Assembly: GCA_963664395.2 (NCBI GenBank)
Contig: OY761159.2
Span: 3,264,001 to 3,328,000, forward strand
Length of the DNA: 64,000 nucleotides
Source: Candidatus Binatia bacterium
GTDB lineage: Bacteria; Desulfobacterota; Binatia; Bin18
Direction: 5' to 3'
Part shown: piece by piece, positions 1 through 64,000 of the stretch
Position numbering within the stretch: the stretch's first letter is position 1
Layout of the letters: each line of letters opens with the position of its first letter
Program-made: the position numbers and the translations under genes
Notes under the pieces: model-generated
Seen by the model: the letters and a program-made list of their open reading frames with translations, nothing else
What the model was told of the DNA's origin: nothing
The model's database searches: none

Positions 1-606
1 CCCGACTGAACTCGATGTCGTCCACATAGGCCACGACTTCGTGCTCGCCTTCGCCCAACAGATTCCAGTTGAACAACAACCCAAAGCCGTTGTCCGTATC
101 CCCACAGAGTTCTTCACCCTCCTCCGTATACTCCGTGTCGGCTCGGTCTGTGCCATACGCGGCGAACTGCCGCCCGAGGTGCCCAATCGCAAGCTCCACC
201 GCGTCGGCCGCACACACCCAGCCCGAAATGACGCCGATGCCACTTTGAAAGGAGTCCGGGCCGGGATTCTCCAGATTGCCTGGCAGTACGGTCACCCGGA
301 GGGTATAGCGCCCGGTCTGGCGGCCATTGCCCGCCACGGCAATGACCACTGGCCCGGCTTCGACCCGCACGCTGAGCCGGAAGTTCTGCCCCGCCCCGCC
401 ACTGTCGGCGGTGGCCAGTTCCTCCCCGTTCTGCCACACCGTCCCCATAGTAGCGGTGGACCCGGTGGTTTCGACCGACAGAATGCCCGCGTAGGGCGCG
501 TCGAACTGAAAGTAATCCCGGTCGCGGGCTGGCGCGATCTCGCCCGAGGTGGACGAGGTCGGCGCGATGGATGTCGCCGCCCCTGCACTGTTGCCGTGCA
601 CGTCGC
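1..606 (-). CDS. Frameshifted C-terminal part of the ASST surface protein: PPC-like domain plus LENP module (runs off the window)
   Basis: Manual translation: RDVHGNSAGAATSIAP...DRDYFQF...LSVETTG...GTVWQNG...GRYTLRVTVLPGNLENPGPDSFQSGIGVISGWVC...CGDTDNGFGLLFNWNLLG. Collinear with the C-terminus of 4529..10108. Confidence 0.85.
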
Positions 607-3405
607 GGGACTGCCGCCGCCACCACCACCGCCCCCGCCCCCACCGCCGGTACCCGTCCCGCCGCCACCAGGTGGGGGCGGGACGGGGATACGGTGGGCC
701 GCGGGCACTTTCGATAGCCGGGTGTTGCCGGCGGTACAGATGCCGCCAGCCACACAGGACTCGCCGGTCACCAGGCGGAAGGTGAGTTGAGCATTTCCGG
801 CGGGACCCAGGGTGAAGAGGTAGGCGTGGGCCGCCTCGCCCGCTACGAGATGCGGCGCGACGCTCACGACCGTGCCACCGGTGACACTGACGGATGGGGT
901 GTCGGCAGCGAAGTCTACTACCGGCTGATTGAACGCCACGACTACCGTCGGCTGACTCGACGGACCGGTGTGGAAGCCAGAGTTGGACGCACTGGCCGAG
1001 ATCGTCGCCGTCAGCAGACCGAGCTCGTCCGCCAAGGCCGCTGACGGCACCGGGTAGGCCCGGGTGGGAAGTACGACATCGCTCTCGTCATAGGTCATCG
1101 TTATTGACAGCACTTCCTCGCCAGTCTCTGGGTTCACCTCGGTGATCGACTCGTCGGGAGGAAGCGGGGTATTCGGGTCATCATCGAAAGTCCCCCTCCC
1201 CCAACTGACCAGCCAGTTTCCGCTGTCCAGCAGCTCGACATGACCCTGAGACCGCGCATGCCTGTTAAAAGCCCTGTGGAGCGAATGGTGGCGTTGGAAG
1301 GTCGCTTCGCCTGCATCGACATCGAGCGCATACTCCACCACTCTGCTGAATTCGCCGCCGGTCCGCGTGCTGTCACTCGTTTCCGGATCAACGAGGCAGT
1401 GGCCGCCGTTGTCGAAGAGCAGGAGATTCCCATTGCCCGTCATCCGTGCCGCATGTTGTCCACAGAACTCTCCGTAGGGATCGTTCAGAATCGTCAAGGG
1501 CGGGGTGCCGCCCCCGGCAACCCAGTCCTCTTCGCTCCGGTTGCTCTTGCCCAACCGCCAGATCACATCCCCGCTCGTGCCATCAATTCTCAAAATCTGT
1601 GAGCAACCCCTGAACGAGGCGATAATGTCTCCATCGGCTACGTCGAGGGAGTTGATGTGAGCGTAATCCCAGGGGAAACGGTGCTGCGTACAGTCCTCTA
1701 TGGCCATGTGATCCCAAGAATTCCATAAGAAAACCTGGCTCCCTCCCGGCGTCACTTCCTGAATGACCGAATCTTCCACGCTCTCATCACTCGTGCAGGG
1801 GCCTGGCATTCCAGATCCAGATCCGTAGGGACAGGTCAAGTCTGTGAGGTCCCGATGATCGGCGGGCTCATAGCCCATGAGCACATAGTTCCCATCATTC
1901 TTGATGACGAAGTCGTGGTCGTCGGTATGCGTTAATGGTGTGACGACCTGGACCCTGTCTGCCTCCTCAAGCTGATCGTCCAACACTACGCTTTGGGTAT
2001 TTTGAAGTAGGTCAGCCCTCCCCGTGGCGTTACTGGGGATGGTCGTGCCGGTTCTTCGGGCATAGGAGTAGGGGTATTTACCATTTCTATGAAACTTGAA
2101 GGAGGTCCCCCCGCCTTCGCTCAGTCTCCGGCGGAACCGTGGCACTCCGTTGTTGTCAATAATCGCGAGGTACGCGTCCTCCCGTCTTGCGCTTATCGTG
2201 ATGAGGCCATCCGAAGCTCCCGCTGTTTTGGTAGCCGTGAGGCGCGGGAAGTCGTCAGCCAGACAATGGACGACATAGGTCGTGCTTGCACCGCTGCTGT
2301 TGCTGAGCACGATGTCGATGTCATTCTCGCCATCGAGTCCCGTCAGTTCGACCTCTCCATTCTGATTCGCGACCTGTCTGCCGTTGACCGCCACGCGCGT
2401 GCTTGTCTCCTGCGACGACACCCGCACCGTCAGGCTATCGTCGCATCCCACGGCGTAGTGGAACGTGTCGGCATTGAACGCCGGGTACATCTCCCGGTCG
2501 GAAGTCGTGGTGACGTGGAGTACACTGAGTTTGAGCGGCGGCGCATCGTCATCCGCAATGATGACAGTCTGTTGTGTGCCGACCGCAGTTCCGTCAAGAG
2601 TTGCGGCGATGACGATGGTCTCAGCGTTCTCGTCGTGAGTATCGTTCACCGCAGTGATGATGCCCGTGACCTCGTGCCCGCCCGCCGGAAGGGTGAGAGA
2701 GAAGGGCTTTGAAACCGGACGGCCATAAGCACCGGTGAACGTGTAGTCGCTCCCAACCGTGGCACTCCCGCCGAGGGTGATGTCGATCACCTGCGCGGAC
2801 TGGAAGGTGACGCCATTCGTAACGCTGATTGTGACGGTTGCCGTGCCTGTATCCGCCTCTGCGATGCTGGGAGAATCAACACTCAGACTGAACACAGCCG
2901 TGTCGTTATCTTCCACCGTCACCGTGGCCTCACCTGCGTTGGCGTCAACCGTATAAGCGGAGTCGTCCGTGATGGTTGCCGTCACTTCGCTGGAGTCCTC
3001 GACGACGGTATCGTCGTCCGTCGCGACCGACAGGGTCGTGGTGCTGTGATTTACCGCGAAGGTCACCGTCGTATCCGACGGGCTGGTCAGTATGGAGCCC
3101 GTCTCTTGCACGCTGACGGCGACGAGCAGCTCGGCCGCCGTCGTCCCGGTTCGTACCAGGGTGAAGGGGGCGTCCGTTCCCTCCACCAGGCTTGTCTGTG
3201 CCGAAATCGAGACTTTGGGTAATGACTGTGCCGCCGCTTTATCCGGCGCCCCGAGAATAGCGACGGGCAAAAAGCAGTACCACCACCAGTCGGGAATGAG
3301 AGACCGAAACCGCCCAGGCGCACGACAAGCATGTGATCGAAGCGGCTGACAGAATTGGGGGAATATGCTGTTAAGGGAAATTCGGTTCGGAGAGACCGTC
3401 ACCAT
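292..3405 (-). CDS. Secreted arylsulfotransferase (ASST)-domain surface protein with Calx-beta-like, cadherin-like and Ig-like domains; frameshifted at ~608
   Basis: ORF 292..3681. Likely start is ATG 3405, ahead of a signal-like segment ending AAA-QS. ASST motifs HTDDHDF, DYAHINSL, IASFR, GQHAAR, LLFDNG, SRVVEYALD, GNWLVSWG. A Pro/Gly linker follows, after which the real protein continues in another frame. Confidence 0.8.
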   Translation of the reverse strand: MVTVSPNRISLNSIFPQFCQPLRSHACRAPGRFRSLIPDWWWYCFLPVAILGAPDKAAAQSLPKVSISAQTSLVEGTDAPFTLVRTGTTAAELLVAVSVQETGSILTSPSDTTVTFAVNHSTTTLSVATDDDTVVEDSSEVTATITDDSAYTVDANAGEATVTVEDNDTAVFSLSVDSPSIAEADTGTATVTISVTNGVTFQSAQVIDITLGGSATVGSDYTFTGAYGRPVSKPFSLTLPAGGHEVTGIITAVNDTHDENAETIVIAATLDGTAVGTQQTVIIADDDAPPLKLSVLHVTTTSDREMYPAFNADTFHYAVGCDDSLTVRVSSQETSTRVAVNGRQVANQNGEVELTGLDGENDIDIVLSNSSGASTTYVVHCLADDFPRLTATKTAGASDGLITISARREDAYLAIIDNNGVPRFRRRLSEGGGTSFKFHRNGKYPYSYARRTGTTIPSNATGRADLLQNTQSVVLDDQLEEADRVQVVTPLTHTDDHDFVIKNDGNYVLMGYEPADHRDLTDLTCPYGSGSGMPGPCTSDESVEDSVIQEVTPGGSQVFLWNSWDHMAIEDCTQHRFPWDYAHINSLDVADGDIIASFRGCSQILRIDGTSGDVIWRLGKSNRSEEDWVAGGGTPPLTILNDPYGEFCGQHAARMTGNGNLLLFDNGGHCLVDPETSDSTRTGGEFSRVVEYALDVDAGEATFQRHHSLHRAFNRHARSQGHVELLDSGNWLVSWGRGTFDDDPNTPLPPDESITEVNPETGEEVLSITMTYDESDVVLPTRAYPVPSAALADELGLLTATISASASNSGFHTGPSSQPTVVVAFNQPVVDFAADTPSVSVTGGTVVSVAPHLVAGEAAHAYLFTLGPAGNAQLTFRLVTGESCVAGGICTAGNTRLSKVPAAHRIPVPPPPGGGGTGTGGGGGGGGGGGGSPATCTATVQGRRHPSRRPRPPRARSRQPATGITFSSTRPTRAFCRSKPPGPPLLWGRCGRTGRNWPPPTVAGRGRTSGSACGSKPGQWSLPWRAMAARPGAIPSG

Positions 3406-3629
3406 TAGCCGCAGGGCAGCCCAGCCATTGTGCAGCAAAAACAGCCCGCGGAGAAGCTTCCACAACCGACCTGCCCTTTCCCCAAAATGTATGCAGCAAG
3501 TATATGTTGAGGAGACGGCGTGGCGCATTAGGTGTACTCCAGAGGTTGGGGAGAGCGTCATACCTTGCGAGTGCTGTACCTCCTCAGGGGATGCTTCCCG
3601 TGCCGTCCTCGCTGATCGTCCTGCATCTG

Positions 3630-3713
3630 TCACCCAGAAGCGACGGTCTGTGCCGCCGCCGCCCCGGCCCACAAGACGCACAGGGCCACAGTCATCACTC
3701 TCAGTCGCTTCAT
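3630..3713 (-). pseudogene. Signal-peptide-only ORF MKRLRVMTVALCVLWAGAAAAQTVASG*
   Basis: GAGGAG RBS, ATG at 3713, typical n/h/c regions with AAA-Q cleavage site, stop 6 codons later. Absent from the ORF track. Confidence 0.6.
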
Positions 3714-3818
3714 GACGTTCGCTCCTCTCTTCTCCCCTCTGTTGAGTTGTTCAGTAGGGGGGCCACCGGCACCTGGATGAAGGCCTCTAATCTAATGCAA
3801 TGCCGTGCTCCCGGTCAC

Positions 3819-3832
3819 CTATCAAATGATAG
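3819..3832. promoter_or_regulatory. Palindromic operator CTATCAAATGATAG, copy 1 (faces the minus-strand ASST locus)
   Basis: CTATCA-AA-TGATAG. On the minus strand a -10-like TAGATT lies 24 nt downstream. Confidence 0.7.
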
Positions 3833-3855
3833 AAAAATAACCCTGTCCGGGGACC

Positions 3856-3963
3856 ATGGACGCGGCCCTCGCCCACACCAATCCAAACAAGGTAGAAGCG
3901 GCCTATGCGCGCTCAGACCTGTTTGCACGCCGGCGGACACTCATGGAGCAGTGGGCGGCGTAC
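3856..3963 (+). pseudogene. C-terminal fragment of a P4-like tyrosine integrase
   Basis: Translates MDAALAHTNPNKVEAAYARSDLFARRRTLMEQWAAY, the box II His/Tyr region and RR.LM..W tail typical of P4-type integrases. Confidence 0.75.
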
Positions 3964-4286
3964 CGGGTAGTGTCCTGTACCGAGAAGAACGAAGATTGTA
4001 GGCCGGACGCGGCCGCCCAGTAGTCCATTGCCACTGAGTCGGACCCTCTCTGTTAAACAGGTCGTTCTCTTGATTATCGAGGTCGCGATCTGCCCTATCT
4101 TGCTCTGATCGCTCTCTTCGTCATTGGTAAAGGGTGTCTCGTAGAGAATACAATTGGAAGCGATTTTGGTCCTCAAGAGGAGAGTCTCTCACCCTCTTTG
4201 ACCCTGCGCGGTTCCTCTCCGTTCCGCCTCTCGCCCGCGCTTGCCGGGGCAGCCTGTCCCGCCCCTCCTAGTGGGGTAGGGCCGGG

Positions 4287-4337
4287 CAGGGGGACGTGGG
4301 GGGGGCTGGTCCTGGCGGTGTGACAACGCTCATCTGA
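4287..4337 (+). pseudogene. Degenerate 3' end of a luxR-type regulator paralog
   Basis: cag ggg gac gtg ... ctg gtc ctg gcg gtg .. aca acg ctc atc tga cccc aligns with the end of 10775..11911 (KVDLVRLVLSVATFV*, followed by cccc). Confidence 0.55.
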
Positions 4338-4358
4338 CCCCCGGCCGGTGGGACTTTT

Positions 4359-4372
4359 CTATCATTTGATAG
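4359..4372. promoter_or_regulatory. Palindromic operator CTATCATTTGATAG, copy 2 (upstream of the 1859-aa gene)
   Basis: Exact reverse complement of copy 1, preceded by TTTT and followed by a similar spacer (gtggcagggactacggaatag). Confidence 0.7.
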
Positions 4373-4528
4373 GTGGCAGGGACTACGGAATAGGTTAGGG
4401 ATTCTTCTCTAGGGGTCGGTGACCGCCAAAACCCACACCGACCGCCTGGCCGCTACCCGACAGTTCGGCGGACACTGGGCAAGGGCTCAGAACGTTGAGA
4501 GCCAGCGAGCAATTTCAAACCGAGGCTT

Positions 4529-7500
4529 ATGCGTCTGTTGCGCTCATTACTACCGCGAACCGCAAATATGCTCAGGACAGTTTGCTTGTCCCGACGAGTG
4601 TACTCGCTGGTTTTCGTCCTTGGGTGTCTCACTATGCTGAGTGTCCATGGTGGTCCGGTTTTTGCCGCCTACAACAATCCGGCCACCGATTGGATGCGGG
4701 ACGGCAAATACGGACTTCACGTCAAATATCTCAACTGGATTCGCAGAAACGAAACAACAATTGAGGAGTTCAATCAGTGGGTGAATGCGTTTGATGTCAA
4801 TGCCTTTGCAGAAGACGTAGAGCTGACTGGCGCAAGCTGGGTCATCTGGGGCTTGGGGCGGACGTGGTTCAATTCACCGAATGCACCGCTGGAAAGCACG
4901 GTCGGCGATTTCACCTCCGATCGTGACTTGCCGCTCGAAATCTACGACGCACTGCACGAACGCGGCATACGATTGATGCTGTATGCCGCCGGCGATAAAG
5001 CGAGAACTGGGGAGAATAGCGCAGGAAAAGTCGCCTTGGGATGGGACGGAATCAATGACAATTATACCCGCACTTTTGTTAATAATTGGGCGGATGCGCT
5101 GCAAGTCTGGTCGGATCGCTATGGAACAAAGGTGTCGGGGTGGTGGTTCGATCATAGCTACCCTGATTATGCTGTTTCGGATACCGCCTGTGGGACTTCC
5201 AATCCGGAATTGGCGATCTATAGAACTCACCTCCTTTCCGGCAACCCAGATGACGGCATAGTGGGTATTAACCATGGTAACAGGATGGGGGGCGAGCTCT
5301 GCCATAGCCCCGAAGATGACTATAGGGCTGGGCACATTAGGGAAGATTCCTTAGAAGTTGCATCTTCTCGATGGTGGAATGGACTGCAATGGCACTACAT
5401 GTTTCCGATTGGCACTAGCGGTTGGGGTTCCCCGTATGTCCGATGGGATACACAGGACCAGATCGATTACGTCATCGAAAACAACAGGCACGAAGGTGTG
5501 AACACCTTCAGCGTGTTTGTCTATACGATGCCGGGGGAGTCGGCTGAGGGTGTCGTAAAGGTGCCGGGGCACCTCAGCAATGCACAACTCCGGCAACTGG
5601 CAGCGCTCCGGGATGCTTCGCTAGGGTTTGTAGACAATACGTCGAGCGACATTTCCTTCAATGGTACCTGGGCGAAGCAAGACGACGGCATGGACTTCCG
5701 TGGATCGACGAGCTGGTCGGCGGTGGCGGACAACTATGCCGAGGTGGCTTTTACCGGAACCGGTGTGGAGGTGGTCGTCAGAAAGGGGCCTAACGGCGGC
5801 CTGGTCAACGTGGTGGTGGATGGCGCCGTGGTGGTGGATGATTTCGACACGTATTCGAGTACAACCGAATATAAGCAGACCATCTACGACAATCAGACTC
5901 TCAGTTCGGGGTCCCATACAATCCGCCTGGTGGCGACCGGCGAGAAAAACGCCAGCGCGACAGCAGCCGACGCCATGTTGGATTACTTTGCGGTCACCAA
6001 GGCGGATACGACGGCCCCGAGAGTATTGTCAATCACGAGCGACGCGACGCACCCGGCGAAAGACTCCTTCACGGTAACGATCGACTTCCTGGAGGATGTC
6101 ACGGGGCTCACGGCCGGAGAGATAGTGGTCACCAACGGCACAGGCGCGAACCTCACGGGCACGGGCGCGAGCTACACGCTCGACATTGAGCCGATTGCCA
6201 ACCTCGCAGGCGAGGTGACGGTGCGGGTTCCAGCCGATGCAGCGGAGGACGAAGGGAACAACGGCAACCTTGAGAGGAGCGAAACGTTCGCGGTGGACGC
6301 TCAGGCGCCGGCGTTCCAGAACGCGGCGGTGGACGGAGCCAGGCTGACGCTGGCTTACAATGAGGAGCTGGACCGGTTTTCGGTGCCGCCGACGAATGCC
6401 TTCACGGTGACGGGGAGCGCTCAGGCGCAGACGGTTTCCCAAGTCGTGGTCGGGGGCACGGTGGTAGAGCTGACCCTGAATCCGGGGGTCGAGCAGGGGG
6501 AAGCGGGGATCCGGGTAAACTATACGCAGGGGATGAATCCGATCCGGGATGTACCGGGCAATCAGGCAGAGGGACTGAGCCAGGTATCGGTGACCACCGA
6601 CAACCTGTCTCCGCTCCCACTCCTCCCGCTGTACACGGTCTCTTCGCCCGACGGCAGCCTGACCGCGACGGTCGCGGCCACCAGCGGTAATCTGAGCTAT
6701 ACGGTCAGCCGTGACGGGACCACGCTCATTGCCGATTCGCCGCTCTCGATTCGGGATGCCGCCGCGCACACAGTCACCGGGAATGCGACCACGAGTCACG
6801 ATAGTACCTGGGAGCCGACCTGGGGCCAGTTCAGCAGGATCCGAGATCATCACAATCGCCTGACGCTAAACCTGGATGTCGGCGGCCTATTGTTCGATCT
6901 GATCTTTCAGGTCTACGACGACGGGCTCGGCTTCCGTTTCGTGGCGGACGAACAAGCCTCGCTGTCGGGAAAGATCCTGAGTTACAAGGTGAGGTACAAC
7001 ATGGATGGAAGCTACTGGGCATACTGGCCCATGGGAGAAAGCTCGCCAGAAGGGCCACACCCCATGGATGCCCTGCCGAGTAATCCCCGCAGGTCGGTGG
7101 TGGTGGTCTATGCGGCGGGCAACGACGAGTATTTTGCATTGCTGGAGTCGGACCTGTTTTCCGCCGACGCATTCGAAGCAATTAAATTTTGGAGGGTGAC
7201 CGGAGAGGCGGCGTTGAAGACGAACCACAAATCGCAGACCGTGCCGGCGGGGGATTTTGTCTCGCCCTGGCGGGTCGTTCTGGTGGGGGATACGCCAGGG
7301 GATCTGCTGGAGAGCACCGTGGCGCTCAATCTGGCCGCACCGCTGGCGCTCGACGATGCCTCGTGGGTGAAGCCGGGTAAGGGCCTCTCCAACTGGCGGA
7401 CCCTGGGCTACCAGACCGACGACGGCCTCTTCACCTATCGTCTGAATACGGCAACCCTGAAGCGCTTGATCGACTTCGCAGCCGACAATGGTATTGAGTA

Positions 7501-10108
7501 CGTTGACGTTGACGACGATTGGTTCACGAGGATCAACAACGGCCAGCTTGTCAGCCAGGCATCTGATTTTGACATCGAGGAGGTCATCGCCCATGCTGAC
7601 ACCAAAGGCGTTGCCATCACCATCTATGTAGACCAGAGGCCGGCTGGCCGGATCACCAACACGACGGACAAGCAGCTCTATCAGCTCTTCAGCAATTTGG
7701 GCGGCTCGGCTATTAAGTACGGCTTCAGGAGCAACGACGCACCGTTCACCCGCGCCGCGCTCCGAGGCACCGCGGCAAAACAGATGCTGATCAATTTCCA
7801 CGACGATCCGACCCCCATGACTGGGGCGCGCCGGACAATGCCAAACGCCATCACCCGGCAGACAGGGTGGGGCCAACAGGACAACCGCACGGCCTTCGCA
7901 CCAACGGATTTCCTGGAAATGGCAATGATCAATGCCTTGCTGGGACCCTTCGATCAAGTCAACGGCATCTACGACCTCAACGAAATGCCGGATCGGGACA
8001 ATGGCTCCGACAATCTCATCAATTCCACCGTCGCCGGCGAAAACGCGCGGGTTCTGATCATGTTCAGCGGCATGATCAAGCTGCCGGATGTGCCGGAGGA
8101 ATACGCCAAGAAGGCCGACATGTTCGAATTCCTGCGGGAAATGCCGGTGACCTGGGACGAGACCCGCATCCTGCACAGCTCCCTGCCCCACTACATCACC
8201 ACGGCCCGACGCAGCGGCAAGGCGTGGTTTGTGTGCTCGGCCACGAACGAAAGCGTGAAAACCCTGAACAGCACCCTGGATTTCCTCGAGGCCGGCGTGA
8301 CCTACAATGTGACCTACTACGAAGACGATCATGATGGGACGCCGCCGACCCACTACATCGACAACCGCGAAACGTACCAAGTCCGTACCGGGATGGTGAC
8401 CAGCGCCGATACGGTGTCCGCCGTCATGGTCGCAGGAGGCGGCCACTGTATGTGGATTCGCACGCAGCCGGTGCCGCCACAGCCCGGCCACCCGGTGGAC
8501 GGGGTCCGGCCGGTGCTCCAGGGTGCGACGGTGGGTGGGGCCACACTGACGCTGACCTACAATGAGGCGCTCGACGAGGACTCGACGCCTGCGGCGAACG
8601 ATTTCACGGTGGATGTCGCGAGCGCCGAGAGGCTGCTAACCCAGGTTCTGGTGAGCGGCCGCACGGTCACGCTGACGCTGATATCGGAGGTAACGCCGGG
8701 CGAGACGGTCAAGGTGAGCTATACCGCGGGGACGCGCCCGATCCGGGACGCGGCGGGCAACGCGGCCGTAGATCTGACCGAATACACGGTGGGCACGCCG
8801 CCTCCCGTAGTCATCACGCCCCCACGCCCGCCCACCACGGGTGGTGGCGGTGGTGGCGGCGGTGGCGGCGGCGGTGGTGGTGGTGGTGGTGGCGGCGGCG
8901 GCGGTGGCGCCTGTACACAGGACGACGTACACGGTAACAGCCCTGCACAAGCCACTGACTTGGCCCTGTCTGTTGCGACCGCCGGTGCTGTCTGTCCAGC
9001 CGCGGACGTGGATTATTTTACCGTGACCGCCCCCGGCCAAGGACTCCTCTTTGTGGACACTCCCGGTGGAGGACAGACTCGCGGGACCATCTGGCAGAAC
9101 GACGCGGTCTTGGCGGCTGGCTCCACGGGGAGTGGTCAGCAGCCCGACCGGCTGGGCGCCCGCGTTGCGGCGGGGCCGGTCGTGGTGGCCGTGCAAGGCC
9201 AAGGCGGGGCAACCGGTGCCTACGCCCTGGTTGTCAGCTTCGTGCGGGGCTACCTGGAGAACCCTGGCCCGGATTCCTTCCAGGGTGGCGTGGGGGTACT
9301 GTCGGGTTGGGTGTGTGCCGCGAACCAAGTCGAGATCGCGATTGGGAACCTCCCGCCGCAAGTGGCGGCGTATGGGACCGAGCGGGTGGACACGGCCGGG
9401 ATGTGCGGGGATACGGACAACGGCTTTGGGCTGTTGTTCAACTGGAATCTGTTGGGGGATGGGGAGCATGAGGTGGTCGCCTTGGTCGATGGGGTGGAGT
9501 TAGGCCGGGCGACGGTGACCGTGACGACGTTGGGCGAAGAGTTTCTGCGGGGCGCCGCAGGGACTTGTGAGGCGGAGGACTTCCCGACGCTCGGCGAGAC
9601 GGTGACCCTCGTGTGGCAGCAGAATAGTCAGAACTTTGTCATGGCACGGGGGAGTGCCCCGGCCAAGGCTATCACGAGCAGACCGAGGGGGCTGACGGGG
9701 TATCTGGGGAATCCAGGCCACAATTCCTTTCAGAGCGGCATTGGCGTCCTCTCGGGCTGGGTGTGTGAGGCGAATCAGGTCGAGCTCGCAATTGGGGACC
9801 TCCCGCCGCAAGTGGCGGCGTATGGGACCGAGCGGCGGGACACGCGAGAGGTGTGTGGGGATACGGACAATGGCTTTGGGTTATTGTTCAACTGGAATCT
9901 ATTAGGGGACGGAGAACATGTCGTGGTCGCCTTTGTGGATGGGGTGGAACTGGGGCGAGCCACGGTGCAGGTGACAACCTTGGGGCAGGAATTCCTGCGG
10001 GGAGCTGAGGGCGAGTGTGTCGCGGACGACTTTCCCCGCCTGGGGCAGCAGGTGTGGCTGGCGTGGCAGCAGAATAGCCAGAACTTCGTGATTGTGGACG
10101 TGGAGTAG
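4529..10108 (+). CDS. Large secreted multidomain glycoside hydrolase: GH29-like barrel, CBM-like, Ig-like, SwmB, GH97, SwmB, poly-Gly, PPC-like, 2x LENP module
   Basis: 1859 aa. Signal-like N-terminus; WMRDGKYGLHV...GWWFD (GH29-like); SwmB-like AVDGARLTLAYNEELD twice; GH97 features YTVSSPDG, SPWRVVLVG, WVKPGK, PVTWDETRIL, ARRSG; Gly23 linker. Confidence 0.85.
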   Translation: MRLLRSLLPRTANMLRTVCLSRRVYSLVFVLGCLTMLSVHGGPVFAAYNNPATDWMRDGKYGLHVKYLNWIRRNETTIEEFNQWVNAFDVNAFAEDVELTGASWVIWGLGRTWFNSPNAPLESTVGDFTSDRDLPLEIYDALHERGIRLMLYAAGDKARTGENSAGKVALGWDGINDNYTRTFVNNWADALQVWSDRYGTKVSGWWFDHSYPDYAVSDTACGTSNPELAIYRTHLLSGNPDDGIVGINHGNRMGGELCHSPEDDYRAGHIREDSLEVASSRWWNGLQWHYMFPIGTSGWGSPYVRWDTQDQIDYVIENNRHEGVNTFSVFVYTMPGESAEGVVKVPGHLSNAQLRQLAALRDASLGFVDNTSSDISFNGTWAKQDDGMDFRGSTSWSAVADNYAEVAFTGTGVEVVVRKGPNGGLVNVVVDGAVVVDDFDTYSSTTEYKQTIYDNQTLSSGSHTIRLVATGEKNASATAADAMLDYFAVTKADTTAPRVLSITSDATHPAKDSFTVTIDFLEDVTGLTAGEIVVTNGTGANLTGTGASYTLDIEPIANLAGEVTVRVPADAAEDEGNNGNLERSETFAVDAQAPAFQNAAVDGARLTLAYNEELDRFSVPPTNAFTVTGSAQAQTVSQVVVGGTVVELTLNPGVEQGEAGIRVNYTQGMNPIRDVPGNQAEGLSQVSVTTDNLSPLPLLPLYTVSSPDGSLTATVAATSGNLSYTVSRDGTTLIADSPLSIRDAAAHTVTGNATTSHDSTWEPTWGQFSRIRDHHNRLTLNLDVGGLLFDLIFQVYDDGLGFRFVADEQASLSGKILSYKVRYNMDGSYWAYWPMGESSPEGPHPMDALPSNPRRSVVVVYAAGNDEYFALLESDLFSADAFEAIKFWRVTGEAALKTNHKSQTVPAGDFVSPWRVVLVGDTPGDLLESTVALNLAAPLALDDASWVKPGKGLSNWRTLGYQTDDGLFTYRLNTATLKRLIDFAADNGIEYVDVDDDWFTRINNGQLVSQASDFDIEEVIAHADTKGVAITIYVDQRPAGRITNTTDKQLYQLFSNLGGSAIKYGFRSNDAPFTRAALRGTAAKQMLINFHDDPTPMTGARRTMPNAITRQTGWGQQDNRTAFAPTDFLEMAMINALLGPFDQVNGIYDLNEMPDRDNGSDNLINSTVAGENARVLIMFSGMIKLPDVPEEYAKKADMFEFLREMPVTWDETRILHSSLPHYITTARRSGKAWFVCSATNESVKTLNSTLDFLEAGVTYNVTYYEDDHDGTPPTHYIDNRETYQVRTGMVTSADTVSAVMVAGGGHCMWIRTQPVPPQPGHPVDGVRPVLQGATVGGATLTLTYNEALDEDSTPAANDFTVDVASAERLLTQVLVSGRTVTLTLISEVTPGETVKVSYTAGTRPIRDAAGNAAVDLTEYTVGTPPPVVITPPRPPTTGGGGGGGGGGGGGGGGGGGGGGGACTQDDVHGNSPAQATDLALSVATAGAVCPAADVDYFTVTAPGQGLLFVDTPGGGQTRGTIWQNDAVLAAGSTGSGQQPDRLGARVAAGPVVVAVQGQGGATGAYALVVSFVRGYLENPGPDSFQGGVGVLSGWVCAANQVEIAIGNLPPQVAAYGTERVDTAGMCGDTDNGFGLLFNWNLLGDGEHEVVALVDGVELGRATVTVTTLGEEFLRGAAGTCEAEDFPTLGETVTLVWQQNSQNFVMARGSAPAKAITSRPRGLTGYLGNPGHNSFQSGIGVLSGWVCEANQVELAIGDLPPQVAAYGTERRDTREVCGDTDNGFGLLFNWNLLGDGEHVVVAFVDGVELGRATVQVTTLGQEFLRGAEGECVADDFPRLGQQVWLAWQQNSQNFVIVDVE
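8840..8908 (+). repeat. (GGY)23 poly-glycine linker
   Basis: 69 nt of GGT/GGC codons between the cargo domains and the PPC/LENP tail. Confidence 0.95.
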
Positions 10109-10171
10109 AGGACCCGCTCACTCCTCTTTTTATAGAGTCAGTATGAAAAGAACGGGAAGATTGCCTGCTGC

Positions 10172-10234
10172 CAGTGGGCGGCGTATTTGACCGAGGAACG
10201 CGGCACGGTCGTGCCGCTGGTGCGACGAGGGTAA
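10172..10234 (+). pseudogene. Extreme C-terminus of a P4-like integrase (QWAAYLTEERGTVVPLVRRG*)
   Basis: Continues the fragment at 3856-3963. Both share the 14-bp direct repeat CAGTGGGCGGCGTA (3949-3962 and 10172-10185). Confidence 0.6.
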
Positions 10235-10329
10235 GCTCCGAGCGACCAAACACGGGTGGTCATGGCCAGGGTTTTTATGCACCGGGTGATGGGCACTCTG
10301 CAAAAAAATGGGACTCTTCCGCTTTGGAC

Positions 10330-10603
10330 TTATGGGCCGTCTTGCCACACCGTGCCCACCGTATCGACCCGTCCCGTGGTCTCGACCACCAGCGTCCCGG
10401 CTGGGGCGGCGGGGACGGTCGGGCCACCCCAGGACCGGCAAGGCACTAGCGCAGAGCAGAAAACGCTCCCACCTGCCGAGAACCGAGCCGAGGGTCTGTC
10501 CGAATGTGCGGATGGACTGCCGCATGTCACCAGGCGCTACATAATCTGAACGGGCAGGGGCGGGTCGCCCGGCTGCCATACACCACAGGCGTGTCAAAAA
10601 CAT
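10330..10603 (-). pseudogene. Internally deleted relic of a surface-protein gene (leader plus PPC-like fragment)
   Basis: GAGGAG RBS and ATG at 10603. A second frame encodes PAGTLVVETTGRVDTVGTVWQDG, homologous to AGILSVETTGSTATMGTVWQNG in the 1..606 segment. Confidence 0.6.
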
Positions 10604-10739
10604 GCACGGCTCCTCCTCTTCCAGCCACCTCTCCGTCCTCTGCCGAGCTGTTGGTGTGGCGGCACGGCGTCGGTGTGGATGTTGCGGTCACCGACCCCCA
10701 GGGAAGGCCCCTTATAATTCAATGCCGTAGCCCGGCCCC

Positions 10740-10753
10740 CTATCAAATGGTAG
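10740..10753. promoter_or_regulatory. Palindromic operator CTATCAAATGGTAG, copy 3
   Basis: One mismatch to consensus. About 70 bp of flank is homologous to copy 1. On the minus strand TATAAG lies 23 nt downstream. Confidence 0.7.
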
Positions 10754-10774
10754 AAAAATAACCCCGCCCTGGGG

Positions 10775-11911
10775 TCAGACGAACGTGGCGACCGACAGCA
10801 CCAGCCGCACCAAGTCCACCTTCCCGGAGAGACCCTGCTTGTGGTAGATTTGATGCAGGTACCACCGGACCGAGCGTTCCGTATACTCCAGCGCCACAGC
10901 AATCTCGCGTACGGTCTGGCCTTCCGCCACCCAGGCCGCGATCTGGCTCTCCACCGGTGTCAGCCCCAGGGTCACGGCCACTAGGGCAGGGTCGATGTGG
11001 GACACCAGCCCCCGCTCGACCAGCAGCACCTGGGCAGCCACGCGCCCCGCCCCAAAGTCCATCTGCCGGACCCCCACCGGTTTGACGTGCACCACGAACG
11101 GTGGCAGCGCGGACGCGCGGTGGAGCCGCATTGACCCACTGACGGCGGGCGCACTGGAGGTCGGCAGTGCGGCGGCGACCAGCCGCTCCAGGCAGGCATG
11201 GTCAGCCGGCACGCGGGCGGCCAGCACGCCGCCCCGGTCCATCAGCCCATCGCCGTTTTGCAGGATGGCATGGGCACGGTCATTGGCCTCCACGATCTGC
11301 CTACGCCGGTCCAAGTAGATGACCCCGATCCGAGAGATGTCGAGCAGGGCGGTCATGGACGCGCCCAGTGCTTCGGCTTTGGCCAGCGCCTGCCGGATGC
11401 GGACAAATTGCCGGATATGGGGCAGTAGCCCTTTGACCAGCGTGAGTTGCGAGGACTCCCAACCACCTGGGGTGACCGGGTCAAAGGGGTGCCAGGCAAT
11501 ATGGGAGTCGTCAGACCCGTCCAGGCGGACATTCAAGCCATCCTGGCAATGCCAACGGGGAAACGCCTCGTTGTAGGTCGGCGAGGTCTTCAACTCTTGG
11601 GGGATGTACAGGGCGGGGGTGTGCACCACGCGGCTGTCGGGCAGTTGCCGGAAACGCGGTATGCCTTCGTTGATAGGGTGGTAGACTTCAAGGTACTCGC
11701 GCTCCCAGTCCTCACGGCGCTCCCCCCGGTAGTAGGAGCCGAGGAAGAAGACCCGGCTATCGTCCTGTGAGCCTTCGCGAATTATGAGGGAGTTGCCCAC
11801 CATGCCGCAGGCATCATCAATCAGCGCCGAGGTGGCCGGCCATAAGGTATCGTCAAGCATGGCGTCGTATAACGACGCCAGGATCCGCTCAAACGCGTCT
11901 TGGTCACTCAT
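10775..11911 (-). CDS. LuxR-type HTH transcriptional regulator with N-terminal GAF/PAS-like sensor regions
   Basis: 378 aa. C-terminal LGLTPVESQIA...GQTVREIA...SVRWYLHQIYHKQG HTH; PAS-like GVIYLDRRRQIVEANDRA. Confidence 0.88.
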   Translation of the reverse strand: MSDQDAFERILASLYDAMLDDTLWPATSALIDDACGMVGNSLIIREGSQDDSRVFFLGSYYRGERREDWEREYLEVYHPINEGIPRFRQLPDSRVVHTPALYIPQELKTSPTYNEAFPRWHCQDGLNVRLDGSDDSHIAWHPFDPVTPGGWESSQLTLVKGLLPHIRQFVRIRQALAKAEALGASMTALLDISRIGVIYLDRRRQIVEANDRAHAILQNGDGLMDRGGVLAARVPADHACLERLVAAALPTSSAPAVSGSMRLHRASALPPFVVHVKPVGVRQMDFGAGRVAAQVLLVERGLVSHIDPALVAVTLGLTPVESQIAAWVAEGQTVREIAVALEYTERSVRWYLHQIYHKQGLSGKVDLVRLVLSVATFV

Positions 11912-12077
11912 GCCGGTGCGTCCTTGTCCGGTGTTTCCAGTGAGGCGCAGTCATGGAGTCCGGACAGGAAAAGAAGAGCTGTGCTCGAACGGAGCGCCCC
12001 CATATGCCTTCAGCGCTTCACAAGAGAAGTTCATATACATGCTGTTCGCATATGCGTACCAAACCCTGCGGGCCCGG

Positions 12078-12099
12078 TCACCTATCAAATGATAGGTGA
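12078..12099. promoter_or_regulatory. Extended palindromic operator TCACCTATCAAATGATAGGTGA, copy 4 (upstream of the regulator itself)
   Basis: 10-bp perfect arms around a central AA, ~170 bp upstream of the 11911 start. Confidence 0.75.
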
Positions 12100-12122
12100 G
12101 ACGCACCGCCCGGTGGTCCGGC

Positions 12123-12176
12123 GAGTGCGGCCACCGATAACACCCGCCGTACCACGTCCACCTGCCGGAGAGACCC
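12123..12176 (-). pseudogene. 3' end relic of another luxR paralog
   Basis: Reads (GLS)RQVDVVRRVLSVAAL, versus GLSGKVDLVRLVLSVATF in the intact gene. Nucleotide similarity to 10781-10836. Confidence 0.65.
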
Positions 12177-12370
12177 GGACGCCAAACTGGGCTTTAGCTT
12201 TTGTGGCAATCGCATGGCGCCCGTCGGCGACCTTGGGCCGTATGCCAGCCGGCTGCTCCAGGCGACAGAGTCCTCACTGTAGGGCTGAAGTCGTGATGTC
12301 GCCGGAGAGGGGCTGGGGAAATGGGTAGGTATCAGGGCCGTCCTTTGGTACTCTGTAAGTGGAGTTTCCG

Positions 12371-12985
12371 ATGACGAGCGTTCCAGTATATGAGCCGAGT
12401 CCGCCGTTGGTGTTGCATACGCGACCGGCGATCGACCTGAGCCCTGAGCAATTCTATGAGTTCTGTTTGCTGAACAGCGAATGGCGTATCGAGCGAACCG
12501 CTGAGGGAGACCTGCGGATTATGGCGCCAGCCGGAGGAGGAACGGGCAGTCGGAACGCAATCATCACCTCAATGCTCACAACCTGGGCGTTGCAAGACGG
12601 AAGGGGCGTCGCCTTTGACTCTTCTACCGGGTTTACCTTGCCAAACGGAGCAACCCGTTCCCCCGATGCCGCCTGGGTGCAGCGCGCCCGCCTGACGGTA
12701 TTGACTGCCGAACAAAAGGAGAAATTCCTGCCCCTATGCCCTGACTTCGTGATTGAATTACGCTCCCCGTCCGATGACCTCGGGAGTGTGCAGGAGAAGA
12801 TGCAGGAATACCTGGACAATGGTGCTCAATTGGGTTGGCTGATTGATCCCTCCACGCGACAGGTCTACGTCTACCGTCCGTCTGTCACAGTTGAGCGGGT
12901 AGACGATCCCCCCCGCATGTCAGGAGACCCGGAACTCCCCGGCTTTGTGCTGGAGTTGATGCCTATTTGGGAACCGCTGTTTTGA
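12371..12985 (+). CDS. Uma2 (DUF820) family PD-(D/E)xK endonuclease-fold protein
   Basis: IERTAEG, FDSSTGFTLPNGA.RSPDAAW, CPDFVIELRSPSD, KMQEY...LGWLIDP. Confidence 0.92.
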   Translation: MTSVPVYEPSPPLVLHTRPAIDLSPEQFYEFCLLNSEWRIERTAEGDLRIMAPAGGGTGSRNAIITSMLTTWALQDGRGVAFDSSTGFTLPNGATRSPDAAWVQRARLTVLTAEQKEKFLPLCPDFVIELRSPSDDLGSVQEKMQEYLDNGAQLGWLIDPSTRQVYVYRPSVTVERVDDPPRMSGDPELPGFVLELMPIWEPLF

Positions 12986-13273
12986 GGCGGGGTGGGGCGT
13001 TTGGGTCTCTATTCTAGGTGCTATCTCTCCATAAATAATCACACCGCTATACTCCGAGTTGACATCCGCTCTCGTATTGGGCTGGTTCTTGTCCGTCAAC
13101 ACTGCATGGGACTCGCTACGTCGGGTCACCTGCTCAATAGAACAGCCAGATACCCGGCGTGGGGTCGCTCCCCGTGCCCCGGTAAATAGGCGGGGACTTC
13201 ACACTTCCATGTGGTGTTGACAATGGCCCGGCATACTGGCTGGGTACACTGTATGTCATACGGGGAGATGGAT

Positions 13274-15324
13274 ATGACTTACCGGACAAAGGATACAGAC
13301 ACTATCTGGAAAGGATACAGCGCGGTGGGCGTGGGCGGCATTATCCTGTTGCTCTTCCTCAGTTGTCGTCTGGCCTCCGCCCAGGCAACGCTGGAAAATC
13401 CCCAGCTGAACTCTCGTTTCAGAGCGGTATTAGCGTAATCTCGGGCTGGGCGTGTGACGCGATTGCGGTCGTTATTGCCATCGATGACGATGAGAACTTC
13501 GACGAAGATGCCGACGGATTTGCCGATGCCGATGTCGAGCTGCTATTCCCAGTCTATGGCACAAGCCGAGGGGATACGATGGGCGTGTGCGGTGACACCG
13601 ACAACGGCTTTGGAGTGTTATACAACTGGAATAATCTCGGAGATGGGGTGTATACCGTGTGGGCGGGTTATGTAGGGCTAGATTCCGATGGAAACTCCAC
13701 GACGACCCTGTCTGCCCCGGTTGCGGTCACTGTGACGACACTCGGCTATGAATTTCTCAGGGGCGTGGAGAGGGAAGCAAGCTTTACGGGCTTTCCGTCT
13801 GCCGGAGACGGAATCAATCTTCAGTGGCAACAGAGTCTCCAGAATTTCGTCATCCGAGGGACTGCTAGTGCGAGCGGTGGTAATGCGGGCGCTCCGCCGA
13901 AGATTTTAGAAAATCCTCAGCCGGGGGCGTTTGTGAGTGGAATCGGTACCATCTCGGGCTGGGTGTGTGATGCCAACACGATAGAGATCGAGTTTGATAA
14001 TGACGCGGCCAACAGGTGGCAAGCGGGTTATGGGACGGCGCGAGTGGATACGTATGGTGTGTGCGGTGACGCCAACAACGGCTTTGGGCTGTTGTACAAT
14101 TGGAATAATCTCGGAGATGGCATTCACACTGTTCGTGCTCTCGCTGACGGCGTAGAGTTTGCCAGTGCAACGGTCGCGGTGACGACATTCGGAGAAGAAT
14201 TTCTCAGGGGTGCCAGCGGCACCTTTACGGTATCCGACTTTCCTCAACCTGGGGTCAGTGTTGATCTCCTGTGGCAGCAGAGTCAGCAGAATTTTACCAT
14301 CTCCAGAGTCTCCGGAGATGGGTCTGAGGGAGTACGCGCTGGTTTAGCGGCACTGAAGGCTGGCAATATGCGTGAAGCCAACACCGCTTTTCGTCGGGCA
14401 ACGATAAACGACCCGGCCGACACGACCGCCGGCTTCTATCATGCTTTGACCCGAATTCTGACAAAAGTGATTGACACGCCCCAACTCAGAGAACTTGCTC
14501 GTCGTAGCGATATATCCCTCAGTGGCGATGCCAGTGACGTTTGCCCGTTGGACCTCTCGCTTCCGAAAGATTTTCCGCACAGCGCCCCGCGAACCGAAGA
14601 GATCCTCGACGCCTTGCGAGATGTCCTCGTACCAGAGATTGATGCGGCTCTCACGACCCTGAACGGACTTCCCACCTCCATGGAAGTTCCTTTTGTTCTG
14701 GGGAATCTACCGCCCTGCTTGTCGGGAATCGCTGATGATTTTGTCGTCGAGATTGACCGGAGTGATGTGCAGACGCTCATCGCCATCTTACGGGCAATCC
14801 GGGGCGCGTCAGCAGTTCTTGCCGCGTATGACGTAGATGTGAGTTTGCAAGTGCTAACAACATCGACCCTGCAAGAAGTCCTGGCCGCAGAACCGACGAT
14901 TCTTTCCTTAGTGTCGCGCACACGTCTTTCGTCGGCACGGACGTTCTTTGACCAAGCCTTAACACAGGCGAGCCAGGCTATTCAGTCGGCTTTGGCGGAG
15001 ACGGACAGTCAAGCGGACGACCTCCTTGTTATTACTCCAGGGGATATTTCAGACGCCCAACGTCTCAGGCGGACTCTGGATTTCGTACGCCAGTCCTTGT
15101 ATGGGACCGTCGTACTACCGACAGATATTGGTCTCAACGATCCTGAACGACTGAACTTGAGTCTATTCTTTTCAGGTCGTCTCGGAGCGTTACGGTCGTT
15201 GGTGCCGGCTCCTGACGGGAGCTTCCCTGATCCGACGTTCGGCGGAATGGCTCCGGACTTAACGCAGCAAGATATCGAGGAATACCTCCCGGAGAAGGTC
15301 CTGACGTGGTTGAGGCGTGAATGA
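13274..15324 (+). CDS. Secreted protein with two N-terminal LENP modules and a helical C-terminal domain; frameshift at ~13413
   Basis: GGGGAG RBS and ATG 13274, signal peptide ending ASA-QA, then LENPQLNS. The frame changes at AACTCTCGTTTCAG to FQSGISVISGWAC (ORF 13363..15324). Confidence 0.8.
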
Positions 15325-16070
15325 TAAGCGCGACACAAGTCTTCAGAGGAGTCCGATTAGCGCGTTGGCTTCTCTGTGTCAGTGTCCTGAGCCTATGCTT
15401 AGGTGCTATCCTGTTGAGTTTTTACAACCAGCGTGAAGAACCCACCCTTTCTCCCAAGACTGGTGCAAGCGTATCTTTACAAGAATTTCGGACCACGCTG
15501 CTTGCGAACGGTCGTCCTCAGTTGCACGTCTCTGGAGACTCATTACGCATTTCTAAAACGCGCCTTATAGGTCCATTTCGCCTCGGCTTCATGCACACCC
15601 TTAAGGGGCAGAATATTGCGATTGAGATCGTTGATATGGCGGAGTTTGAAGCGACTCAATATACAGGTGATTCCGCCTTTTCGCCTCAACACATTCTCTC
15701 CCGCCTTGCCCCACAACAGACATTGGGGATCATATCCAGGATTGACCTGCAATCTGTCTCCTTGCAACTCAACCGAGACGAGCAGTTTTTTCTGAGTCTC
15801 TCTGCCGACCGCGCACAGGTCAAGCTCGGCAGTCCGAAGGTGAAGCTCCGGGGACATGTCACATTACGTTCTCATACCGGAGAGCGGCTCAGCGCGGAGG
15901 AGATGCGCTGGGACCAGCAAAATAAGGTCCTTGAGGTGGAAGGGGACTATGTCTTGGCAAGGCCCCACGCAGAGCAACGGGGCGCCAACGCATCATTTAT
16001 CGTCGACCGGAACGGTGCTCTGAAACGCTATTCCCGTACCCCACGAATTGCTCTCGGTGAGACATCGTAG
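15321..16070 (+). CDS. Membrane-anchored periplasmic protein, LptC/OstA-like beta-jellyroll
   Basis: Overlaps the upstream stop. N-terminal TM segment; LSADRA...VKLRGHVTL...RLSAEEMRWD resembles LptC-type repeats. Confidence 0.55.
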   Translation: MISATQVFRGVRLARWLLCVSVLSLCLGAILLSFYNQREEPTLSPKTGASVSLQEFRTTLLANGRPQLHVSGDSLRISKTRLIGPFRLGFMHTLKGQNIAIEIVDMAEFEATQYTGDSAFSPQHILSRLAPQQTLGIISRIDLQSVSLQLNRDEQFFLSLSADRAQVKLGSPKVKLRGHVTLRSHTGERLSAEEMRWDQQNKVLEVEGDYVLARPHAEQRGANASFIVDRNGALKRYSRTPRIALGETS

Positions 16071-16094
16071 GCGCTCAAAGTCTTGTTCAGCCGC

Positions 16095-17495
16095 CTACAA
16101 CTCCGGGTGCTGTTGGTGCCACTCGGTGGCCTGTTCATACGCATGGCCAACCTGACAGACAGTCTGCTCATCGAACGGCTTGCCGGCAATCTGAAGACCG
16201 ACAGGTAAGCCGTCAGCATCAAAGCCGCACGGCACCTGAATGGCCGGCAGGCCGGTGAAATTGAAAATCGGTGTATAGACGCTGAAGTCCGTGGAAACGA
16301 TACTCAATCCGGGCGACTCTTCGGCAATGGGATTCACCTGAAAGCCGGCGGTGGGCAGCATCAGGACATCGACGCTGGTGTCGAGGGCATTGAGGAGAGC
16401 GTCCCGTACCTGGGCGCGGACTTGGGCGCCCATCAGATATTGCGCACCACTGACCAAAAGACCGTAGGCCACAAAGAGTTTGGCGTGGGGGTTATACTTC
16501 TCTCCGCAGTTGCGCACATTGTCCACATGGATGGCAGCGCAGTCAGCAAATAAACCGGGCCATTCAATGGCCTGTAGCTGGGTTAGCGAGATTGAAGGCA
16601 CATCGATAATTTCTGCCCCAAGCTCCTCGAATTTTTTCAGCGCTTTGTTATAAGGTCCGAGCAGTTTGGGATCACAGTTGTCTTCATAAATGGAACGTAA
16701 CAGCCCAATCCGCATGCCCGTAATGTCCTGACCAAGCTTCTCGGTAAAGTTCGGAACAGGCATATTTGCCGAGGCCGGGTCCAAGGGGTCATAACCGGCA
16801 CAGCCTTGCAGCATGAGGGCGGCGTCGGTCACGGTTCGGGTGAGCGGGCCGGTATGGTCGAGGCTCCACGAGAGCGGATACACGCCCGCTCGACTGACCC
16901 GCCCATAGGTCGCTTTGAGTCCGACAATGCCGCAGCACTGCGCCGGCCAGCGGATTGAACCGCCCGTACACGAACCCATACCGGCGTAGGCCATACCAGC
17001 CGCGGTCGAAGCTGCGGTGCCACTGCTCGACCCGCCGGCATCATGGGCAAGGTTCCAGGGATTATGGGTGGGCTGGTAATAGGACTGTTTGGTGGGAAAG
17101 CCATAGGCAAACTCATAGGTCGCGGTCTTGCCCAGGACCAGCGCGCCGGCTTCCTTGAGCTTGGCAACCGAGGTGCAGTCCTTTTCGGCAACATAGTGTT
17201 CCAGCGATTGGGAACCGCAGGTGGTTGGCCCGCATTCGTAGATGTCTTTGATTCCGATGGGGACGCCGTGCAGGGGGCCACGATAGGCCCCGCGTTGGAT
17301 CTCGGACTCAGCCGCTCGTGCAGCTTTGACAACCTCATCCTTGAAAACGGTATTAAAAGCATGGATCTGGGGTTCGAGTTGCTCTACTCGATCAAGCATG
17401 GCTTGGGTAACTTCAACCGGGGAGACGTCTCTCCGCTGAATTTTACCCGCGAGTTCCTCAATCGACATATACGCGAGTTCTTGGGCGGCTGTCAT
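16095..17495 (-). CDS. Amidase signature family enzyme (GatA/AtzE-like)
   Basis: GPLHGVPIGIKD, GGSSSG, GSCTGGSIRWPA, GLKATYGRVS. Confidence 0.93.
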   Translation of the reverse strand: MTAAQELAYMSIEELAGKIQRRDVSPVEVTQAMLDRVEQLEPQIHAFNTVFKDEVVKAARAAESEIQRGAYRGPLHGVPIGIKDIYECGPTTCGSQSLEHYVAEKDCTSVAKLKEAGALVLGKTATYEFAYGFPTKQSYYQPTHNPWNLAHDAGGSSSGTAASTAAGMAYAGMGSCTGGSIRWPAQCCGIVGLKATYGRVSRAGVYPLSWSLDHTGPLTRTVTDAALMLQGCAGYDPLDPASANMPVPNFTEKLGQDITGMRIGLLRSIYEDNCDPKLLGPYNKALKKFEELGAEIIDVPSISLTQLQAIEWPGLFADCAAIHVDNVRNCGEKYNPHAKLFVAYGLLVSGAQYLMGAQVRAQVRDALLNALDTSVDVLMLPTAGFQVNPIAEESPGLSIVSTDFSVYTPIFNFTGLPAIQVPCGFDADGLPVGLQIAGKPFDEQTVCQVGHAYEQATEWHQQHPEL

Positions 17496-17713
17496 TGTGC
17501 GCCCCCTTTCTTATCGAGGGCATGAATCAGCAAGGGTTCGCTTTCCGGCACGCTCATACCTTCAACAAGTTGGCGGGACTGCCGCATGTCTTCTACGACG
17601 CGCTGCCAGCGTAAGAGGTTTTCATACGGGCGTACAAGCTGATTGAGTTCCGCGTCAGTAAGCGCAAGATTCCATTCGGCGAGTCTTGCCGCAATGAGGG
17701 CTTTTGTGTCCAT
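17492..17713 (-). CDS. Small amidase-associated protein (GatC/AtzG-like position and size)
   Basis: 73 aa, GGAG RBS, 4-nt overlap with the amidase; helical N-terminus and C-terminal PESEP. Confidence 0.6.
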   Translation of the reverse strand: MDTKALIAARLAEWNLALTDAELNQLVRPYENLLRWQRVVEDMRQSRQLVEGMSVPESEPLLIHALDKKGGAQ

Positions 17714-17722
17714 GCTACTCTC

Positions 17723-18007
17723 CTATTTCAGTTCTGTTTCCACAAAGACGAACTCATAGTCATTGGCATTAATCACATCGTGTTCGACCCCGACATTCCG
17801 AAAATAAGGGACGCCTTGGGTCAACTCGGCTTCGTGGTCGCCGTCGGGTGCTTTGAGTAATAACTGCCCCGTTGTCATTGGCACGACAACATAGTCGTAA
17901 GCATGCCGATGGTAGCCGGTGGCCGCACCGGGGGCGAAACGCCATTCCGTTACGCGTACGCGTTCGTTGTCAATGCGGATTGTTGATTGGGCTTTCTCCT
18001 GCGACAT
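17723..18007 (-). CDS. Cupin domain protein (BauB-like)
   Basis: DNERVRVTEWRFAPGAATGYHRH.YDYVVVP...GVEHDVIN; GGAGG RBS before ATG 18007. Confidence 0.88.
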   Translation of the reverse strand: MSQEKAQSTIRIDNERVRVTEWRFAPGAATGYHRHAYDYVVVPMTTGQLLLKAPDGDHEAELTQGVPYFRNVGVEHDVINANDYEFVFVETELK

Positions 18008-18096
18008 AAGACCCTCCTGCCCTGTTCCTGTGGAAAGAGCGTAGCGCAAGAATTTTGAGATGCAACTCTTTCTGCAAGTGGTTGCACGCCGGGAAT

Positions 18097-18804
18097 TTAC
18101 TCCTCAGCCACCCATTCACGTTGCATACGGTCCGGGGAGAGTCCCAGACGTGGCTTTCGCTCGGGGATAATCTGAAAACATGTGGAGTGAGCGGCTCCGA
18201 GCCCACAGAGCGTTTCATATCCGGCTGCCTGCTGCCAACGCCGGCAATCCGTGCTGCTGCTCCAGGAGCTGAGCAGGACGTAATGCACAGGAGCGCGCTG
18301 TGGAACAATGCCGGCGAGCTGGGCAAAAACATAGGGTGTATGGATGTGCTCGCCCTTCAGCGCCTCATAGGGAATGACACCGAAGCGCGAAATGTCTGAG
18401 AGCGCAACTGTTACCTGACTGTGCTCTTCATCTGAAAGCGCTGTATCCCGCAGCAGCATGGTTTCATTCAAGATGGTGCCGGTCGCCGCCTCGTGGTCCG
18501 CCAGTATACGTCCTTTGCGTAGGTAATAGGCGGTCCACCATTTTTCTCGGGCTTCATCCTGAATCTTCACATGTTCACGGTCGCGCTGCCAGTCTTCCAT
18601 CGCTTCAAGCGTGTCAAATTTGGCAAAGAAGAGCCACCAGGGAGTTCCCGCAATCGGCCCGCCATAGGTTTCTCGAAAGCCACCCTGTGCCCTGGCATGG
18701 GGCATGAACTGTTCATGGCGTTTACCGTAGGCTTCCAATAGTTCCAGGCGCGGACGAAAGCCGCCTTCGGCAATATGGAGGGTGGGTGGTACATCTTCAG
18801 GCAT
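18097..18804 (-). CDS. Antibiotic biosynthesis monooxygenase (ABM)-like dimeric alpha/beta barrel protein
   Basis: FDTLEAMEDWQRDREH..IQ..AREKWW..Y motif, with a second degenerate ABM-like half. Confidence 0.65.
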   Translation of the reverse strand: MPEDVPPTLHIAEGGFRPRLELLEAYGKRHEQFMPHARAQGGFRETYGGPIAGTPWWLFFAKFDTLEAMEDWQRDREHVKIQDEAREKWWTAYYLRKGRILADHEAATGTILNETMLLRDTALSDEEHSQVTVALSDISRFGVIPYEALKGEHIHTPYVFAQLAGIVPQRAPVHYVLLSSWSSSTDCRRWQQAAGYETLCGLGAAHSTCFQIIPERKPRLGLSPDRMQREWVAEE

Positions 18805-19153
18805 GCTGCTCTCCCTTAATTCTGTCCTGGGCTGGTTCCCATGCTATTTCGACCTTGTGAATTTTGTAGTCCCAGCAATCTCCCATAACGCCGTCTTCCT
18901 TGCTCACAAAGATATAGCACCCCCCTCTTCCGTTGACATATCCGCTGGCTTTGTACACAGTCCTTTCTGTCAACTTCCAGTAGCGAGCCCGCTGAGTCGG
19001 GTCGCCTGCTGAATACAAGAACCGTCACACGGGAGGGAGTCATGATCCTCCTGTGGTGAATAGGCAGGACCTCACTCCATTCGTTGCTGTGAAGTTGACA
19101 CGGCCCGGCATTCCCCGGGCGGAAACGGTTGATATATTGAGGAGGAGCGTACC

Positions 19154-21250
19154 ATGTTCTTGATTAGCGTAATCGCGGCGTGTGTGTTGACGGCCAGTCA
19201 TGCCCTGGCGGTTGAATGGGAAGTCTGGTTGTCCGACCAATCGAATAGTGCCGATATCAGCACCGGGAATCCCACCGGAACTTTTGGCAGCCGGATTCTC
19301 ATCTACGAAGGCCGCGACATCATGATGGCGCAGCCCGGAACGTATGCTGAAGACCATGAGGAATTTGCGCCGGCTGTCATCGAAGCGGACGATGTCTTTC
19401 CACACGCGTTCTCAGAACTCGGCGCGAATGTCGAGCGTCTGCACGGCATGTTCCCGCATCCGTCACATCGATATATGAATGCGAACTTTTTTGGGCCGGG
19501 CGTTGGGCTGGTGGGCATTATCGATGCGGAGGGACAATGTACGCTGTCTGGCAACGGGTTCAAGCAATGTGGACCGATTCAAGGGGGACCGCGTGAGGCG
19601 GAGAAGTTGGCCAAAGCTCTCTTTCGGACCACTGGACCGGAAGGCTCCGCGCCCTCGAATCATATGTCTTATTTCAGTCTGGACGGCACTAAGCTGCTTG
19701 TGGCCAATCTTGGCGCAAAGCTGTTGGAACGCATTGATTATGATAAGGAGACCGGCACCTTCATTTTCAACAAAGCGGCCACGCTCGATTTGGTGGGGGG
19801 CCGAGACCTAACCGCTATGGAAGCGATGGCCGATTCCACCTTGCCCGCCGGGCAGGTGAGCGGGGAGTATACCAACTTCCAAACGATGGACACGCCAAGC
19901 GGCACACTCAAGGAAGGGCCGGGACGGCCCAATAACGTCCTGGTTTGCGCCCGACCCAGCAGCAACAATCAGCATGTGTATCTCACGCTCGGCGGTGGCG
20001 GACTGTTTGTGGTTGATATGACGACCGAACCGATGTCCATCGTTGCCGAATATACCAATGACGTCATCAACGGCGCCGGGTGTGGCGGCGATGAAGGGGG
20101 TGGCTTTATATATATCAACGCGGGTGTGTCCGCGAGTGCCGCCGGCGCGGATGACTCCGTGTTCATCATGTATCGGCTGCCGCTCGACTATCCTGATGGC
20201 GCCAGCCCTCTCACAACGCCTAATATGCCGCGGCCCGTGAAATTTTTGGAAGAGAAAACGCTGGGGATCACCTCTGAAGAGGATTTAGCCAATCGCCGTG
20301 ATGCCCACGGCATGATCATCTCACCCACCACCGGCCGATATCTCTATCAGGCTGATCGAATCCAAAACGTCATAGAAGTCTTCGATCTGGGCAAGATTAT
20401 CAACGATCCCGACGCAACGCTGGAAGAGCAGGCAGCAGCACATGCGGGAACCATCGACCTCACCGGGTCAGAATGGTGTGTCGGCGAAGGAGCGCCCTTT
20501 GTCAATCAGGATGATGAAGACTATGAATTCAACGACGATCCTGCCCCGGACTCCATTGATGTCTCTCCCGATGGCAGCAGGCTCATCGTCTCCTTCCGAG
20601 GTCCACATCCCGTCTCCGTGAAGCACGCGGCCTTGGGCAGTTGCGGTGGGTTCGGGGTGGTGACGCTCAACGGCGATGGATCAAATGGAACACTAAGCCA
20701 CGTGTTCCGCACCTTCCTATCTGACGAGACCGGCACCAAAAACCTGAGTGACATTCATATGACAGTCATACGGATCAAAGGCCCGAATGTCGTGCCCCCA
20801 TTCCATCACAGCGAACCGCCAGTGTCTACTGAGCCGCAGCCGGGAAGGTTGGAGAATCCGGGACCGATGTCATTTCAGAGCGGCATTGGGTTCATTCACG
20901 GCTGGGTCTGTGCAGCCGACGAAGTGACGATTGAGATCAACGGGCGGGCGCAACCTGCGGGCTATGGGATGGCACGGTTGGATACCAAACCCGTGTGTGG
21001 CGACACGTATAACGGCTTTGGGTTGTTGTTTAACTGGAATCTGCTGGGGGATGGGGAGCATATGGTGGTGGCCAAGGCGGATGGGGTAGAGATCGGCAGA
21101 TCGACAGTACAGGTGACAACGCTGGGGCAGGAGTTCCTGCCAGACGTAGTAGGCGCGTGTGAGCTGACAGACTTTCCGAGGGTAGGTGAAACGGTCACAC
21201 TGGAATGGTTAGAGGCCGTGCAGAATTTCGCGATTACCGAGAGGCGGTAA
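19154..21250 (+). CDS. Secreted beta-propeller-like protein with a C-terminal LENP module
   Basis: GAGGAGG RBS, signal peptide ending ALA-VE, blade-like motifs (FSLDGTKLLVAN, VSPDGSRLIVS), Pro-rich linker, LENPGPMSFQSG...QNFAI. Confidence 0.85.
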   Translation: MFLISVIAACVLTASHALAVEWEVWLSDQSNSADISTGNPTGTFGSRILIYEGRDIMMAQPGTYAEDHEEFAPAVIEADDVFPHAFSELGANVERLHGMFPHPSHRYMNANFFGPGVGLVGIIDAEGQCTLSGNGFKQCGPIQGGPREAEKLAKALFRTTGPEGSAPSNHMSYFSLDGTKLLVANLGAKLLERIDYDKETGTFIFNKAATLDLVGGRDLTAMEAMADSTLPAGQVSGEYTNFQTMDTPSGTLKEGPGRPNNVLVCARPSSNNQHVYLTLGGGGLFVVDMTTEPMSIVAEYTNDVINGAGCGGDEGGGFIYINAGVSASAAGADDSVFIMYRLPLDYPDGASPLTTPNMPRPVKFLEEKTLGITSEEDLANRRDAHGMIISPTTGRYLYQADRIQNVIEVFDLGKIINDPDATLEEQAAAHAGTIDLTGSEWCVGEGAPFVNQDDEDYEFNDDPAPDSIDVSPDGSRLIVSFRGPHPVSVKHAALGSCGGFGVVTLNGDGSNGTLSHVFRTFLSDETGTKNLSDIHMTVIRIKGPNVVPPFHHSEPPVSTEPQPGRLENPGPMSFQSGIGFIHGWVCAADEVTIEINGRAQPAGYGMARLDTKPVCGDTYNGFGLLFNWNLLGDGEHMVVAKADGVEIGRSTVQVTTLGQEFLPDVVGACELTDFPRVGETVTLEWLEAVQNFAITERR

Positions 21251-21405
21251 TCATTGAAGAGGCGGGAAAATATAGGGTTCCCCGACCCCATCCCCGATCA
21301 CCCAGATTATGTGCTCCGGGTGTGTTTCAAGGCCCCTCTCCAGAGGCGGCGGCAGAGAGAATATACCTCTTCCTCTGCTGCCGCCCCCCCTCTCCCTGCG
21401 GTGAC

Positions 21406-21882
21406 ATGAACAGGTTCTCTGAGATGCCCCTCTGGACGGGCATAATCACCATTCTGCGGCTGGCACGCCCATTCTCTCCATGCCCTGTCTCTCGCCATAA
21501 ACAACGTGCCTATGGCCGTGCGTACCGCCGATTACTCCAGGAGTCCGACCTGTGTATCCGTTGCAAGGAAACGAACCCGACCCCGCAGTTCTTGCGCTGT
21601 CCGTTGTGTCGAGCGCTTGCCAGCACGTCCGTCAAGCGCACTCGCACGCCGTCGCCCCCTGGTGCGTGTAAGTCCTGCCGCAATCCTGTCGATCGTGAGG
21701 GCTACAAGACGTGTGACCGGTGTATTAAACGGGAGACGGAGCGGAATCGGAAACGATGGAAACGGCGGGTGCGGGACGGATATTGCACGCGCTGTGGCGA
21801 CCGCAACCCGGAGTGCATGGATTTTAAGACGTGCCGGATCTGTCGCAAAAAGGCGAGGGAGCGGGAAGCCGCCCACCGGTAG
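21406..21882 (+). CDS. Hypothetical protein with three tandem CxxC...CxxC zinc-binding repeats (start uncertain)
   Basis: CIRC..CPLC, CKSC..CDRC, CTRC..CRIC, each followed by a basic helix. Confidence 0.6.
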   Translation: MNRFSEMPLWTGIITILRLARPFSPCPVSRHKQRAYGRAYRRLLQESDLCIRCKETNPTPQFLRCPLCRALASTSVKRTRTPSPPGACKSCRNPVDREGYKTCDRCIKRETERNRKRWKRRVRDGYCTRCGDRNPECMDFKTCRICRKKAREREAAHR

Positions 21883-22145
21883 GCTACGCGCGAGGGCACT
21901 AATATACTTGACTCAGCCATGGATTTAAATGGGCCCCGTAGACAGAGGTGGGAAAGAGCGATAACTGAGACTCATGTTTGGGGAAGTTGGACAGAGAGGT
22001 GAGAACATGACAAAAAAATCAAAAAAGTCAGACCATCAAGACGAACCATCCCTCGCTAAGTCTCTCAATTCTGGGCTACGGCTTAATCGGAGACTCAGCG
22101 CAACGCTCACAACTACACTTCTTGATAAAAGGGGAACTTCTACCC

Positions 22146-23006
22146 CTACGGCAAAGCTTCCTGTGTTCGGAGGTCGAAAGCTACACACATCTGACTAACC
22201 GCTGCTCTTAGTAGAGCCCCAAGATCATCACTCTTTCGGTATTTGGGGGAATTCAACGTTGCTACCCTGTGGGGGGTGACGAGTTTTTCCCATGCCTTTT
22301 TAGGAGAACCCTCTTTGGATGGATCAAATACCCCAAAGGCTTTTCCTCCGGCTCTCTGTATCAGGGAAAAGCACGGCACATCAGTAAGCCCATCGCCAAG
22401 GTAGATCATATTGCTCAATGGGATTCTGCGCTTATCCTCATCCATTTTTTCATTGACGGCATAGGGGCCAGAATTTTTTTTATGGGAGATCCCTTTGTTT
22501 ATCTGAAAGATGTATCTTGTCTTCTCGGTGAAAGTGATAATACGCTTAGGGTATTGGACAATATCATTTTCATCAGTGGCAAATTCACAACCCCACGAGC
22601 CGGTCAAATGGCTTGCAATCTTGCTGCCCCGGATTATTTCTTCGAGACCACCACTGATCACATAAAACTCGATACTAGGATTGGAAATGTCGTGCTCTTT
22701 GACTATTTTTCGTAGGTCAGCAAAAATGCCGGGAAGCCCAGGATAAAGTTTGAGAGTCTCTCCAAATTTTTTCAGGTCCCCGTTTGTTAATTCTCCCAGC
22801 GGCTTTCCTTGTCCGACATTTTGAATGATGAGGTGAAGGTATGCCAGTGTCGGGTCCCATCCTTGCTTAACCAGCTTCCCCGCTTGATTGCTCCAGAAGT
22901 TAGCGATATCGATACCGCCCCACTTCAAAAGTTGTGAAGTAGAATCGTCAGTCAGTGTATCGTCAAAATCAAAGATGACAGCGATAGTATTTTGAGATAT
23001 AGCCAT
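22146..23006 (-). CDS. HAD-superfamily hydrolase
   Basis: FDFDDTL (motif I), ISGG (II), K, YLGDGLTD (IV); AT-rich coding sequence. Confidence 0.88.
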   Translation of the reverse strand: MAISQNTIAVIFDFDDTLTDDSTSQLLKWGGIDIANFWSNQAGKLVKQGWDPTLAYLHLIIQNVGQGKPLGELTNGDLKKFGETLKLYPGLPGIFADLRKIVKEHDISNPSIEFYVISGGLEEIIRGSKIASHLTGSWGCEFATDENDIVQYPKRIITFTEKTRYIFQINKGISHKKNSGPYAVNEKMDEDKRRIPLSNMIYLGDGLTDVPCFSLIQRAGGKAFGVFDPSKEGSPKKAWEKLVTPHRVATLNSPKYRKSDDLGALLRAAVSQMCVAFDLRTQEALP

Positions 23007-23057
23007 GATACTATTTTTCTTTAATCAGTAAGGTGAGACCAGACTCATCAACGCAAG

Positions 23058-23336
23058 CTAAAAATAAATATAGAGGCCAATTCCAACAATATGGACAGAG
23101 GTGCTCTCGGTATCATGGACGAGATGTACAGCCAAGTCAGGGAACTCAGAGTCTTCTGAAAATACAACTGTCCTCTGACATTCCACTCTACGATAGACCT
23201 TATCACTGAGAGCCCGCTCAATCTCCTCAAAAATATCAGAATCGAATTCTTGCTCTTGAATCAGGTTTCCTAGAAAAACTTCGACGCTGGGTTCCCATAC
23301 GATTGTTGGAGCATATGGCCCCTCCTCTTGCTCCAT
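23058..23336 (-). CDS. Small acidic hypothetical protein, possibly RelE/ParE-like fold
   Basis: ORF 23058..23393 with internal ATG 23336. Beta-alpha-alpha-beta-beta-beta-like pattern judged by eye only. Confidence 0.45.
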   Translation of the reverse strand: MEQEEGPYAPTIVWEPSVEVFLGNLIQEQEFDSDIFEEIERALSDKVYRRVECQRTVVFSEDSEFPDLAVHLVHDTESTSVHIVGIGLYIYF

Positions 23337-23465
23337 CCGTCCACAGATCCTCATCGGGCACACCTCCAGTGTTAAGGTCTGCCCGGATCGCACGATCTGG
23401 TTGATGGGAGGCGTAATTTACGGTGGGCTAAGTCTGCTTAGGTTGCCTACATCGGGCTCCCAAAT

Positions 23466-23489
23466 GCTGAAAGGTGGCCACCTTTCAGC
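23466..23489. promoter_or_regulatory. Perfect 24-bp palindrome GCTGAAAGGTGGCCACCTTTCAGC
   Basis: 12-bp arms with no spacer, intergenic; function unknown. Confidence 0.5.
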
Positions 23490-23512
23490 GTTAAAATTGC
23501 CGTTAGTGCCTA

Positions 23513-24381
23513 GGGCCTGTCATCAGTTAATAAGAACCCTTGGGGTTTTCCTCCCCTGATGCGCTATACTTCTCGCGGTAGCCATAGCGAGGAGGGTTCT
23601 CAGCATGACGAAGCGGTATGCCCTACGGGATGACCAGTGGGAGCGGATTCGGGATCTCTTGCCAGGGCGAGAGGGCCATGTGGGGGGCACGGCGAAGGAT
23701 AACCGCCGGTTTGTGGAAGCGGTACTGTACCGCTATCGTGCCGGCATTCCCTGGCGTGACCTCCCCCTGCGGTTTGGGGATTTCCGCGTGGTTCATACGC
23801 GGCATATGCGCTGGAGTACGAGCGGGGTGTGGGAGAAGGTGTTCAGGCACCTCGCGGCCGACGCCGACAACGAATACGCCATGATCGCTGCCACGATTAT
23901 CCGGGCCCATCAACACGCTGCCGGGGCAAAAGGGGGGACCAAGAGACAGAATGCCTTGGCCGCTCCCGAGGGGGCTTGAGTACCAAACTCCATGCGACCT
24001 GTGATGCCCTGGGCAATCCGACCAGCTTCCATCTCACGCCGGGCCACGCCTCGGACCTCGCTGGCGCGGATGCGCTGCTCCCCGATTTGGTGAAGCACAT
24101 CCAGGCCTTGCTCGCGGATACCGCGTATGATGCCCAGGAGCGCGTCCTTGACGTGTTGGAGAAGGCGGAGGTGACGATTGTTATTCCCCCCAAAACGAAT
24201 CGACGCCAGCCACGCCCCTATGATACGCACCTCTATCAGGCACGCCATCTGATTGAAAACTTCTTCGCTAAACTGAAACAATATCGTGCGCTTGCCACCC
24301 GCTATGACAAACGCGCTGTCAGCTTTCTGGGAGCTATCTATCTAGCCGCCTCGGTGATCCTCCTTAACTGATGACACCCCC
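23513..24381 (+). mobile_element. IS5-family (IS427-group-like) insertion sequence, 869 bp
   Basis: Terminal IRs GGGCCTGTCATCAGTTAA and GGGGGTGTCATCAGTTAA (16/18), TA on both flanks in a CTAG context, two overlapping transposase ORFs. Confidence 0.93.
23605..24371 (+). CDS. IS5-family transposase, expressed by probable -1 frameshift at AAAAGGGGGG (~23928-23937)
   Basis: orfA 23605..23979 (YALRDDQWERI, GIPWRDLP); orfB GRSRGGLSTKLH, LADTAYD, Y..RHLIENFF..LKQYR. Confidence 0.9.
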
Positions 24382-24403
24382 TAGGCTGTAGCCGTTCCGT
24401 TCT

Positions 24404-24480
24404 CGTCATGCCGGACGTGATCCGGCATCCAGCGGGCGGCGGGGCGGGGAGGCTAGATTCCCGCTTGCGCGGGAATGACG
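24404..24480. repeat. REP/RPE-like palindromic element with a dRS3-like core ATTCCC-N8-GGGAAT
   Basis: CGTCATGCCGGA..TCCGGCATCCAG ... CTAGATTCCCGCTTGCGCGGGAATGACG. Confidence 0.7.
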
Positions 24481-24621
24481 GTAGGGGCTGGCTGGCTATA
24501 TGGAATCGTGAATTGCTCTAAGAGACTCGGTTTGTTCAGAGATTGCTTGAGGACAAAGAATGCTGTTGCCGGTGCACTCAGTTTCGACTTGATGTGCAAG
24601 TTTGGGAGTCGGAATATCTCA

Positions 24622-24752
24622 TCCCCTCTTGGGAGGGGTGCCGCAACGCGGCGGGGTGGGTTTCAGTCGGTTGAGTAGGCTGCGTCAGGGCGGGGAGGGC
24701 TAGGCCAGAGGAACCCACCCCGGCCCTTCGGGCCACCTCTCCAAGGAGGGGA
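24622..24752. repeat. REP-like inverted pair (TCCCCTC...GAGGGGTG...GGGGTGGGTT / AACCCACCCC...GAGGGGA)
   Basis: Two ~40-bp units in inverted orientation; same family as 29167-29258. Confidence 0.75.
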
Positions 24753-24815
24753 GTGGGTATAAAAGGCTTTTGTCCGGCTCGGCAAAGTGCTATGGCGGCA
24801 GGGGAGGAGGACCCT

Positions 24816-26282
24816 ATGCCAACATCAAAATCTGCTGCAATCCACGCTAAGCTGGATCATCCGGTCATTGATTCAGACGGCCATATGATCGAATTTGAAC
24901 CCGGCTTTCTCGACTATCTCAAGCGAGAGGGCGGCGCCTCTATGGTCAAACGCTTTCTCTCGCCCGAGCGCAACTCCGGGGGCTGGGGCCGCCTGTTCCG
25001 CTGGTATGGGCTGTCGCCCGAAGAACGGCTGGACCAACGCGCGACGCGCTCGCCGTGGTGGCCGTTGCCGACCAAGAACACCCTGGATCGTGCAACCGCC
25101 ATGCTGCCCAAGCTGCTGTCCGAACGGATGGACTCTATTGGCCTGGACTTTACGGTTCTCTATCCGACGCTGGGCCTACAGTTCCCGCATATTGAAAACA
25201 CCGAAATACGCCGGGCAAGCTGCCGCGCGCTGAATACCTTTCATGCCGAGTATTTCCGCGAGTATGCCAGCCGGATGACCCCGGCGGCCGCCATTCCCAT
25301 GCACACCCCGCAGGAGGCCATTGAAGAGCTTGAGTTTGTGGTCAATGAACTCGGTCTCAAGGCGGTGATGATGGCTGGGCATGTGCAGCGTCCCATTCCG
25401 GTTGTCGAACGCGCCGCCCCGGAGGTTGCCGAGCATGCGTTTTGGCTGGACACCTTCTGTTTGGACAGCGCCTATGACTACGACCCGGTCTGGGCGCGCT
25501 GTGTGGAGCTGAAGATCGCGCCGACCTTTCACTCGCCGGCCATGGGCTGGGGCAGCCGGACTTCCATCTCGAACTATATGTATAACCACATCGGACATTT
25601 TGCCGCTTCGGGCGAGGCGCTGTGTAAAGCCATGTTCATGAGTGGCGTTACGCGGCGATTTCCGACGCTCAAGTTCGGCTTCCTGGAAAGTGGGGTCGGC
25701 TGGGCGTGTAATCTGTACGCCGATATGATCGGCCACTGGGAGAAGCGCAACGGCAAAAAGATGGACAATTACGATCCGGCCAATCTGAACCCCGAGCAAT
25801 TGCTCGACCTGTATCAACGCTACGGCGGCAAATGGGCCGAGGAGTATCCTGGCCGTCTGATCGATGAAAAAAACTTGATGGGCGGGACGCGGGAAGATCG
25901 GAACACGCTGGATGACTGGGCGCGCTGCGGGATTGAAACAGCCGAAGACATCAAAGACCTGTTTGTCCACAATTTCTATTTCGGTTGTGAAGCCGACGAT
26001 CCCATGAATGCCATCGCGTTCAATGCCGGGCTGAATCCGTTTGGTGCTCGCCTCAAGGCTATTTTCAGTTCGGATATCGGCCACTGGGACGTACCTGACA
26101 TGGAAGAAGTCCTGGAAGAAGCGCATGAAATGGTCGAGCACGAATTGATCACCGCAGATGACTTTCGGGATTTTGTCTTTACCAATCCGACCACGCTGTG
26201 GACGGGGACTAATCCTGACTTTTTCAAAGGCACGGTGGTGGAGGCGGCGGTGGACAAATTGCTGGCTCAAGCGGCCGCGTAA
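24816..26282 (+). CDS. Amidohydrolase family protein (Amidohydro_2-like)
   Basis: GAGGAGG RBS; IDSDGH, PTFHS, FLESG, SSDIGHWD. Confidence 0.9.
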   Translation: MPTSKSAAIHAKLDHPVIDSDGHMIEFEPGFLDYLKREGGASMVKRFLSPERNSGGWGRLFRWYGLSPEERLDQRATRSPWWPLPTKNTLDRATAMLPKLLSERMDSIGLDFTVLYPTLGLQFPHIENTEIRRASCRALNTFHAEYFREYASRMTPAAAIPMHTPQEAIEELEFVVNELGLKAVMMAGHVQRPIPVVERAAPEVAEHAFWLDTFCLDSAYDYDPVWARCVELKIAPTFHSPAMGWGSRTSISNYMYNHIGHFAASGEALCKAMFMSGVTRRFPTLKFGFLESGVGWACNLYADMIGHWEKRNGKKMDNYDPANLNPEQLLDLYQRYGGKWAEEYPGRLIDEKNLMGGTREDRNTLDDWARCGIETAEDIKDLFVHNFYFGCEADDPMNAIAFNAGLNPFGARLKAIFSSDIGHWDVPDMEEVLEEAHEMVEHELITADDFRDFVFTNPTTLWTGTNPDFFKGTVVEAAVDKLLAQAAA

Positions 26283-26307
26283 CTGCGCGGGATAATAGAG
26301 GAGCACC

Positions 26308-27996
26308 ATGGCCTACGAGCTGTTGATCAAAAACGGAACCGTTGTGGATGGTACGGGCGCGGCCCGCTATCAGGCCGATATCGGAGTGGCGCAGGGCCGG
26401 ATCGTCGAAATTGCGCCAACCGGAACGCTCAATGGGAGCGCTACCCGCGTTATTGACGCGTCCGACCTGATTGTCGCACCCGGCTTTATTGACCCTCACA
26501 CCCACTACGACGCCCAGGTCTGCTGGGACCCGCTGATTTCCTGTTCTTCGTGGAACGGGGTGACGAGTGTGGTGATGGGAAATTGCGGGGTAGGGCTTGC
26601 GCCGTGTCTACCCGAGAAGCGGGAAGTGCTGGCCTGGGATTTGGTCAATGTGGAGGGGATGTCCTTTGAGGTGCTGTCACAGGGCGTGACCTGGGAGTGG
26701 GAGAGCCTGGCGGATTTCATGGCCGCTCCGTTCCGGACGGGGATGGGTATCAATCTCGGTTTTTTGGTGCCGCTGTCGCCGATTCGATCCTACGTCATTG
26801 GGGAAGCCGCTCAGGAACGCGCCGCAACGCCTGAAGAGACCCTGCGGATTGCGACCCTCCTGCGAGAGGGCGTCCAGGCCGGGGCGCTCGGCTTTTCCAC
26901 CACCGTGGCCACGCAACACGTGGGCTTCAAGGGCCGCCCCCTGGCGTGTCGCCTCGCTAGTCGGGACGAACTGCGGGCGTATGCTCGGGTGCTGCGCGAC
27001 CTCGGGCGAGGTACGATTGAGGTGAACCTGGGTGGTGCCGGGTCATCCATCTTGCCCTCAGGCAGTCCCGAGCTGATTGATTTCCTGCTGGTCGAAAGCC
27101 AGCGTCCGGTCACCTGGCTGTCGGTGCAAACGCGCAGCGACCAGCCGACCGCCCACCGCGAACTGCTGACCAACACCGATGGGCTGATTAAACGCGGAGG
27201 CATTCCCCAGGCGAGCTGCCAACCCACCGAGTTGCAGTTCAATCTGCGCAATCCTTTTATCCTGGGTGCGTATGACGTGTGTCACTCCTTGTTTAATTGC
27301 AGCGCTGAGGAACAGGCGCGCATCTATGCCGACCCGACATTCCGGGCGGAATTCCGGGCGGCGTGCGCGGCAACGCCCAAAGCCTTCAGCGGCCAGTGGC
27401 AGCAGACGCAGGTGTGTAAGGTTGGCAAACCTGCGCATCAGGCCTGGCTGGGGAAAAGCATTGCGGAGTTGAGTCAGCAGGCCGGCACGGAACCCTTTGA
27501 CACCTTTTTCGATCTGGCCCTGGCCGACGATTTGGCGACCGAGTTCTCCCTGGCCATGCTGAATTTTGATCTCGACCTGGTTGAGGAAGTCATTACGGAC
27601 CCACGCGTGTTGATCGGCCTGTCGGACGGCGGGGCGCATGTCGATATGCTGTGTAACGCCGGCTATCCGACCTATCTGCTCGGCACCTGGGTGCGCAGGC
27701 GTCAGGCCATGAGTCTGGAACGAGCGGTGCAGCGCATCACCTCCGAACCGGCCCGGTTTTTTGGGGTGTTGGATCGAGGTGTGATTACAACAGGCAAAGC
27801 CGCGGACTTGGTGGTCTTCGATCCCGACACGGTTGATGCCGGCGAAAAAGTGATGCTGAACGATCTGCCGGGGGGAGAGCGCCGCTTCGTGCAACGCGCC
27901 GAGGGCATACACGCTGTCGTCGTGAACGGGGAGATCGTGCTCACTCATGGTGAGCACTCCGGAGCCCTGCCGGGGCAGATGGTGCGCGCGGGTTGA
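26308..27996 (+). CDS. N-acyl-D-amino-acid deacylase family amidohydrolase
   Basis: PGFIDPHTHYD, GNCG, SDGGAH, GKAADLVVFDP. Confidence 0.92.
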   Translation: MAYELLIKNGTVVDGTGAARYQADIGVAQGRIVEIAPTGTLNGSATRVIDASDLIVAPGFIDPHTHYDAQVCWDPLISCSSWNGVTSVVMGNCGVGLAPCLPEKREVLAWDLVNVEGMSFEVLSQGVTWEWESLADFMAAPFRTGMGINLGFLVPLSPIRSYVIGEAAQERAATPEETLRIATLLREGVQAGALGFSTTVATQHVGFKGRPLACRLASRDELRAYARVLRDLGRGTIEVNLGGAGSSILPSGSPELIDFLLVESQRPVTWLSVQTRSDQPTAHRELLTNTDGLIKRGGIPQASCQPTELQFNLRNPFILGAYDVCHSLFNCSAEEQARIYADPTFRAEFRAACAATPKAFSGQWQQTQVCKVGKPAHQAWLGKSIAELSQQAGTEPFDTFFDLALADDLATEFSLAMLNFDLDLVEEVITDPRVLIGLSDGGAHVDMLCNAGYPTYLLGTWVRRRQAMSLERAVQRITSEPARFFGVLDRGVITTGKAADLVVFDPDTVDAGEKVMLNDLPGGERRFVQRAEGIHAVVVNGEIVLTHGEHSGALPGQMVRAG

Positions 27997-28010
27997 GAAT
28001 ACCCCTTTTT

Positions 28011-28046
28011 CCCCTCGCCCTTTTAGGGAGAGGGCCAGGGTGAGGG
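28011..28046. repeat. REP-like element CCCTC.CCC...GGGAGAGGG...GGGTGAGGG
   Basis: A reverse-complement copy lies at 39366-39403. Confidence 0.7.
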
Positions 28047-28068
28047 TCGTTGAAGAAAAGGAGGGGGC

Positions 28069-29133
28069 ATGAAATTCGCTATTCTCTACAATACCGACTA
28101 TTACCCTGACGTCCACGGCTCGGCTGAGCAGTATTACAACCAGATTCTGGAACAGGTCGAACTGGAAGAAGAACTCGGCTTTGACGCGGTCTGGTTTGGC
28201 GAGCACCACTACTCGGGCTATTCGTTCGGGTCGCCGCCTGTCATCGCCATGGCGGCCGCCGGCCGGACCAAACGTATTCGACTCGGGACCGGCATCTCCC
28301 TGGTGCCGCTTAATAACCCTATCCGGCTGGCCGAAGAGTATGCCATGCTGGATGTGCTCTCCGGTGGCCGCCTGGAGTACGGCATCGGCAGAGGCTTTCT
28401 CAAATACTCGCATAAAATTTTTGGGGTGGACGAAGCGGAAAATACCGAGCGCTATCACGAGGGGACGGATATTATCTGTAAAGCCTGGACGAGCGCGCAG
28501 CCCTTCTCGTATCGCGGCAAATTCTGGGAACTCGAAGACTACACATTTTTTCCCAGCCCCCTGCAAAAGCCCCATCCGCCCATCTATGCTTCAGGGGCGA
28601 TTACGCCCGAGAGCTACCAATGGGCCGGTCAGCGCGGCTTTCATCTGGCGACCGCCTTTTTTTTACCCAACCAAGAGCATGTCCAAGAGTGCATAGGCCT
28701 CTACCGGCAGGCGCTCCGGGAAAACGGCCATGAGCCGGCAGACCGTGATGTCGCCGGCGTGTATCAGATGTATTGCGGTGAATCGAACGCAGAAGCCCGG
28801 CGCAACGGCGGTCAGCATGCGCTGACGTATTACGCCTTCTTTGGGGCCTTGGCCCAGCGCGGCGCCTTAACCTCTCAGTCGTTTGCCTACCACAAAGGAA
28901 CGATTTCGCATCTCTTTGCCGGGCTGACCTTCGAGGATATGGACAAGCGCAACCTGGTCCTGGTAGGTGATCCTGAGAATCTGATTGAGCGTATCCGCTG
29001 GGCCAAAGAGTTTTACGGTACGAACTATTTGATTCTTGAAATCGCCCAAGGCGGCATGAAGCACGAACATGTCGTGCCCTCGCTGGAACGCTTTGCCAAA
29101 TATGTCATGCCCGCGTTTCGGGATGCAGCATGA
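28069..29133 (+). CDS. LLM-class flavin-dependent oxidoreductase (luciferase-like)
   Basis: GFDAVWFGEHH, PIRLAEEYAMLDVLSGGRLEYGIGRG. Confidence 0.93.
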   Translation: MKFAILYNTDYYPDVHGSAEQYYNQILEQVELEEELGFDAVWFGEHHYSGYSFGSPPVIAMAAAGRTKRIRLGTGISLVPLNNPIRLAEEYAMLDVLSGGRLEYGIGRGFLKYSHKIFGVDEAENTERYHEGTDIICKAWTSAQPFSYRGKFWELEDYTFFPSPLQKPHPPIYASGAITPESYQWAGQRGFHLATAFFLPNQEHVQECIGLYRQALRENGHEPADRDVAGVYQMYCGESNAEARRNGGQHALTYYAFFGALAQRGALTSQSFAYHKGTISHLFAGLTFEDMDKRNLVLVGDPENLIERIRWAKEFYGTNYLILEIAQGGMKHEHVVPSLERFAKYVMPAFRDAA

Positions 29134-29166
29134 GGTGTCCCCTCCTGGGACGTGTGATGCAAGAAG

Positions 29167-29258
29167 GAACCCACCCCGGCCTTCGGCCACCCCTCCGAGG
29201 AGGGGATGAATGCAGCTCCCCTCCTCGGAGGGGTGCCGCGTAGCGGCGGGGTGGGTTT
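29167..29258. repeat. REP-like inverted pair, same family as 24622-24752
   Basis: GAACCCACCCCGGCCTTCGGCCACCCCTCCGAGGAGGGGA followed by its inverted mate. Confidence 0.75.
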
Positions 29259-29382
29259 CCCTGCTGCCCATCTCTTGCCATATACCCCTAAAATATGAAA
29301 AAGTCGGCGTGACCGCTCGCTGCCGGTAGTAGGCAGGAGCAAATCTCAAAAAGTAGAAACGAGGAAAAAGGGAGGACTGCAT

Positions 29383-30678
29383 ATGCATATTATGTCTTTC
29401 TCGGAACGTGAATACATCGATGTCTCCGAGGACGCGATCATCGAAAACGGGAGTAGCTATTTTGGCCTCCCCAATACGATGTTTGACCCCGATAGGGGCG
29501 GCCAGCTCATGAACGAGTATCTGGACGAGCGGGTCTATGCCGAAGAGCTGGGCTTTGATGGGGTGATGCTCAACGAGCATCACCAGACCCCGTTTTGTGG
29601 GGGCGGGGTCATGGACGTGGAAGCCGCGATTCTTGCCCGTATTACCAAGCGGGTGAAAATTGTCCTGCTCGGCAACCCCCTCCCCGTGGGTGATCCGCTG
29701 CGGCTGGCGGAAGAGTTGGCCACGATTGATATGATTTCCGGTGGACGACTGGTATCGGGCTGGGTGCGTGGTGCGGGTACGGAACAACTCGCCAATAACA
29801 TCAACCCGGCCTACAACCGGGAGCGCTTTAACGAAGCCCATGAGTTTATTCAACAGGCCTGGACGAAACCGGGGCCGTGGCGCTATGAGGGCAAACACTA
29901 CCATTACCGGAATGTGAATCCCTGGCAGTTGCCGGTGCAGAAGCCGGTGCCGCAACAATGGATTCCGGGGCTGATTAGCCCGGAAACAGTCATCTGGTGT
30001 GCCAAACACCGCTATCCCTATGTCGCGCTGGGCACCAATATCGAAGCCACGGTCGAGATGGTCAACCTGTACGCCGACGTGGCCGAGCAGGAAGGCTATC
30101 AGGCCGGACCGGAAAATTTCGGCTATTTGCAGAACGTATGTGTGGCGGAAACCGAAGAGCAGGCGCGCGAGTTGGCCAAGGGCTTTGTCTTCGGCGGCGG
30201 GTTCGGCTCGTTTGCCCGCGCCGAGTGGATGTTCCCGCCGGGCTATAACTCCAAGGCGGCGACCAAGCGTCTGGCGCACGCCCTGACCGACCCGCGTACC
30301 GGCGCTGAAATCGTCAAGCACACCCAGGGTGAAATCGACGTTGAAGAAATCAAACGGAGCATTGAATCGGGTTTCCAGGCCTCGCTTGACAGCGATCTGA
30401 TTATGGCCGGCACGCCGGAGACCGTTATGAAAAAGATTCGCAAAATGTGCGAAACGCTCCGACCCGGCATCATGGGCCTATGGTATCACCACGGTCCCAT
30501 GGACTTCGCGCAGCGCAAAACCTGTCTGCGCCTGCTCGGCCAGGAAGTCCTGCCGGCCATGCGCGAAATGGCCAAGGAACTCGACCTGCCCGGGCCGTTT
30601 GAGTTGGCGCCGGGTTTGCGTCCGCTGCCGGCCTCCGGCAAACGGGAACAGATCGTGCCTGATATTGCAGCGGCCTGA
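29383..30678 (+). CDS. LLM-class flavin-dependent oxidoreductase
   Basis: GFDGVMLNEHH, PLRLAEELATIDMISGGRLVSGWVRG. Confidence 0.93.
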   Translation: MHIMSFSEREYIDVSEDAIIENGSSYFGLPNTMFDPDRGGQLMNEYLDERVYAEELGFDGVMLNEHHQTPFCGGGVMDVEAAILARITKRVKIVLLGNPLPVGDPLRLAEELATIDMISGGRLVSGWVRGAGTEQLANNINPAYNRERFNEAHEFIQQAWTKPGPWRYEGKHYHYRNVNPWQLPVQKPVPQQWIPGLISPETVIWCAKHRYPYVALGTNIEATVEMVNLYADVAEQEGYQAGPENFGYLQNVCVAETEEQARELAKGFVFGGGFGSFARAEWMFPPGYNSKAATKRLAHALTDPRTGAEIVKHTQGEIDVEEIKRSIESGFQASLDSDLIMAGTPETVMKKIRKMCETLRPGIMGLWYHHGPMDFAQRKTCLRLLGQEVLPAMREMAKELDLPGPFELAPGLRPLPASGKREQIVPDIAAA

Positions 30679-30705
30679 GGCGTAGTTCAGATTAAGCAAC
30701 GAAAC

Positions 30706-30740
30706 AGGGGCGGCTCGTTGGACCGCCCCTTTCTTTTTTC
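30706..30740 (+). terminator. Rho-independent terminator
   Basis: AGGGGCGG/CCGCCCCT stem followed by TTCTTTTTT. Confidence 0.8.
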
Positions 30741-30900
30741 AGGACAGGGTCGGCAGTCGGGCTTTTAGTCAAAGTCCATGACGTCATGATAATAGCCCCA
30801 ATAGCCACGGATGGCGCTTTCGGTTAAGAGATTCTCCTGATTCTGTTTTTCTGTGCTACCGATTAGCACTTACACACTGAATAACAGGGCAGGGCAACCC

Positions 30901-33165
30901 ATGCTGCGATTAACCGACCAGGAAAAGCAGGAGATTATTCGGTTTCTGGAAGCGAACCAGGAACTGCCAGAAAAATATCGTTTTCTGCTGTTTAAGGACA
31001 AGCGCGAGGTAGAGTTAGTCTGGAACGGTAAGACCAACGAGGTCTGTAATATCGTGCTGCCGTTTCAGACCATTGAGCATGTGGACGAGCCACGGGCGGA
31101 AAAGCCACAAGACACCACGTCCCAGATGTCGCTGTTTGACGCGCGCGGGCGGCAGCTCAAGGGCTGGACCAATAAGCTCATCTGGGGCGATAACAAACTG
31201 GTCCTCTCCAGCCTTAAGAACGGTCCGCTACGCGAGGAAATTGAGGCCCAGGGCGGGTTAAAACTTATTTATATTGACCCGCCGTTTGACGTGGGGGCCG
31301 ATTTTTCCATGGGTATTGAGGTCGGGGGCGACACCCTCACCAAGAAGCCCAACATCCTCGAAGAAATCGCCTATCGCGATACCTGGGGCAAGGGGGCGGA
31401 TTCCTTTATCGCGATGATCTATGAGCGAATGATTCTGATGCGGGATTTGCTCGCAGAGGATGGGAGTATTTATGTGCATTGCGATTGGCGGGTTTCTGCC
31501 TACATTAGAAATGCGATGGATGAAGTATATTCCCCAAATAATTTTAGAAATGAGATTGTTTGGAAAAGAGGAACAGTGAAAGGAGCAAAAGCTCGTGGCT
31601 ATCAAATGGCTAGAAACCATGATGCCATCATGTATTTCACAAAATCAGAAAAAACAATTTTCAATAGGCAATACCTTGATTTCGATGAGCAGTATAAATC
31701 AAGGTTTAATAAAGATGACGGAGATGGCAGAGGGCCTTATAGAGACGATCAGCCGATAGGAACCCGTTCAGATAAATCTATTGAAGAAATGAAAAAGATT
31801 GGAAAGGTCTTCCATGGAAAGAACGGCAAGCTAAAAATAAAGACATATCTTTCTGAGTTAGAAGGAATAGTCTTAGACGACAATTGGTTGGATATTCCTG
31901 AAGTAAATGTAATGTCAAATGAGCGTGCTTTTTACCCCACCCAAAAACCCGAAGCACTCTTAGATCGCATCATTAAAGCCTCCTCGAACGAAGGCGACCT
32001 CGTGGCCGATTTCTTCTGTGGCTCCGGCACCACAGCGGCGGTGGCGGAAAAGCTGGGCCGCAAGTGGATTTGTGCAGACCTGGGCAAGTTCGCCATACAC
32101 ACTACCCGCAAACGCATGATCGGCGTACAGCGGCAACTCAAGGCCGACAGCCAGAACTACCGCGCCTTTGAAATCCTCAACCTCGGCAAATACGAACGGC
32201 AGCATTTTGTCGGCCTCAACCCCAATCTGCGCGAAGAAGAGCAGCAAAAGCAGTTGCAGGAAAAAGAGGCGGCCTTTCTTGATTTGCTCCTCAACGCCTA
32301 TCGGGCGGAGAAGGTAGAAAACTTTACCGCCTTCCACGGCAAAAAGGCCGGACGACTCGTGGCGGTGGGGCCGGTGAATTTACCTGTTACGCGGCTGTTT
32401 GTGGAAGAGATTATTCTGGAGTGTCGCAAGAACCATATCACCAAGGTGGACATTCTCGGCTTTGAGTTCGAGATGGGTCTCTTCCCCAACGTGCTGGACG
32501 AAGCCCGGAGCAAGGGAATAGATATCGCGCCTAAATACATCCCCGCCGAGGTCTTCGACAAACGGGCAGTAGAGCGCAATCAAGTGGTGTTTCACGACGT
32601 GTCGTTCATTGAAGTCAAACCTCATATAATAGCCGGTAGAAAAGGACGGCCTGCGACGGTGGCAGTGGAGCTGACCGATTTTTCGGTATTCTACTCCCAG
32701 GACTCTATCGCCCAAGCGGAAGAAGCGTTGGGTAAAAAACAGTTGGGCAGCAAGGTCGTGGTCGAAGCTGGCCAGATTGTGAAATTGATCAAAGACAAAC
32801 AGGGCGTATTCCGGCGCGAGCGACTGACAAACCACTGGACGGACTGGATAGACTACTGGTCGGTGGATTTCGATTTCGAGAGTAAGCGCGAACTCATCCG
32901 CGTCAAGAAAGAGCTTTCTCCCGAAGAGCAGTCTGCTTTCGAGGGCATGGGCGACGCACAGCAAAAGCTGATGGGATGGGAAGAGCAGTGGACGGGCGAC
33001 TATATCTTTGAGAACGAGTGGCAGAGCTTCCGCACCAAAAAAGACCGCAGCCTGGATTTGAAGAGTGTCGCCCACGAATGCCCGCCGGGCCGCCATAAGA
33101 TAGCCGTGAAGGTGGTGGATATCTTCGGCAATGACACCATGACGATTGTGGAGGTGGGGGTATGA
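30901..33165 (+). CDS. mod: Type III-like R-M DNA methyltransferase (Mod, N6/N4 MTase)
   Basis: LIYIDPPF (motif IV), YPTQKPEALL.RII, DFFCGSGTT (motif I); beta-class order; res gene downstream. Confidence 0.9.
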   Translation: MLRLTDQEKQEIIRFLEANQELPEKYRFLLFKDKREVELVWNGKTNEVCNIVLPFQTIEHVDEPRAEKPQDTTSQMSLFDARGRQLKGWTNKLIWGDNKLVLSSLKNGPLREEIEAQGGLKLIYIDPPFDVGADFSMGIEVGGDTLTKKPNILEEIAYRDTWGKGADSFIAMIYERMILMRDLLAEDGSIYVHCDWRVSAYIRNAMDEVYSPNNFRNEIVWKRGTVKGAKARGYQMARNHDAIMYFTKSEKTIFNRQYLDFDEQYKSRFNKDDGDGRGPYRDDQPIGTRSDKSIEEMKKIGKVFHGKNGKLKIKTYLSELEGIVLDDNWLDIPEVNVMSNERAFYPTQKPEALLDRIIKASSNEGDLVADFFCGSGTTAAVAEKLGRKWICADLGKFAIHTTRKRMIGVQRQLKADSQNYRAFEILNLGKYERQHFVGLNPNLREEEQQKQLQEKEAAFLDLLLNAYRAEKVENFTAFHGKKAGRLVAVGPVNLPVTRLFVEEIILECRKNHITKVDILGFEFEMGLFPNVLDEARSKGIDIAPKYIPAEVFDKRAVERNQVVFHDVSFIEVKPHIIAGRKGRPATVAVELTDFSVFYSQDSIAQAEEALGKKQLGSKVVVEAGQIVKLIKDKQGVFRRERLTNHWTDWIDYWSVDFDFESKRELIRVKKELSPEEQSAFEGMGDAQQKLMGWEEQWTGDYIFENEWQSFRTKKDRSLDLKSVAHECPPGRHKIAVKVVDIFGNDTMTIVEVGV

Positions 33166-34034
33166 GATTCGCCCTGCCGTCAATCCGGCACGACTCGAAA
33201 GGGTTTGCAGCGCTAGCGAACCTTCATGCGCAAACCGAGCACTGTTTTGTCGATGATATCGAGATCGACATGCAGTCAACGAACTGGTTCGACGCCGATA
33301 TGTGCGCAGCGTTTGGCGCGATTCTGTACGGGCTAGGAGACAATCTGAATACCATCAGTTTGACGAATATCAGCTCCGGAGTGGAGGATATTCTTTCTAA
33401 AAACGGATTCCTCAGCCACTATGGACGACAGAAAATGCCCGACCGTTGGGGAACGACAATCGCGTACCAACGCTTCGACATTGAGGACGACCGCTATTTC
33501 TCCGGCTATATTGAGCAGGAGTTCATCCATCGTCCCGAAATGCCAGAAATGTCCCCAGGATTATTAAAAAAGTTCCGTGAGAGCGTTTTCGAGATATTCA
33601 GCAACGCCGTGCTACACTCTCACACTGCATTGGGAATTTTCAGTTGCGGACAGTTTTTCCCCGCTAGGAACCGACTCGATTTTACTGTGGCCGACCTAGG
33701 AATCGGTATCCGAAAGAATGTCTGCGACAATCTCCAGCAAGAGCTGTCCCCTGTGGACGCCATCATCTGGGCGACTCAGGAGCACAATACGACCAAACGC
33801 GGGAAAGTTCCCGGCGGACTTGGCCTGACTCTACTGAGCGAGTTTATCCACCTGAATGGCGGCCGTATTCAAATAGTGTCTGACGCCGGCTACTGGTTGC
33901 AAAGAAAGGGCGGAACCCATGCGGTCTCGTTGGCCGAGCCGTTTCCGGGCACAGTAGTCAACGTAGAAATCAATACCGCAGATCGAAGCTTTTACAGCCT
34001 TCCCCCAGAACTCGAAGACGACGAAATTTTCTAA
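33162..34034 (+). CDS. STAS-like plus GHKL (HATPase_c) kinase/ATPase
   Basis: EIFSNAVLHS (N box), DLGIGI (G1), GGLGL (G2), GTVV (G3); ATGA overlap with mod. Confidence 0.85.
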   Translation: MRFALPSIRHDSKGFAALANLHAQTEHCFVDDIEIDMQSTNWFDADMCAAFGAILYGLGDNLNTISLTNISSGVEDILSKNGFLSHYGRQKMPDRWGTTIAYQRFDIEDDRYFSGYIEQEFIHRPEMPEMSPGLLKKFRESVFEIFSNAVLHSHTALGIFSCGQFFPARNRLDFTVADLGIGIRKNVCDNLQQELSPVDAIIWATQEHNTTKRGKVPGGLGLTLLSEFIHLNGGRIQIVSDAGYWLQRKGGTHAVSLAEPFPGTVVNVEINTADRSFYSLPPELEDDEIF

Positions 34035-34044
34035 GGCGCCTCCC

Positions 34045-34410
34045 ATGAAGAAAGACGTTCCCATATCCGTATTCGAAGTCGTTGGCAGCCCTTTATGTGT
34101 CGCGTCGGGCGATGGGCAGAAAGTATACGACCGCATCGCCGCCGTACTGAAACAGGACCGGCGTGTCTTAATCTCGTTCCGTAATGTGTCCACGCTGACA
34201 TCGGCATTTCTCAACACGGCGATCGGTCAACTATATGGCACATTCAACGAAGATCAGATTCGCGCTTTGCTAACGGTGGAAGACATGGAAGCCGATGATA
34301 TTGCACTGTTAAGGCGGGTTGTTAATACAGCCAAACGATACTTTCAAGACCCGGAGAGATTCAACAACGTGGTGCGAGAGGTGCTGGAGGATGACGGCGA
34401 TGACGCATGA
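34045..34410 (+). CDS. STAS-like DUF4325 protein
   Basis: 121 aa; GQKVY..I, ISFRNV..LTSAFLNTAIGQLY. Confidence 0.85.
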   Translation: MKKDVPISVFEVVGSPLCVASGDGQKVYDRIAAVLKQDRRVLISFRNVSTLTSAFLNTAIGQLYGTFNEDQIRALLTVEDMEADDIALLRRVVNTAKRYFQDPERFNNVVREVLEDDGDDA

Positions 34411-34933
34411 CGTTTCACATGTCGAGAGTTACGACTTCACGTCTGAGGATAAATTATTTCTGGATACCAATATCTGGCTGTTCATCTACGGCCCACAGGA
34501 CCCCGCCAGCACCAAAATGTATACATACTCCTCGGCATTTCATCACATCCTGAAAGCGCAGAGCCGCATCTATATCGATGCCCTTGTCATTTCGGAATTT
34601 ATTAACGCCTACGCTCGGCAGCAATGGCACCTTGTTGCGCCCGACACGAAGTTCAAGGAGTTCCGCAACAGCCCACACTTCAAGCCAGTCGCTCAAGAAA
34701 TAGCCGACAATACCAAGCGAGTGCTGAACCACTGTTCGCGGCTCGAGAGCCGCTTTGAGACGTTGGACGTAGATGGCTTGATGAACGAATATGCAGAAGG
34801 CGGCGCTGACTTTAATGACCAGGTTATCAGGGAGCTGTGTAACAGCAGAAGCTTGAAGCTGGTCACAGATGACGGCGATTTCAGTGGACAAGGGATATCT
34901 ATAATAACGGCGAACAGGCGCTTATTGGGCTGA
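34400..34933 (+). CDS. PIN-domain (VapC-like) ribonuclease
   Basis: FLDTNIW, ISEF, DFND, LVTDDGDF acidic residues; overlaps the STAS gene. Confidence 0.88.
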   Translation: MTHDVSHVESYDFTSEDKLFLDTNIWLFIYGPQDPASTKMYTYSSAFHHILKAQSRIYIDALVISEFINAYARQQWHLVAPDTKFKEFRNSPHFKPVAQEIADNTKRVLNHCSRLESRFETLDVDGLMNEYAEGGADFNDQVIRELCNSRSLKLVTDDGDFSGQGISIITANRRLLG

Positions 34934-34937
34934 TTCC

Positions 34938-37631
34938 ATGGCGCTGCATATCGACTTCCCCAACTCCCCCCACGCGATTCTTGACCCAGAGTTTCGCTGG
35001 TTTCCTGCGGATGAGGCACTGCGTCATACCAGCACGGAAAAGCTGATGCCACCACTTGTGGCGCAGCTGCGACGTAAGGTTAAGGAATTCCGCGACAGCG
35101 GCTATGTGGGCGCCAGCGATACCAGCAAGAGCCTGCTCAATTGGTGGTTTGTGGAACCGCATTTGTTGCCGAAAGCAGACGGCAGTATGGAGAAATTTGA
35201 ATATTTCTTCGCCCAGCGGGAAGCGCTGGAAACCATTATTTATCTGTACGACGTGAGAGGCGCGAAGGACAAATACGATCTGATGCGTTTTGACGCCAGC
35301 GGCGTGGTCTCCAGCGGCATGTTCGATGAGAGCTGGCGACGGTATGTGATCAAGATGGCCACCGGCAGCGGCAAGACCAAGGTACTGAGTTTGGCTTTGG
35401 CGTGGAGTTTTTATCATAAGCTGTATGAAACGGCCTCCGAACTGTCACGCAATTTTCTGGTGATCGCCCCGAACATTATTGTGCTGGACCGACTCTACAG
35501 GGATTTCCAGGGGTTGCGTATCTTCTTCGAGGACCCGGTCATTCCCGACAACGGCTACGATGGGCGCAACTGGCGGGACGATTTTCAACTGACGCTACAT
35601 CTTCAGGACGAGGTACGGGTATCCCGCCCAACGGGCAATATATTCCTGACCAATATCCACCGCGTCTATTCGGGGGAAGACATTCCACCCTCGCCCGATG
35701 ACGAAGACACCAGAGAATATTTTCTGGGCAAACGGCCCACCGGCGCGACCACGGATTCCAAGTTGGACCTCGGCGACATCGTGCGTGACATTGACGAACT
35801 CATGGTACTGAACGACGAGGCGCATCATATTCACGACAACAAGTTGGCGTGGTTCAAGTCAATTGAAGACATTCACAATCGCCTTGTACAAAAAGGTGGG
35901 GCGTTGAGTTTGCAGGTGGATGTGACGGCAACGCCAAGGCACAACGACGGGGCAATTTTCGTGCAGACGGTGGCCGACTATCCGCTGGTGGAGGCGATTT
36001 CGCAGAATGTGGTGAAGCATCCGGTCCTGCCGGATGCCGCAAGCCGGGCGAAACTATCCGAGCAGCAGAGTGCGAAATTTACCGAGAAGTATGCCGACTA
36101 CCTTGACCTCGGCGTCATTGAATGGCGCAAGGCGTATCAAGAACACAGCAAGTTGGGCAAAAAGGCGATTCTGTTCGTGATGACGGACGACACCCGTAAC
36201 TGCGATGAGGTGGCCGCGTATCTGGAGAACCGCTACCCGGACCTGAAAGATGCGGTGCTGACCATTCACACCAAGAACAACGGCGAGATTTACGAAGCGT
36301 CTTCGAGCAAGCAAAAGGAAGAGTTGGAGCAGTTACGCAAGCAGGCAAACGAGATTGATACGGCAACCAGCCCCTACAGAGCCATTGTGTCCGTGATTAT
36401 GCTGAAAGAAGGCTGGGATGTGCGCAATGTGACAACGATTGTGGGACTACGAGCGTACTCGGCCAAGAGCAATATCTTGCCCGAGCAGACCCTTGGCCGG
36501 GGCTTGCGCAAGATGTATCCGGGAGACACCGAGGAATATGTCAGCGTGGTCGGCACCGATGCCTTTATGGAGTTCGTTGAATCGATTCAGTCTGAAGGTG
36601 TTGAACTTGAACGTAAGGCTATGGGCGAAGGCTCCGGGCCGAAAACTCCGCTGGTGGTAGAAGTCGATAACGACAATACGAATAAGAATATCGATGCCCT
36701 GGATATCGAGATTCCGATACTGACGCCGCGAGCCTATCGGGAATACGGGAATCTGGCCGCTCTGGACTCCACGGTAAGGCCATTCACGCCGGTTGCCTAT
36801 CAGCAATTCAGCCAGGAAGAGCAACGCGAGATCGTATTCAAGGATATTACCACTGGGGAAGTGACCCATACCACGGTGCTGGACAGTGCAGGGATTGCCG
36901 ACTATCGAAGTGTCATCGGCTATTTTGCTCAAACCGTGATGAAAGAGCTGCGGCTGGTAAGCGGCTACGATGTGCTCTACGGCAAAGTGAAAGGCTTTGT
37001 GCGGGACGCCCTGTTCGGCCAAACAGTAGACCTGGAGTCGCCGAACACACTGCGCAATCTGTCGGAGTTGGCCGCCACCAAGACGGTGATTGAGTGCTTC
37101 AAGCGGGCGGTGAATGATCTGACAGTGCAGGATAAAGGCGACGCCCGGATACGGGACACGATCAAGCTGCGTCAAACCCGGCCCTTTGTGGTGAAGGATC
37201 AAGCCTATCTCATACCGAGCAAGAGCGTGTTCAATCGCGTTATCGGTGACAGCCAGTTTGAGTTGACATTTGCCGGTTTTCTGGAGCAGTGCGGTGACGT
37301 GATTGCCTACACTAAAAACTATCTGGCTGTGAACTTCAAACTGGATTATGTGAGCGCCAGTGGAGACATCTCGAATTATTACCCGGACTTCATTGTGAAG
37401 TTGTCGAACGGGCAGATTGTCATTGTGGAAACCAAGGGACAGGAAGACCTGGATGTACCACCGAAAATGAAACGGCTACGGCAATGGTGCGAAGACGTCA
37501 ACAGAGTACAGACGAAAACGGAATATGCGTTTGTTTTTGTGGATGATGTGGGGTTTGCAAAGTACGACCCAAAGACCTTTGACGTATTATTGGCTGGCTT
37601 TCAAGATTATCAATCAGACGCAGCAGAGTGA
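34938..37631 (+). CDS. res: Type III-like restriction endonuclease Res subunit (SF2 helicase plus PD-(D/E)xK)
   Basis: MATGSGKT, NDEAHH, TATP, LKEGWD, QTLGRGLR, YYPDF...VETKG. Confidence 0.9.
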   Translation: MALHIDFPNSPHAILDPEFRWFPADEALRHTSTEKLMPPLVAQLRRKVKEFRDSGYVGASDTSKSLLNWWFVEPHLLPKADGSMEKFEYFFAQREALETIIYLYDVRGAKDKYDLMRFDASGVVSSGMFDESWRRYVIKMATGSGKTKVLSLALAWSFYHKLYETASELSRNFLVIAPNIIVLDRLYRDFQGLRIFFEDPVIPDNGYDGRNWRDDFQLTLHLQDEVRVSRPTGNIFLTNIHRVYSGEDIPPSPDDEDTREYFLGKRPTGATTDSKLDLGDIVRDIDELMVLNDEAHHIHDNKLAWFKSIEDIHNRLVQKGGALSLQVDVTATPRHNDGAIFVQTVADYPLVEAISQNVVKHPVLPDAASRAKLSEQQSAKFTEKYADYLDLGVIEWRKAYQEHSKLGKKAILFVMTDDTRNCDEVAAYLENRYPDLKDAVLTIHTKNNGEIYEASSSKQKEELEQLRKQANEIDTATSPYRAIVSVIMLKEGWDVRNVTTIVGLRAYSAKSNILPEQTLGRGLRKMYPGDTEEYVSVVGTDAFMEFVESIQSEGVELERKAMGEGSGPKTPLVVEVDNDNTNKNIDALDIEIPILTPRAYREYGNLAALDSTVRPFTPVAYQQFSQEEQREIVFKDITTGEVTHTTVLDSAGIADYRSVIGYFAQTVMKELRLVSGYDVLYGKVKGFVRDALFGQTVDLESPNTLRNLSELAATKTVIECFKRAVNDLTVQDKGDARIRDTIKLRQTRPFVVKDQAYLIPSKSVFNRVIGDSQFELTFAGFLEQCGDVIAYTKNYLAVNFKLDYVSASGDISNYYPDFIVKLSNGQIVIVETKGQEDLDVPPKMKRLRQWCEDVNRVQTKTEYAFVFVDDVGFAKYDPKTFDVLLAGFQDYQSDAAE

Positions 37632-37702
37632 CGGACCGGAGGAGGGCAAAAGGGGAGAACAGGTCTTTCCTTATATTCCAGCCGAGATTTTCCAATGCAG
37701 AT

Positions 37703-38953
37703 TTAATGAAAGCCCATTATGTCGTGGTAGTAATGCCAATACCCGCGAATGGCACTCTCGGTTAAGAGATTTTCCTGATTCTCTCTTCCCGTACCACCGA
37801 AGGCGAGGAGGGAGCAGGCGTCCTTTTCTCGGGCGATAGCCTGCTGGACCAATTCAGTGGCGTAGCCGTCCTCCATGGAAATATAGCCGGCCGGACCGAC
37901 CAAATTGGCCTGTTTGAGGCGGATGTTGCGGATTTCCTCATCATCATCTGCATAGCCAAAGAACGTAAACAGCAGTTCAAACTGACCTGGCCCCTTGGGC
38001 AGAATATGTCGGGTCGCCAGCGTGTTTTGAATCTGCTGGACGACCAGACACGGAAAAATCATCTGGATGTGGTTGGTCAATTCCAGCTCGAATTCTTTGC
38101 GTGAGGTGAGGAGTGAGGGGTCGGCTAGGGTGTAATCCGTCTGGTAACTGCGGATGTTCTTGCCTGTGTAGGCGGCAATCTCTTCCTGCTCTGTCTTCTT
38201 ATACGCGCGCAGCATGCTGTGTCGGCCGGCCTCATCCATAATCACCCCGCCCCCTTGGGATGAACGATAGATGCCAAAAGTCGTGTGAAAGAGATGCAAC
38301 AGACTGGCGTGATAGGGGTCCTTCACGTTCTCTGAGTAGAGTTTCCAGTTGGCATGAATGAATTGACGGGCATAGCCCAACACCTGGACCGGTCGGTTGA
38401 AGACCCGGTCGAGCCACGGTTGCATGGCCGGGCCAAGATAGTCTGCCAGCGGCTCAACCTCAGCAGAAAAGGACGCGAAGATAAGACCGTTATAGGTATC
38501 CACTTGCAGTTTCCGGAGTGAGTGCTGCGCGAGATCAAAGTCGGCGGGGTAGCCGCCCTGGCGATGAATGCCGGTGCGAAACGGGACACCGATCAGATCG
38601 CCTTGCTGGTTATAACTCCACTGGTGGTAGATACAGGTGTGGGTTGCCCGATTACCACGAGACTCGCGGCACACCATTGCCCCGCGATGCGCGCACCGAT
38701 TCACAAAGGCGTGCAGCCGGCCCGCTTTGTCGCGTGACACAACGATGGGCGTATCACCCACAAAGGTTGATTTGAAGTCGCCTGGGTTGGCAACCTCAGC
38801 TTCGAGGCCCACATAACTCCACGTCGGACCTCTGAAGATTCGTTCCTGTTCCCGGGCATACATCGCGGGATCACAAAAGACCTGATACGGGACTGAGGTC
38901 ATATCCGGCCAGCCCACCGCGCCGAGAGTGTTGTCCGTGGGTGAAAGGCTCAT
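37703..38953 (-). CDS. Rieske aromatic ring-hydroxylating oxygenase alpha subunit (salicylate/anthranilate/terephthalate clade)
   Basis: NRCAHRG...CIYHQW Rieske motif; ENVKDPYHASLLH and EDG mononuclear Fe ligands. Confidence 0.92.
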   Translation of the reverse strand: MSLSPTDNTLGAVGWPDMTSVPYQVFCDPAMYAREQERIFRGPTWSYVGLEAEVANPGDFKSTFVGDTPIVVSRDKAGRLHAFVNRCAHRGAMVCRESRGNRATHTCIYHQWSYNQQGDLIGVPFRTGIHRQGGYPADFDLAQHSLRKLQVDTYNGLIFASFSAEVEPLADYLGPAMQPWLDRVFNRPVQVLGYARQFIHANWKLYSENVKDPYHASLLHLFHTTFGIYRSSQGGGVIMDEAGRHSMLRAYKKTEQEEIAAYTGKNIRSYQTDYTLADPSLLTSRKEFELELTNHIQMIFPCLVVQQIQNTLATRHILPKGPGQFELLFTFFGYADDDEEIRNIRLKQANLVGPAGYISMEDGYATELVQQAIAREKDACSLLAFGGTGRENQENLLTESAIRGYWHYYHDIMGFH

Positions 38954-39070
38954 CGTGCTACCTCCCTTGCAATCTCTCTTCTGCTCTCTCCAGTAGATAC
39001 CGCTTGGTGTTGATTGACAAGCCATGTTCGAGACGCGTATACGAGGGAACTGAGAGACAAGGGAGGGACC

Positions 39071-39328
39071 ATGAGTGCGCAGAGCTTGAATATCATGCTG
39101 GTTGATCTGTTTCGATCTGAGGCTGAGTTGGCACAGTATCAGAAAGAGCCTGAGGTGATTCTGGCAAACTACGAGGTGACGGACGAAGAGCGGGCGCGGC
39201 TCAAAGACACGGACCTGGGTTGGCTCTATACACACGGGATTCACCCGTACATTCTGGTCCAGTTTGCCTTAGCCCTGGGGATAGAGATCCCGCAGTATGT
39301 GCAGCAGGTGAAAGAAGCGACGGGGTAG
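39071..39328 (+). CDS. LigA-like small subunit of an extradiol dioxygenase
   Basis: PE..LANYEVTDEER..L...DL..LY..GIHPYIL; directly upstream of the LigB-like gene. Confidence 0.8.
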   Translation: MSAQSLNIMLVDLFRSEAELAQYQKEPEVILANYEVTDEERARLKDTDLGWLYTHGIHPYILVQFALALGIEIPQYVQQVKEATG

Positions 39329-39365
39329 GGAAATTCCTATTAGGGTGCTTGCTAAAAGCCCTATT

Positions 39366-39403
39366 CCCCCTCACCCTAGCCCTCTCCCACCAGGGGAGAG
39401 GGG
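39366..39403. repeat. REP-like element CCCTCACCCTAGCCCTCTCCC...GGGGAGAGGG
   Basis: Same family as 28011-28046; lies between the ligA- and ligB-like genes. Confidence 0.7.
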
Positions 39404-39426
39404 ATAGAAGGAAAAAGGAGAACCAA

Positions 39427-40245
39427 ATGGCAGAAATCGTTGCAGCCATGTCGTCAGTCCACAGTCCCCTGATGATGAGTGCGCCCCACATGGCGGATGA
39501 GGCCACCTGGGGGAGGATCCATACGGGATTCGATACCCTGCGAGAAACTTTCACCTCGGCTGGGGCAGATACCATCGTCGTTATTTCAGATGAACATTTT
39601 AATGCGCTCGACCCGCGTCGCTATCCATCGTTCGGCGTGGTGACGGCTGAGACGAGCGTTGGTCCGGTAGAAAACTGGCTCGGCGTTCCCCGCGATAGCA
39701 TCTCGGTCAGGTTTGAGCCGGAGCTGGCTGAAGCGGTTCTTGATGAAGGTATGCGCCAAGGCTTCGATTTGACGCGGATTGGCGAAGTCGGCCTGGAGCA
39801 TGGATTTGTCACCTGCCTGAACTTTCTGACGCCGCAGTGGGATATGTCCTATCTCTGGCTGATTCAAAACTGTGTCCTGCCGCCCCTGCCCAGCCTGAAG
39901 CGGTGTTATGACTTTGGCCGGATGGTGGGTCAGGCCATCCGCTCGTGGGACAGCTCCCGGCGGGTGGCTCTGCTCGGCACGGGCGGTTTGTCCCATGCCG
40001 TTGGTACGCCGGACATGGGCAAGGTGGACCAGCAATTCGATAAAAAATTCCTGGATCTGCTGTGCAAGCAGGACCCGGCCATGTTCGATATTACGGATGT
40101 GGAGCTGGATACGATCGGCAACGGCACGCACGAGATCCGAAACTGGATTGCGGTGGCTGGTGCAGTCGAGGGCGCCCAAGGTGAAGTCGTCATGTACGAA
40201 GAAGCCATGGTCGTGGGCTTCGGCATGATGCAATTTCAGTTGTAA
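39427..40245 (+). CDS. LigB-family class III extradiol ring-cleavage dioxygenase
   Basis: SSVHSP, SDEH, LEHG, GTGGLSH, GTHEIRNW. Confidence 0.9.
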   Translation: MAEIVAAMSSVHSPLMMSAPHMADEATWGRIHTGFDTLRETFTSAGADTIVVISDEHFNALDPRRYPSFGVVTAETSVGPVENWLGVPRDSISVRFEPELAEAVLDEGMRQGFDLTRIGEVGLEHGFVTCLNFLTPQWDMSYLWLIQNCVLPPLPSLKRCYDFGRMVGQAIRSWDSSRRVALLGTGGLSHAVGTPDMGKVDQQFDKKFLDLLCKQDPAMFDITDVELDTIGNGTHEIRNWIAVAGAVEGAQGEVVMYEEAMVVGFGMMQFQL

Positions 40246-40269
40246 GGACGGCCTCATCCCGTAGGGCAG

Positions 40270-41151
40270 ATGAGCGCAGCCATGCCGCGTGGAACGCTCG
40301 TTGTCCTGGGTGTCGGCATTCTCGCCATTTCGACTGCCGCCCCACTGATAAAGCTTGTTCCCGACGTCCCTCCGCTCGTTGTGGCGGCCGCTCGGCTCGG
40401 CCTTGCCGCGCTGATATTCACCCCGCTGAGTGTGGTTCGACTCCGAACCGAACGCATCTCACTATCGGTTTCTGACCTGTGGGTTGTGGGTGTGGCCGGT
40501 CTGTGTTTGGCCCTCCATTTTGCCGCTTGGATTGCCTCGTTGCGCTACACGTCTGTGGCGAGTTCCGTAGCGCTGGTGACCATGAATCCTTTACTGCTCG
40601 CCCTGGCTGGCTATCTCATCTGGGGGGAACGGCTCGTCCGGCGTCAATGGTGTGGTATTGGCCTGGCGTTGCTGGGCAGCCTGTGCATTGGTTGGAACGA
40701 TTTTCAACAGGTGGGTCCAGCCGGAGAGTCGGCGCTGTATGGCGATGTCTTAGCCGTGTGCGGAGCCGTCATGGTGTCGGCCTATCTCCTGTGTGGACGA
40801 TTTGCCCGAGCGCGCCTCGGCTTGAGCGTGTATGTTGGGCTGGTCTATGGCTGGGCGGCCGGCATTTTACTCGTTGGCTGTCTTGTCCTCCAACTGCCGC
40901 TGCTGGGCTATGCCCCCCAGGCCTACCTCGTACTGGTCCTGCTGGCCCTTATTCCCCAAGTGTTGGGCCATACTATTCTGAACTGGGCGCTTGCCTATAT
41001 GTCCCCGACGCTGGTGGCGCTGGCGATTCTTGGCGAACCGGTTGGGGCCGTCCTGCTGGCCTCGATATTTCTCAACGAGCCGGTTGTCTTGCTCCAAGGG
41101 ATAGGAGGGGTATGCCTGCTCACGGGGATTGTGATGGGACAGCAACAGTAA
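40270..41151 (+). CDS. DMT/EamA family transporter
   Basis: About 10 TM segments; SLRYTSVASS, GHTILNWAL, LGEPVGA. Confidence 0.92.
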   Translation: MSAAMPRGTLVVLGVGILAISTAAPLIKLVPDVPPLVVAAARLGLAALIFTPLSVVRLRTERISLSVSDLWVVGVAGLCLALHFAAWIASLRYTSVASSVALVTMNPLLLALAGYLIWGERLVRRQWCGIGLALLGSLCIGWNDFQQVGPAGESALYGDVLAVCGAVMVSAYLLCGRFARARLGLSVYVGLVYGWAAGILLVGCLVLQLPLLGYAPQAYLVLVLLALIPQVLGHTILNWALAYMSPTLVALAILGEPVGAVLLASIFLNEPVVLLQGIGGVCLLTGIVMGQQQ

Positions 41152-41246
41152 CGGAATGGAGATGATGAGCACCCGACACAGGGCAACCACAAGGGTTGCC
41201 CCTACGTGGGCCGGCCCAAACCGTAGGGGCGTGGCCGTCCAGGCTT

Positions 41247-41954
41247 CTAGTCGTTATTCGCCAGGGAAAGCAGAATTTGCAGAATATACCAGAACATCAG
41301 GGCCACACCGGCAAACAACGCCAACGAGGCGGCCACGTGCTGATCGGGTCGATAGTGGTGAATAATGTTCGAGGTCGTATACAGGATAGACCCTGCGGCA
41401 AAGGCGACCATAATGGCGGAGAAGAACAATCCCAGGCTAAAGCCAAACAACATACTGGCCAAGATCACACCCAGGGCGACAAATCCACCTATGGAGAGAA
41501 TGCCCCGCAGAAAAGAGAAGTCTTTGCGCGTTGTGAAAGCCGTAAACGTCAGCCCGCCGAACAGCAGCAAGGTCATCAGTCCTGCCGTAGGAATAACATC
41601 CGGCGAGCTATAGTGCGTCGCAATATACAGCATGGGCAGAAAGATGACCGCCTCTGCCACGATATACAGGCCCAGTCCAAGATATTGCATCTGGGGCGAG
41701 GCATCAGACTGCGCCCAGCGGTCGGCCAGCCAGGACACGCCCATAAACGCGGCGAGCACGACGAACCAGCCGTAACCACCAACCATGGTCTGAGCCAGAG
41801 CTGGCGCAAACGACGACTGCAACAGGAGATTTTCAACCAGGATAAAGGCCAATATTGCCAATGCGAGGTGGGTGTACGTGCGGCGAATAAACCCCGCTCG
41901 CGCTACCTCAGACGCATGGGCCGCCGGCTGGGAATACGTCATAGTTGAAGCCAT
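41247..41954 (-). CDS. Bax inhibitor-1/YccA family membrane protein
   Basis: About 7 TM segments; RAGFIRRTY.HL, TRKDFSFL, ILYTTSNI. Confidence 0.9.
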   Translation of the reverse strand: MASTMTYSQPAAHASEVARAGFIRRTYTHLALAILAFILVENLLLQSSFAPALAQTMVGGYGWFVVLAAFMGVSWLADRWAQSDASPQMQYLGLGLYIVAEAVIFLPMLYIATHYSSPDVIPTAGLMTLLLFGGLTFTAFTTRKDFSFLRGILSIGGFVALGVILASMLFGFSLGLFFSAIMVAFAAGSILYTTSNIIHHYRPDQHVAASLALFAGVALMFWYILQILLSLANND

Positions 41955-42076
41955 ACATACCTCCGTAGAGTTGAAGAGTCTTTTTTCAGGCTAATGCCCT
42001 GGAGGGGTACAGTCAATAAGAGAAGGGGCAGCGCCCCTTCTCACGGCGATCAATCTGTGCGAAGAACTGCTCGTGT

Positions 42077-43003
42077 TTATTGGGCAAACGCCGCTTTCAG
42101 TTCCTCAGCCACTTCCGCTAGTGCTTTCTTCTGGGCGTCAAGATGGAAGAAGCTGAAGAAGCCGTGAATCGTTCCGTCGTAGCGGGATATTTTGATATCA
42201 GCGCCGGCGTCTTGGAGCCTTTTGCCGTAGGCTTCGCCTTCGTCGCGCAGGGGATCAAATTCGGCCGTAATCACCAGCCCCGGCGGAGGACTGTTCACGT
42301 ATTTAGCTTGCAAAGGCGAGGCATACGGAGCATTCCCGGCCTCGTCGTTTTCAAGATAGTGGTCCCAGAACCACACCATGGAGTCTTTGGTCAGCAGATA
42401 GTCTTCCCCATTCTGCTTACACGACTCGGTATCAAAGGAATGGTTGGTGACCGGATAGAGCAGGAGCTGGTAGGCGAGTGAAGGGGCACCGCGATCACCC
42501 GCCATGAGTGCCACTGCTGCGGCTAAGTTGCCGCCGGCACTATCACCGCCAACCGCCACCCGTTGCGGGTCTCCGCCAAGAGCAGCCGCATTTAACACGG
42601 CCCATTTGGTGGCTTCGTAACAATCCTCAGGCGCTGCGGGAAATTTATGCTCCGGAGCGAGGCGGTAATCGACTGCAAGCGTGATGCAGCCGGCGGCGTT
42701 GGCCAAGGCGCGGCAGGTTGCATCATGGCTTTCGAGGTTGCCGACCACCCAGCCGCCGCCGTGAAAAAAGACCAGAACGGGCAGCGGACCGTCTCCCTCG
42801 GGCGTGTAGAGCCGAATCGGCAGGTCTCCGGTCGGGGTCGGAATGGTCCGGTCTTCAACCTTGGCAACCGGCTCCGGATTTTCAACTTGGAAGAGCTGCA
42901 GAATAGCCTGGCGGGCTTCCGCGACCTCCATTTCATGAAAGCCACGACCGCCGGCGGCTGCGAGTTGATCAATAAATGCCTGTTCTTGCTGACCTAGGGG
43001 CAT
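42077..43003 (-). CDS. Alpha/beta hydrolase (HSL-family esterase)
   Basis: HGGG, GDSAG, DPLRDEG, HGF. Confidence 0.95.
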
Positions 43004-43112
43004 ACTTCCCTCCTTCGTGTGATTCGTACTGTGATGTGTCGAAATGTCAGGGCTGAAATGAGATGTTTATCTGGGGTGGGTGGTATTTTTCAAGAGGGCA
43101 ACCAAGCTGTGA

Positions 43113-44078
43113 TTACTGTGTACTCGCCCGGCCATTCACCCACTGGGCAAATTTATCCGTTTCATTCCGAGCCTGCTGCCACAGGAGCTGAACCGCGCGG
43201 TCCGGGTCCCAGCTACCGGGCCGTTCGATAAAGTCAAAACCCAGCTTATCCGGAGAATCTTTAATGCTCGAACGTAGAAACGGGTATTTATCCACCCAGG
43301 CTGTGACGGGCGAGTCATAAAAATAGAGAACGGTTTCAGAAGTAAAACTTGCGGCCCGCCCCGCCCGTATGTCTTTCCGTTCACTGTCGATATAGGCATG
43401 TTTATACTGACGGATGGCACGCGCCGTCTCATAATAACCGAAGAGTACTTTGGCGCCGGCCACGACGCGTTTTTCCGCCTCTCCCTGGCTTTGGCGACTC
43501 AAAGTGCGGATGCGATTTCTGGCCTCCCGCACGCCTTTCTCGTAGACTGGCAGTGGACCGGAGGGCACGGCCAGCATTTCCAACCCGCGCAACGTGGCGA
43601 GGGCCTGATCGCCCATCGCCTCTGTTTTTGCTTGAATTCCTTCCGGCAACGGCGCCGTCAACATGGTTTGCAGGCTTGCGACCGCCTGTTTCTCCTCTTT
43701 CTTCTCTTCTATACGTTGCCAAATTTCAGGCTCAAAAAATATCGGGCGGCGTTTCCCCTTGCGGGAGACTAACAGCAGGACGGCCTTTTGTTTTTTCTGG
43801 GCATCACGGACTGCGTTGCGGTAACTCGTACAGTTCTGAATGGGCCAGCTATTCACCTGTTCGAGGATGTCGCCTGTGCGCAACCCTACGCGTGAGCCTG
43901 GGGTGAGCTGGGTAATCTCGGCAATGGGCAGACCGGGCGACTCTTCTTGCGTGGTCGGATGGAGGCTGAGACCCAGATACTCTTGCGCCTCCTGGCATGG
44001 ATTCGCTCCTGCAGAGGGGGGATGAATAAAGAAACTCACTGTGACGACGACCGCAATAACGACAGCAGGGTATTTCAC
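43113..44078 (-). CDS. Secreted PDZ-domain-containing hypothetical protein
   Basis: Signal peptide; YLGL...GLRTGDILEQVN PDZ-like segment; helical remainder. Confidence 0.7.
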   Translation of the reverse strand: MKYPAVVIAVVVTVSFFIHPPSAGANPCQEAQEYLGLSLHPTTQEESPGLPIAEITQLTPGSRVGLRTGDILEQVNSWPIQNCTSYRNAVRDAQKKQKAVLLLVSRKGKRRPIFFEPEIWQRIEEKKEEKQAVASLQTMLTAPLPEGIQAKTEAMGDQALATLRGLEMLAVPSGPLPVYEKGVREARNRIRTLSRQSQGEAEKRVVAGAKVLFGYYETARAIRQYKHAYIDSERKDIRAGRAASFTSETVLYFYDSPVTAWVDKYPFLRSSIKDSPDKLGFDFIERPGSWDPDRAVQLLWQQARNETDKFAQWVNGRASTQ

Positions 44079-44157
44079 GCTGATGTGTTCCTTCTCTCTC
44101 TCTTGAGTGTCGGCATTGTATAGAGGGGAGCCTCAGACTGGAAGGGCGGTTGCTGCG

Positions 44158-45012
44158 CTATCTTTCCCCCCAGCGGAGCTTGTTGCGCAAGACATCAAAG
44201 AAGGTTCGGTTGGGGGAGATGATGAGCGGAACGGTGACGTGGGAGCGTTGAATACATACGGTGTCCCCACTCTTGAGGGGATGTCCTTCCTGGCCATCCA
44301 GGGTCAGGGTGACGTCCTCGTCCGGAGTCTGGACCACAACATTGATATCAGCCTGGTCAGACAGAATAATTGGACGGTTTGTCAATGTATGCGGACAGAT
44401 CGGAGTCAGCACGACAACACCCAGCGTGGCATCAATAATCGGCCCGCCGGCCGCCAGTGAATACGCAGTTGAGCCAGTTGGGGTAGCGACAATGAGACCG
44501 TCCGCTTTATAGGTACATAAATGTTTGCCATCCACCCAGGTTGCGAGGTCCATGATACGGGCCAGCGCGCCTTTGTTGATAACCGCGTCATTCAGCGCCT
44601 GAAACGTTCCAACCGACTTCTTCTCGCGGACCAGCGTGGCGGCGAGGAGGCTGCGTCGCTCAATTGCATAATCCCCGGCGAGGATACGTTCAAGCGTGGG
44701 CAGCAGTTCTGCGGTCGTTGTTTCGGTCAGAAAGCCCAGCCCGCCAAGATTGACGCCAAGAATGGGCACTTCCCGCGCAGTGGCCCGCCGGGCAACACTG
44801 AGCAGCGTGCCATCGCCACCCAGCACGACAACCAGGTCGGCCTGTGCCATGATTTCGACTTTACGCCACCCCCGCTCAAGGCCAAGTTCTTCACTGGTTC
44901 GGTCCTCGGGCAGGATCGTTTTGCCGCGCTCTTGAAGCCAGGCAGTCAGTTCGCGGCCAAGCACAATAGCCGCTGGAGTGTTGACTTTGATGACCAGACC
45001 GATTGTCTTCAT
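44158..45012 (-). CDS. nadK: NAD(+) kinase
   Basis: GGDGT, GVNLGGLGFL, ALND, DGLIVATPTGSTAYSLAAGG. Confidence 0.95.
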   Translation of the reverse strand: MKTIGLVIKVNTPAAIVLGRELTAWLQERGKTILPEDRTSEELGLERGWRKVEIMAQADLVVVLGGDGTLLSVARRATAREVPILGVNLGGLGFLTETTTAELLPTLERILAGDYAIERRSLLAATLVREKKSVGTFQALNDAVINKGALARIMDLATWVDGKHLCTYKADGLIVATPTGSTAYSLAAGGPIIDATLGVVVLTPICPHTLTNRPIILSDQADINVVVQTPDEDVTLTLDGQEGHPLKSGDTVCIQRSHVTVPLIISPNRTFFDVLRNKLRWGER

Positions 45013-45076
45013 GGCACCCTACTACCGAGCAGAGGGCGCTCCCTTTTCGCTGCACCCGGCGTATAATGGCGTGTAT

Positions 45077-46441
45077 ATGGCACCCCGTCATCCTCACTTG
45101 AAGAACCAGAACAATTTATTTGCTCATACTGCCGAAAAGGAGGCGGCCAAGAAAGCCCCTCTGGCCGAGCGTCTACGCCCGCAGACGCTGGATGCCTATG
45201 TCGGTCAGACGCATCTCCTCGGTCCAGGCCGCTTACTGCGTCAAATGGTTGAGCAGAAAACACTCACCTCGCTGATCTTATGGGGACCGCCGGGCAGTGG
45301 CAAAACAACCCTGGCCCACCTGCTCGCTCAGTCGGTAGCGCTGCCCTTTGTGGGCTTTTCAGCGGTGCTGTTCGGGGTCAAAGAGTTGCGTCTCATTCTT
45401 GCGGACGCGCAGCTGCACCGGCAGCAAACGGGTGAAGCTACCGTCTTGTTTGTGGATGAAATTCACCGTTTTAACAAAGCCCAACAAGACGCCTTTCTGC
45501 CCCATGTGGAGCAAGGTCTGATTATTCTGATCGGCGCAACAACGGAAAATCCATCTTTTGAAGTGATTGCGCCACTCTTGTCGCGCTCCCGCGTGGTGGT
45601 GCTGGAAGCGCTTGAAGCAGAGCAGCTTGTCCGGATTCTGCACCGCGCGGTGCAGGACACAGACAGCGGCCTGGGCCGGCACCAGATTGCAGCAGACGAA
45701 GAGGTGCTGCGTACAATCGCCGAGTACGCGCAGGGGGATGCCCGGGTCGCCTTAAACACCCTTGAGGTCGTAACAACCCTGGCGGTCCAAAAAAAAGCCG
45801 CCCGCCTTGACCTGGCTCTCGTGCAAGAGGCAACCCAGCATAAGGCGATCCTGTACGATAAGGGTGGTGAGGAACATTATAATATCATCTCCGCCTTTAT
45901 TAAGAGCTTGCGCGGGAGTGATCCTGACGCGGCGTTGTACTGGATGCTGCGCATGCTGGAGGCCGGGGAAGACATCCTCTTTATTGCCAGAAGGATGGTG
46001 ATCTTTGCAGCCGAAGACATTGGGAATGCCGATCCACAGGCGCTGTCTCTTGCTGTTGCGACAAAGGAAGCGGTGCATTTTGTCGGGCTGCCGGAGGCGC
46101 GTATTCCATTGGCCCAGGCCACAACCTACCTGGCAACCGCACCCAAATCGAACGCGTCATACAAAGCCATGCTGGCCGCCCAGGAAGATGTGAAAACATA
46201 TGGCCCTTTGCCGGTCCCGCTCCACTTGCGCAACGCGCCGACAAAATTGATGCAAAACCTGGGTTATGGCAAGGAGTATCAGTATGCGCATGATTACGAG
46301 GACGCCCGTGTGACACAGACCCATTTGCCTGAGAAGCTGACCCAACGTCGGTATTATCAGCCCAGCGAGCACGGACATGAAAAAGTGATGAGCGAGCGGT
46401 TGAATGCACGGCGAAAAAGGCGCGCCGGAACAAAAGACTGA
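45077..46441 (+). CDS. rarA: Replication-associated recombination protein A (MgsA)
   Basis: PLAERLRP, GPPGSGKT, DEIHRFNKAQQD, SAFIKSLRGSDPDA. Confidence 0.95.
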   Translation: MAPRHPHLKNQNNLFAHTAEKEAAKKAPLAERLRPQTLDAYVGQTHLLGPGRLLRQMVEQKTLTSLILWGPPGSGKTTLAHLLAQSVALPFVGFSAVLFGVKELRLILADAQLHRQQTGEATVLFVDEIHRFNKAQQDAFLPHVEQGLIILIGATTENPSFEVIAPLLSRSRVVVLEALEAEQLVRILHRAVQDTDSGLGRHQIAADEEVLRTIAEYAQGDARVALNTLEVVTTLAVQKKAARLDLALVQEATQHKAILYDKGGEEHYNIISAFIKSLRGSDPDAALYWMLRMLEAGEDILFIARRMVIFAAEDIGNADPQALSLAVATKEAVHFVGLPEARIPLAQATTYLATAPKSNASYKAMLAAQEDVKTYGPLPVPLHLRNAPTKLMQNLGYGKEYQYAHDYEDARVTQTHLPEKLTQRRYYQPSEHGHEKVMSERLNARRKRRAGTKD

Positions 46442-46506
46442 AAAGAAGCGGAGACCGGCTGACGCGGCGCATGCAGCCGCCCTGCAAGAGGTGAGGAGGA
46501 ATACGC

Positions 46507-47661
46507 ATGGAATACACACCACCCGAATCTTTTACGATCACCATTCCCGACGCGGTGCTTGATGATCTGAAAAATCGGCTCAACCGCGTTCGCTGGCCGG
46601 GCGAGTTGCCCAACTCAGACTGGGATTACGGAGCGAATCTATCCTATATCCGGCAACTCGTTGAATACTGGCGCACCCAGTATGACTGGCGCGCCCAGGA
46701 GCGGGCGATGAATCGCTGGACGCATTTCAAAACCGCTATAGGCGGCCAAGGGATTCATTTTATTCATGCGCGCGGGAAAGGCCCCGCTCCACTGCCACTG
46801 ATTATTTCGCACGGTTGGCCCGGTTCGTTTTATGAGTTTATGGATGTGATCGGGCCATTAACCGATCCTGCCGCCCACGGCGGCGACCCAGCCGACGCGT
46901 TCGATGTGGTGGTGCCGTCTCTGCCGGGCTATGGATTTTCCGACCCGCCGCACGAGCGCGCAGTCAATATCAGTCGCATGGCCGAGTGGTTTGCCGTCTT
47001 GATGAAAGAGGTCCTCGGCTATGAGCGCTACGGAGCCCAGGGGGGCGACTGGGGTTCAATGATTTCGTCTCGGCTGGGCTATGCCTATCCTGAGCAGTTG
47101 ATCGGCGTCCATCTCAATATGGTCGGCATTGCACCCCACCCGGCGAACCGCCAAAACTTGAGCACCGCCGAAGAGGCGTTTCTGAAAGGGATGGGCACCT
47201 GGCAACGAGAGGAACGCGGCTACCAGGAAATTCAGGGTACCAAGCCCCAGACCTTAGGCTTTGCGCTCAATGACTCGCCGGTTGGATTATGTGCCTGGAT
47301 CGTTGAAAAATTTCGGACGTGGAGCGACTGCGATGGGAATCCGGAAAACTCGTATACCAAAGACCAACTGCTCACCAACGTCATGCTCTACTGGGTCACG
47401 CAGACTTTCCACTCGGCCTCACGGATTTATTATGAGGAGCGGCATCATCCGTGGCGGCTCGGAAAAGACGAAAAAGTGAGTGTGCCCACCGGGATCGCCG
47501 TCTTTCCAAAAGAGATTGCCTGTGCTCCGCGGGAATGGGCTGAGCGGGCGTATAATGTCCGGCACTGGACTGCCATGCCTGCCGGTGGCCATTTTGCGGC
47601 CATGGAGCAGCCTGAGTTGATGGTAAAGGATATTCGGGCGTTCTTCCGCGGTTTGCGTTAA
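46507..47661 (+). CDS. Epoxide hydrolase (microsomal type, EHN domain)
   Basis: HGWPGS, QGGDWG, GGHFAAMEQP. Confidence 0.93.
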   Translation: MEYTPPESFTITIPDAVLDDLKNRLNRVRWPGELPNSDWDYGANLSYIRQLVEYWRTQYDWRAQERAMNRWTHFKTAIGGQGIHFIHARGKGPAPLPLIISHGWPGSFYEFMDVIGPLTDPAAHGGDPADAFDVVVPSLPGYGFSDPPHERAVNISRMAEWFAVLMKEVLGYERYGAQGGDWGSMISSRLGYAYPEQLIGVHLNMVGIAPHPANRQNLSTAEEAFLKGMGTWQREERGYQEIQGTKPQTLGFALNDSPVGLCAWIVEKFRTWSDCDGNPENSYTKDQLLTNVMLYWVTQTFHSASRIYYEERHHPWRLGKDEKVSVPTGIAVFPKEIACAPREWAERAYNVRHWTAMPAGGHFAAMEQPELMVKDIRAFFRGLR

Positions 47662-47666
47662 TTCCA

Positions 47667-48371
47667 ATGGCTGACTACCACAAAATTATTCTCCACGGCT
47701 CACGCCGCTCACCTTTTGTGGAGAAGGTCTATCGGGGCCTCATGCTCAAACGACTGCCGTTTGAGATACACGAGCCCCACACGTTGCAGGATGTGCGTCG
47801 GAATAACCCCACGACGGGCAAGATGCCGGCGCTTGAACTGGATGGACAGCTGCTCTTTGATTCGACGTTTATTCTTCGCGCCCTTGACGACTACCAGCCC
47901 AGTCCGCTGTTGCTGTCAGCCGACCCGCTGCTTGCTGCGCAACAACGGTTGATTGAGGATTGGGCGGACGAGTCCTTATATTGGTATGGTCTGGCCCTGC
48001 GGTGGACGATTCCGGCTAATGCAAAACGCGCCCTCCAAACTTTTGTGTCAGCGGCTCCGCCACTTCTCCGTCCCGTAGTAAAAATCATGGCTCCGCGCAT
48101 GATGCGGTCACAGATTCGTGCCCAAGGGACGGGCCGTCTACCGGCACAGACGCTTGTGCGCGAACTGGATGGACACTTGGCGGCCTTGGTCAAAATGGTC
48201 GGGCGGGGTCCCTTCTTCTTTGGCCTGGACCAGCCCAGTGTCGCCGACCTGGCAGTCTACGGACAATTGTTTTTCCTGCACGATAGCATCACGCCCGAAG
48301 GCCAGGAAACGGTTGAAAACCATCCCGCGCTGACCGAGCTGTGTCTGCGTTTGGACGTGATGACAGGCTAG
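47667..48371 (+). CDS. Glutathione S-transferase family protein
   Basis: SPFVEKV, GKMPAL, DSTFI, PSVADLAVYG. Confidence 0.88.
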   Translation: MADYHKIILHGSRRSPFVEKVYRGLMLKRLPFEIHEPHTLQDVRRNNPTTGKMPALELDGQLLFDSTFILRALDDYQPSPLLLSADPLLAAQQRLIEDWADESLYWYGLALRWTIPANAKRALQTFVSAAPPLLRPVVKIMAPRMMRSQIRAQGTGRLPAQTLVRELDGHLAALVKMVGRGPFFFGLDQPSVADLAVYGQLFFLHDSITPEGQETVENHPALTELCLRLDVMTG

Positions 48372-48381
48372 GGGTAGTTCA

Positions 48382-48765
48382 TCAGCGCTGCCCTTCGTCC
48401 GGGGTGATCTCAAAGGCGAAGGCTTCTGTATACCAGCCGATCCAGCGAAAGAGGCGGGCACGGAAATATTTGCGAAAGAAGAGCGGAAAAATATCGTCTT
48501 GAACCTGTTTCCCCTCCAGCCAGACTGCCGTTCCCTGGAGGCGGGTTGAGCCCATTTGACAGGTGACTGTAGGCGTCTGTTTCAAATTCTTCACCCACTG
48601 TGAGTCCGAGCCTCGACCGGACGAGACATAAATCTTGTCCTGGGTTGCCACAAACCAGATCTTGACCGTGCGTGGTGTACCCGTCTTTCTGCCCAAGACT
48701 GTCAGTTCAATAAGCGACTTGCGATTGAGGCCGGCAACGTCGTGAGAGTCGTTTGAGCTGGCCAT
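48382..48765 (-). CDS. Nitroreductase/quinone reductase family deazaflavin-dependent oxidoreductase (Ddn-like)
   Basis: LTVLGRKTG.PR...IWF, SQWVKNL...P. Confidence 0.8.
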   Translation of the reverse strand: MASSNDSHDVAGLNRKSLIELTVLGRKTGTPRTVKIWFVATQDKIYVSSGRGSDSQWVKNLKQTPTVTCQMGSTRLQGTAVWLEGKQVQDDIFPLFFRKYFRARLFRWIGWYTEAFAFEITPDEGQR

Positions 48766-48775
48766 AGCGTCGTCA

Positions 48776-49873
48776 TCATTTAAGCGGAACGAAGTGTCCC
48801 TCTACACGCTGGAGGTTTCGAGGCTCGATGGTAATCGTCCGCTCCGGGGATGCGACTGTGGTGCCGATGCGCCACGCCCGGACATCATGCGCGGCTGCGA
48901 TCTGCATCACGCGGTCAGCCTCTGCTTCAGCAACAACCACACAGAAGCCAATACCCATATTATAGACTTGGTACATTTCCGCGTCGGTGAGCTGCCCAAT
49001 GTCCTGCAATACGGTGAAGATCGGGGGAGGGGGGGGCAGGGTGTGGATATGATAGCCAACTGCGGCCTCGGTCCGGGTGAGATTGAAGAAGCCGTCTCCG
49101 GTGATGTGGATAAGGGCTTTGAGCTGAATGTCGGCCGCAAACATGGCGGTGATTTCAGGAACATAAATGTGGGTTGGTTCAAGCAGTTCTTCTCCAACCG
49201 TGCGTCCGAGTTCTTGCAGATAGCTATCCACCTTGAGTCGGGCGTCTTTGAGCAGAACCTGTCGGGCCAAGGTCAAGCCATTACTATGGATGCCACTACT
49301 GGCAAGACCGATCAGCGTATCTCCCGGTTCGACCTCTTTGCCGATAATAACACGGTCAAGAGGAACAGTGCCGATGGCTGTGCCCGCGAGGTCCAAGCCA
49401 CCGCCGTCCCGAATGCCGTGAATCATCTCCTTGAGCTGAGCAATTTCTCCGCCTAAAATATTGACTTTGGCTCGCTGTGCGCCGCGATACAGGCCTTGAC
49501 CTAAGGCGTCGAGCACATCTGGCTGCAAGCTCTCGACCGCGACATAATCCACAAACGAGATCGGGGTCGCACCAACGCACAACAAGTCGTTGACGTTCAT
49601 GGCGATACAGTCAATGCCAACCGTGTCGTATTTTCCCAGCAGCTCTGCCACCAGGAGTTTGGTTCCGACCCCATCCGTGGTAACGCCGATGCCGAGGTTG
49701 AGCCCGTCGAGACGAATGATATTGGCAAAATATCCAAGGGGCAGATAGGGCCGAGCAGTGGGGCTAAAGGAGAAGGTTTGTTCGACCCAAGCGCGGAGGC
49801 GATCTAAACCGGCTTCGGCCTTCGTGCTATCAACACCTGAGGCCGCATACTGTGGGTCTCTCGCTTGGTCCAT
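48776..49873 (-). CDS. purM: Phosphoribosylformylglycinamidine cyclo-ligase (AIR synthase)
   Basis: YAASGVD, TDGVGTK, AMNVND, SSGIHSNG, HITG, YNMGIG. Confidence 0.95.
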   Translation of the reverse strand: MDQARDPQYAASGVDSTKAEAGLDRLRAWVEQTFSFSPTARPYLPLGYFANIIRLDGLNLGIGVTTDGVGTKLLVAELLGKYDTVGIDCIAMNVNDLLCVGATPISFVDYVAVESLQPDVLDALGQGLYRGAQRAKVNILGGEIAQLKEMIHGIRDGGGLDLAGTAIGTVPLDRVIIGKEVEPGDTLIGLASSGIHSNGLTLARQVLLKDARLKVDSYLQELGRTVGEELLEPTHIYVPEITAMFAADIQLKALIHITGDGFFNLTRTEAAVGYHIHTLPPPPPIFTVLQDIGQLTDAEMYQVYNMGIGFCVVVAEAEADRVMQIAAAHDVRAWRIGTTVASPERTITIEPRNLQRVEGHFVPLK

Positions 49874-50015
49874 AATGGTGTCTCGTTCTACCGAATCTCT
49901 CACTTGAAGGCAATCCGTCTGGCCTTGCTCTTGACTCCATACCGAGCCCGGCTCACTATGGGGAGAGTCCACGGATACGTTTTGTCAGTCCTGCAAGACT
50001 GCATGTCAGACGCCT

Positions 50016-51908
50016 ATGTATGAAGCGTTTTACGGTTTTCAGGAAAACCCGTTTCGCCTCACCCCAGATCCACGCTATCTCTTTCTGAGCGTCAATCACC
50101 AGGAGGCCCTTGGCCATCTCCTGTTTGGGGTGAGTGAAGGCAATGGCGTGGTGGTCCTGACTGGAGAAATTGGCGCGGGGAAAACCACGCTCCTGCGTAC
50201 CCTGGTGGGCGACCTGAATGCGTCCACAACGGTCGCGTATATTTTTAACCCTGCGCTTTCCGCTGTTGAGCTATTGCAGTCGATCAATGCCGACCTCGGA
50301 CTCTCAGCTGACTCGACGAGCAAAAAAGATTTAACCGACGAACTGAACCATTTTCTTCTTGCCCAACAGGCTGCGGGACGACGGGTCGTTGTGATTGTCG
50401 ATGAAGCCCAGAACCTGGAACCGTCGGTTTTAGAACAGCTTCGCCTTCTCTCTAACCTTGAGACAGAACAAGAAAAGCTGCTGCACATCATTCTTGCCGG
50501 GCAACCAGAGCTGCGTGAGATGCTGGCCAAGCCAGAACTTGCGCAGCTCGACCAGCGCGTGACCCTACGCTGGCATCTTGGGCCGTTACGCGCGGAAGAA
50601 GCCGCGGCCTACGTCCGACATCGGCTCTGCATCGCCGGCGATGGACGAGAAGCGCCGCTTTTTTCGCCCGCGGCTTTACGGCAGGTATACCGTTTTTCGG
50701 GCGGCATCCCCCGGCTCATCAATATCCTGTGCCACCGGGTATTATTGGTTGGATATACCCAGGAAGAGACGTACATACGGCCAAAGATGATTCGTCACGC
50801 GATCAGGGAACTGCGTCGGCATACGACTGGCGGTCCGCGTTTTCGCTGGTCGCCGGCCACCGTGTCAACCGCGCTCGTCGTCGGAGGACTCCTGCTGGTC
50901 TGGGGAATGTTTGATATTCCTTCGGCGTGGAATCAACTGGATATTTTGGCGTCACAGGAAGAAGCACAACTCCCTCCTCCATCTCTCGTACCGAAAACGC
51001 AGGAGCGCGCTCCTCAGGAAGAACAGGAAGCAACGGCGTTGTCATCCGATCCGGAGCCACAGACTGGAGACGTTGCTATTACGGCATCCTCTCCTCAGGA
51101 ATTATTCCAGGCGCTCCAGCAGGACGAGATGCTGCCCAGTGCCGTGCGAGCGACACGGGAGCTTCTTGCCACGTGGCAGGGATTTCCTTTGGAAAAAACC
51201 GAGTGGCAAGGGGGCACGCTCGACTTGCCCGCAATTGCCGCCGCTCGTCAGCTTGAGTATCTGTCCGTGCGGAGTGATGTACGGCTCCTGACGCTGCTGG
51301 ATCTGCCGGTGATGGTGGGTTTGGCCGTTCCCCCTTCTCAGCAGACTTCTCAGCAGATGCGCTTTGCCCTGGTCCGCCAGATAACGGATACCCATTGCCT
51401 TGTCCGGCTTGGGCGAGATTATGTCGTGCCGCTCGAAGCGATTACTCACAATTGGTTTCGAGAAGCACACGTCTTTTGGAAAAACTACGAAGAGATCAGC
51501 GTGACCTTGGCTGTGGGCAGTAACGGGCCGTCGGTCGAGAAATTGCAGACTTTGTTGGCCAAGGTCCCCACGCCGTCTCATATGGGGACCTTGCTCGTAC
51601 ATCAGACGGGAAAGCCGACGCAGTTTTTTGGGCTACAGACGCACGACGCAGTGGCGCAATTTCAGAAAATACAGGGCCTTGCACCCGACGGAATCGTTGG
51701 GCCGCAGACCCTTATTCTCCTGTATCATCGCCTCCCCGGGTATATGCCGCCGAGTCTGAGTCGAACAGAGGTGGTGGGGAGTCCCTTTGCTGCTCAACGT
51801 CCAATGGTCGTGCGGCAGGGAGCAAGCCATGCCAGCGCCGACCTTCCTTCTCGTGTAGAGCAGGGCAAGCACATTGAGCAATTGGAGCCAATAGGGAAGG
51901 ACGCATGA
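50016..51908 (+). CDS. exeA: ExeA/GspA-family AAA ATPase with C-terminal peptidoglycan-binding domain
   Basis: PF.LTPDP, GEIGAGKT, DEAQNL, LRLLSNLET, FQK..GL.PDGIVGPQT. Confidence 0.88.
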   Translation: MYEAFYGFQENPFRLTPDPRYLFLSVNHQEALGHLLFGVSEGNGVVVLTGEIGAGKTTLLRTLVGDLNASTTVAYIFNPALSAVELLQSINADLGLSADSTSKKDLTDELNHFLLAQQAAGRRVVVIVDEAQNLEPSVLEQLRLLSNLETEQEKLLHIILAGQPELREMLAKPELAQLDQRVTLRWHLGPLRAEEAAAYVRHRLCIAGDGREAPLFSPAALRQVYRFSGGIPRLINILCHRVLLVGYTQEETYIRPKMIRHAIRELRRHTTGGPRFRWSPATVSTALVVGGLLLVWGMFDIPSAWNQLDILASQEEAQLPPPSLVPKTQERAPQEEQEATALSSDPEPQTGDVAITASSPQELFQALQQDEMLPSAVRATRELLATWQGFPLEKTEWQGGTLDLPAIAAARQLEYLSVRSDVRLLTLLDLPVMVGLAVPPSQQTSQQMRFALVRQITDTHCLVRLGRDYVVPLEAITHNWFREAHVFWKNYEEISVTLAVGSNGPSVEKLQTLLAKVPTPSHMGTLLVHQTGKPTQFFGLQTHDAVAQFQKIQGLAPDGIVGPQTLILLYHRLPGYMPPSLSRTEVVGSPFAAQRPMVVRQGASHASADLPSRVEQGKHIEQLEPIGKDA

Positions 51909-52858
51909 GCACGATTCTCGAGGCCCTCCGAAAAATTGAAGAAGAAAGACAAGGGCAGGCTGGCGAGGTCCGGGCTCGCTTGTTGACGCGGTCCGCTCGA
52001 CGTATCTCTCCTGCCCCTCCACACAGGTCTCTGCTGTGGACGGCTGGTGTGAGTTTTATTCTGGCAGGATTTACCGTAGGCGTATGGGTAGCCGGTCAGG
52101 AGGGAACACCTGCGGAAGAGAGTGGCACGCTTCTAACTCGTCTCTCAAAAGATGCTGAGACCGGATACCGCTTTCCGCCGCCGGCTGTGTCTGACAGTTT
52201 TGGAGATTCTGAGAAAACAGTCTCCGCAGGCACAGAGCCGCAAGCGCAAGAAGGACAGAAAAGAACAGGGAGTGTCACTGACCCCTTGACGCCTGAGCAC
52301 CCTCTGACGCCTGAGCACCCTCTTGTCCTCTCAGAGCCGCCGCCTATTCAGGATTCACCCTTCGTCTCCTCGACCCAAATCGCTCTGCGTAAGCCGCCTG
52401 TGGACGCCGCCCCCCAGGAGTTTTCTGAGCCAAGTAGCGGGAAAGCCCGCCAACAACGGGCAGAACCTCAAAAGCGCAAAGACAGAGTACCGCACGTCTC
52501 CGAGACGGTAGGCGAGATACCGGAGAGTGTACAAGGGGAGGGGGGAAGAGAGGCGCATGGCGGAGATATGGAGGGCTACAGGCAAGAAAAATCGCTTGAG
52601 CAAGGGGAACCGGCAGGTAGGGGGGAGTCGGACGAATCGGAAGATGCCTATGCCCCCGCCCCGGCCAATTCAGCCCTCAGCTTTCTTCAGTGGTCACCCG
52701 AGTCGGCAAGACGAAAAGCCTTTGTACGGGTCGGAGGGAGTCCTTTTACCCTTGTCCACGAAGGTGATTCTGTTGGCGGCTATACGGTCGTTGAAATCCA
52801 GCAAGACGCGGTCGCGCTTCGGTCTGGTGCGACTCGCTTTCGATTACGCGTTCGCTAA
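51905..52858 (+). CDS. ExeB/GspB-like bitopic protein
   Basis: MSTILEALRK N-terminus, TM segment, low-complexity linker, C-terminal VHEGD.V.G..VVEI; overlaps exeA. Confidence 0.78.
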   Translation: MSTILEALRKIEEERQGQAGEVRARLLTRSARRISPAPPHRSLLWTAGVSFILAGFTVGVWVAGQEGTPAEESGTLLTRLSKDAETGYRFPPPAVSDSFGDSEKTVSAGTEPQAQEGQKRTGSVTDPLTPEHPLTPEHPLVLSEPPPIQDSPFVSSTQIALRKPPVDAAPQEFSEPSSGKARQQRAEPQKRKDRVPHVSETVGEIPESVQGEGGREAHGGDMEGYRQEKSLEQGEPAGRGESDESEDAYAPAPANSALSFLQWSPESARRKAFVRVGGSPFTLVHEGDSVGGYTVVEIQQDAVALRSGATRFRLRVR

Positions 52859-52899
52859 AGCCTTGGTGCCTCTCTGGCGGGAACTTGTGTGGGGGAGCA

Positions 52900-53019
52900 T
52901 CACGAGGCCGCAGCCTTTCTTGCCTTCGCCTCTCTCTTGATCTCTTTGGTCCGGCGCTTGAGTTCTTTTTCGCGACGTTTGCGGCGTCGACGGATCTCCT
53001 GATCTCTTTCTCTATGCAT
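52900..53019 (-). CDS. 39-aa highly basic protein MHRERDQEIRRRRKRREKELKRRTKEIKREAKARKAAAS
   Basis: GAGAGG RBS, clean ORF below the track cutoff; resembles DUF6800-type small proteins from memory. Confidence 0.65.
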   Translation of the reverse strand: MHRERDQEIRRRRKRREKELKRRTKEIKREAKARKAAAS

Positions 53020-53252
53020 GGTATTGCCTCTCCTTGTCCTCTTTCCGTTTGCTCTTGCGTGTGTCCCCTCGATCTTGAAGCGGGACTGAGGAGTCGTAGT
53101 ATATCCGTCTCAACACAGCCTGAAAACAGGGTACAATTCGCGCGTCGGAAAAAAAGGTGAGCTACTAGATATTGTAGACTATCCATTTTTTTGCTACAGG
53201 GAGTTGTGGATAGCCTGGAACGGGTCATATCCGCACTCAAGTCAGCGAGTGG

Positions 53253-53975
53253 GTGGAGGTGGTTGTGTCACAGGGAGGAACACCGCTATTTTCGATAAAA
53301 GGACTCAAGGGCGGCCCTACTTTCTTTTTCGCTGATCATGCCCCATTTGTCGATGTGGTTGCAGCGGTTGAGGAAGAATTAGTGCGGGCGAACGGTTTCT
53401 TTCGTGACTCTCCTATCGTGTTGCACTTTGGAGGGCGTACCCTACAAAAAGAAGAATGGTGGCAACTTAAAGATAGGCTCCACCGAGAAGGGTTGCTGCT
53501 GCGCTATGCGGTTTCAAACAGTCCTGTCAGCAGGGAGCTGCTGTACAAGGAAGGATTGTCCGTCCGGGAGACTATGTCGTCCGCTCGGGCGCGGAAAAAC
53601 ACTCAAGACATTCAAGACATTGTTCCGCCCGGAGGAGCGGGGGCATTATACCTGCGCCACGGGATGCGAGGCGGACAGAAGCAAGTTTTTGATGGAGATG
53701 TGATCCTGTGCGGGGATGTGAATCAGGGGGCGGAAATTATCGCGGGCGGGGATGTGATTGTGATAGGAACGCTCCGTGGAGTTGTTCACGCTGGCTATCC
53801 CGATAACAAAAGGACTGTGGTTGTCGCGCTGAGCCTGATGCCGTTGCAACTCAGGATTGGACCCCTGATCGCTATTCCAGAAGAAGAGCAGAACCACCGT
53901 GGCGTAATCCGCCCAGAAGTCGCCCGGATTCTGGATGACCAGATTGTGATTGAACCGTATAACGGGAAGTTATAG
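53253..53975 (+). CDS. minC: Septum site-determining protein MinC
   Basis: MRGGQ...GDVNQGAEIIAGGDVIV.GTLRGVVHAG; upstream of minD. Confidence 0.93.
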   Translation: MEVVVSQGGTPLFSIKGLKGGPTFFFADHAPFVDVVAAVEEELVRANGFFRDSPIVLHFGGRTLQKEEWWQLKDRLHREGLLLRYAVSNSPVSRELLYKEGLSVRETMSSARARKNTQDIQDIVPPGGAGALYLRHGMRGGQKQVFDGDVILCGDVNQGAEIIAGGDVIVIGTLRGVVHAGYPDNKRTVVVALSLMPLQLRIGPLIAIPEEEQNHRGVIRPEVARILDDQIVIEPYNGKL

Positions 53976-53987
53976 GAGACGCGAGCC

Positions 53988-54788
53988 ATGAGCGGACGAG
54001 CAATTGTCGTCACCTCCGGCAAGGGTGGTGTCGGGAAAACGACGGCGACCGCGAATATCGGCCTTGGTCTTGCCAGCCATGAGCGAAAGGTCGTGATGAT
54101 TGATGGGGATATCGGATTGCGCAATCTTGATCTCATCCTGGGAGTCGAAAACCGGGTCGTATATAATCTCGTTGACGTTGTGAGTGGACGCTGTCAGCCG
54201 CGGCAGGCGCTGGTCAAGGACAAACGGCTGCCGAACCTCTTTCTGATTCCGGCCTCGCAGATTGACCAAAAGGACGCGGTGAATACTGACCAGATGCGGG
54301 AGTTGTCCGCTCAGCTGAAGGAAGAATTCGATTTTGTCCTGATTGACTGCCCGGCTGGTATTGAGCAGGGTTTCCGAAACGCAGTGGCGGCGGCAGATGA
54401 AGCGATTATTATCACCACTCCGGATGTCTCTCCGGTCCGTGATGCAGACCGCGTCATTGGTCTGCTACAGGGCTCCTTGGGCGATCCTCAGCTCATTATT
54501 AATCGTATGTCCATGGACCTGGTAAAGCGGGGAGACATGCTTGACCAACAAGATGTGCTGGACATCTTGGCCGTCCGCCTCTTGGGAATTGTCCCAGAAG
54601 ATGAGGCAGTACTGATTGCCGGTAATAAAGGGACCCCGGTCGTCCTGAACCTGAATGGTGGCTCGCCGTCTGGTGATGCCTACGGGCGTATCGCGCGCAG
54701 GATTCTTGGGGAAGACGTTCCGATTCCCAAGCTGAACGGCCATGGCGGTTTCGTCAAGCGGCTCGGCAAAATCTTCTTTGGGAGATAG
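53988..54788 (+). CDS. minD: Septum site-determining ATPase MinD
   Basis: SGKGGVGKTT, DIGLRNLD, DCPAGIE, C-terminal amphipathic helix. Confidence 0.97.
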   Translation: MSGRAIVVTSGKGGVGKTTATANIGLGLASHERKVVMIDGDIGLRNLDLILGVENRVVYNLVDVVSGRCQPRQALVKDKRLPNLFLIPASQIDQKDAVNTDQMRELSAQLKEEFDFVLIDCPAGIEQGFRNAVAAADEAIIITTPDVSPVRDADRVIGLLQGSLGDPQLIINRMSMDLVKRGDMLDQQDVLDILAVRLLGIVPEDEAVLIAGNKGTPVVLNLNGGSPSGDAYGRIARRILGEDVPIPKLNGHGGFVKRLGKIFFGR

Positions 54789-54791
54789 CTC

Positions 54792-55085
54792 ATGACGTTA
54801 ATGGAACGTGTTCAACAATTTTTACATGGGAGTGGGAGCAAGACGGACGCCAAGGTACGCTTGCTCGGCATCATAGGGGATGATCGACTTGGCTTGACTG
54901 CGGAGGAGAAAGAAGAATTGAAGAAGGAGATCCTCGCTGTCATACGCAAGCACGTTGCCCGGAAGCAGGTCGCTATTGACGCCGATGGATTCACCATGGA
55001 GTTTGTTCATTATCCGCAGAAGGAAATACAGATGACAGCACCCATGCAGCGAGGTGAGAAAGCCGCAGTCAATGGGTCCGAATAG
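54792..55085 (+). CDS. minE: Cell division topological specificity factor MinE
   Basis: S...AK.RL..II..DR, LKKEILAVI.KHV; follows minD. Confidence 0.88.
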   Translation: MTLMERVQQFLHGSGSKTDAKVRLLGIIGDDRLGLTAEEKEELKKEILAVIRKHVARKQVAIDADGFTMEFVHYPQKEIQMTAPMQRGEKAAVNGSE

Positions 55086-55154
55086 GCATTGCTGTAGCCT
55101 GGACGAAAAAGTTGGCCGATAGGAAAAGGACGGCTCCCTCCCCAATTTTGACCG

Positions 55155-56543
55155 CTACAAAATATACCGGGACAAGTCTTGATCCTTGACAATTGCGTCC
55201 AGCTTGTCTCGGACATAATTGGCATCAATCGGCAGCTCTTGACCGCTCAATTCCGGAGCGTCAAAGGAGAGGTCTTCGACGAGTCGTTCGACCACCGTAT
55301 GGAGTCGCCGCGCTCCGATGTTCTCAGTCCGTTCATTCACTGCGGCGGCAATCTGGGCAATCTGCTCTACTGCATCAGACGTAAAATTGAGCCTGACGTC
55401 TTCTGTATCGAGTAACGCGACATACTGTGTCAGCAACGCATTTTTCGGTTCTGTCAGGATACGAACAAAGTCTTCGTGCGTCAGAGATTCCAGCTCCACG
55501 CGAATCGGGAAACGCCCCTGAAATTCCGGAATAAGGTCTGAGGGTTTGGTGGTATGAAATGCACCCGAGGCGACGAAAAGGATGTGATCGGTGCGGACCA
55601 TGCCATATTTCGTGTTGACGGTACAGCCTTCGACCAGCGGCAGAAGGTCACGTTGAACACCTTGGCGAGAGACGTCGGCACCGTACGCGTTTTCTCTGCC
55701 GGCAATTTTATCGATTTCATCAATAAAGATGATGCCAGTCTGCTCGACCCGCCGAACGGCCTCTTGGACAACCGCTTCCATATCAACCAGCTTATCGGCT
55801 TCTTCGACCGTCAGAATCTCGAGCGCTTCCGGGACCTTCACGCGGCGTTTCTTGGTTTGCTTGGGCATCATAGTGGAGAACATCTCTTTGAGCTGAGTCT
55901 CCATTTCTTCCATGCCCTGAGGAGCCATGACTTCGATAAAGGGGGTGGCGGAGCGGGTAATTTCAAGCTCAACCTCTCGCTCGTCCAGCTTCCCTTCGTG
56001 GAGCATGCGTCGCATTTTTTCCCGCGTACTTTGTATGGCGCTTGTTGGTCCCTCCTCACTCAGACTGGATGATGACGGAGTTGGAGGAAGCAGGAGGTCG
56101 AGCATATGCTCTTCTGCCTGGGCTTGGGCTCTGACTTGAATGCGCTCCTTTTGTTCCTGCTTGACGAGGCCGACGGCCAGTTCCGTGAGGTCCCGAACCA
56201 TAGATTCGACATCGCGCCCCACGTATCCGACCTCGGTAAACTTGGAGGCCTCCACTTTAATAAACGGGGCCTGGGCCAAGCGAGCCAAGCGGCGGGCGAT
56301 CTCGGTTTTCCCGACTCCGGTCGGACCGATCATCAAAATGTTTTTGGGGGCAATTTCGTCACGTAAATCTTCCGGGACTTGCTGCCGTCTCCAGCGATTC
56401 CGCAGCGCAATCGCAACGGAACGTTTGGCTTTCGCCTGGCCAATAATATACCGGTCCAGCTCAGAGACGATTTCTCGCGGGGTCATAACCTGGGGGCCGG
56501 CTGCTTCAACAAACACGGGCGCCCCGTCGACGACATCCGTCAT
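55155..56543 (-). CDS. hslU: ATP-dependent protease ATPase subunit HslU
   Basis: [31 protein letters not shown]. Confidence 0.97.
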
Positions 56544-56544
56544 C

Positions 56545-57081
56545 TTACAACTCCTCCACTACAATCTGGTCGTTAGTGTACACGCAGATAGCTCCGGCGA
56601 TGCGCATGGCTTCTTCAACAATCCGTACCGCGTCCAAAGGCGTGTGGGCGACTAAGGCGCGGGCTGCTGCCAGGGCATAATTGCCGCCCGACCCGATGGC
56701 GAGAACTCCGTCGTCGGGTTCAAGCACATCTCCGCTCCCGGAGATCAGCAGGGATGACTCGTGATCGACGACAGCCAGCAGCGCTTCGAGTCGATGTAAG
56801 ACCCGGTCTGCGCGCCAGTCCCGGGCAAGCTCGACTGCCGCCCGCCGTAGGTTCCCGTTATATTCTTCCAGTTTGCCTTCGAATTTTTCACATAAGGTGA
56901 TGGCATCCGCAGTCCCGCCCGCAAAGCCGGCCAGAATGCGGTCCTTATACAAACGGCGTATTTTCCGTGCGGCGTGCTTGACGACGGTGTCTCCGAGGCT
57001 GACCTGCCCGTCTCCCGCCATGGCGACCTTGCCTTCGCGCCGGACGGTGAGAATAGTTGTCCCATGCATGCTTACGTTCAC
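56545..57081 (-). CDS. hslV: ATP-dependent protease peptidase subunit HslV
   Basis: HGTTIL, GDGQV, GFAG.TADA, IGSGG; GTG start after GGAGG. Confidence 0.96.
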
Positions 57082-57201
57082 CGTGCGTCCTCCAACCACT
57101 GGATCATAGTCTCACTATCCATAGCATAGAGTATTGTATTGAGCTGAACTAGGCATAGAACTCCATAGTGCATTCAGAGGGTGAACGAGAGGAGGGCCAG
57201 C

Positions 57202-58146
57202 TCAGGCCCGCGGGTGTGCCTCGTCATACACTTGGGTCAGCCGGTCCAGATTGACATGGGTATATTTCTGTGTGCTGGAAAGGCTGGAATGTCCCAACAG
57301 TTCCTGAATCGCGCGTAAGTCCGCCCCGGCATCAAGCAAATGCGTGGCAAATGTATGGCGCAGTGCATGCGGACTGATCTTGTGGACCAGCCCGCACTGT
57401 TTGGCACGACCGGCCACAAGTCGCGCAACACTGCGGGGAGTTAAGCGCCCACCGCGTTGGTTGAGGAAAATCGGTCTGGCTTGACCTGCCGACCCGTCGA
57501 GGGACGCTGGCTGATAATTATTGCCGAGCAAGGCCGGAATCTCTGTCCGGTATTGGGAGAGGGCGTCAAGTGCCTTGCGGCCAATCGGGACAATCCGTTC
57601 CTTCTGTCCTTTCCCCTTCACCCGGAGGACTTCAAGATTGGGATCGACATCTTCCCAGTTCAGGCCGGTTAATTCACTGACCCGGAGCCCGCACGAGTAG
57701 AGCACTTCGAGTATGGCTCGGTCACGCAGCTCGGCAGGGGTATTCGGCGCGGGAGCGTCTAAAAGACGAAACATGTCGTCAACCGGGAGATAGGTAGGCA
57801 GGGGGTGGTCTTGCTTGGGCGCACTCAGGTGGAGGGTCGGGTCTTGGTCAATCACGGCTTCGCGTATTAAGAAGCGAAAAAAGCTCTTGAGCGCAGAGAG
57901 TTTTCGGCCAATCGAGCTTTTCGTATGCTGTCGATACAAGGTGGACAAAAAAGCATGAATGACGTGGGGGTTGATCTGCGTGACATCGACCTGCGCACGC
58001 TCAGCCTGCGCCGTCGGCTTTTCAACAAAAGAGAAGAATTGGTGCAGATCGCTGCAGTAGTTGCGCAGGGTATGGATAGAGACACTTTTCTCTACCTCCA
58101 AATATACGGTGTAGCGGTCAAACAACTCGCGGAGTTTTGGTGTCAT
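57202..58146 (-). CDS. xerC: Tyrosine recombinase XerC
   Basis: GLRVSEL, GKG.KER, HALRHTFATHLL, LLGH..LSSTQKYTH; xerC-hslV-hslU gene order. Confidence 0.9.
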   Translation of the reverse strand: MTPKLRELFDRYTVYLEVEKSVSIHTLRNYCSDLHQFFSFVEKPTAQAERAQVDVTQINPHVIHAFLSTLYRQHTKSSIGRKLSALKSFFRFLIREAVIDQDPTLHLSAPKQDHPLPTYLPVDDMFRLLDAPAPNTPAELRDRAILEVLYSCGLRVSELTGLNWEDVDPNLEVLRVKGKGQKERIVPIGRKALDALSQYRTEIPALLGNNYQPASLDGSAGQARPIFLNQRGGRLTPRSVARLVAGRAKQCGLVHKISPHALRHTFATHLLDAGADLRAIQELLGHSSLSSTQKYTHVNLDRLTQVYDEAHPRA

Positions 58147-58251
58147 TGGAATTTCAATTCAGTGTGACCAATGATATCAACAAGTCCGGCTTGAAGAAAG
58201 TGAGGAGCGGGACGGCCTGCCATGCAGAGACGAACCGCCGGATAGAAGAGA

Positions 58252-58563
58252 ATGAGAGGAGCGAGGGCTGTTGTGCGAGTGTGCTATCAGTGCCAAAAAG
58301 AAATAGGCCTCGAAGAGCCCATTGGGCGACGCAACACGTGCACGGGCTGCGGGGCGGCTGTGCGCTGTTGTTTCAACTGTGCCTTTTATGACGTATCTGC
58401 CGCTGCTGCGTGCCGTGAACCAAATGCGGACCTCGTCCAGCATAAAGACGCTGCAAATTTTTGTGACTTCTTTGCGCTCAAGAATTTACAGACGAGCCCG
58501 GCGCGTCCAGCCGGAGGAGATGCGCGTACGCAATTGGACGCCTTATTCAAAAAGAAGTCCTGA
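58252..58563 (+). CDS. Cys-rich conserved hypothetical protein (zinc ribbon)
   Basis: CYQC, CTGC, CFNC.FYD, C.E, ANFCDFF, C-terminal LDALFK. Confidence 0.8.
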   Translation: MRGARAVVRVCYQCQKEIGLEEPIGRRNTCTGCGAAVRCCFNCAFYDVSAAAACREPNADLVQHKDAANFCDFFALKNLQTSPARPAGGDARTQLDALFKKKS

Positions 58564-58576
58564 TGTCGTTCTTGCC

Positions 58577-58990
58577 ATGACTGTTTTTCGTTTCCCAGTG
58601 GCGCATCTTGGCGTTTTCTGGCTTCTGCTGCTGAGTACCTGCCAGCCTGATCCCAACACGGCCCAAGGGACGGCTGAACTCTTTCTTGACGCGCATTATG
58701 TACAAATTGACTTACACACCGCCAAAGCCTATTGCGCCGGCTTTGCCCGTAACCGGGTAGAGGAAGAAATTCGACTGACCGCGGGCCTGTCTATTGACGC
58801 AACAACCCGGCAGCCGCGTATGTACTATGAACTGCTTGAAGAAACATCACGCGGCGAATCGAGTGTGTCTTTCCTGTACAAGGCAGACTTTGACGTTGAC
58901 GGCGCCGGACGGTTTACAAAGAATATTTTGTTGACCCTGCGCAATCATGCCGCGGGCTGGCGGGTGGTGAACTACCGTGAGTATGACTAA
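58577..58990 (+). CDS. Putative lipoprotein
   Basis: Hydrophobic stretch ending LLSTC (lipobox-like); NTF2-like tail W.V.NY.E. Confidence 0.65.
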   Translation: MTVFRFPVAHLGVFWLLLLSTCQPDPNTAQGTAELFLDAHYVQIDLHTAKAYCAGFARNRVEEEIRLTAGLSIDATTRQPRMYYELLEETSRGESSVSFLYKADFDVDGAGRFTKNILLTLRNHAAGWRVVNYREYD

Positions 58991-59101
58991 GAACTCCCAC
59001 GGTTGACAGGCGGAGACCAGGGGCAAAGGATAGTGAAGAGGTGACAAAGAAGGAGAGGCAGAACAATACAACCCAGCAAGGGTGGGAAAGGAGGAAGCCA
59101 T

Positions 59102-59341
59102 ATGCAGGACAAAACCTATGTTATCACCGAGATCGTCGGCACCTCGGAGCAGTCAATCTCAGCTGCGGTGAGCAGCGCGATTGAGCGGGCCAACAAGACG
59201 CTCAAGGCACTCGACTGGTTTGAGGTCAAGGCCCTACGCGGGACAGTTGTGGACGGCAAAGTCGGGCAGTATCAGGTCACGCTTGATGTGGGCTTTCGCT
59301 ATTTGAGCGATGAAGAAATGAAAGCCTGGGCAGAAGGGTAA
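59102..59341 (+). CDS. Dodecin family flavin-binding protein
   Basis: EIVGTS, A.KTL..LDWFEV, YQVTL.VGF. Confidence 0.92.
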   Translation: MQDKTYVITEIVGTSEQSISAAVSSAIERANKTLKALDWFEVKALRGTVVDGKVGQYQVTLDVGFRYLSDEEMKAWAEG

Positions 59342-59384
59342 GCCATAAACGAACACTGGGCATAGGGACGGAAGGTGAGGAGCC

Positions 59385-59594
59385 ATGTCAGACAAAACGT
59401 ATAAGTTAATCGAATTGGTTGGCGTATCGGAAAATTCGATTGAAGAAGCAATCCAGAATGCAGTAGCCCGGGCAAATCAAACCCTCAAGAATTTAGATTG
59501 GTTTGAGGTTATCGAAGCCCGCGGCATGATTCAGGATGGCACAGTCAATCAGTTCCAGGTCAAGATCAAGGTTGGTTTTCGGCTGGATATATAG
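59385..59594 (+). CDS. Dodecin family flavin-binding protein (second paralog)
   Basis: YKLIELVG.S, LDWFEV, FQVKIKVGFRL. Confidence 0.93.
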   Translation: MSDKTYKLIELVGVSENSIEEAIQNAVARANQTLKNLDWFEVIEARGMIQDGTVNQFQVKIKVGFRLDI

Positions 59595-59766
59595 GGCGGG
59601 AAGGGCGCGATGTGCGCGAAAAGGACAATCTGAGCCGCCTGGGCTTTTTTTGTCAGGGGAAGCGGGAAAACTTCTTCCCCTGCCCCGTACAAGGCGCTAT
59701 ACACGAGTCGATCGAATCCGTGGGCGTAATGGTAACTGTGAGGAGTAGTATTATAGAAGGAGATGC

Positions 59767-60429
59767 ATGATGGCGTTACACATTGGTGAGGAGGCTCCCA
59801 ATTTTACGGCGGAGACAACAGAAGGAACGATCAATTTTCATGAGTGGGTCGGGGACGGCTGGGCCATCCTTTTTTCACACCCCAAGGATTTTACTCCGGT
59901 GTGTACGACCGAGCTTGGCTATATGGCCGGCCTCAAGCCGGAATTTGAAAGGCGCAACTGTAAGATCATGGGTCTGAGCATTGACCCTGTATCCGACCAC
60001 ACGGCATGGGTCAAGGATATTGAAGAGACGCAGGGGCATAGCGTGACGTATCCGTTGATTGGCGATACGGACCTCGCCGTTGCCAAGCTGTACGACATGA
60101 TCCATCCGAACGCGAGCGGGACTGCCAAGGGACGGACTGCGGTAGACAATGCAACCGTCCGCTCAGTCTTTATCGTTGGTCCGGATAAGAAGATCAAGCT
60201 CATGATTACCTATCCGATGAGCACCGGGCGGAACTTCGACGAGGTCCTCCGGGTGTTGGATTCCTGTCAATTGACAGCGCAACACAAAGTCGCCACCCCG
60301 GTGAACTGGAAACAGGGGGAGGACGTGATTATTGTTCCTGCGGTTTCGGACGACGAAGCCAAGGAAAAATTCCCCGGCGGTTGGAAAACGCTAAAGCCGT
60401 ATCTGCGGATCGTACCGCAGCCGCAATAA
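59767..60429 (+). CDS. 1-Cys peroxiredoxin (Prx6)
   Basis: FSHPKDFTPVCTTE, YP.STGRNFDE, ATPVNW. Confidence 0.95.
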   Translation: MMALHIGEEAPNFTAETTEGTINFHEWVGDGWAILFSHPKDFTPVCTTELGYMAGLKPEFERRNCKIMGLSIDPVSDHTAWVKDIEETQGHSVTYPLIGDTDLAVAKLYDMIHPNASGTAKGRTAVDNATVRSVFIVGPDKKIKLMITYPMSTGRNFDEVLRVLDSCQLTAQHKVATPVNWKQGEDVIIVPAVSDDEAKEKFPGGWKTLKPYLRIVPQPQ

Positions 60430-60451
60430 GGCTGGTCGTGCGAGAAGTGAG

Positions 60452-60487
60452 ACAGGGGGGCCGCTGAGAAGCGGCCCCCCTGTTTTT
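60452..60487 (+). terminator. Rho-independent terminator
   Basis: ACAGGGGGGCCGCT/AGCGGCCCCCCTGT stem followed by a T tract. Confidence 0.85.
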
Positions 60488-60506
60488 GTACGCGACTAAT
60501 ACGTTT

Positions 60507-60700
60507 TCAAAATTCGGCCGTGTGGCAGATGCGCGTTAAAGGTGCTTCCTGGGTGACGAAGAGATTCGGCAGATAGGTCATGGGCCGGCCTTTCCAGGGG
60601 CACGCCAGATCCGGAATCGCCTCATTGTACGGACCAAAGGTTGAGAAGTGGTATTTGGCAATAATGATACTGGCGGTCGCCGGCTCAATATTGCCCTCCT
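60507..60700 (-). pseudogene. Internal fragment of an acetoacetate decarboxylase-family gene
   Basis: EPATASIIIAKY.FSTFGPYNEAI..L.C.WKG..MTYLP.LFVTQEAPL; no proper start, early stop. Confidence 0.6.
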
Positions 60701-60725
60701 GATGTGTTTGATGGCGGCATGGTGA

Positions 60726-61904
60726 CTACGAGTCCATGCCGTAGCACTTCAGCACGTTCTTGCCCAATATACCTGCTCGGGCCGACTCTGACATCAGATT
60801 CGTCAGCGCAATCAAATTGGGAATATATTCGGGTGGATGATCGGCATGCGGAAAATCGCTTGCCCAGAAAAACCGATCTTCTCCAACAAAGGGGATCACC
60901 CCGGCGAGTGCACGTTCATCCGGGTCGCCCGAGATCCAGCACTGTCTGCGGAAATATTCGCTGGGTTTGTCTTTCAGCCGCACACTCTTGCCGAGCGGCG
61001 AATCGTAAACTGCATCCATGCGTTCCAGCCAGTAACCGATCCAGCCCGCGCCAACTTCCAGGACGATGACTTTGAGATTCGGGAATTTGTCGAACACACC
61101 ATACTGAAAGAGTGAGACAAACCCGCCTCGAATGGCATCACCCCCAGAGATGTTTTGGTAAAACGCAGTCGAAAAACTGGTCATCCGGCCAAAGCGGGTT
61201 GAGGCCGCCCAGTGTGGTTCAAACGACGGGTGAATGCCAAACGGCAGGGCTAACTCTTGGGCCGCAGCAAACACCCGGTCATGATCGGGATGGCCATGCG
61301 CTTTTCGGCTCCAGATATACGGAGCCACAAAGAAGCCTTTCATGCCGTCCTTGGCTGCCCGGCGCAGCTCTTCTTCAGCAAGCTCGGGGATGCCAATGGG
61401 GATATGCGCAATGGGAATCAGGCGTCCGTCCGAATCCGAGCAAAAGTCCACCAGCCAACGATTATACGCCCGGGCATAGGCCATCGACAGTTCGAGGTCT
61501 TCACATTCCGGTTCCCATAACAGGCCAACAGTGGGGTAGAGAAACACCTTCTCAATATTCTCGATGTCCAAGCGTTTCAACCGCTCTTTCGGGTCCATAG
61601 AGCCAAACGAGGCATTATCAACATAGCCAGAGCCGGTCGGCTCGCGTTTATACTCAATGCCCCCAAGCCGGTCCATCACGCCCAGCCCCGAAGGTGCGCC
61701 CTTGCGGGTCATTTTGGACGGTTGGCCGTTGACCTCAAGATACTCCAGGCCGGCGTCGTCTTTACGAATACGCACGGCGCGGTCGCGGTATTTGGGTTCC
61801 AGATATTGCTCCCAGAGATCAGGCGCTTCGAGTATATGACCGTCCGCATCGATCACACCTGACATGGGGAGACTGGGTAATGCTTCAGGGCCGGGCATAC
61901 GCAT
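60726..61904 (-). CDS. Amidohydrolase family protein (Amidohydro_2)
   Basis: IDADGH, LYPT, GIHP, LEVG.GW, WASDFPH.D. Confidence 0.92.
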   Translation of the reverse strand: MRMPGPEALPSLPMSGVIDADGHILEAPDLWEQYLEPKYRDRAVRIRKDDAGLEYLEVNGQPSKMTRKGAPSGLGVMDRLGGIEYKREPTGSGYVDNASFGSMDPKERLKRLDIENIEKVFLYPTVGLLWEPECEDLELSMAYARAYNRWLVDFCSDSDGRLIPIAHIPIGIPELAEEELRRAAKDGMKGFFVAPYIWSRKAHGHPDHDRVFAAAQELALPFGIHPSFEPHWAASTRFGRMTSFSTAFYQNISGGDAIRGGFVSLFQYGVFDKFPNLKVIVLEVGAGWIGYWLERMDAVYDSPLGKSVRLKDKPSEYFRRQCWISGDPDERALAGVIPFVGEDRFFWASDFPHADHPPEYIPNLIALTNLMSESARAGILGKNVLKCYGMDS

Positions 61905-61981
61905 TCTCCTTCTTGAGCAGTCGACCGGAGCATACCACTGAGCCTGGGCAGTGCAAGCGAAGTCCGGGCGTACTCTCCGCC

Positions 61982-63211
61982 TCAGAGCTTCGGGCGCCAC
62001 TTGCGCAGCAGCTCCTCTCCTTCCTCAATCTGCTCCGGCTTCATAAGCTCAACAATATAACCACGTACTTTGAGTACGTCATTCTTGTGCTCGCCTGAGG
62101 CATTCGTGGCTGCCAGATTGATCCAGAGATAGGCTTGGCCATAGTCCTGCGGCGCACCCTGGCCCCTGGCGTACCGAAGCGCCAGATTATACTGCGCCTG
62201 GGCATCACCCTGATTGGCCGCCCGGCGATACCAGTTCGCCGCTTGGGTGTCGTTTTGTTCGACCCCTTGCCCGGTCGCATACATGAATCCCAGATTTATC
62301 TGGGCCTGGGCATGGCCCTGCTCGGCGGCTTTGCGGTACCATGCGGCGGCCTCAGCAGCATCTTGGGTCGCGCCCAGGCCAGCGCGATACATGAGCCCTA
62401 AGTTCCACTGCGCATCGGCATAGCCCTGCTCGGCGGCTTTGCGATACCAGGTGGCGGCCTCCGCGGCATCTTGGGTCACGCCCTGGCCAGTCTGGTAATG
62501 GAGCCCCATAAAATACAGTGACCGCGGGTGCCCCCGCTCGGCGGCTGTGCGATGCCATTCCATCGCTTGGGTGGCATCCTGTGCAACGCTCTGGCCCAGG
62601 CCGTAGAGCACTCCCAGTTTTGCCTGGGCCAGCAGGACTCCACGCTCGGCCGCTTGGGTGAGTTGGGCGGGCGTCATGCGCGCGATCAGATTAGCGCGTG
62701 CACCGGCGTACTTTGCGGCCGTTGCTTTGGCGGCACTGAACGAATCACGATCGCCTTTATAGACAGCCTGTGTCGCAGCCGTATCAGCTGCCTGGTTAAT
62801 CAAAAACAGGGCCTGAACGTCATCTTTCTCAATCCCTTTCCCCGACGAATACAGAATACCCAGATCATACTGGGCAGTGACGTGGCCCTGATCTACCGCT
62901 TTACGGTACCATGCTATTGCCGTGTCCAGGTCCTCTGGGACGCCCAGGCCGTTCGCATATATGGCTCCTAGGTTCCACTGCGCTGTCACATGGCCTTGCT
63001 CGGCGGCTTTGCGGTACCAGGTTCTCGCGGCGGTATAATCGAGTTGAAGGCCATAGCCATTATCGTACAGGAACGCGAGGTCATACTGTGCATCCACATC
63101 ACCGGCCTCAGCCCGCTCGCGCAACTCGGCATTCCTGTCGGTTTGCGCGTGGGGTGCAGCACCATTGAGCAAGACAACACTAACTAGTAACCATTGTAAA
63201 ATCGTCCTCAT
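61982..63211 (-). CDS. Secreted Sel1-like repeat protein
   Basis: Signal peptide; about 8 repeats of AQ.NLG..Y..G.GV.QD...A..WYRKAAEQG. Confidence 0.95.
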   Translation of the reverse strand: MRTILQWLLVSVVLLNGAAPHAQTDRNAELRERAEAGDVDAQYDLAFLYDNGYGLQLDYTAARTWYRKAAEQGHVTAQWNLGAIYANGLGVPEDLDTAIAWYRKAVDQGHVTAQYDLGILYSSGKGIEKDDVQALFLINQAADTAATQAVYKGDRDSFSAAKATAAKYAGARANLIARMTPAQLTQAAERGVLLAQAKLGVLYGLGQSVAQDATQAMEWHRTAAERGHPRSLYFMGLHYQTGQGVTQDAAEAATWYRKAAEQGYADAQWNLGLMYRAGLGATQDAAEAAAWYRKAAEQGHAQAQINLGFMYATGQGVEQNDTQAANWYRRAANQGDAQAQYNLALRYARGQGAPQDYGQAYLWINLAATNASGEHKNDVLKVRGYIVELMKPEQIEEGEELLRKWRPKL

Positions 63212-63339
63212 ACAATTTTCCTAGCGCATTCTCGCACAAATGAGAAGTGGAGGAGTCATGAGGGTGTGAGTGGCGTGTCGTATATGGAGGGCCATAGCAT
63301 CACAGCGAGGCTAGATGGTCCGTCTCAAGCGACGTTATG

Positions 63340-63540
63340 TTAGGTATCTTTTTTTACTGTGGTAAATTGACGACAGCCGCACATACTGATGCGACATCTC
63401 CCAGTCCAGGCGCGTTCGTGCATCAGCGCAGGGTGGCCACAGGCGCACAGCGAGACCCCCATAACCGGGGGGCGTGGCGTGCCTTCGAGTTTCGCCCATT
63501 GCCGTTCCAAATCCCGCCGAATCTCTTCATCCCGCGTCAT
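63340..63540 (-). CDS. Small Zn-finger protein (CxCGH...H...C...CxC..F), phage-like
   Basis: AAGGAG RBS; CACGH.ALMH...C..SMCGC.QF. Confidence 0.55.
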   Translation of the reverse strand: MTRDEEIRRDLERQWAKLEGTPRPPVMGVSLCACGHPALMHERAWTGRCRISMCGCRQFTTVKKDT

Positions 63541-63595
63541 TGCCGTACGCTCTCCTTCAGGCATGTATCGAGGCTACCCTGCTGGCTTCGGCTGC

Positions 63596-63946
63596 TCAAG
63601 AGGATCTCGTGTGGAGTGCATCTATCCAGTCAGGTAAGGGTTGATCTGGCATGTCAGCGCTCTCGGGTAAGAGTTCAAGCACATCCAGCGACATCCGGTA
63701 GCGAATGCGTCCGCGCCACAAATACGGTGTTTTTACAGAGTTGCTGACCATGCCACCGTGGAGGGCCGGGCAGACACCCTGAGGGGGCGTGGCTTCCACC
63801 CATAACTCTGCCCCACGATTCTGACGAACCCAGGCGTGCGAGTCCGGGTGGATATTGTCCCAACTCTCCGGCTCCACAAGCCGGGCTTTTTGGCAATGCA
63901 TAGCTCTCCCCGGTGTTCCTGCTCCCGTAAAGAGCAGACCCCGCAA
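63596..63946 (-). CDS. Hypothetical protein
   Basis: 116-aa ORF co-oriented with the small Zn-finger ORF; start uncertain, no recognised motif. Confidence 0.4.
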   Translation of the reverse strand: MRGLLFTGAGTPGRAMHCQKARLVEPESWDNIHPDSHAWVRQNRGAELWVEATPPQGVCPALHGGMVSNSVKTPYLWRGRIRYRMSLDVLELLPESADMPDQPLPDWIDALHTRSS

Positions 63947-64000
63947 CGTGATACGGTCATCTGGCTGAAGCCTGACCGGCTCAGGTGACGTGCGGGCCTT

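Follow-up and report, generated by a model that had tools for sequence, protein, structure and literature searches.

The E-set domain of sulfite oxidase, SorA and SorT mediates two-fold homodimerisation. Type I dockerins are small calcium-binding helical pairs that bind a separate cohesin, SLH domains are helical, and the T9SS type-A domain (TIGR04183/PF18962) is an Ig-like sandwich tag of ~75 residues that terminates many secreted proteins. Sorting tags typically occur on a scale of ~1.5% of genes. To our knowledge, few cases are known in which diderm bacteria retain proteins non-covalently outside the outer membrane. Here we describe LENP, a module that recurs at the ends of exported proteins in Binatia, uncultured and widespread bacteria that are common in sponges. 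The window, meaning the whole stretch of DNA analysed, comprises 64 kb from a Candidatus Binatia genome; one sequencing run that holds this stretch is labelled as a sponge metagenome.

LENP modules and their carriers in the window

Six LENP copies on four carriers had been predicted in positions 1–21250 of the window, and translation, alignment and HMM search found all six copies at their predicted sites. An HMM built from the copies scores 190–240 bits per copy (iE 1e-57 to 1e-72), so the similarity is not due to chance. The copies are 51–80% identical to the first one in the six-copy alignment, with 28 invariant columns that include W23, C25, C55 and the CGD, NGFG and NWN motifs. The two cysteines, originally described as invariant, are so in the six window copies; in an alignment of 122 diverse copies, which has 13 invariant columns, the first cysteine never varies and conservation of the second is at least 90%.

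The first carrier lies on the minus strand, and its module (2–286, −) is truncated by the window edge. The copy predicted here is present, but it opens a tandem pair at the C-terminus, and the second module of this pair lies beyond the window: the HMM matches residues 269–408 and 425–558 of the frame C1 3263405–3265087. The cargo frame (292–3681, −) encodes Calx-beta-like, cadherin-like and arylsulfotransferase (ASST) domains (Pfam Arylsulfotrans, 3.4e-21). According to the translations it terminates in a Pro/Gly run, out of frame with the frame at 2–601 (−), which encodes a PPC-like domain and the module. The break between the two falls in or beside a poly-Gly tract, and contigs from other runs break or vary in length across the Gly-coding repeat of the ASST gene (613–649). 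The PPC-like domain (287–601, −) has ~105 residues, precedes the modules, carries the motif D.HGN..A.AT...D.DYF and matches Pfam PPC (PF04151) over profile positions 1–69 of 70 with E 0.0022.

The second carrier is a protein of 1,859 residues (4529–10108, +) that consists of a signal peptide, an unassigned N-terminal domain, Big_12, the N, catalytic and C domains of GH97, SWM repeats, a Pro/Gly linker, a PPC-like domain and two LENP modules. The linker tract (8832–8916, +) reads as a run of ~24 Gly in translation and was flagged as a repeat in the contig comparison. The PPC-like domain (8917–9241, +) shows the motif pattern of the other carriers and has no Pfam match at E ≤ 1. The modules occupy 9242–9640 (+; 237.9 bits) and 9692–10105 (+; 240.3 bits), the second stopping one codon ahead of the stop codon. 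Pfam confirmed the ASST and GH97 cargo of the original prediction, but not a GH29-like domain: residues 1–400 of the GH97 carrier have no match at E ≤ 0.01.

The GH97 and ASST proteins both hold the weakly PPC-like domain of ~110 residues between the Gly linker and the modules, and a domain of this kind precedes module 1 in ~30 of 44 C-terminal carriers, as judged by eye. When eight copies were scanned with PF04151, two gave sub-threshold matches to the whole profile (19.3 bits for the ASST carrier and 14.7 bits, against a gathering threshold of 25.9 bits) and six gave none. Genuine Pfam PPC matches exist elsewhere in other carriers.

The third carrier has an N-terminal tandem. Module 1 (13378–13860, +; 201.4 bits) holds two inserts, an acidic one of 20 residues and another of 9, and module 2 (13894–14300, +; 224.3 bits) is directly followed by a cargo of ~340 residues (14301–15324, +), originally called a helical domain, that matches no family in Pfam or NCBIfam. 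Every carrier had been predicted to begin with a signal-like sequence, but a signal peptide is lacking from the frame of the ORF that starts at 13363. The start, the signal peptide and the residues ATLENPQ are encoded at 13190–13411 (+), out of frame with the remaining gene: the signal peptide ...LLLFLSCRLASA|QATLENPQ is read in the frame 13190–13438, and the frame shifts at ~13411. Two letters are absent at 13411 in contigs of runs X4, X5 and X19, and therefore the two frames of the third carrier join; run X1 agrees with the window. X19 is an RNA run whose contigs are 90–97% like 13356–14316, a resemblance that does not in itself establish transcription of the window gene in this Binatia bacterium.

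The fourth carrier comprises a signal peptide, a propeller-like cargo of ~555 residues and a short Pro-rich linker (19154–20836, +), followed by a single C-terminal module (20837–21247, +; 229.8 bits). The cargo, originally called a beta-propeller, has no Pfam match itself, and some of its homologues match Lactonase/PD40 weakly. Neighbouring genes in the window encode a LuxR-type regulator, Uma2, an amidase and three ORFs without a family, and no conserved receptor or machinery gene adjoins the carriers within the window.

Genome census and taxonomic spread

The module is not confined to the four carriers. Counting copies per genome, as had been suggested, we obtained 137 HMM matches in the 5.04-Mb host genome, 115 of them full length, in 83 reading frames corresponding to ~63–83 genes. 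A C-terminal pair is present in 40 frames, an N-terminal pair in 8 and a single N-terminal module in 7, and one protein has four modules (C1 3781032–3783038). After adjacent frames are merged, two modules per locus is the commonest arrangement (37 of 63 loci), and the gap between the modules is 10–16 residues in most tandem carriers. The modules either close the protein at its extreme C-terminus or follow the signal peptide directly. In the latter position, seen in 15 frames, they begin 2–9 residues past the predicted cleavage site. A distinct subfamily of single-copy N-terminal modules occurs on enzymes (beta-lactamase fold, FGE-sulfatase and SNase).

Of 64 frames with 340 aa or more, 44 show an N-terminal signal-like sequence, typically AxA|Q, according to a home-made heuristic judged by eye; many of the 20 frames without one are fragments behind frame breaks. 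The cargo families found by Pfam are all of extracellular type: subtilases, M4, M12 and M14 peptidases, GH97, ASST, nuclease, lipase and adhesin-like proteins with cadherin, FN3 or LRR domains. The signal scan and the Pfam assignments thus bear out the view of LENP carriers as exported proteins with interchangeable cargo. Other known envelope anchors, such as SLH, LysM, OmpA and PG_binding, are absent from the 59 carrier frames scanned with Pfam.

The original description of the module as unnamed holds: no Pfam or NCBIfam model names it in the window proteins or in 23 isolated modules. The LENP motif strings were found in no paper, and a description of the module was not found in print outside subscription journals and supplements. 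In the available portions of the two main Binatia genome papers (PMC8262859, PMC9999580), neither secreted or Ig-like proteins nor cadherin or adhesion proteins come up. A profile search of the PDB returned only OspA (E 0.33), which we take as chance.

An exhaustive profile search recovered 3,480 cluster representatives at E ≤ 1e-3, 1,561 of them at E ≤ 1e-30. Two matched stretches are seen in almost every one of the 150 best representatives, and proteins with three to four modules also occur. The predicted lineage specificity is upheld by the origin of the representatives, nearly all of which are Candidatus Binatia from two to three families of the class, and by the labels of 77 related loci fetched with the six-row alignment of window copies, 63 of which are assigned to Binatia/Binatota. 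Within the class Binatia, LENP is present in 40 of 201 sampled genomes, concentrated in two families.

Predicted fold and pairing of the modules

Structure predictions, which had been proposed as checks for single and tandem modules and for multimers, returned Ig-like sandwiches in a rigid unit for the tandem and a homodimer for the single module. The LENP module is predicted to be an Ig-like/E-set beta-sandwich of ~95 residues, distantly Big_7-like, with a beta-strand tail of ~40 residues, giving a length of ~135 residues. The tandem model is all-beta save for one short helix, and each module probably contains one disulfide. The modelled fold is not a new one but an ordinary Ig-like/E-set sandwich. 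Against residues 1–97 of the tandem model, VIA-align found 17 chains at Z ≥ 8, the best being 6tn6_A (Z 11.3, rmsd 1.9, 85 aligned residues). It was followed by the dimerisation domains of sulfite oxidases/dehydrogenases (Z 9.5–9.7, 14–17% identity), the CbhA Fn3-like chain 3pe9_A (Z 9.1) and 1ulv_A (Z 8.9). Only the top match is clearly above the common background of Z 7–8, and the T9SS-related chains 8qb1_A (Z 7.6) and 6za2_B (Z 7.2) are among the generic fold matches. In Foldseek, the single-module model, which is mediocre, matched CBM48 domains best (E 1.7e-3 to 2e-2, TM ~0.4). The tandem model matched only generic multi-Ig chains (TM ≤ 0.23), with no solved two-domain arrangement like that of the pair.

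At the sequence level, Big_7 (PF17957) is weakly detected in 4 of 23 single modules, with a best E of 0.016 and a threshold of 24.1 bits, and gives no match at E ≤ 0.01 on five window proteins. On the three-copy protein L154 the summed score is 34.8 bits (E 2.7e-8), and no individual stretch passes.

The tandem pair is modelled as a single rigid unit (pLDDT 93.1, pTM 0.85). Residues 96–138, which have pLDDT below 55 in the single-module model, are ordered in the tandem. The single module at 20837–21247 is predicted to form a two-fold homodimer with a score of 0.66, compared with 0.01 for the best of three controls. This homodimer mark was reached by 20 of 30 chains solved as self-pairs and by 1 of 23 solved single; the counts are rough, since our own alignment was used. 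Contacts agree between the homodimer runs to at least 96%, partner pLDDT is at least 88 and the interface has 143–151 contacts. The predicted interface is made of the tail and conserved motifs, with symmetric contacts 122:122, 131:131 and 19:19, and takes in 18 of 42 invariant or nearly invariant positions. As most conserved residues lie in this predicted pairing interface, conservation alone does not require an outside ligand.

Pairing is thus predicted by two predictors, and from their confidence values we infer that the tandem interface would equal that of the homodimer. The symmetric homodimer and the rigid tandem unit lend in-silico support to the oligomerisation element of the original prediction. 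The labels of first and second position on a tree of 115 modules require 10 changes, compared with 24–31 in the printed shuffles. This indicates that the pairs propagate as units.

Possible roles of the module pair

Among the best 120 homologues of the GSDH cargo, five carry LENP and four carry SLH. The comparison for GSDH/Spondin cargo is noisy, with 115 of 120 homologues without LENP and many different tails. The cargo of the 19154 carrier has 603 homologues, the best 120 of which are 65–98% identical to it: 82 of these consist of the cargo alone, six have LENP and six have a T9SS-type tail. As 82 of the 120 carry no tag, LENP is dispensable for this enzyme. The T9SS type-A sorting domain of other lineages stands exactly at the LENP position on the same cargo, and TIGR04183 is above cut-off in all three T9SS-tailed homologues that were rescanned. 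The T9SS and SLH tags on homologous cargo give indirect support to the originally proposed analogy with sorting and anchor tags. The analogy stops short of a T9SS-CTD-like secretion signal confined to the C-terminus, which the 15 frames with N-terminal modules disfavour.

We tentatively favour a role of LENP as a cargo-independent module of localisation or retention that works in pairs and probably gives its carriers a common address or anchor tag. The working unit would be two modules locked about a two-fold axis through the tail, three strands after the sandwich, and most of the conserved motifs (LENP, SFQSG, YGT, NGFG, VTTLG, DFP, W and QNF). Pairing would be intramolecular in tandem carriers, which are the majority, and single-copy carriers would homodimerise. 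The pair sits on a flexible Gly/Pro linker, often behind the PPC-like domain, at either terminus of exported proteins. With fold and pairing predicted in this way, we infer binding and anchoring: after export, the pair would tether its carriers, by non-covalent and bivalent attachment, to an extracellular structure that they share. This structure might be the cell's own envelope or exopolymer, or a host matrix, following the logic of SLH/CWB2 repeats.

It is possible, though unlikely, that the paired module is more specifically the address tag, readable at either end, of an undescribed surface-display or secretion pathway particular to Binatia. If so, ~70 proteins per genome, among them proteases, glycosidases, sulfotransferases and eukaryote-like adhesins, would be routed to the cell surface or host matrix, and LENP would correspond to the T9SS C-terminal domain or to SLH as found in other phyla on the same cargo. 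We likewise regard as doubtful that LENP is a sorting signal, with the pair recognised by a Binatia export or attachment machinery, either a T2SS variant or an undescribed one, that would bring ~70 proteins across or onto the outer membrane; the tag may then be cleaved together with the PPC-like domain. Such recognition would agree with the T9SS domain at the module position on the same cargo, with the ~1.5% of genes that carry LENP and with the PPC-like domain before the pair in ~30 of 44 C-terminal carriers. The host genome has three secretins, and in the same-genus genomes G007 and G086, which are without LENP, the best match to GspD is weaker than anywhere else in the genus (~1e-85 vs 1e-143 to 1e-156). 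However, GspD is found in 200 of 201 class genomes and is therefore uninformative and does not track LENP, and the G007/G086 pattern probably reflects one evolutionary event, with G196 and G158 as counter-examples. Known sorting domains need neither pairing nor self-association, modules also occur N-terminally in 15 frames, and no machinery gene adjoins the window carriers. Exosortase was not found in the host genome, and the 95.9%-complete genome has no match to SprA and PorU (TIGR04189, NF033707), for which control genomes were silent or below cut-off, or to Por_Secre_tail, for which the control was silent; given the silent controls, these absences weigh little.

Pairing might alternatively be the whole function, dimerising single-copy enzymes and, where tandem modules or multi-copy proteins pair between chains, building extracellular homotypic multi-enzyme or adhesin networks in the manner of a cellulosome. 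The large predicted homodimer interface, the likeness of the fold to the sulfite oxidase dimerisation domain, the four-module protein of the genome, the proteins with three to four modules among the representatives, and the single-copy N-terminal subfamily on enzymes are consistent with such assembly. Yet the modules of most carriers, 10–16 residues apart, are predicted to pair off inside a single chain, so tandem carriers would undergo no net oligomerisation. Carriers have one module or an even number, unlike many-copy cellulosome scaffolds, and the terminal location on a long flexible linker is left unexplained, which makes this reading rather improbable. We give still less credence to LENP as a CBM-like beta-sandwich that brings enzymes to a polysaccharide. 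The weak CBM48 matches in Foldseek and the many glycoside hydrolase accessory domains among the VIA-align matches point that way, as does a conserved polar/aromatic cluster (R.DT, CGD..N, NWN, H) mostly outside the predicted dimer interface. But peptidase, nuclease, lipase and cadherin/LRR/FN3 cargo share no common polysaccharide substrate, no CBM family model matches the window proteins or the 23 modules, and the fold matches are generic Ig-like ones. Ig-like domains are common fillers of bacterial surface proteins, and the generic fold would suit an inert structural spacer or stabilising domain. This is very improbable in view of the strictly terminal, paired organisation, the 13 columns invariant over 122 diverse copies, the retention on ~70 unrelated proteins per genome across dozens of genomes and the interchange with T9SS and SLH tags on homologous cargo.

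Whichever role applies, ~1.5% of the genes in this genome begin or end with one unnamed domain pair. Its carriers (proteases, glycosidases, sulfotransferases and cadherin/FN3/LRR proteins) are those likeliest to meet the environment or host. Naming the LENP family would annotate thousands of proteins together, and its ligand or receptor, once found, would show by what means Binatia hold on to their exoproteome. A compact module that pairs with itself and serves many cargos at either terminus might also be of use as a dimerisation or display tag.

Among known systems, Big_7 and related E-set accessory domains, such as the Ig-like module of the Thermotoga petrophila mannanase (6tn6_A), share the core of LENP and the pattern G.v.vsGW...R.D...GF...G.H. 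Unlike Big_7, LENP has the tail of ~40 residues, two conserved cysteines, the LENP start, putatively obligatory pairing and a location strictly at the termini; each module taken singly stays below the Big_7 threshold, and Big_7 has no known function to transfer. The E-set domain of sulfite oxidase, SorA and SorT is likewise an Ig-like sandwich with a structural match to LENP, but it belongs to a cytoplasmic or periplasmic molybdoenzyme, is not a portable terminal tag, lacks the beta tail and has no family-level sequence match. Dockerins and cohesins of cellulosomes resemble LENP in placing a duplicated terminal module on many enzymes and in relying on protein–protein contact. The predicted partner of LENP, unlike that of dockerin, is a second copy of itself, and a scaffold with several receptors was not found; the predicted LENP fold is Ig-like, and dockerin has no match in the Pfam scans of window proteins, modules and carrier frames. 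The T9SS type-A domain shares with LENP the Ig-like sandwich and the tagging of many secreted proteins, but LENP is longer, is paired and is also N-terminal. TIGR04183/PF18962 match homologous cargo proteins from other lineages and have no match on the five window proteins, nor on the 23 isolated modules at E ≤ 10. SLH (PF00395) has no sequence or fold relationship with LENP, which is Ig-like, comes in two copies rather than three and belongs to a diderm host with T2SS-type secretins; no SLH HMM match was found on the 59 carrier frames, the window proteins or the isolated modules. Other lineages nevertheless have SLH where LENP pairs stand on homologous cargo of the GSDH type. Like LENP, SLH consists of short repeats that fold into one pseudo-symmetric unit at either terminus of dozens of unrelated exported cargos, an outline shared by the CWB2 repeats of Clostridioides Cwp proteins.

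The LENP domain family in its genome and lineage

Translations and an alignment placed the six LENP modules of the window where the original prediction had located them: at 274 to 1 on the minus strand and at 9254, 9704, 13391, 13906 and 20849 on the plus strand. They are 51-80% identical to the first copy, share 28 invariant columns and score 190-240 bits each with an HMM built from all six. According to the HMM, the copy at 274 to 1 opens a pair; its partner falls outside the window. The original prediction had also called for copies to be counted by genome and by taxon. In the 14-contig, 5.04 Mb genome to which the window belongs (C1:3264001-3328000), the HMM matches 83 stop-to-stop frames at 137 places, and 115 of the matches are full length. 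The six window copies are a minor fraction of the genome's modules. Joining neighbouring same-strand frames leaves 63 loci; since joining also fuses some genuinely adjacent carriers, the number of carrier genes is between 63 and 83.

A C-terminal pair is found in 40 of the 83 module-bearing frames and an N-terminal pair in 8. Single copies are C-terminal in 20 frames, several of which are fragments, and N-terminal in 7, and one frame has four copies. Carriers are clustered around the window, with six module-bearing genes in 33 kb (C1 3252477-3285247), and comparable clusters lie at 1076040-1086864, 2797391-2816289 and 4591315-4612542. In one 603-residue carrier (C1 443204-445012), a Cache sensor domain interrupts the second LENP module (HMM positions 117 / 107-135), and another Cache stretch separates its two modules. 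Apart from its carriers, the window holds a type III restriction-modification-like cluster at 30853-37631 (+), in which an N6_N4 DNA methylase, a PIN-domain protein and a ResIII helicase/nuclease occur together with one ORF that matches no family.

As judged by profile searches, the LENP module, which the original prediction could not assign, is a member of no known named family: Pfam and NCBIfam are silent on it in the five window proteins at E<=0.01. In a Pfam scan at E<=10, weak Big_7 matches (best E 0.016) appear in 4 of 23 isolated modules along with scattered noise; on one three-copy protein Big_7 sums to 34.8 bits, with no single stretch passing the threshold. A PDB sequence search with the module profile returned nothing. 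No description of the module was found in the portion of the Binatia and Binatota literature covered, including PMC8262859 and PMC9999580, and its motif strings were absent from the searched literature; in both cases subscription journals and supplements fell outside the scope.

A profile of 23 LENP copies was run against 1.84 billion cluster representatives and matched 3,480 of them at E<=1e-3, 2,473 at E<=1e-10 and 1,561 at E<=1e-30. Almost all of the best 150 representatives have two matched stretches, near one or the other end. A search of contigs from one genome per species confirmed 256 stretches, and 77 loci were kept. Candidatus Binatia or Binatota is the label of 63 of these loci; the remaining 14 are labelled Thermodesulfobacteriota or delta-proteobacterial, or belong to single bins otherwise labelled. 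Of the 201 genomes sampled from the class, 40 encode the module: 21 of 24 in family f1, 1 of 1 in f2, 16 of 20 in f8 and 1 of 19 in f11, with none in the 16 other sampled families. The sample takes in two unpublished genomes (G087 and G183), neither of which affects these claims. The window's genome has the highest first-look candidate count of the 201, with 165. LENP is a large, unnamed, lineage-restricted domain family.

Cargo, export and reading frames of the carriers

A Pfam scan of 59 carrier frames no shorter than 340 aa found peptidases (S8 with P-domain, M4 with FTP, M12B and M14), ASST, GSDH with Spondin_N, GDSL lipase, a beta-lactamase-fold hydrolase, FGE-sulfatase, SNase and Cache, as well as many repeat domains (cadherin, FN3, Calx-beta, GLUG, LRR, CARDB, He_PIG and SWM). 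Together with the GH97 and ASST proteins of the window, all cargo families are of extracellular types. The original prediction proposed a lineage-specific anchoring, oligomerisation or secretion tag, and counted frequent cytoplasmic carriers without signal peptides as evidence against it; none is evident among 64 carrier frames. A home-made hydrophobicity heuristic flagged 58 of these frames. Reading its output by eye, we recognised a genuine N-terminal signal-like sequence, typically ...AxA/Q (the slash marks cleavage), in 44; another 14 are flagged only internally or at non-signal stretches, and 6 carry no flag. Most of these 20 have their start inside a linker or domain and resemble fragments downstream of a frame break. 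The distance from the predicted cleavage site to an N-terminal module is 2-9 residues. In this genome, a subfamily of divergent, single-copy modules (SGWKC..., ending ...TQHLE) directly follows the signal peptide of enzymes, namely a beta-lactamase-fold hydrolase, two FGE-sulfatase proteins and an SNase nuclease; its members (L146, L147, L152, L153, L155 and the protein of C1 87429-88562) form nearly one clade. The carriers are marked by terminal placement of the modules, by pairs as the rule and by diverse exported cargo.

The GH97 (4529-10108, +) and ASST (292-3681, -) proteins share a domain of ~110 residues (D.HGN..AQAT...D.DYF) that separates the Gly linker from the modules. It is only weakly PPC-like: two of eight copies match PF04151, at 19.3 and 14.7 bits, under the cut-off of 25.9. 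By eye, such a domain precedes module 1 in ~30 of 44 C-terminal carriers. The poly-Gly linkers reach ~24 Gly in the window, with runs of over 30 in other parts of the genome; the tracts at 613-649 and 8832-8916 vary in length between sequencing runs, and short-read contigs break there.

Some carriers appear interrupted by frame breaks. In the translations, the cargo of the ASST carrier occupies one frame and its PPC-like domain and module another; the apparent break falls within or next to the Gly-coding run, a tract (613-649) across which contigs of other runs vary in length. In the third carrier (13190-15324, +), the start and signal peptide (...LLLFLSCRLASA/QATLENPQ) are encoded in the frame 13190-13438, which is not the reading frame of the remaining gene. 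Two letters at 13411 (+) are absent from the contigs of runs X4 (depth 40.1/40.1) and X5 (21.2/21.2) and of the RNA-library run X19 (4.78/4.78), and run X1 agrees with the window (omission in 0 of 6.63). Deleting them unites the signal-peptide frame with that of the first module. The gene is therefore intact in relatives, and the 2-letter insertion that parts signal peptide from first module in this strain appears real. At least seven carrier genes of the genome are broken across two frames within a LENP module, among them C1 973159-974590, 2026519-2027426, 4608894-4612542, 1285688-1286842, 2747111-2750864, 2800814-2804548 and 3356152-3357542. These represent either numerous recent pseudogenes or assembly indel errors.

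Predicted fold and pairing of the modules

Structure prediction of single, tandem and multimeric modules, as proposed originally, yielded a rigid tandem and a symmetric homodimer. The lone-module model (23 sequences) is confident only at residues ~15-95, with pLDDT below 55 over the last 40 residues. The tandem-pair model (51 sequences) is confident along its entire length (pLDDT 93.1); its pTM of 0.85 implies that the mutual arrangement of the two modules is fixed. The predicted architecture is an Ig-like core plus a tail. Residues 1-97 are predicted to form an ordinary Ig-like/E-set sandwich, matching 6tn6_A (Z 11.3, rmsd 1.9 over 85), sulfite oxidase/dehydrogenase dimerisation domains (Z 9.5-9.7), the CbhA Fn3-like module (Z 9.1) and glucodextranase (Z 8.9); the method itself warns that Z 7-8 is common background. 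Foldseek matched the tandem model to generic multi-Ig chains alone.

Two copies of the single-copy carrier's module (20837-21247) were modelled with a 122-row alignment. The homodimer scored 0.66 (runs 0.66, 0.62 and 0.67) against 0.01 for the best of three controls; the mark set for this test is reached by 20 of 30 proteins solved as same-chain pairs and 1 of 23 solved as single chains, a rough calibration, as a custom alignment was used. Contact agreement between the runs is at least 96% and partner pLDDT at least 88. The predicted interface is symmetric (143-151 contacts, including 122:122, 131:131 and 19:19) and consists of the C-terminal tail (92-136) and the N-terminal LENP/SFQSG strand (6-21), together with residues 39-47 and 58-64. 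Such an interface would explain why the tail becomes ordered in the pair when it is disordered in a module modelled alone. Of the 42 positions that are invariant or nearly so, the interface takes in 18, and it would account for a good part of the originally described motif. Two-fold pairing is a prediction that the model supports.

In a tree built from the genome's 115 full modules, with few columns and many unresolved forks, the position-1/position-2 labels require 10 changes versus 24-31 in the printed shuffles. The C1 label requires 13 versus a shuffled mean of 29.6, with none of 500 shuffles as low, and the nine single N-terminal copies group almost entirely together (2 changes). This suggests that pairs tend to be inherited and moved as units.

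Proposed localisation role of the modules and alternative functions

The cargo of the single-copy carrier (~555 residues) is highly conserved and has 603 homologues. Among the best 120 (65-98% identity), 82 consist of cargo alone, 31 have N-terminal additions, 6 have one LENP module and 7 a different C-terminal addition. Precomputed Pfam annotation assigns a T9SS-type tail (PF18962 or PF13860) to 6 of these 120, and all three T9SS-tailed homologues rescanned exceed the TIGR04183 cut-off. The additions that recur at the C-terminus of this cargo are therefore of two kinds, the LENP module and an established sorting domain. In a noisier test, the best 120 homologues of the GSDH/Spondin cargo have LENP on 5, SLH on 4 and many other tails on the rest. 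About 45 homologues of this cargo (among P0294-P0347) end in another conserved unnamed domain (...GENPFLAYGVVNDGGAPG.RSGDGAYLPA..), which may be a further lineage-specific tail. The ~555-residue cargo itself (19154-20836, +) is propeller-like and without a family name, and its best 120 homologues come from MAGs labelled as several phyla. Fusions of some homologues to amicyanin-like cupredoxin (P0262, P0264) or Cu/Zn superoxide dismutase (P0251) hint at a periplasmic copper or redox enzyme.

We tentatively favour a reading, slightly short of an even chance, in which the LENP pair is a cargo-independent localisation or retention module: the modules would act as a pair, localising or retaining exported carriers regardless of cargo. 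This reading is based on the replacement of the module by SLH or T9SS tags on homologous cargo, on the anchoring role that modules folding as one unit at either terminus have proved to have elsewhere, and on the carriers having no other anchor; Pfam found no SLH, LysM, OmpA or PG-binding domains in the 59 frames and the window GH97 and ASST proteins.

LENP could instead be a true sorting signal, which we consider unlikely. The genome has three secretins and no exosortase was found in it; Por_Secre_tail, SprA and PorU have no match, with weak controls, and no shared machinery is apparent among the genes between the window carriers. GspD is ruled out as the explanation of the module's patchy distribution, being present in 200 of 201 class genomes. 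The only two module-less genomes among 16 of the same genus, G007 and G086, also have its weakest best GspD match (~1e-85 versus 1e-143 to 1e-156 in the rest). This coincidence is probably one evolutionary event, with G196 and G158 as counter-examples, and the pattern is a lead only. A pure oligomerisation module, which the predicted homodimer would suit, is distinctly unlikely, and a substrate-binding CBM less likely again; Foldseek finds CBM48 matches for the single-module model, all of them weak. An inert spacer is highly improbable.

The proposed retention by a paired module would have parallels in known systems. In SLH and CWB2, repeated modules form one unit at either terminus of dozens of exported proteins and serve as non-covalent anchors. 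LENP modules are likewise repeated, are predicted to fold as one unit, and occur at either terminus of unrelated exported proteins.
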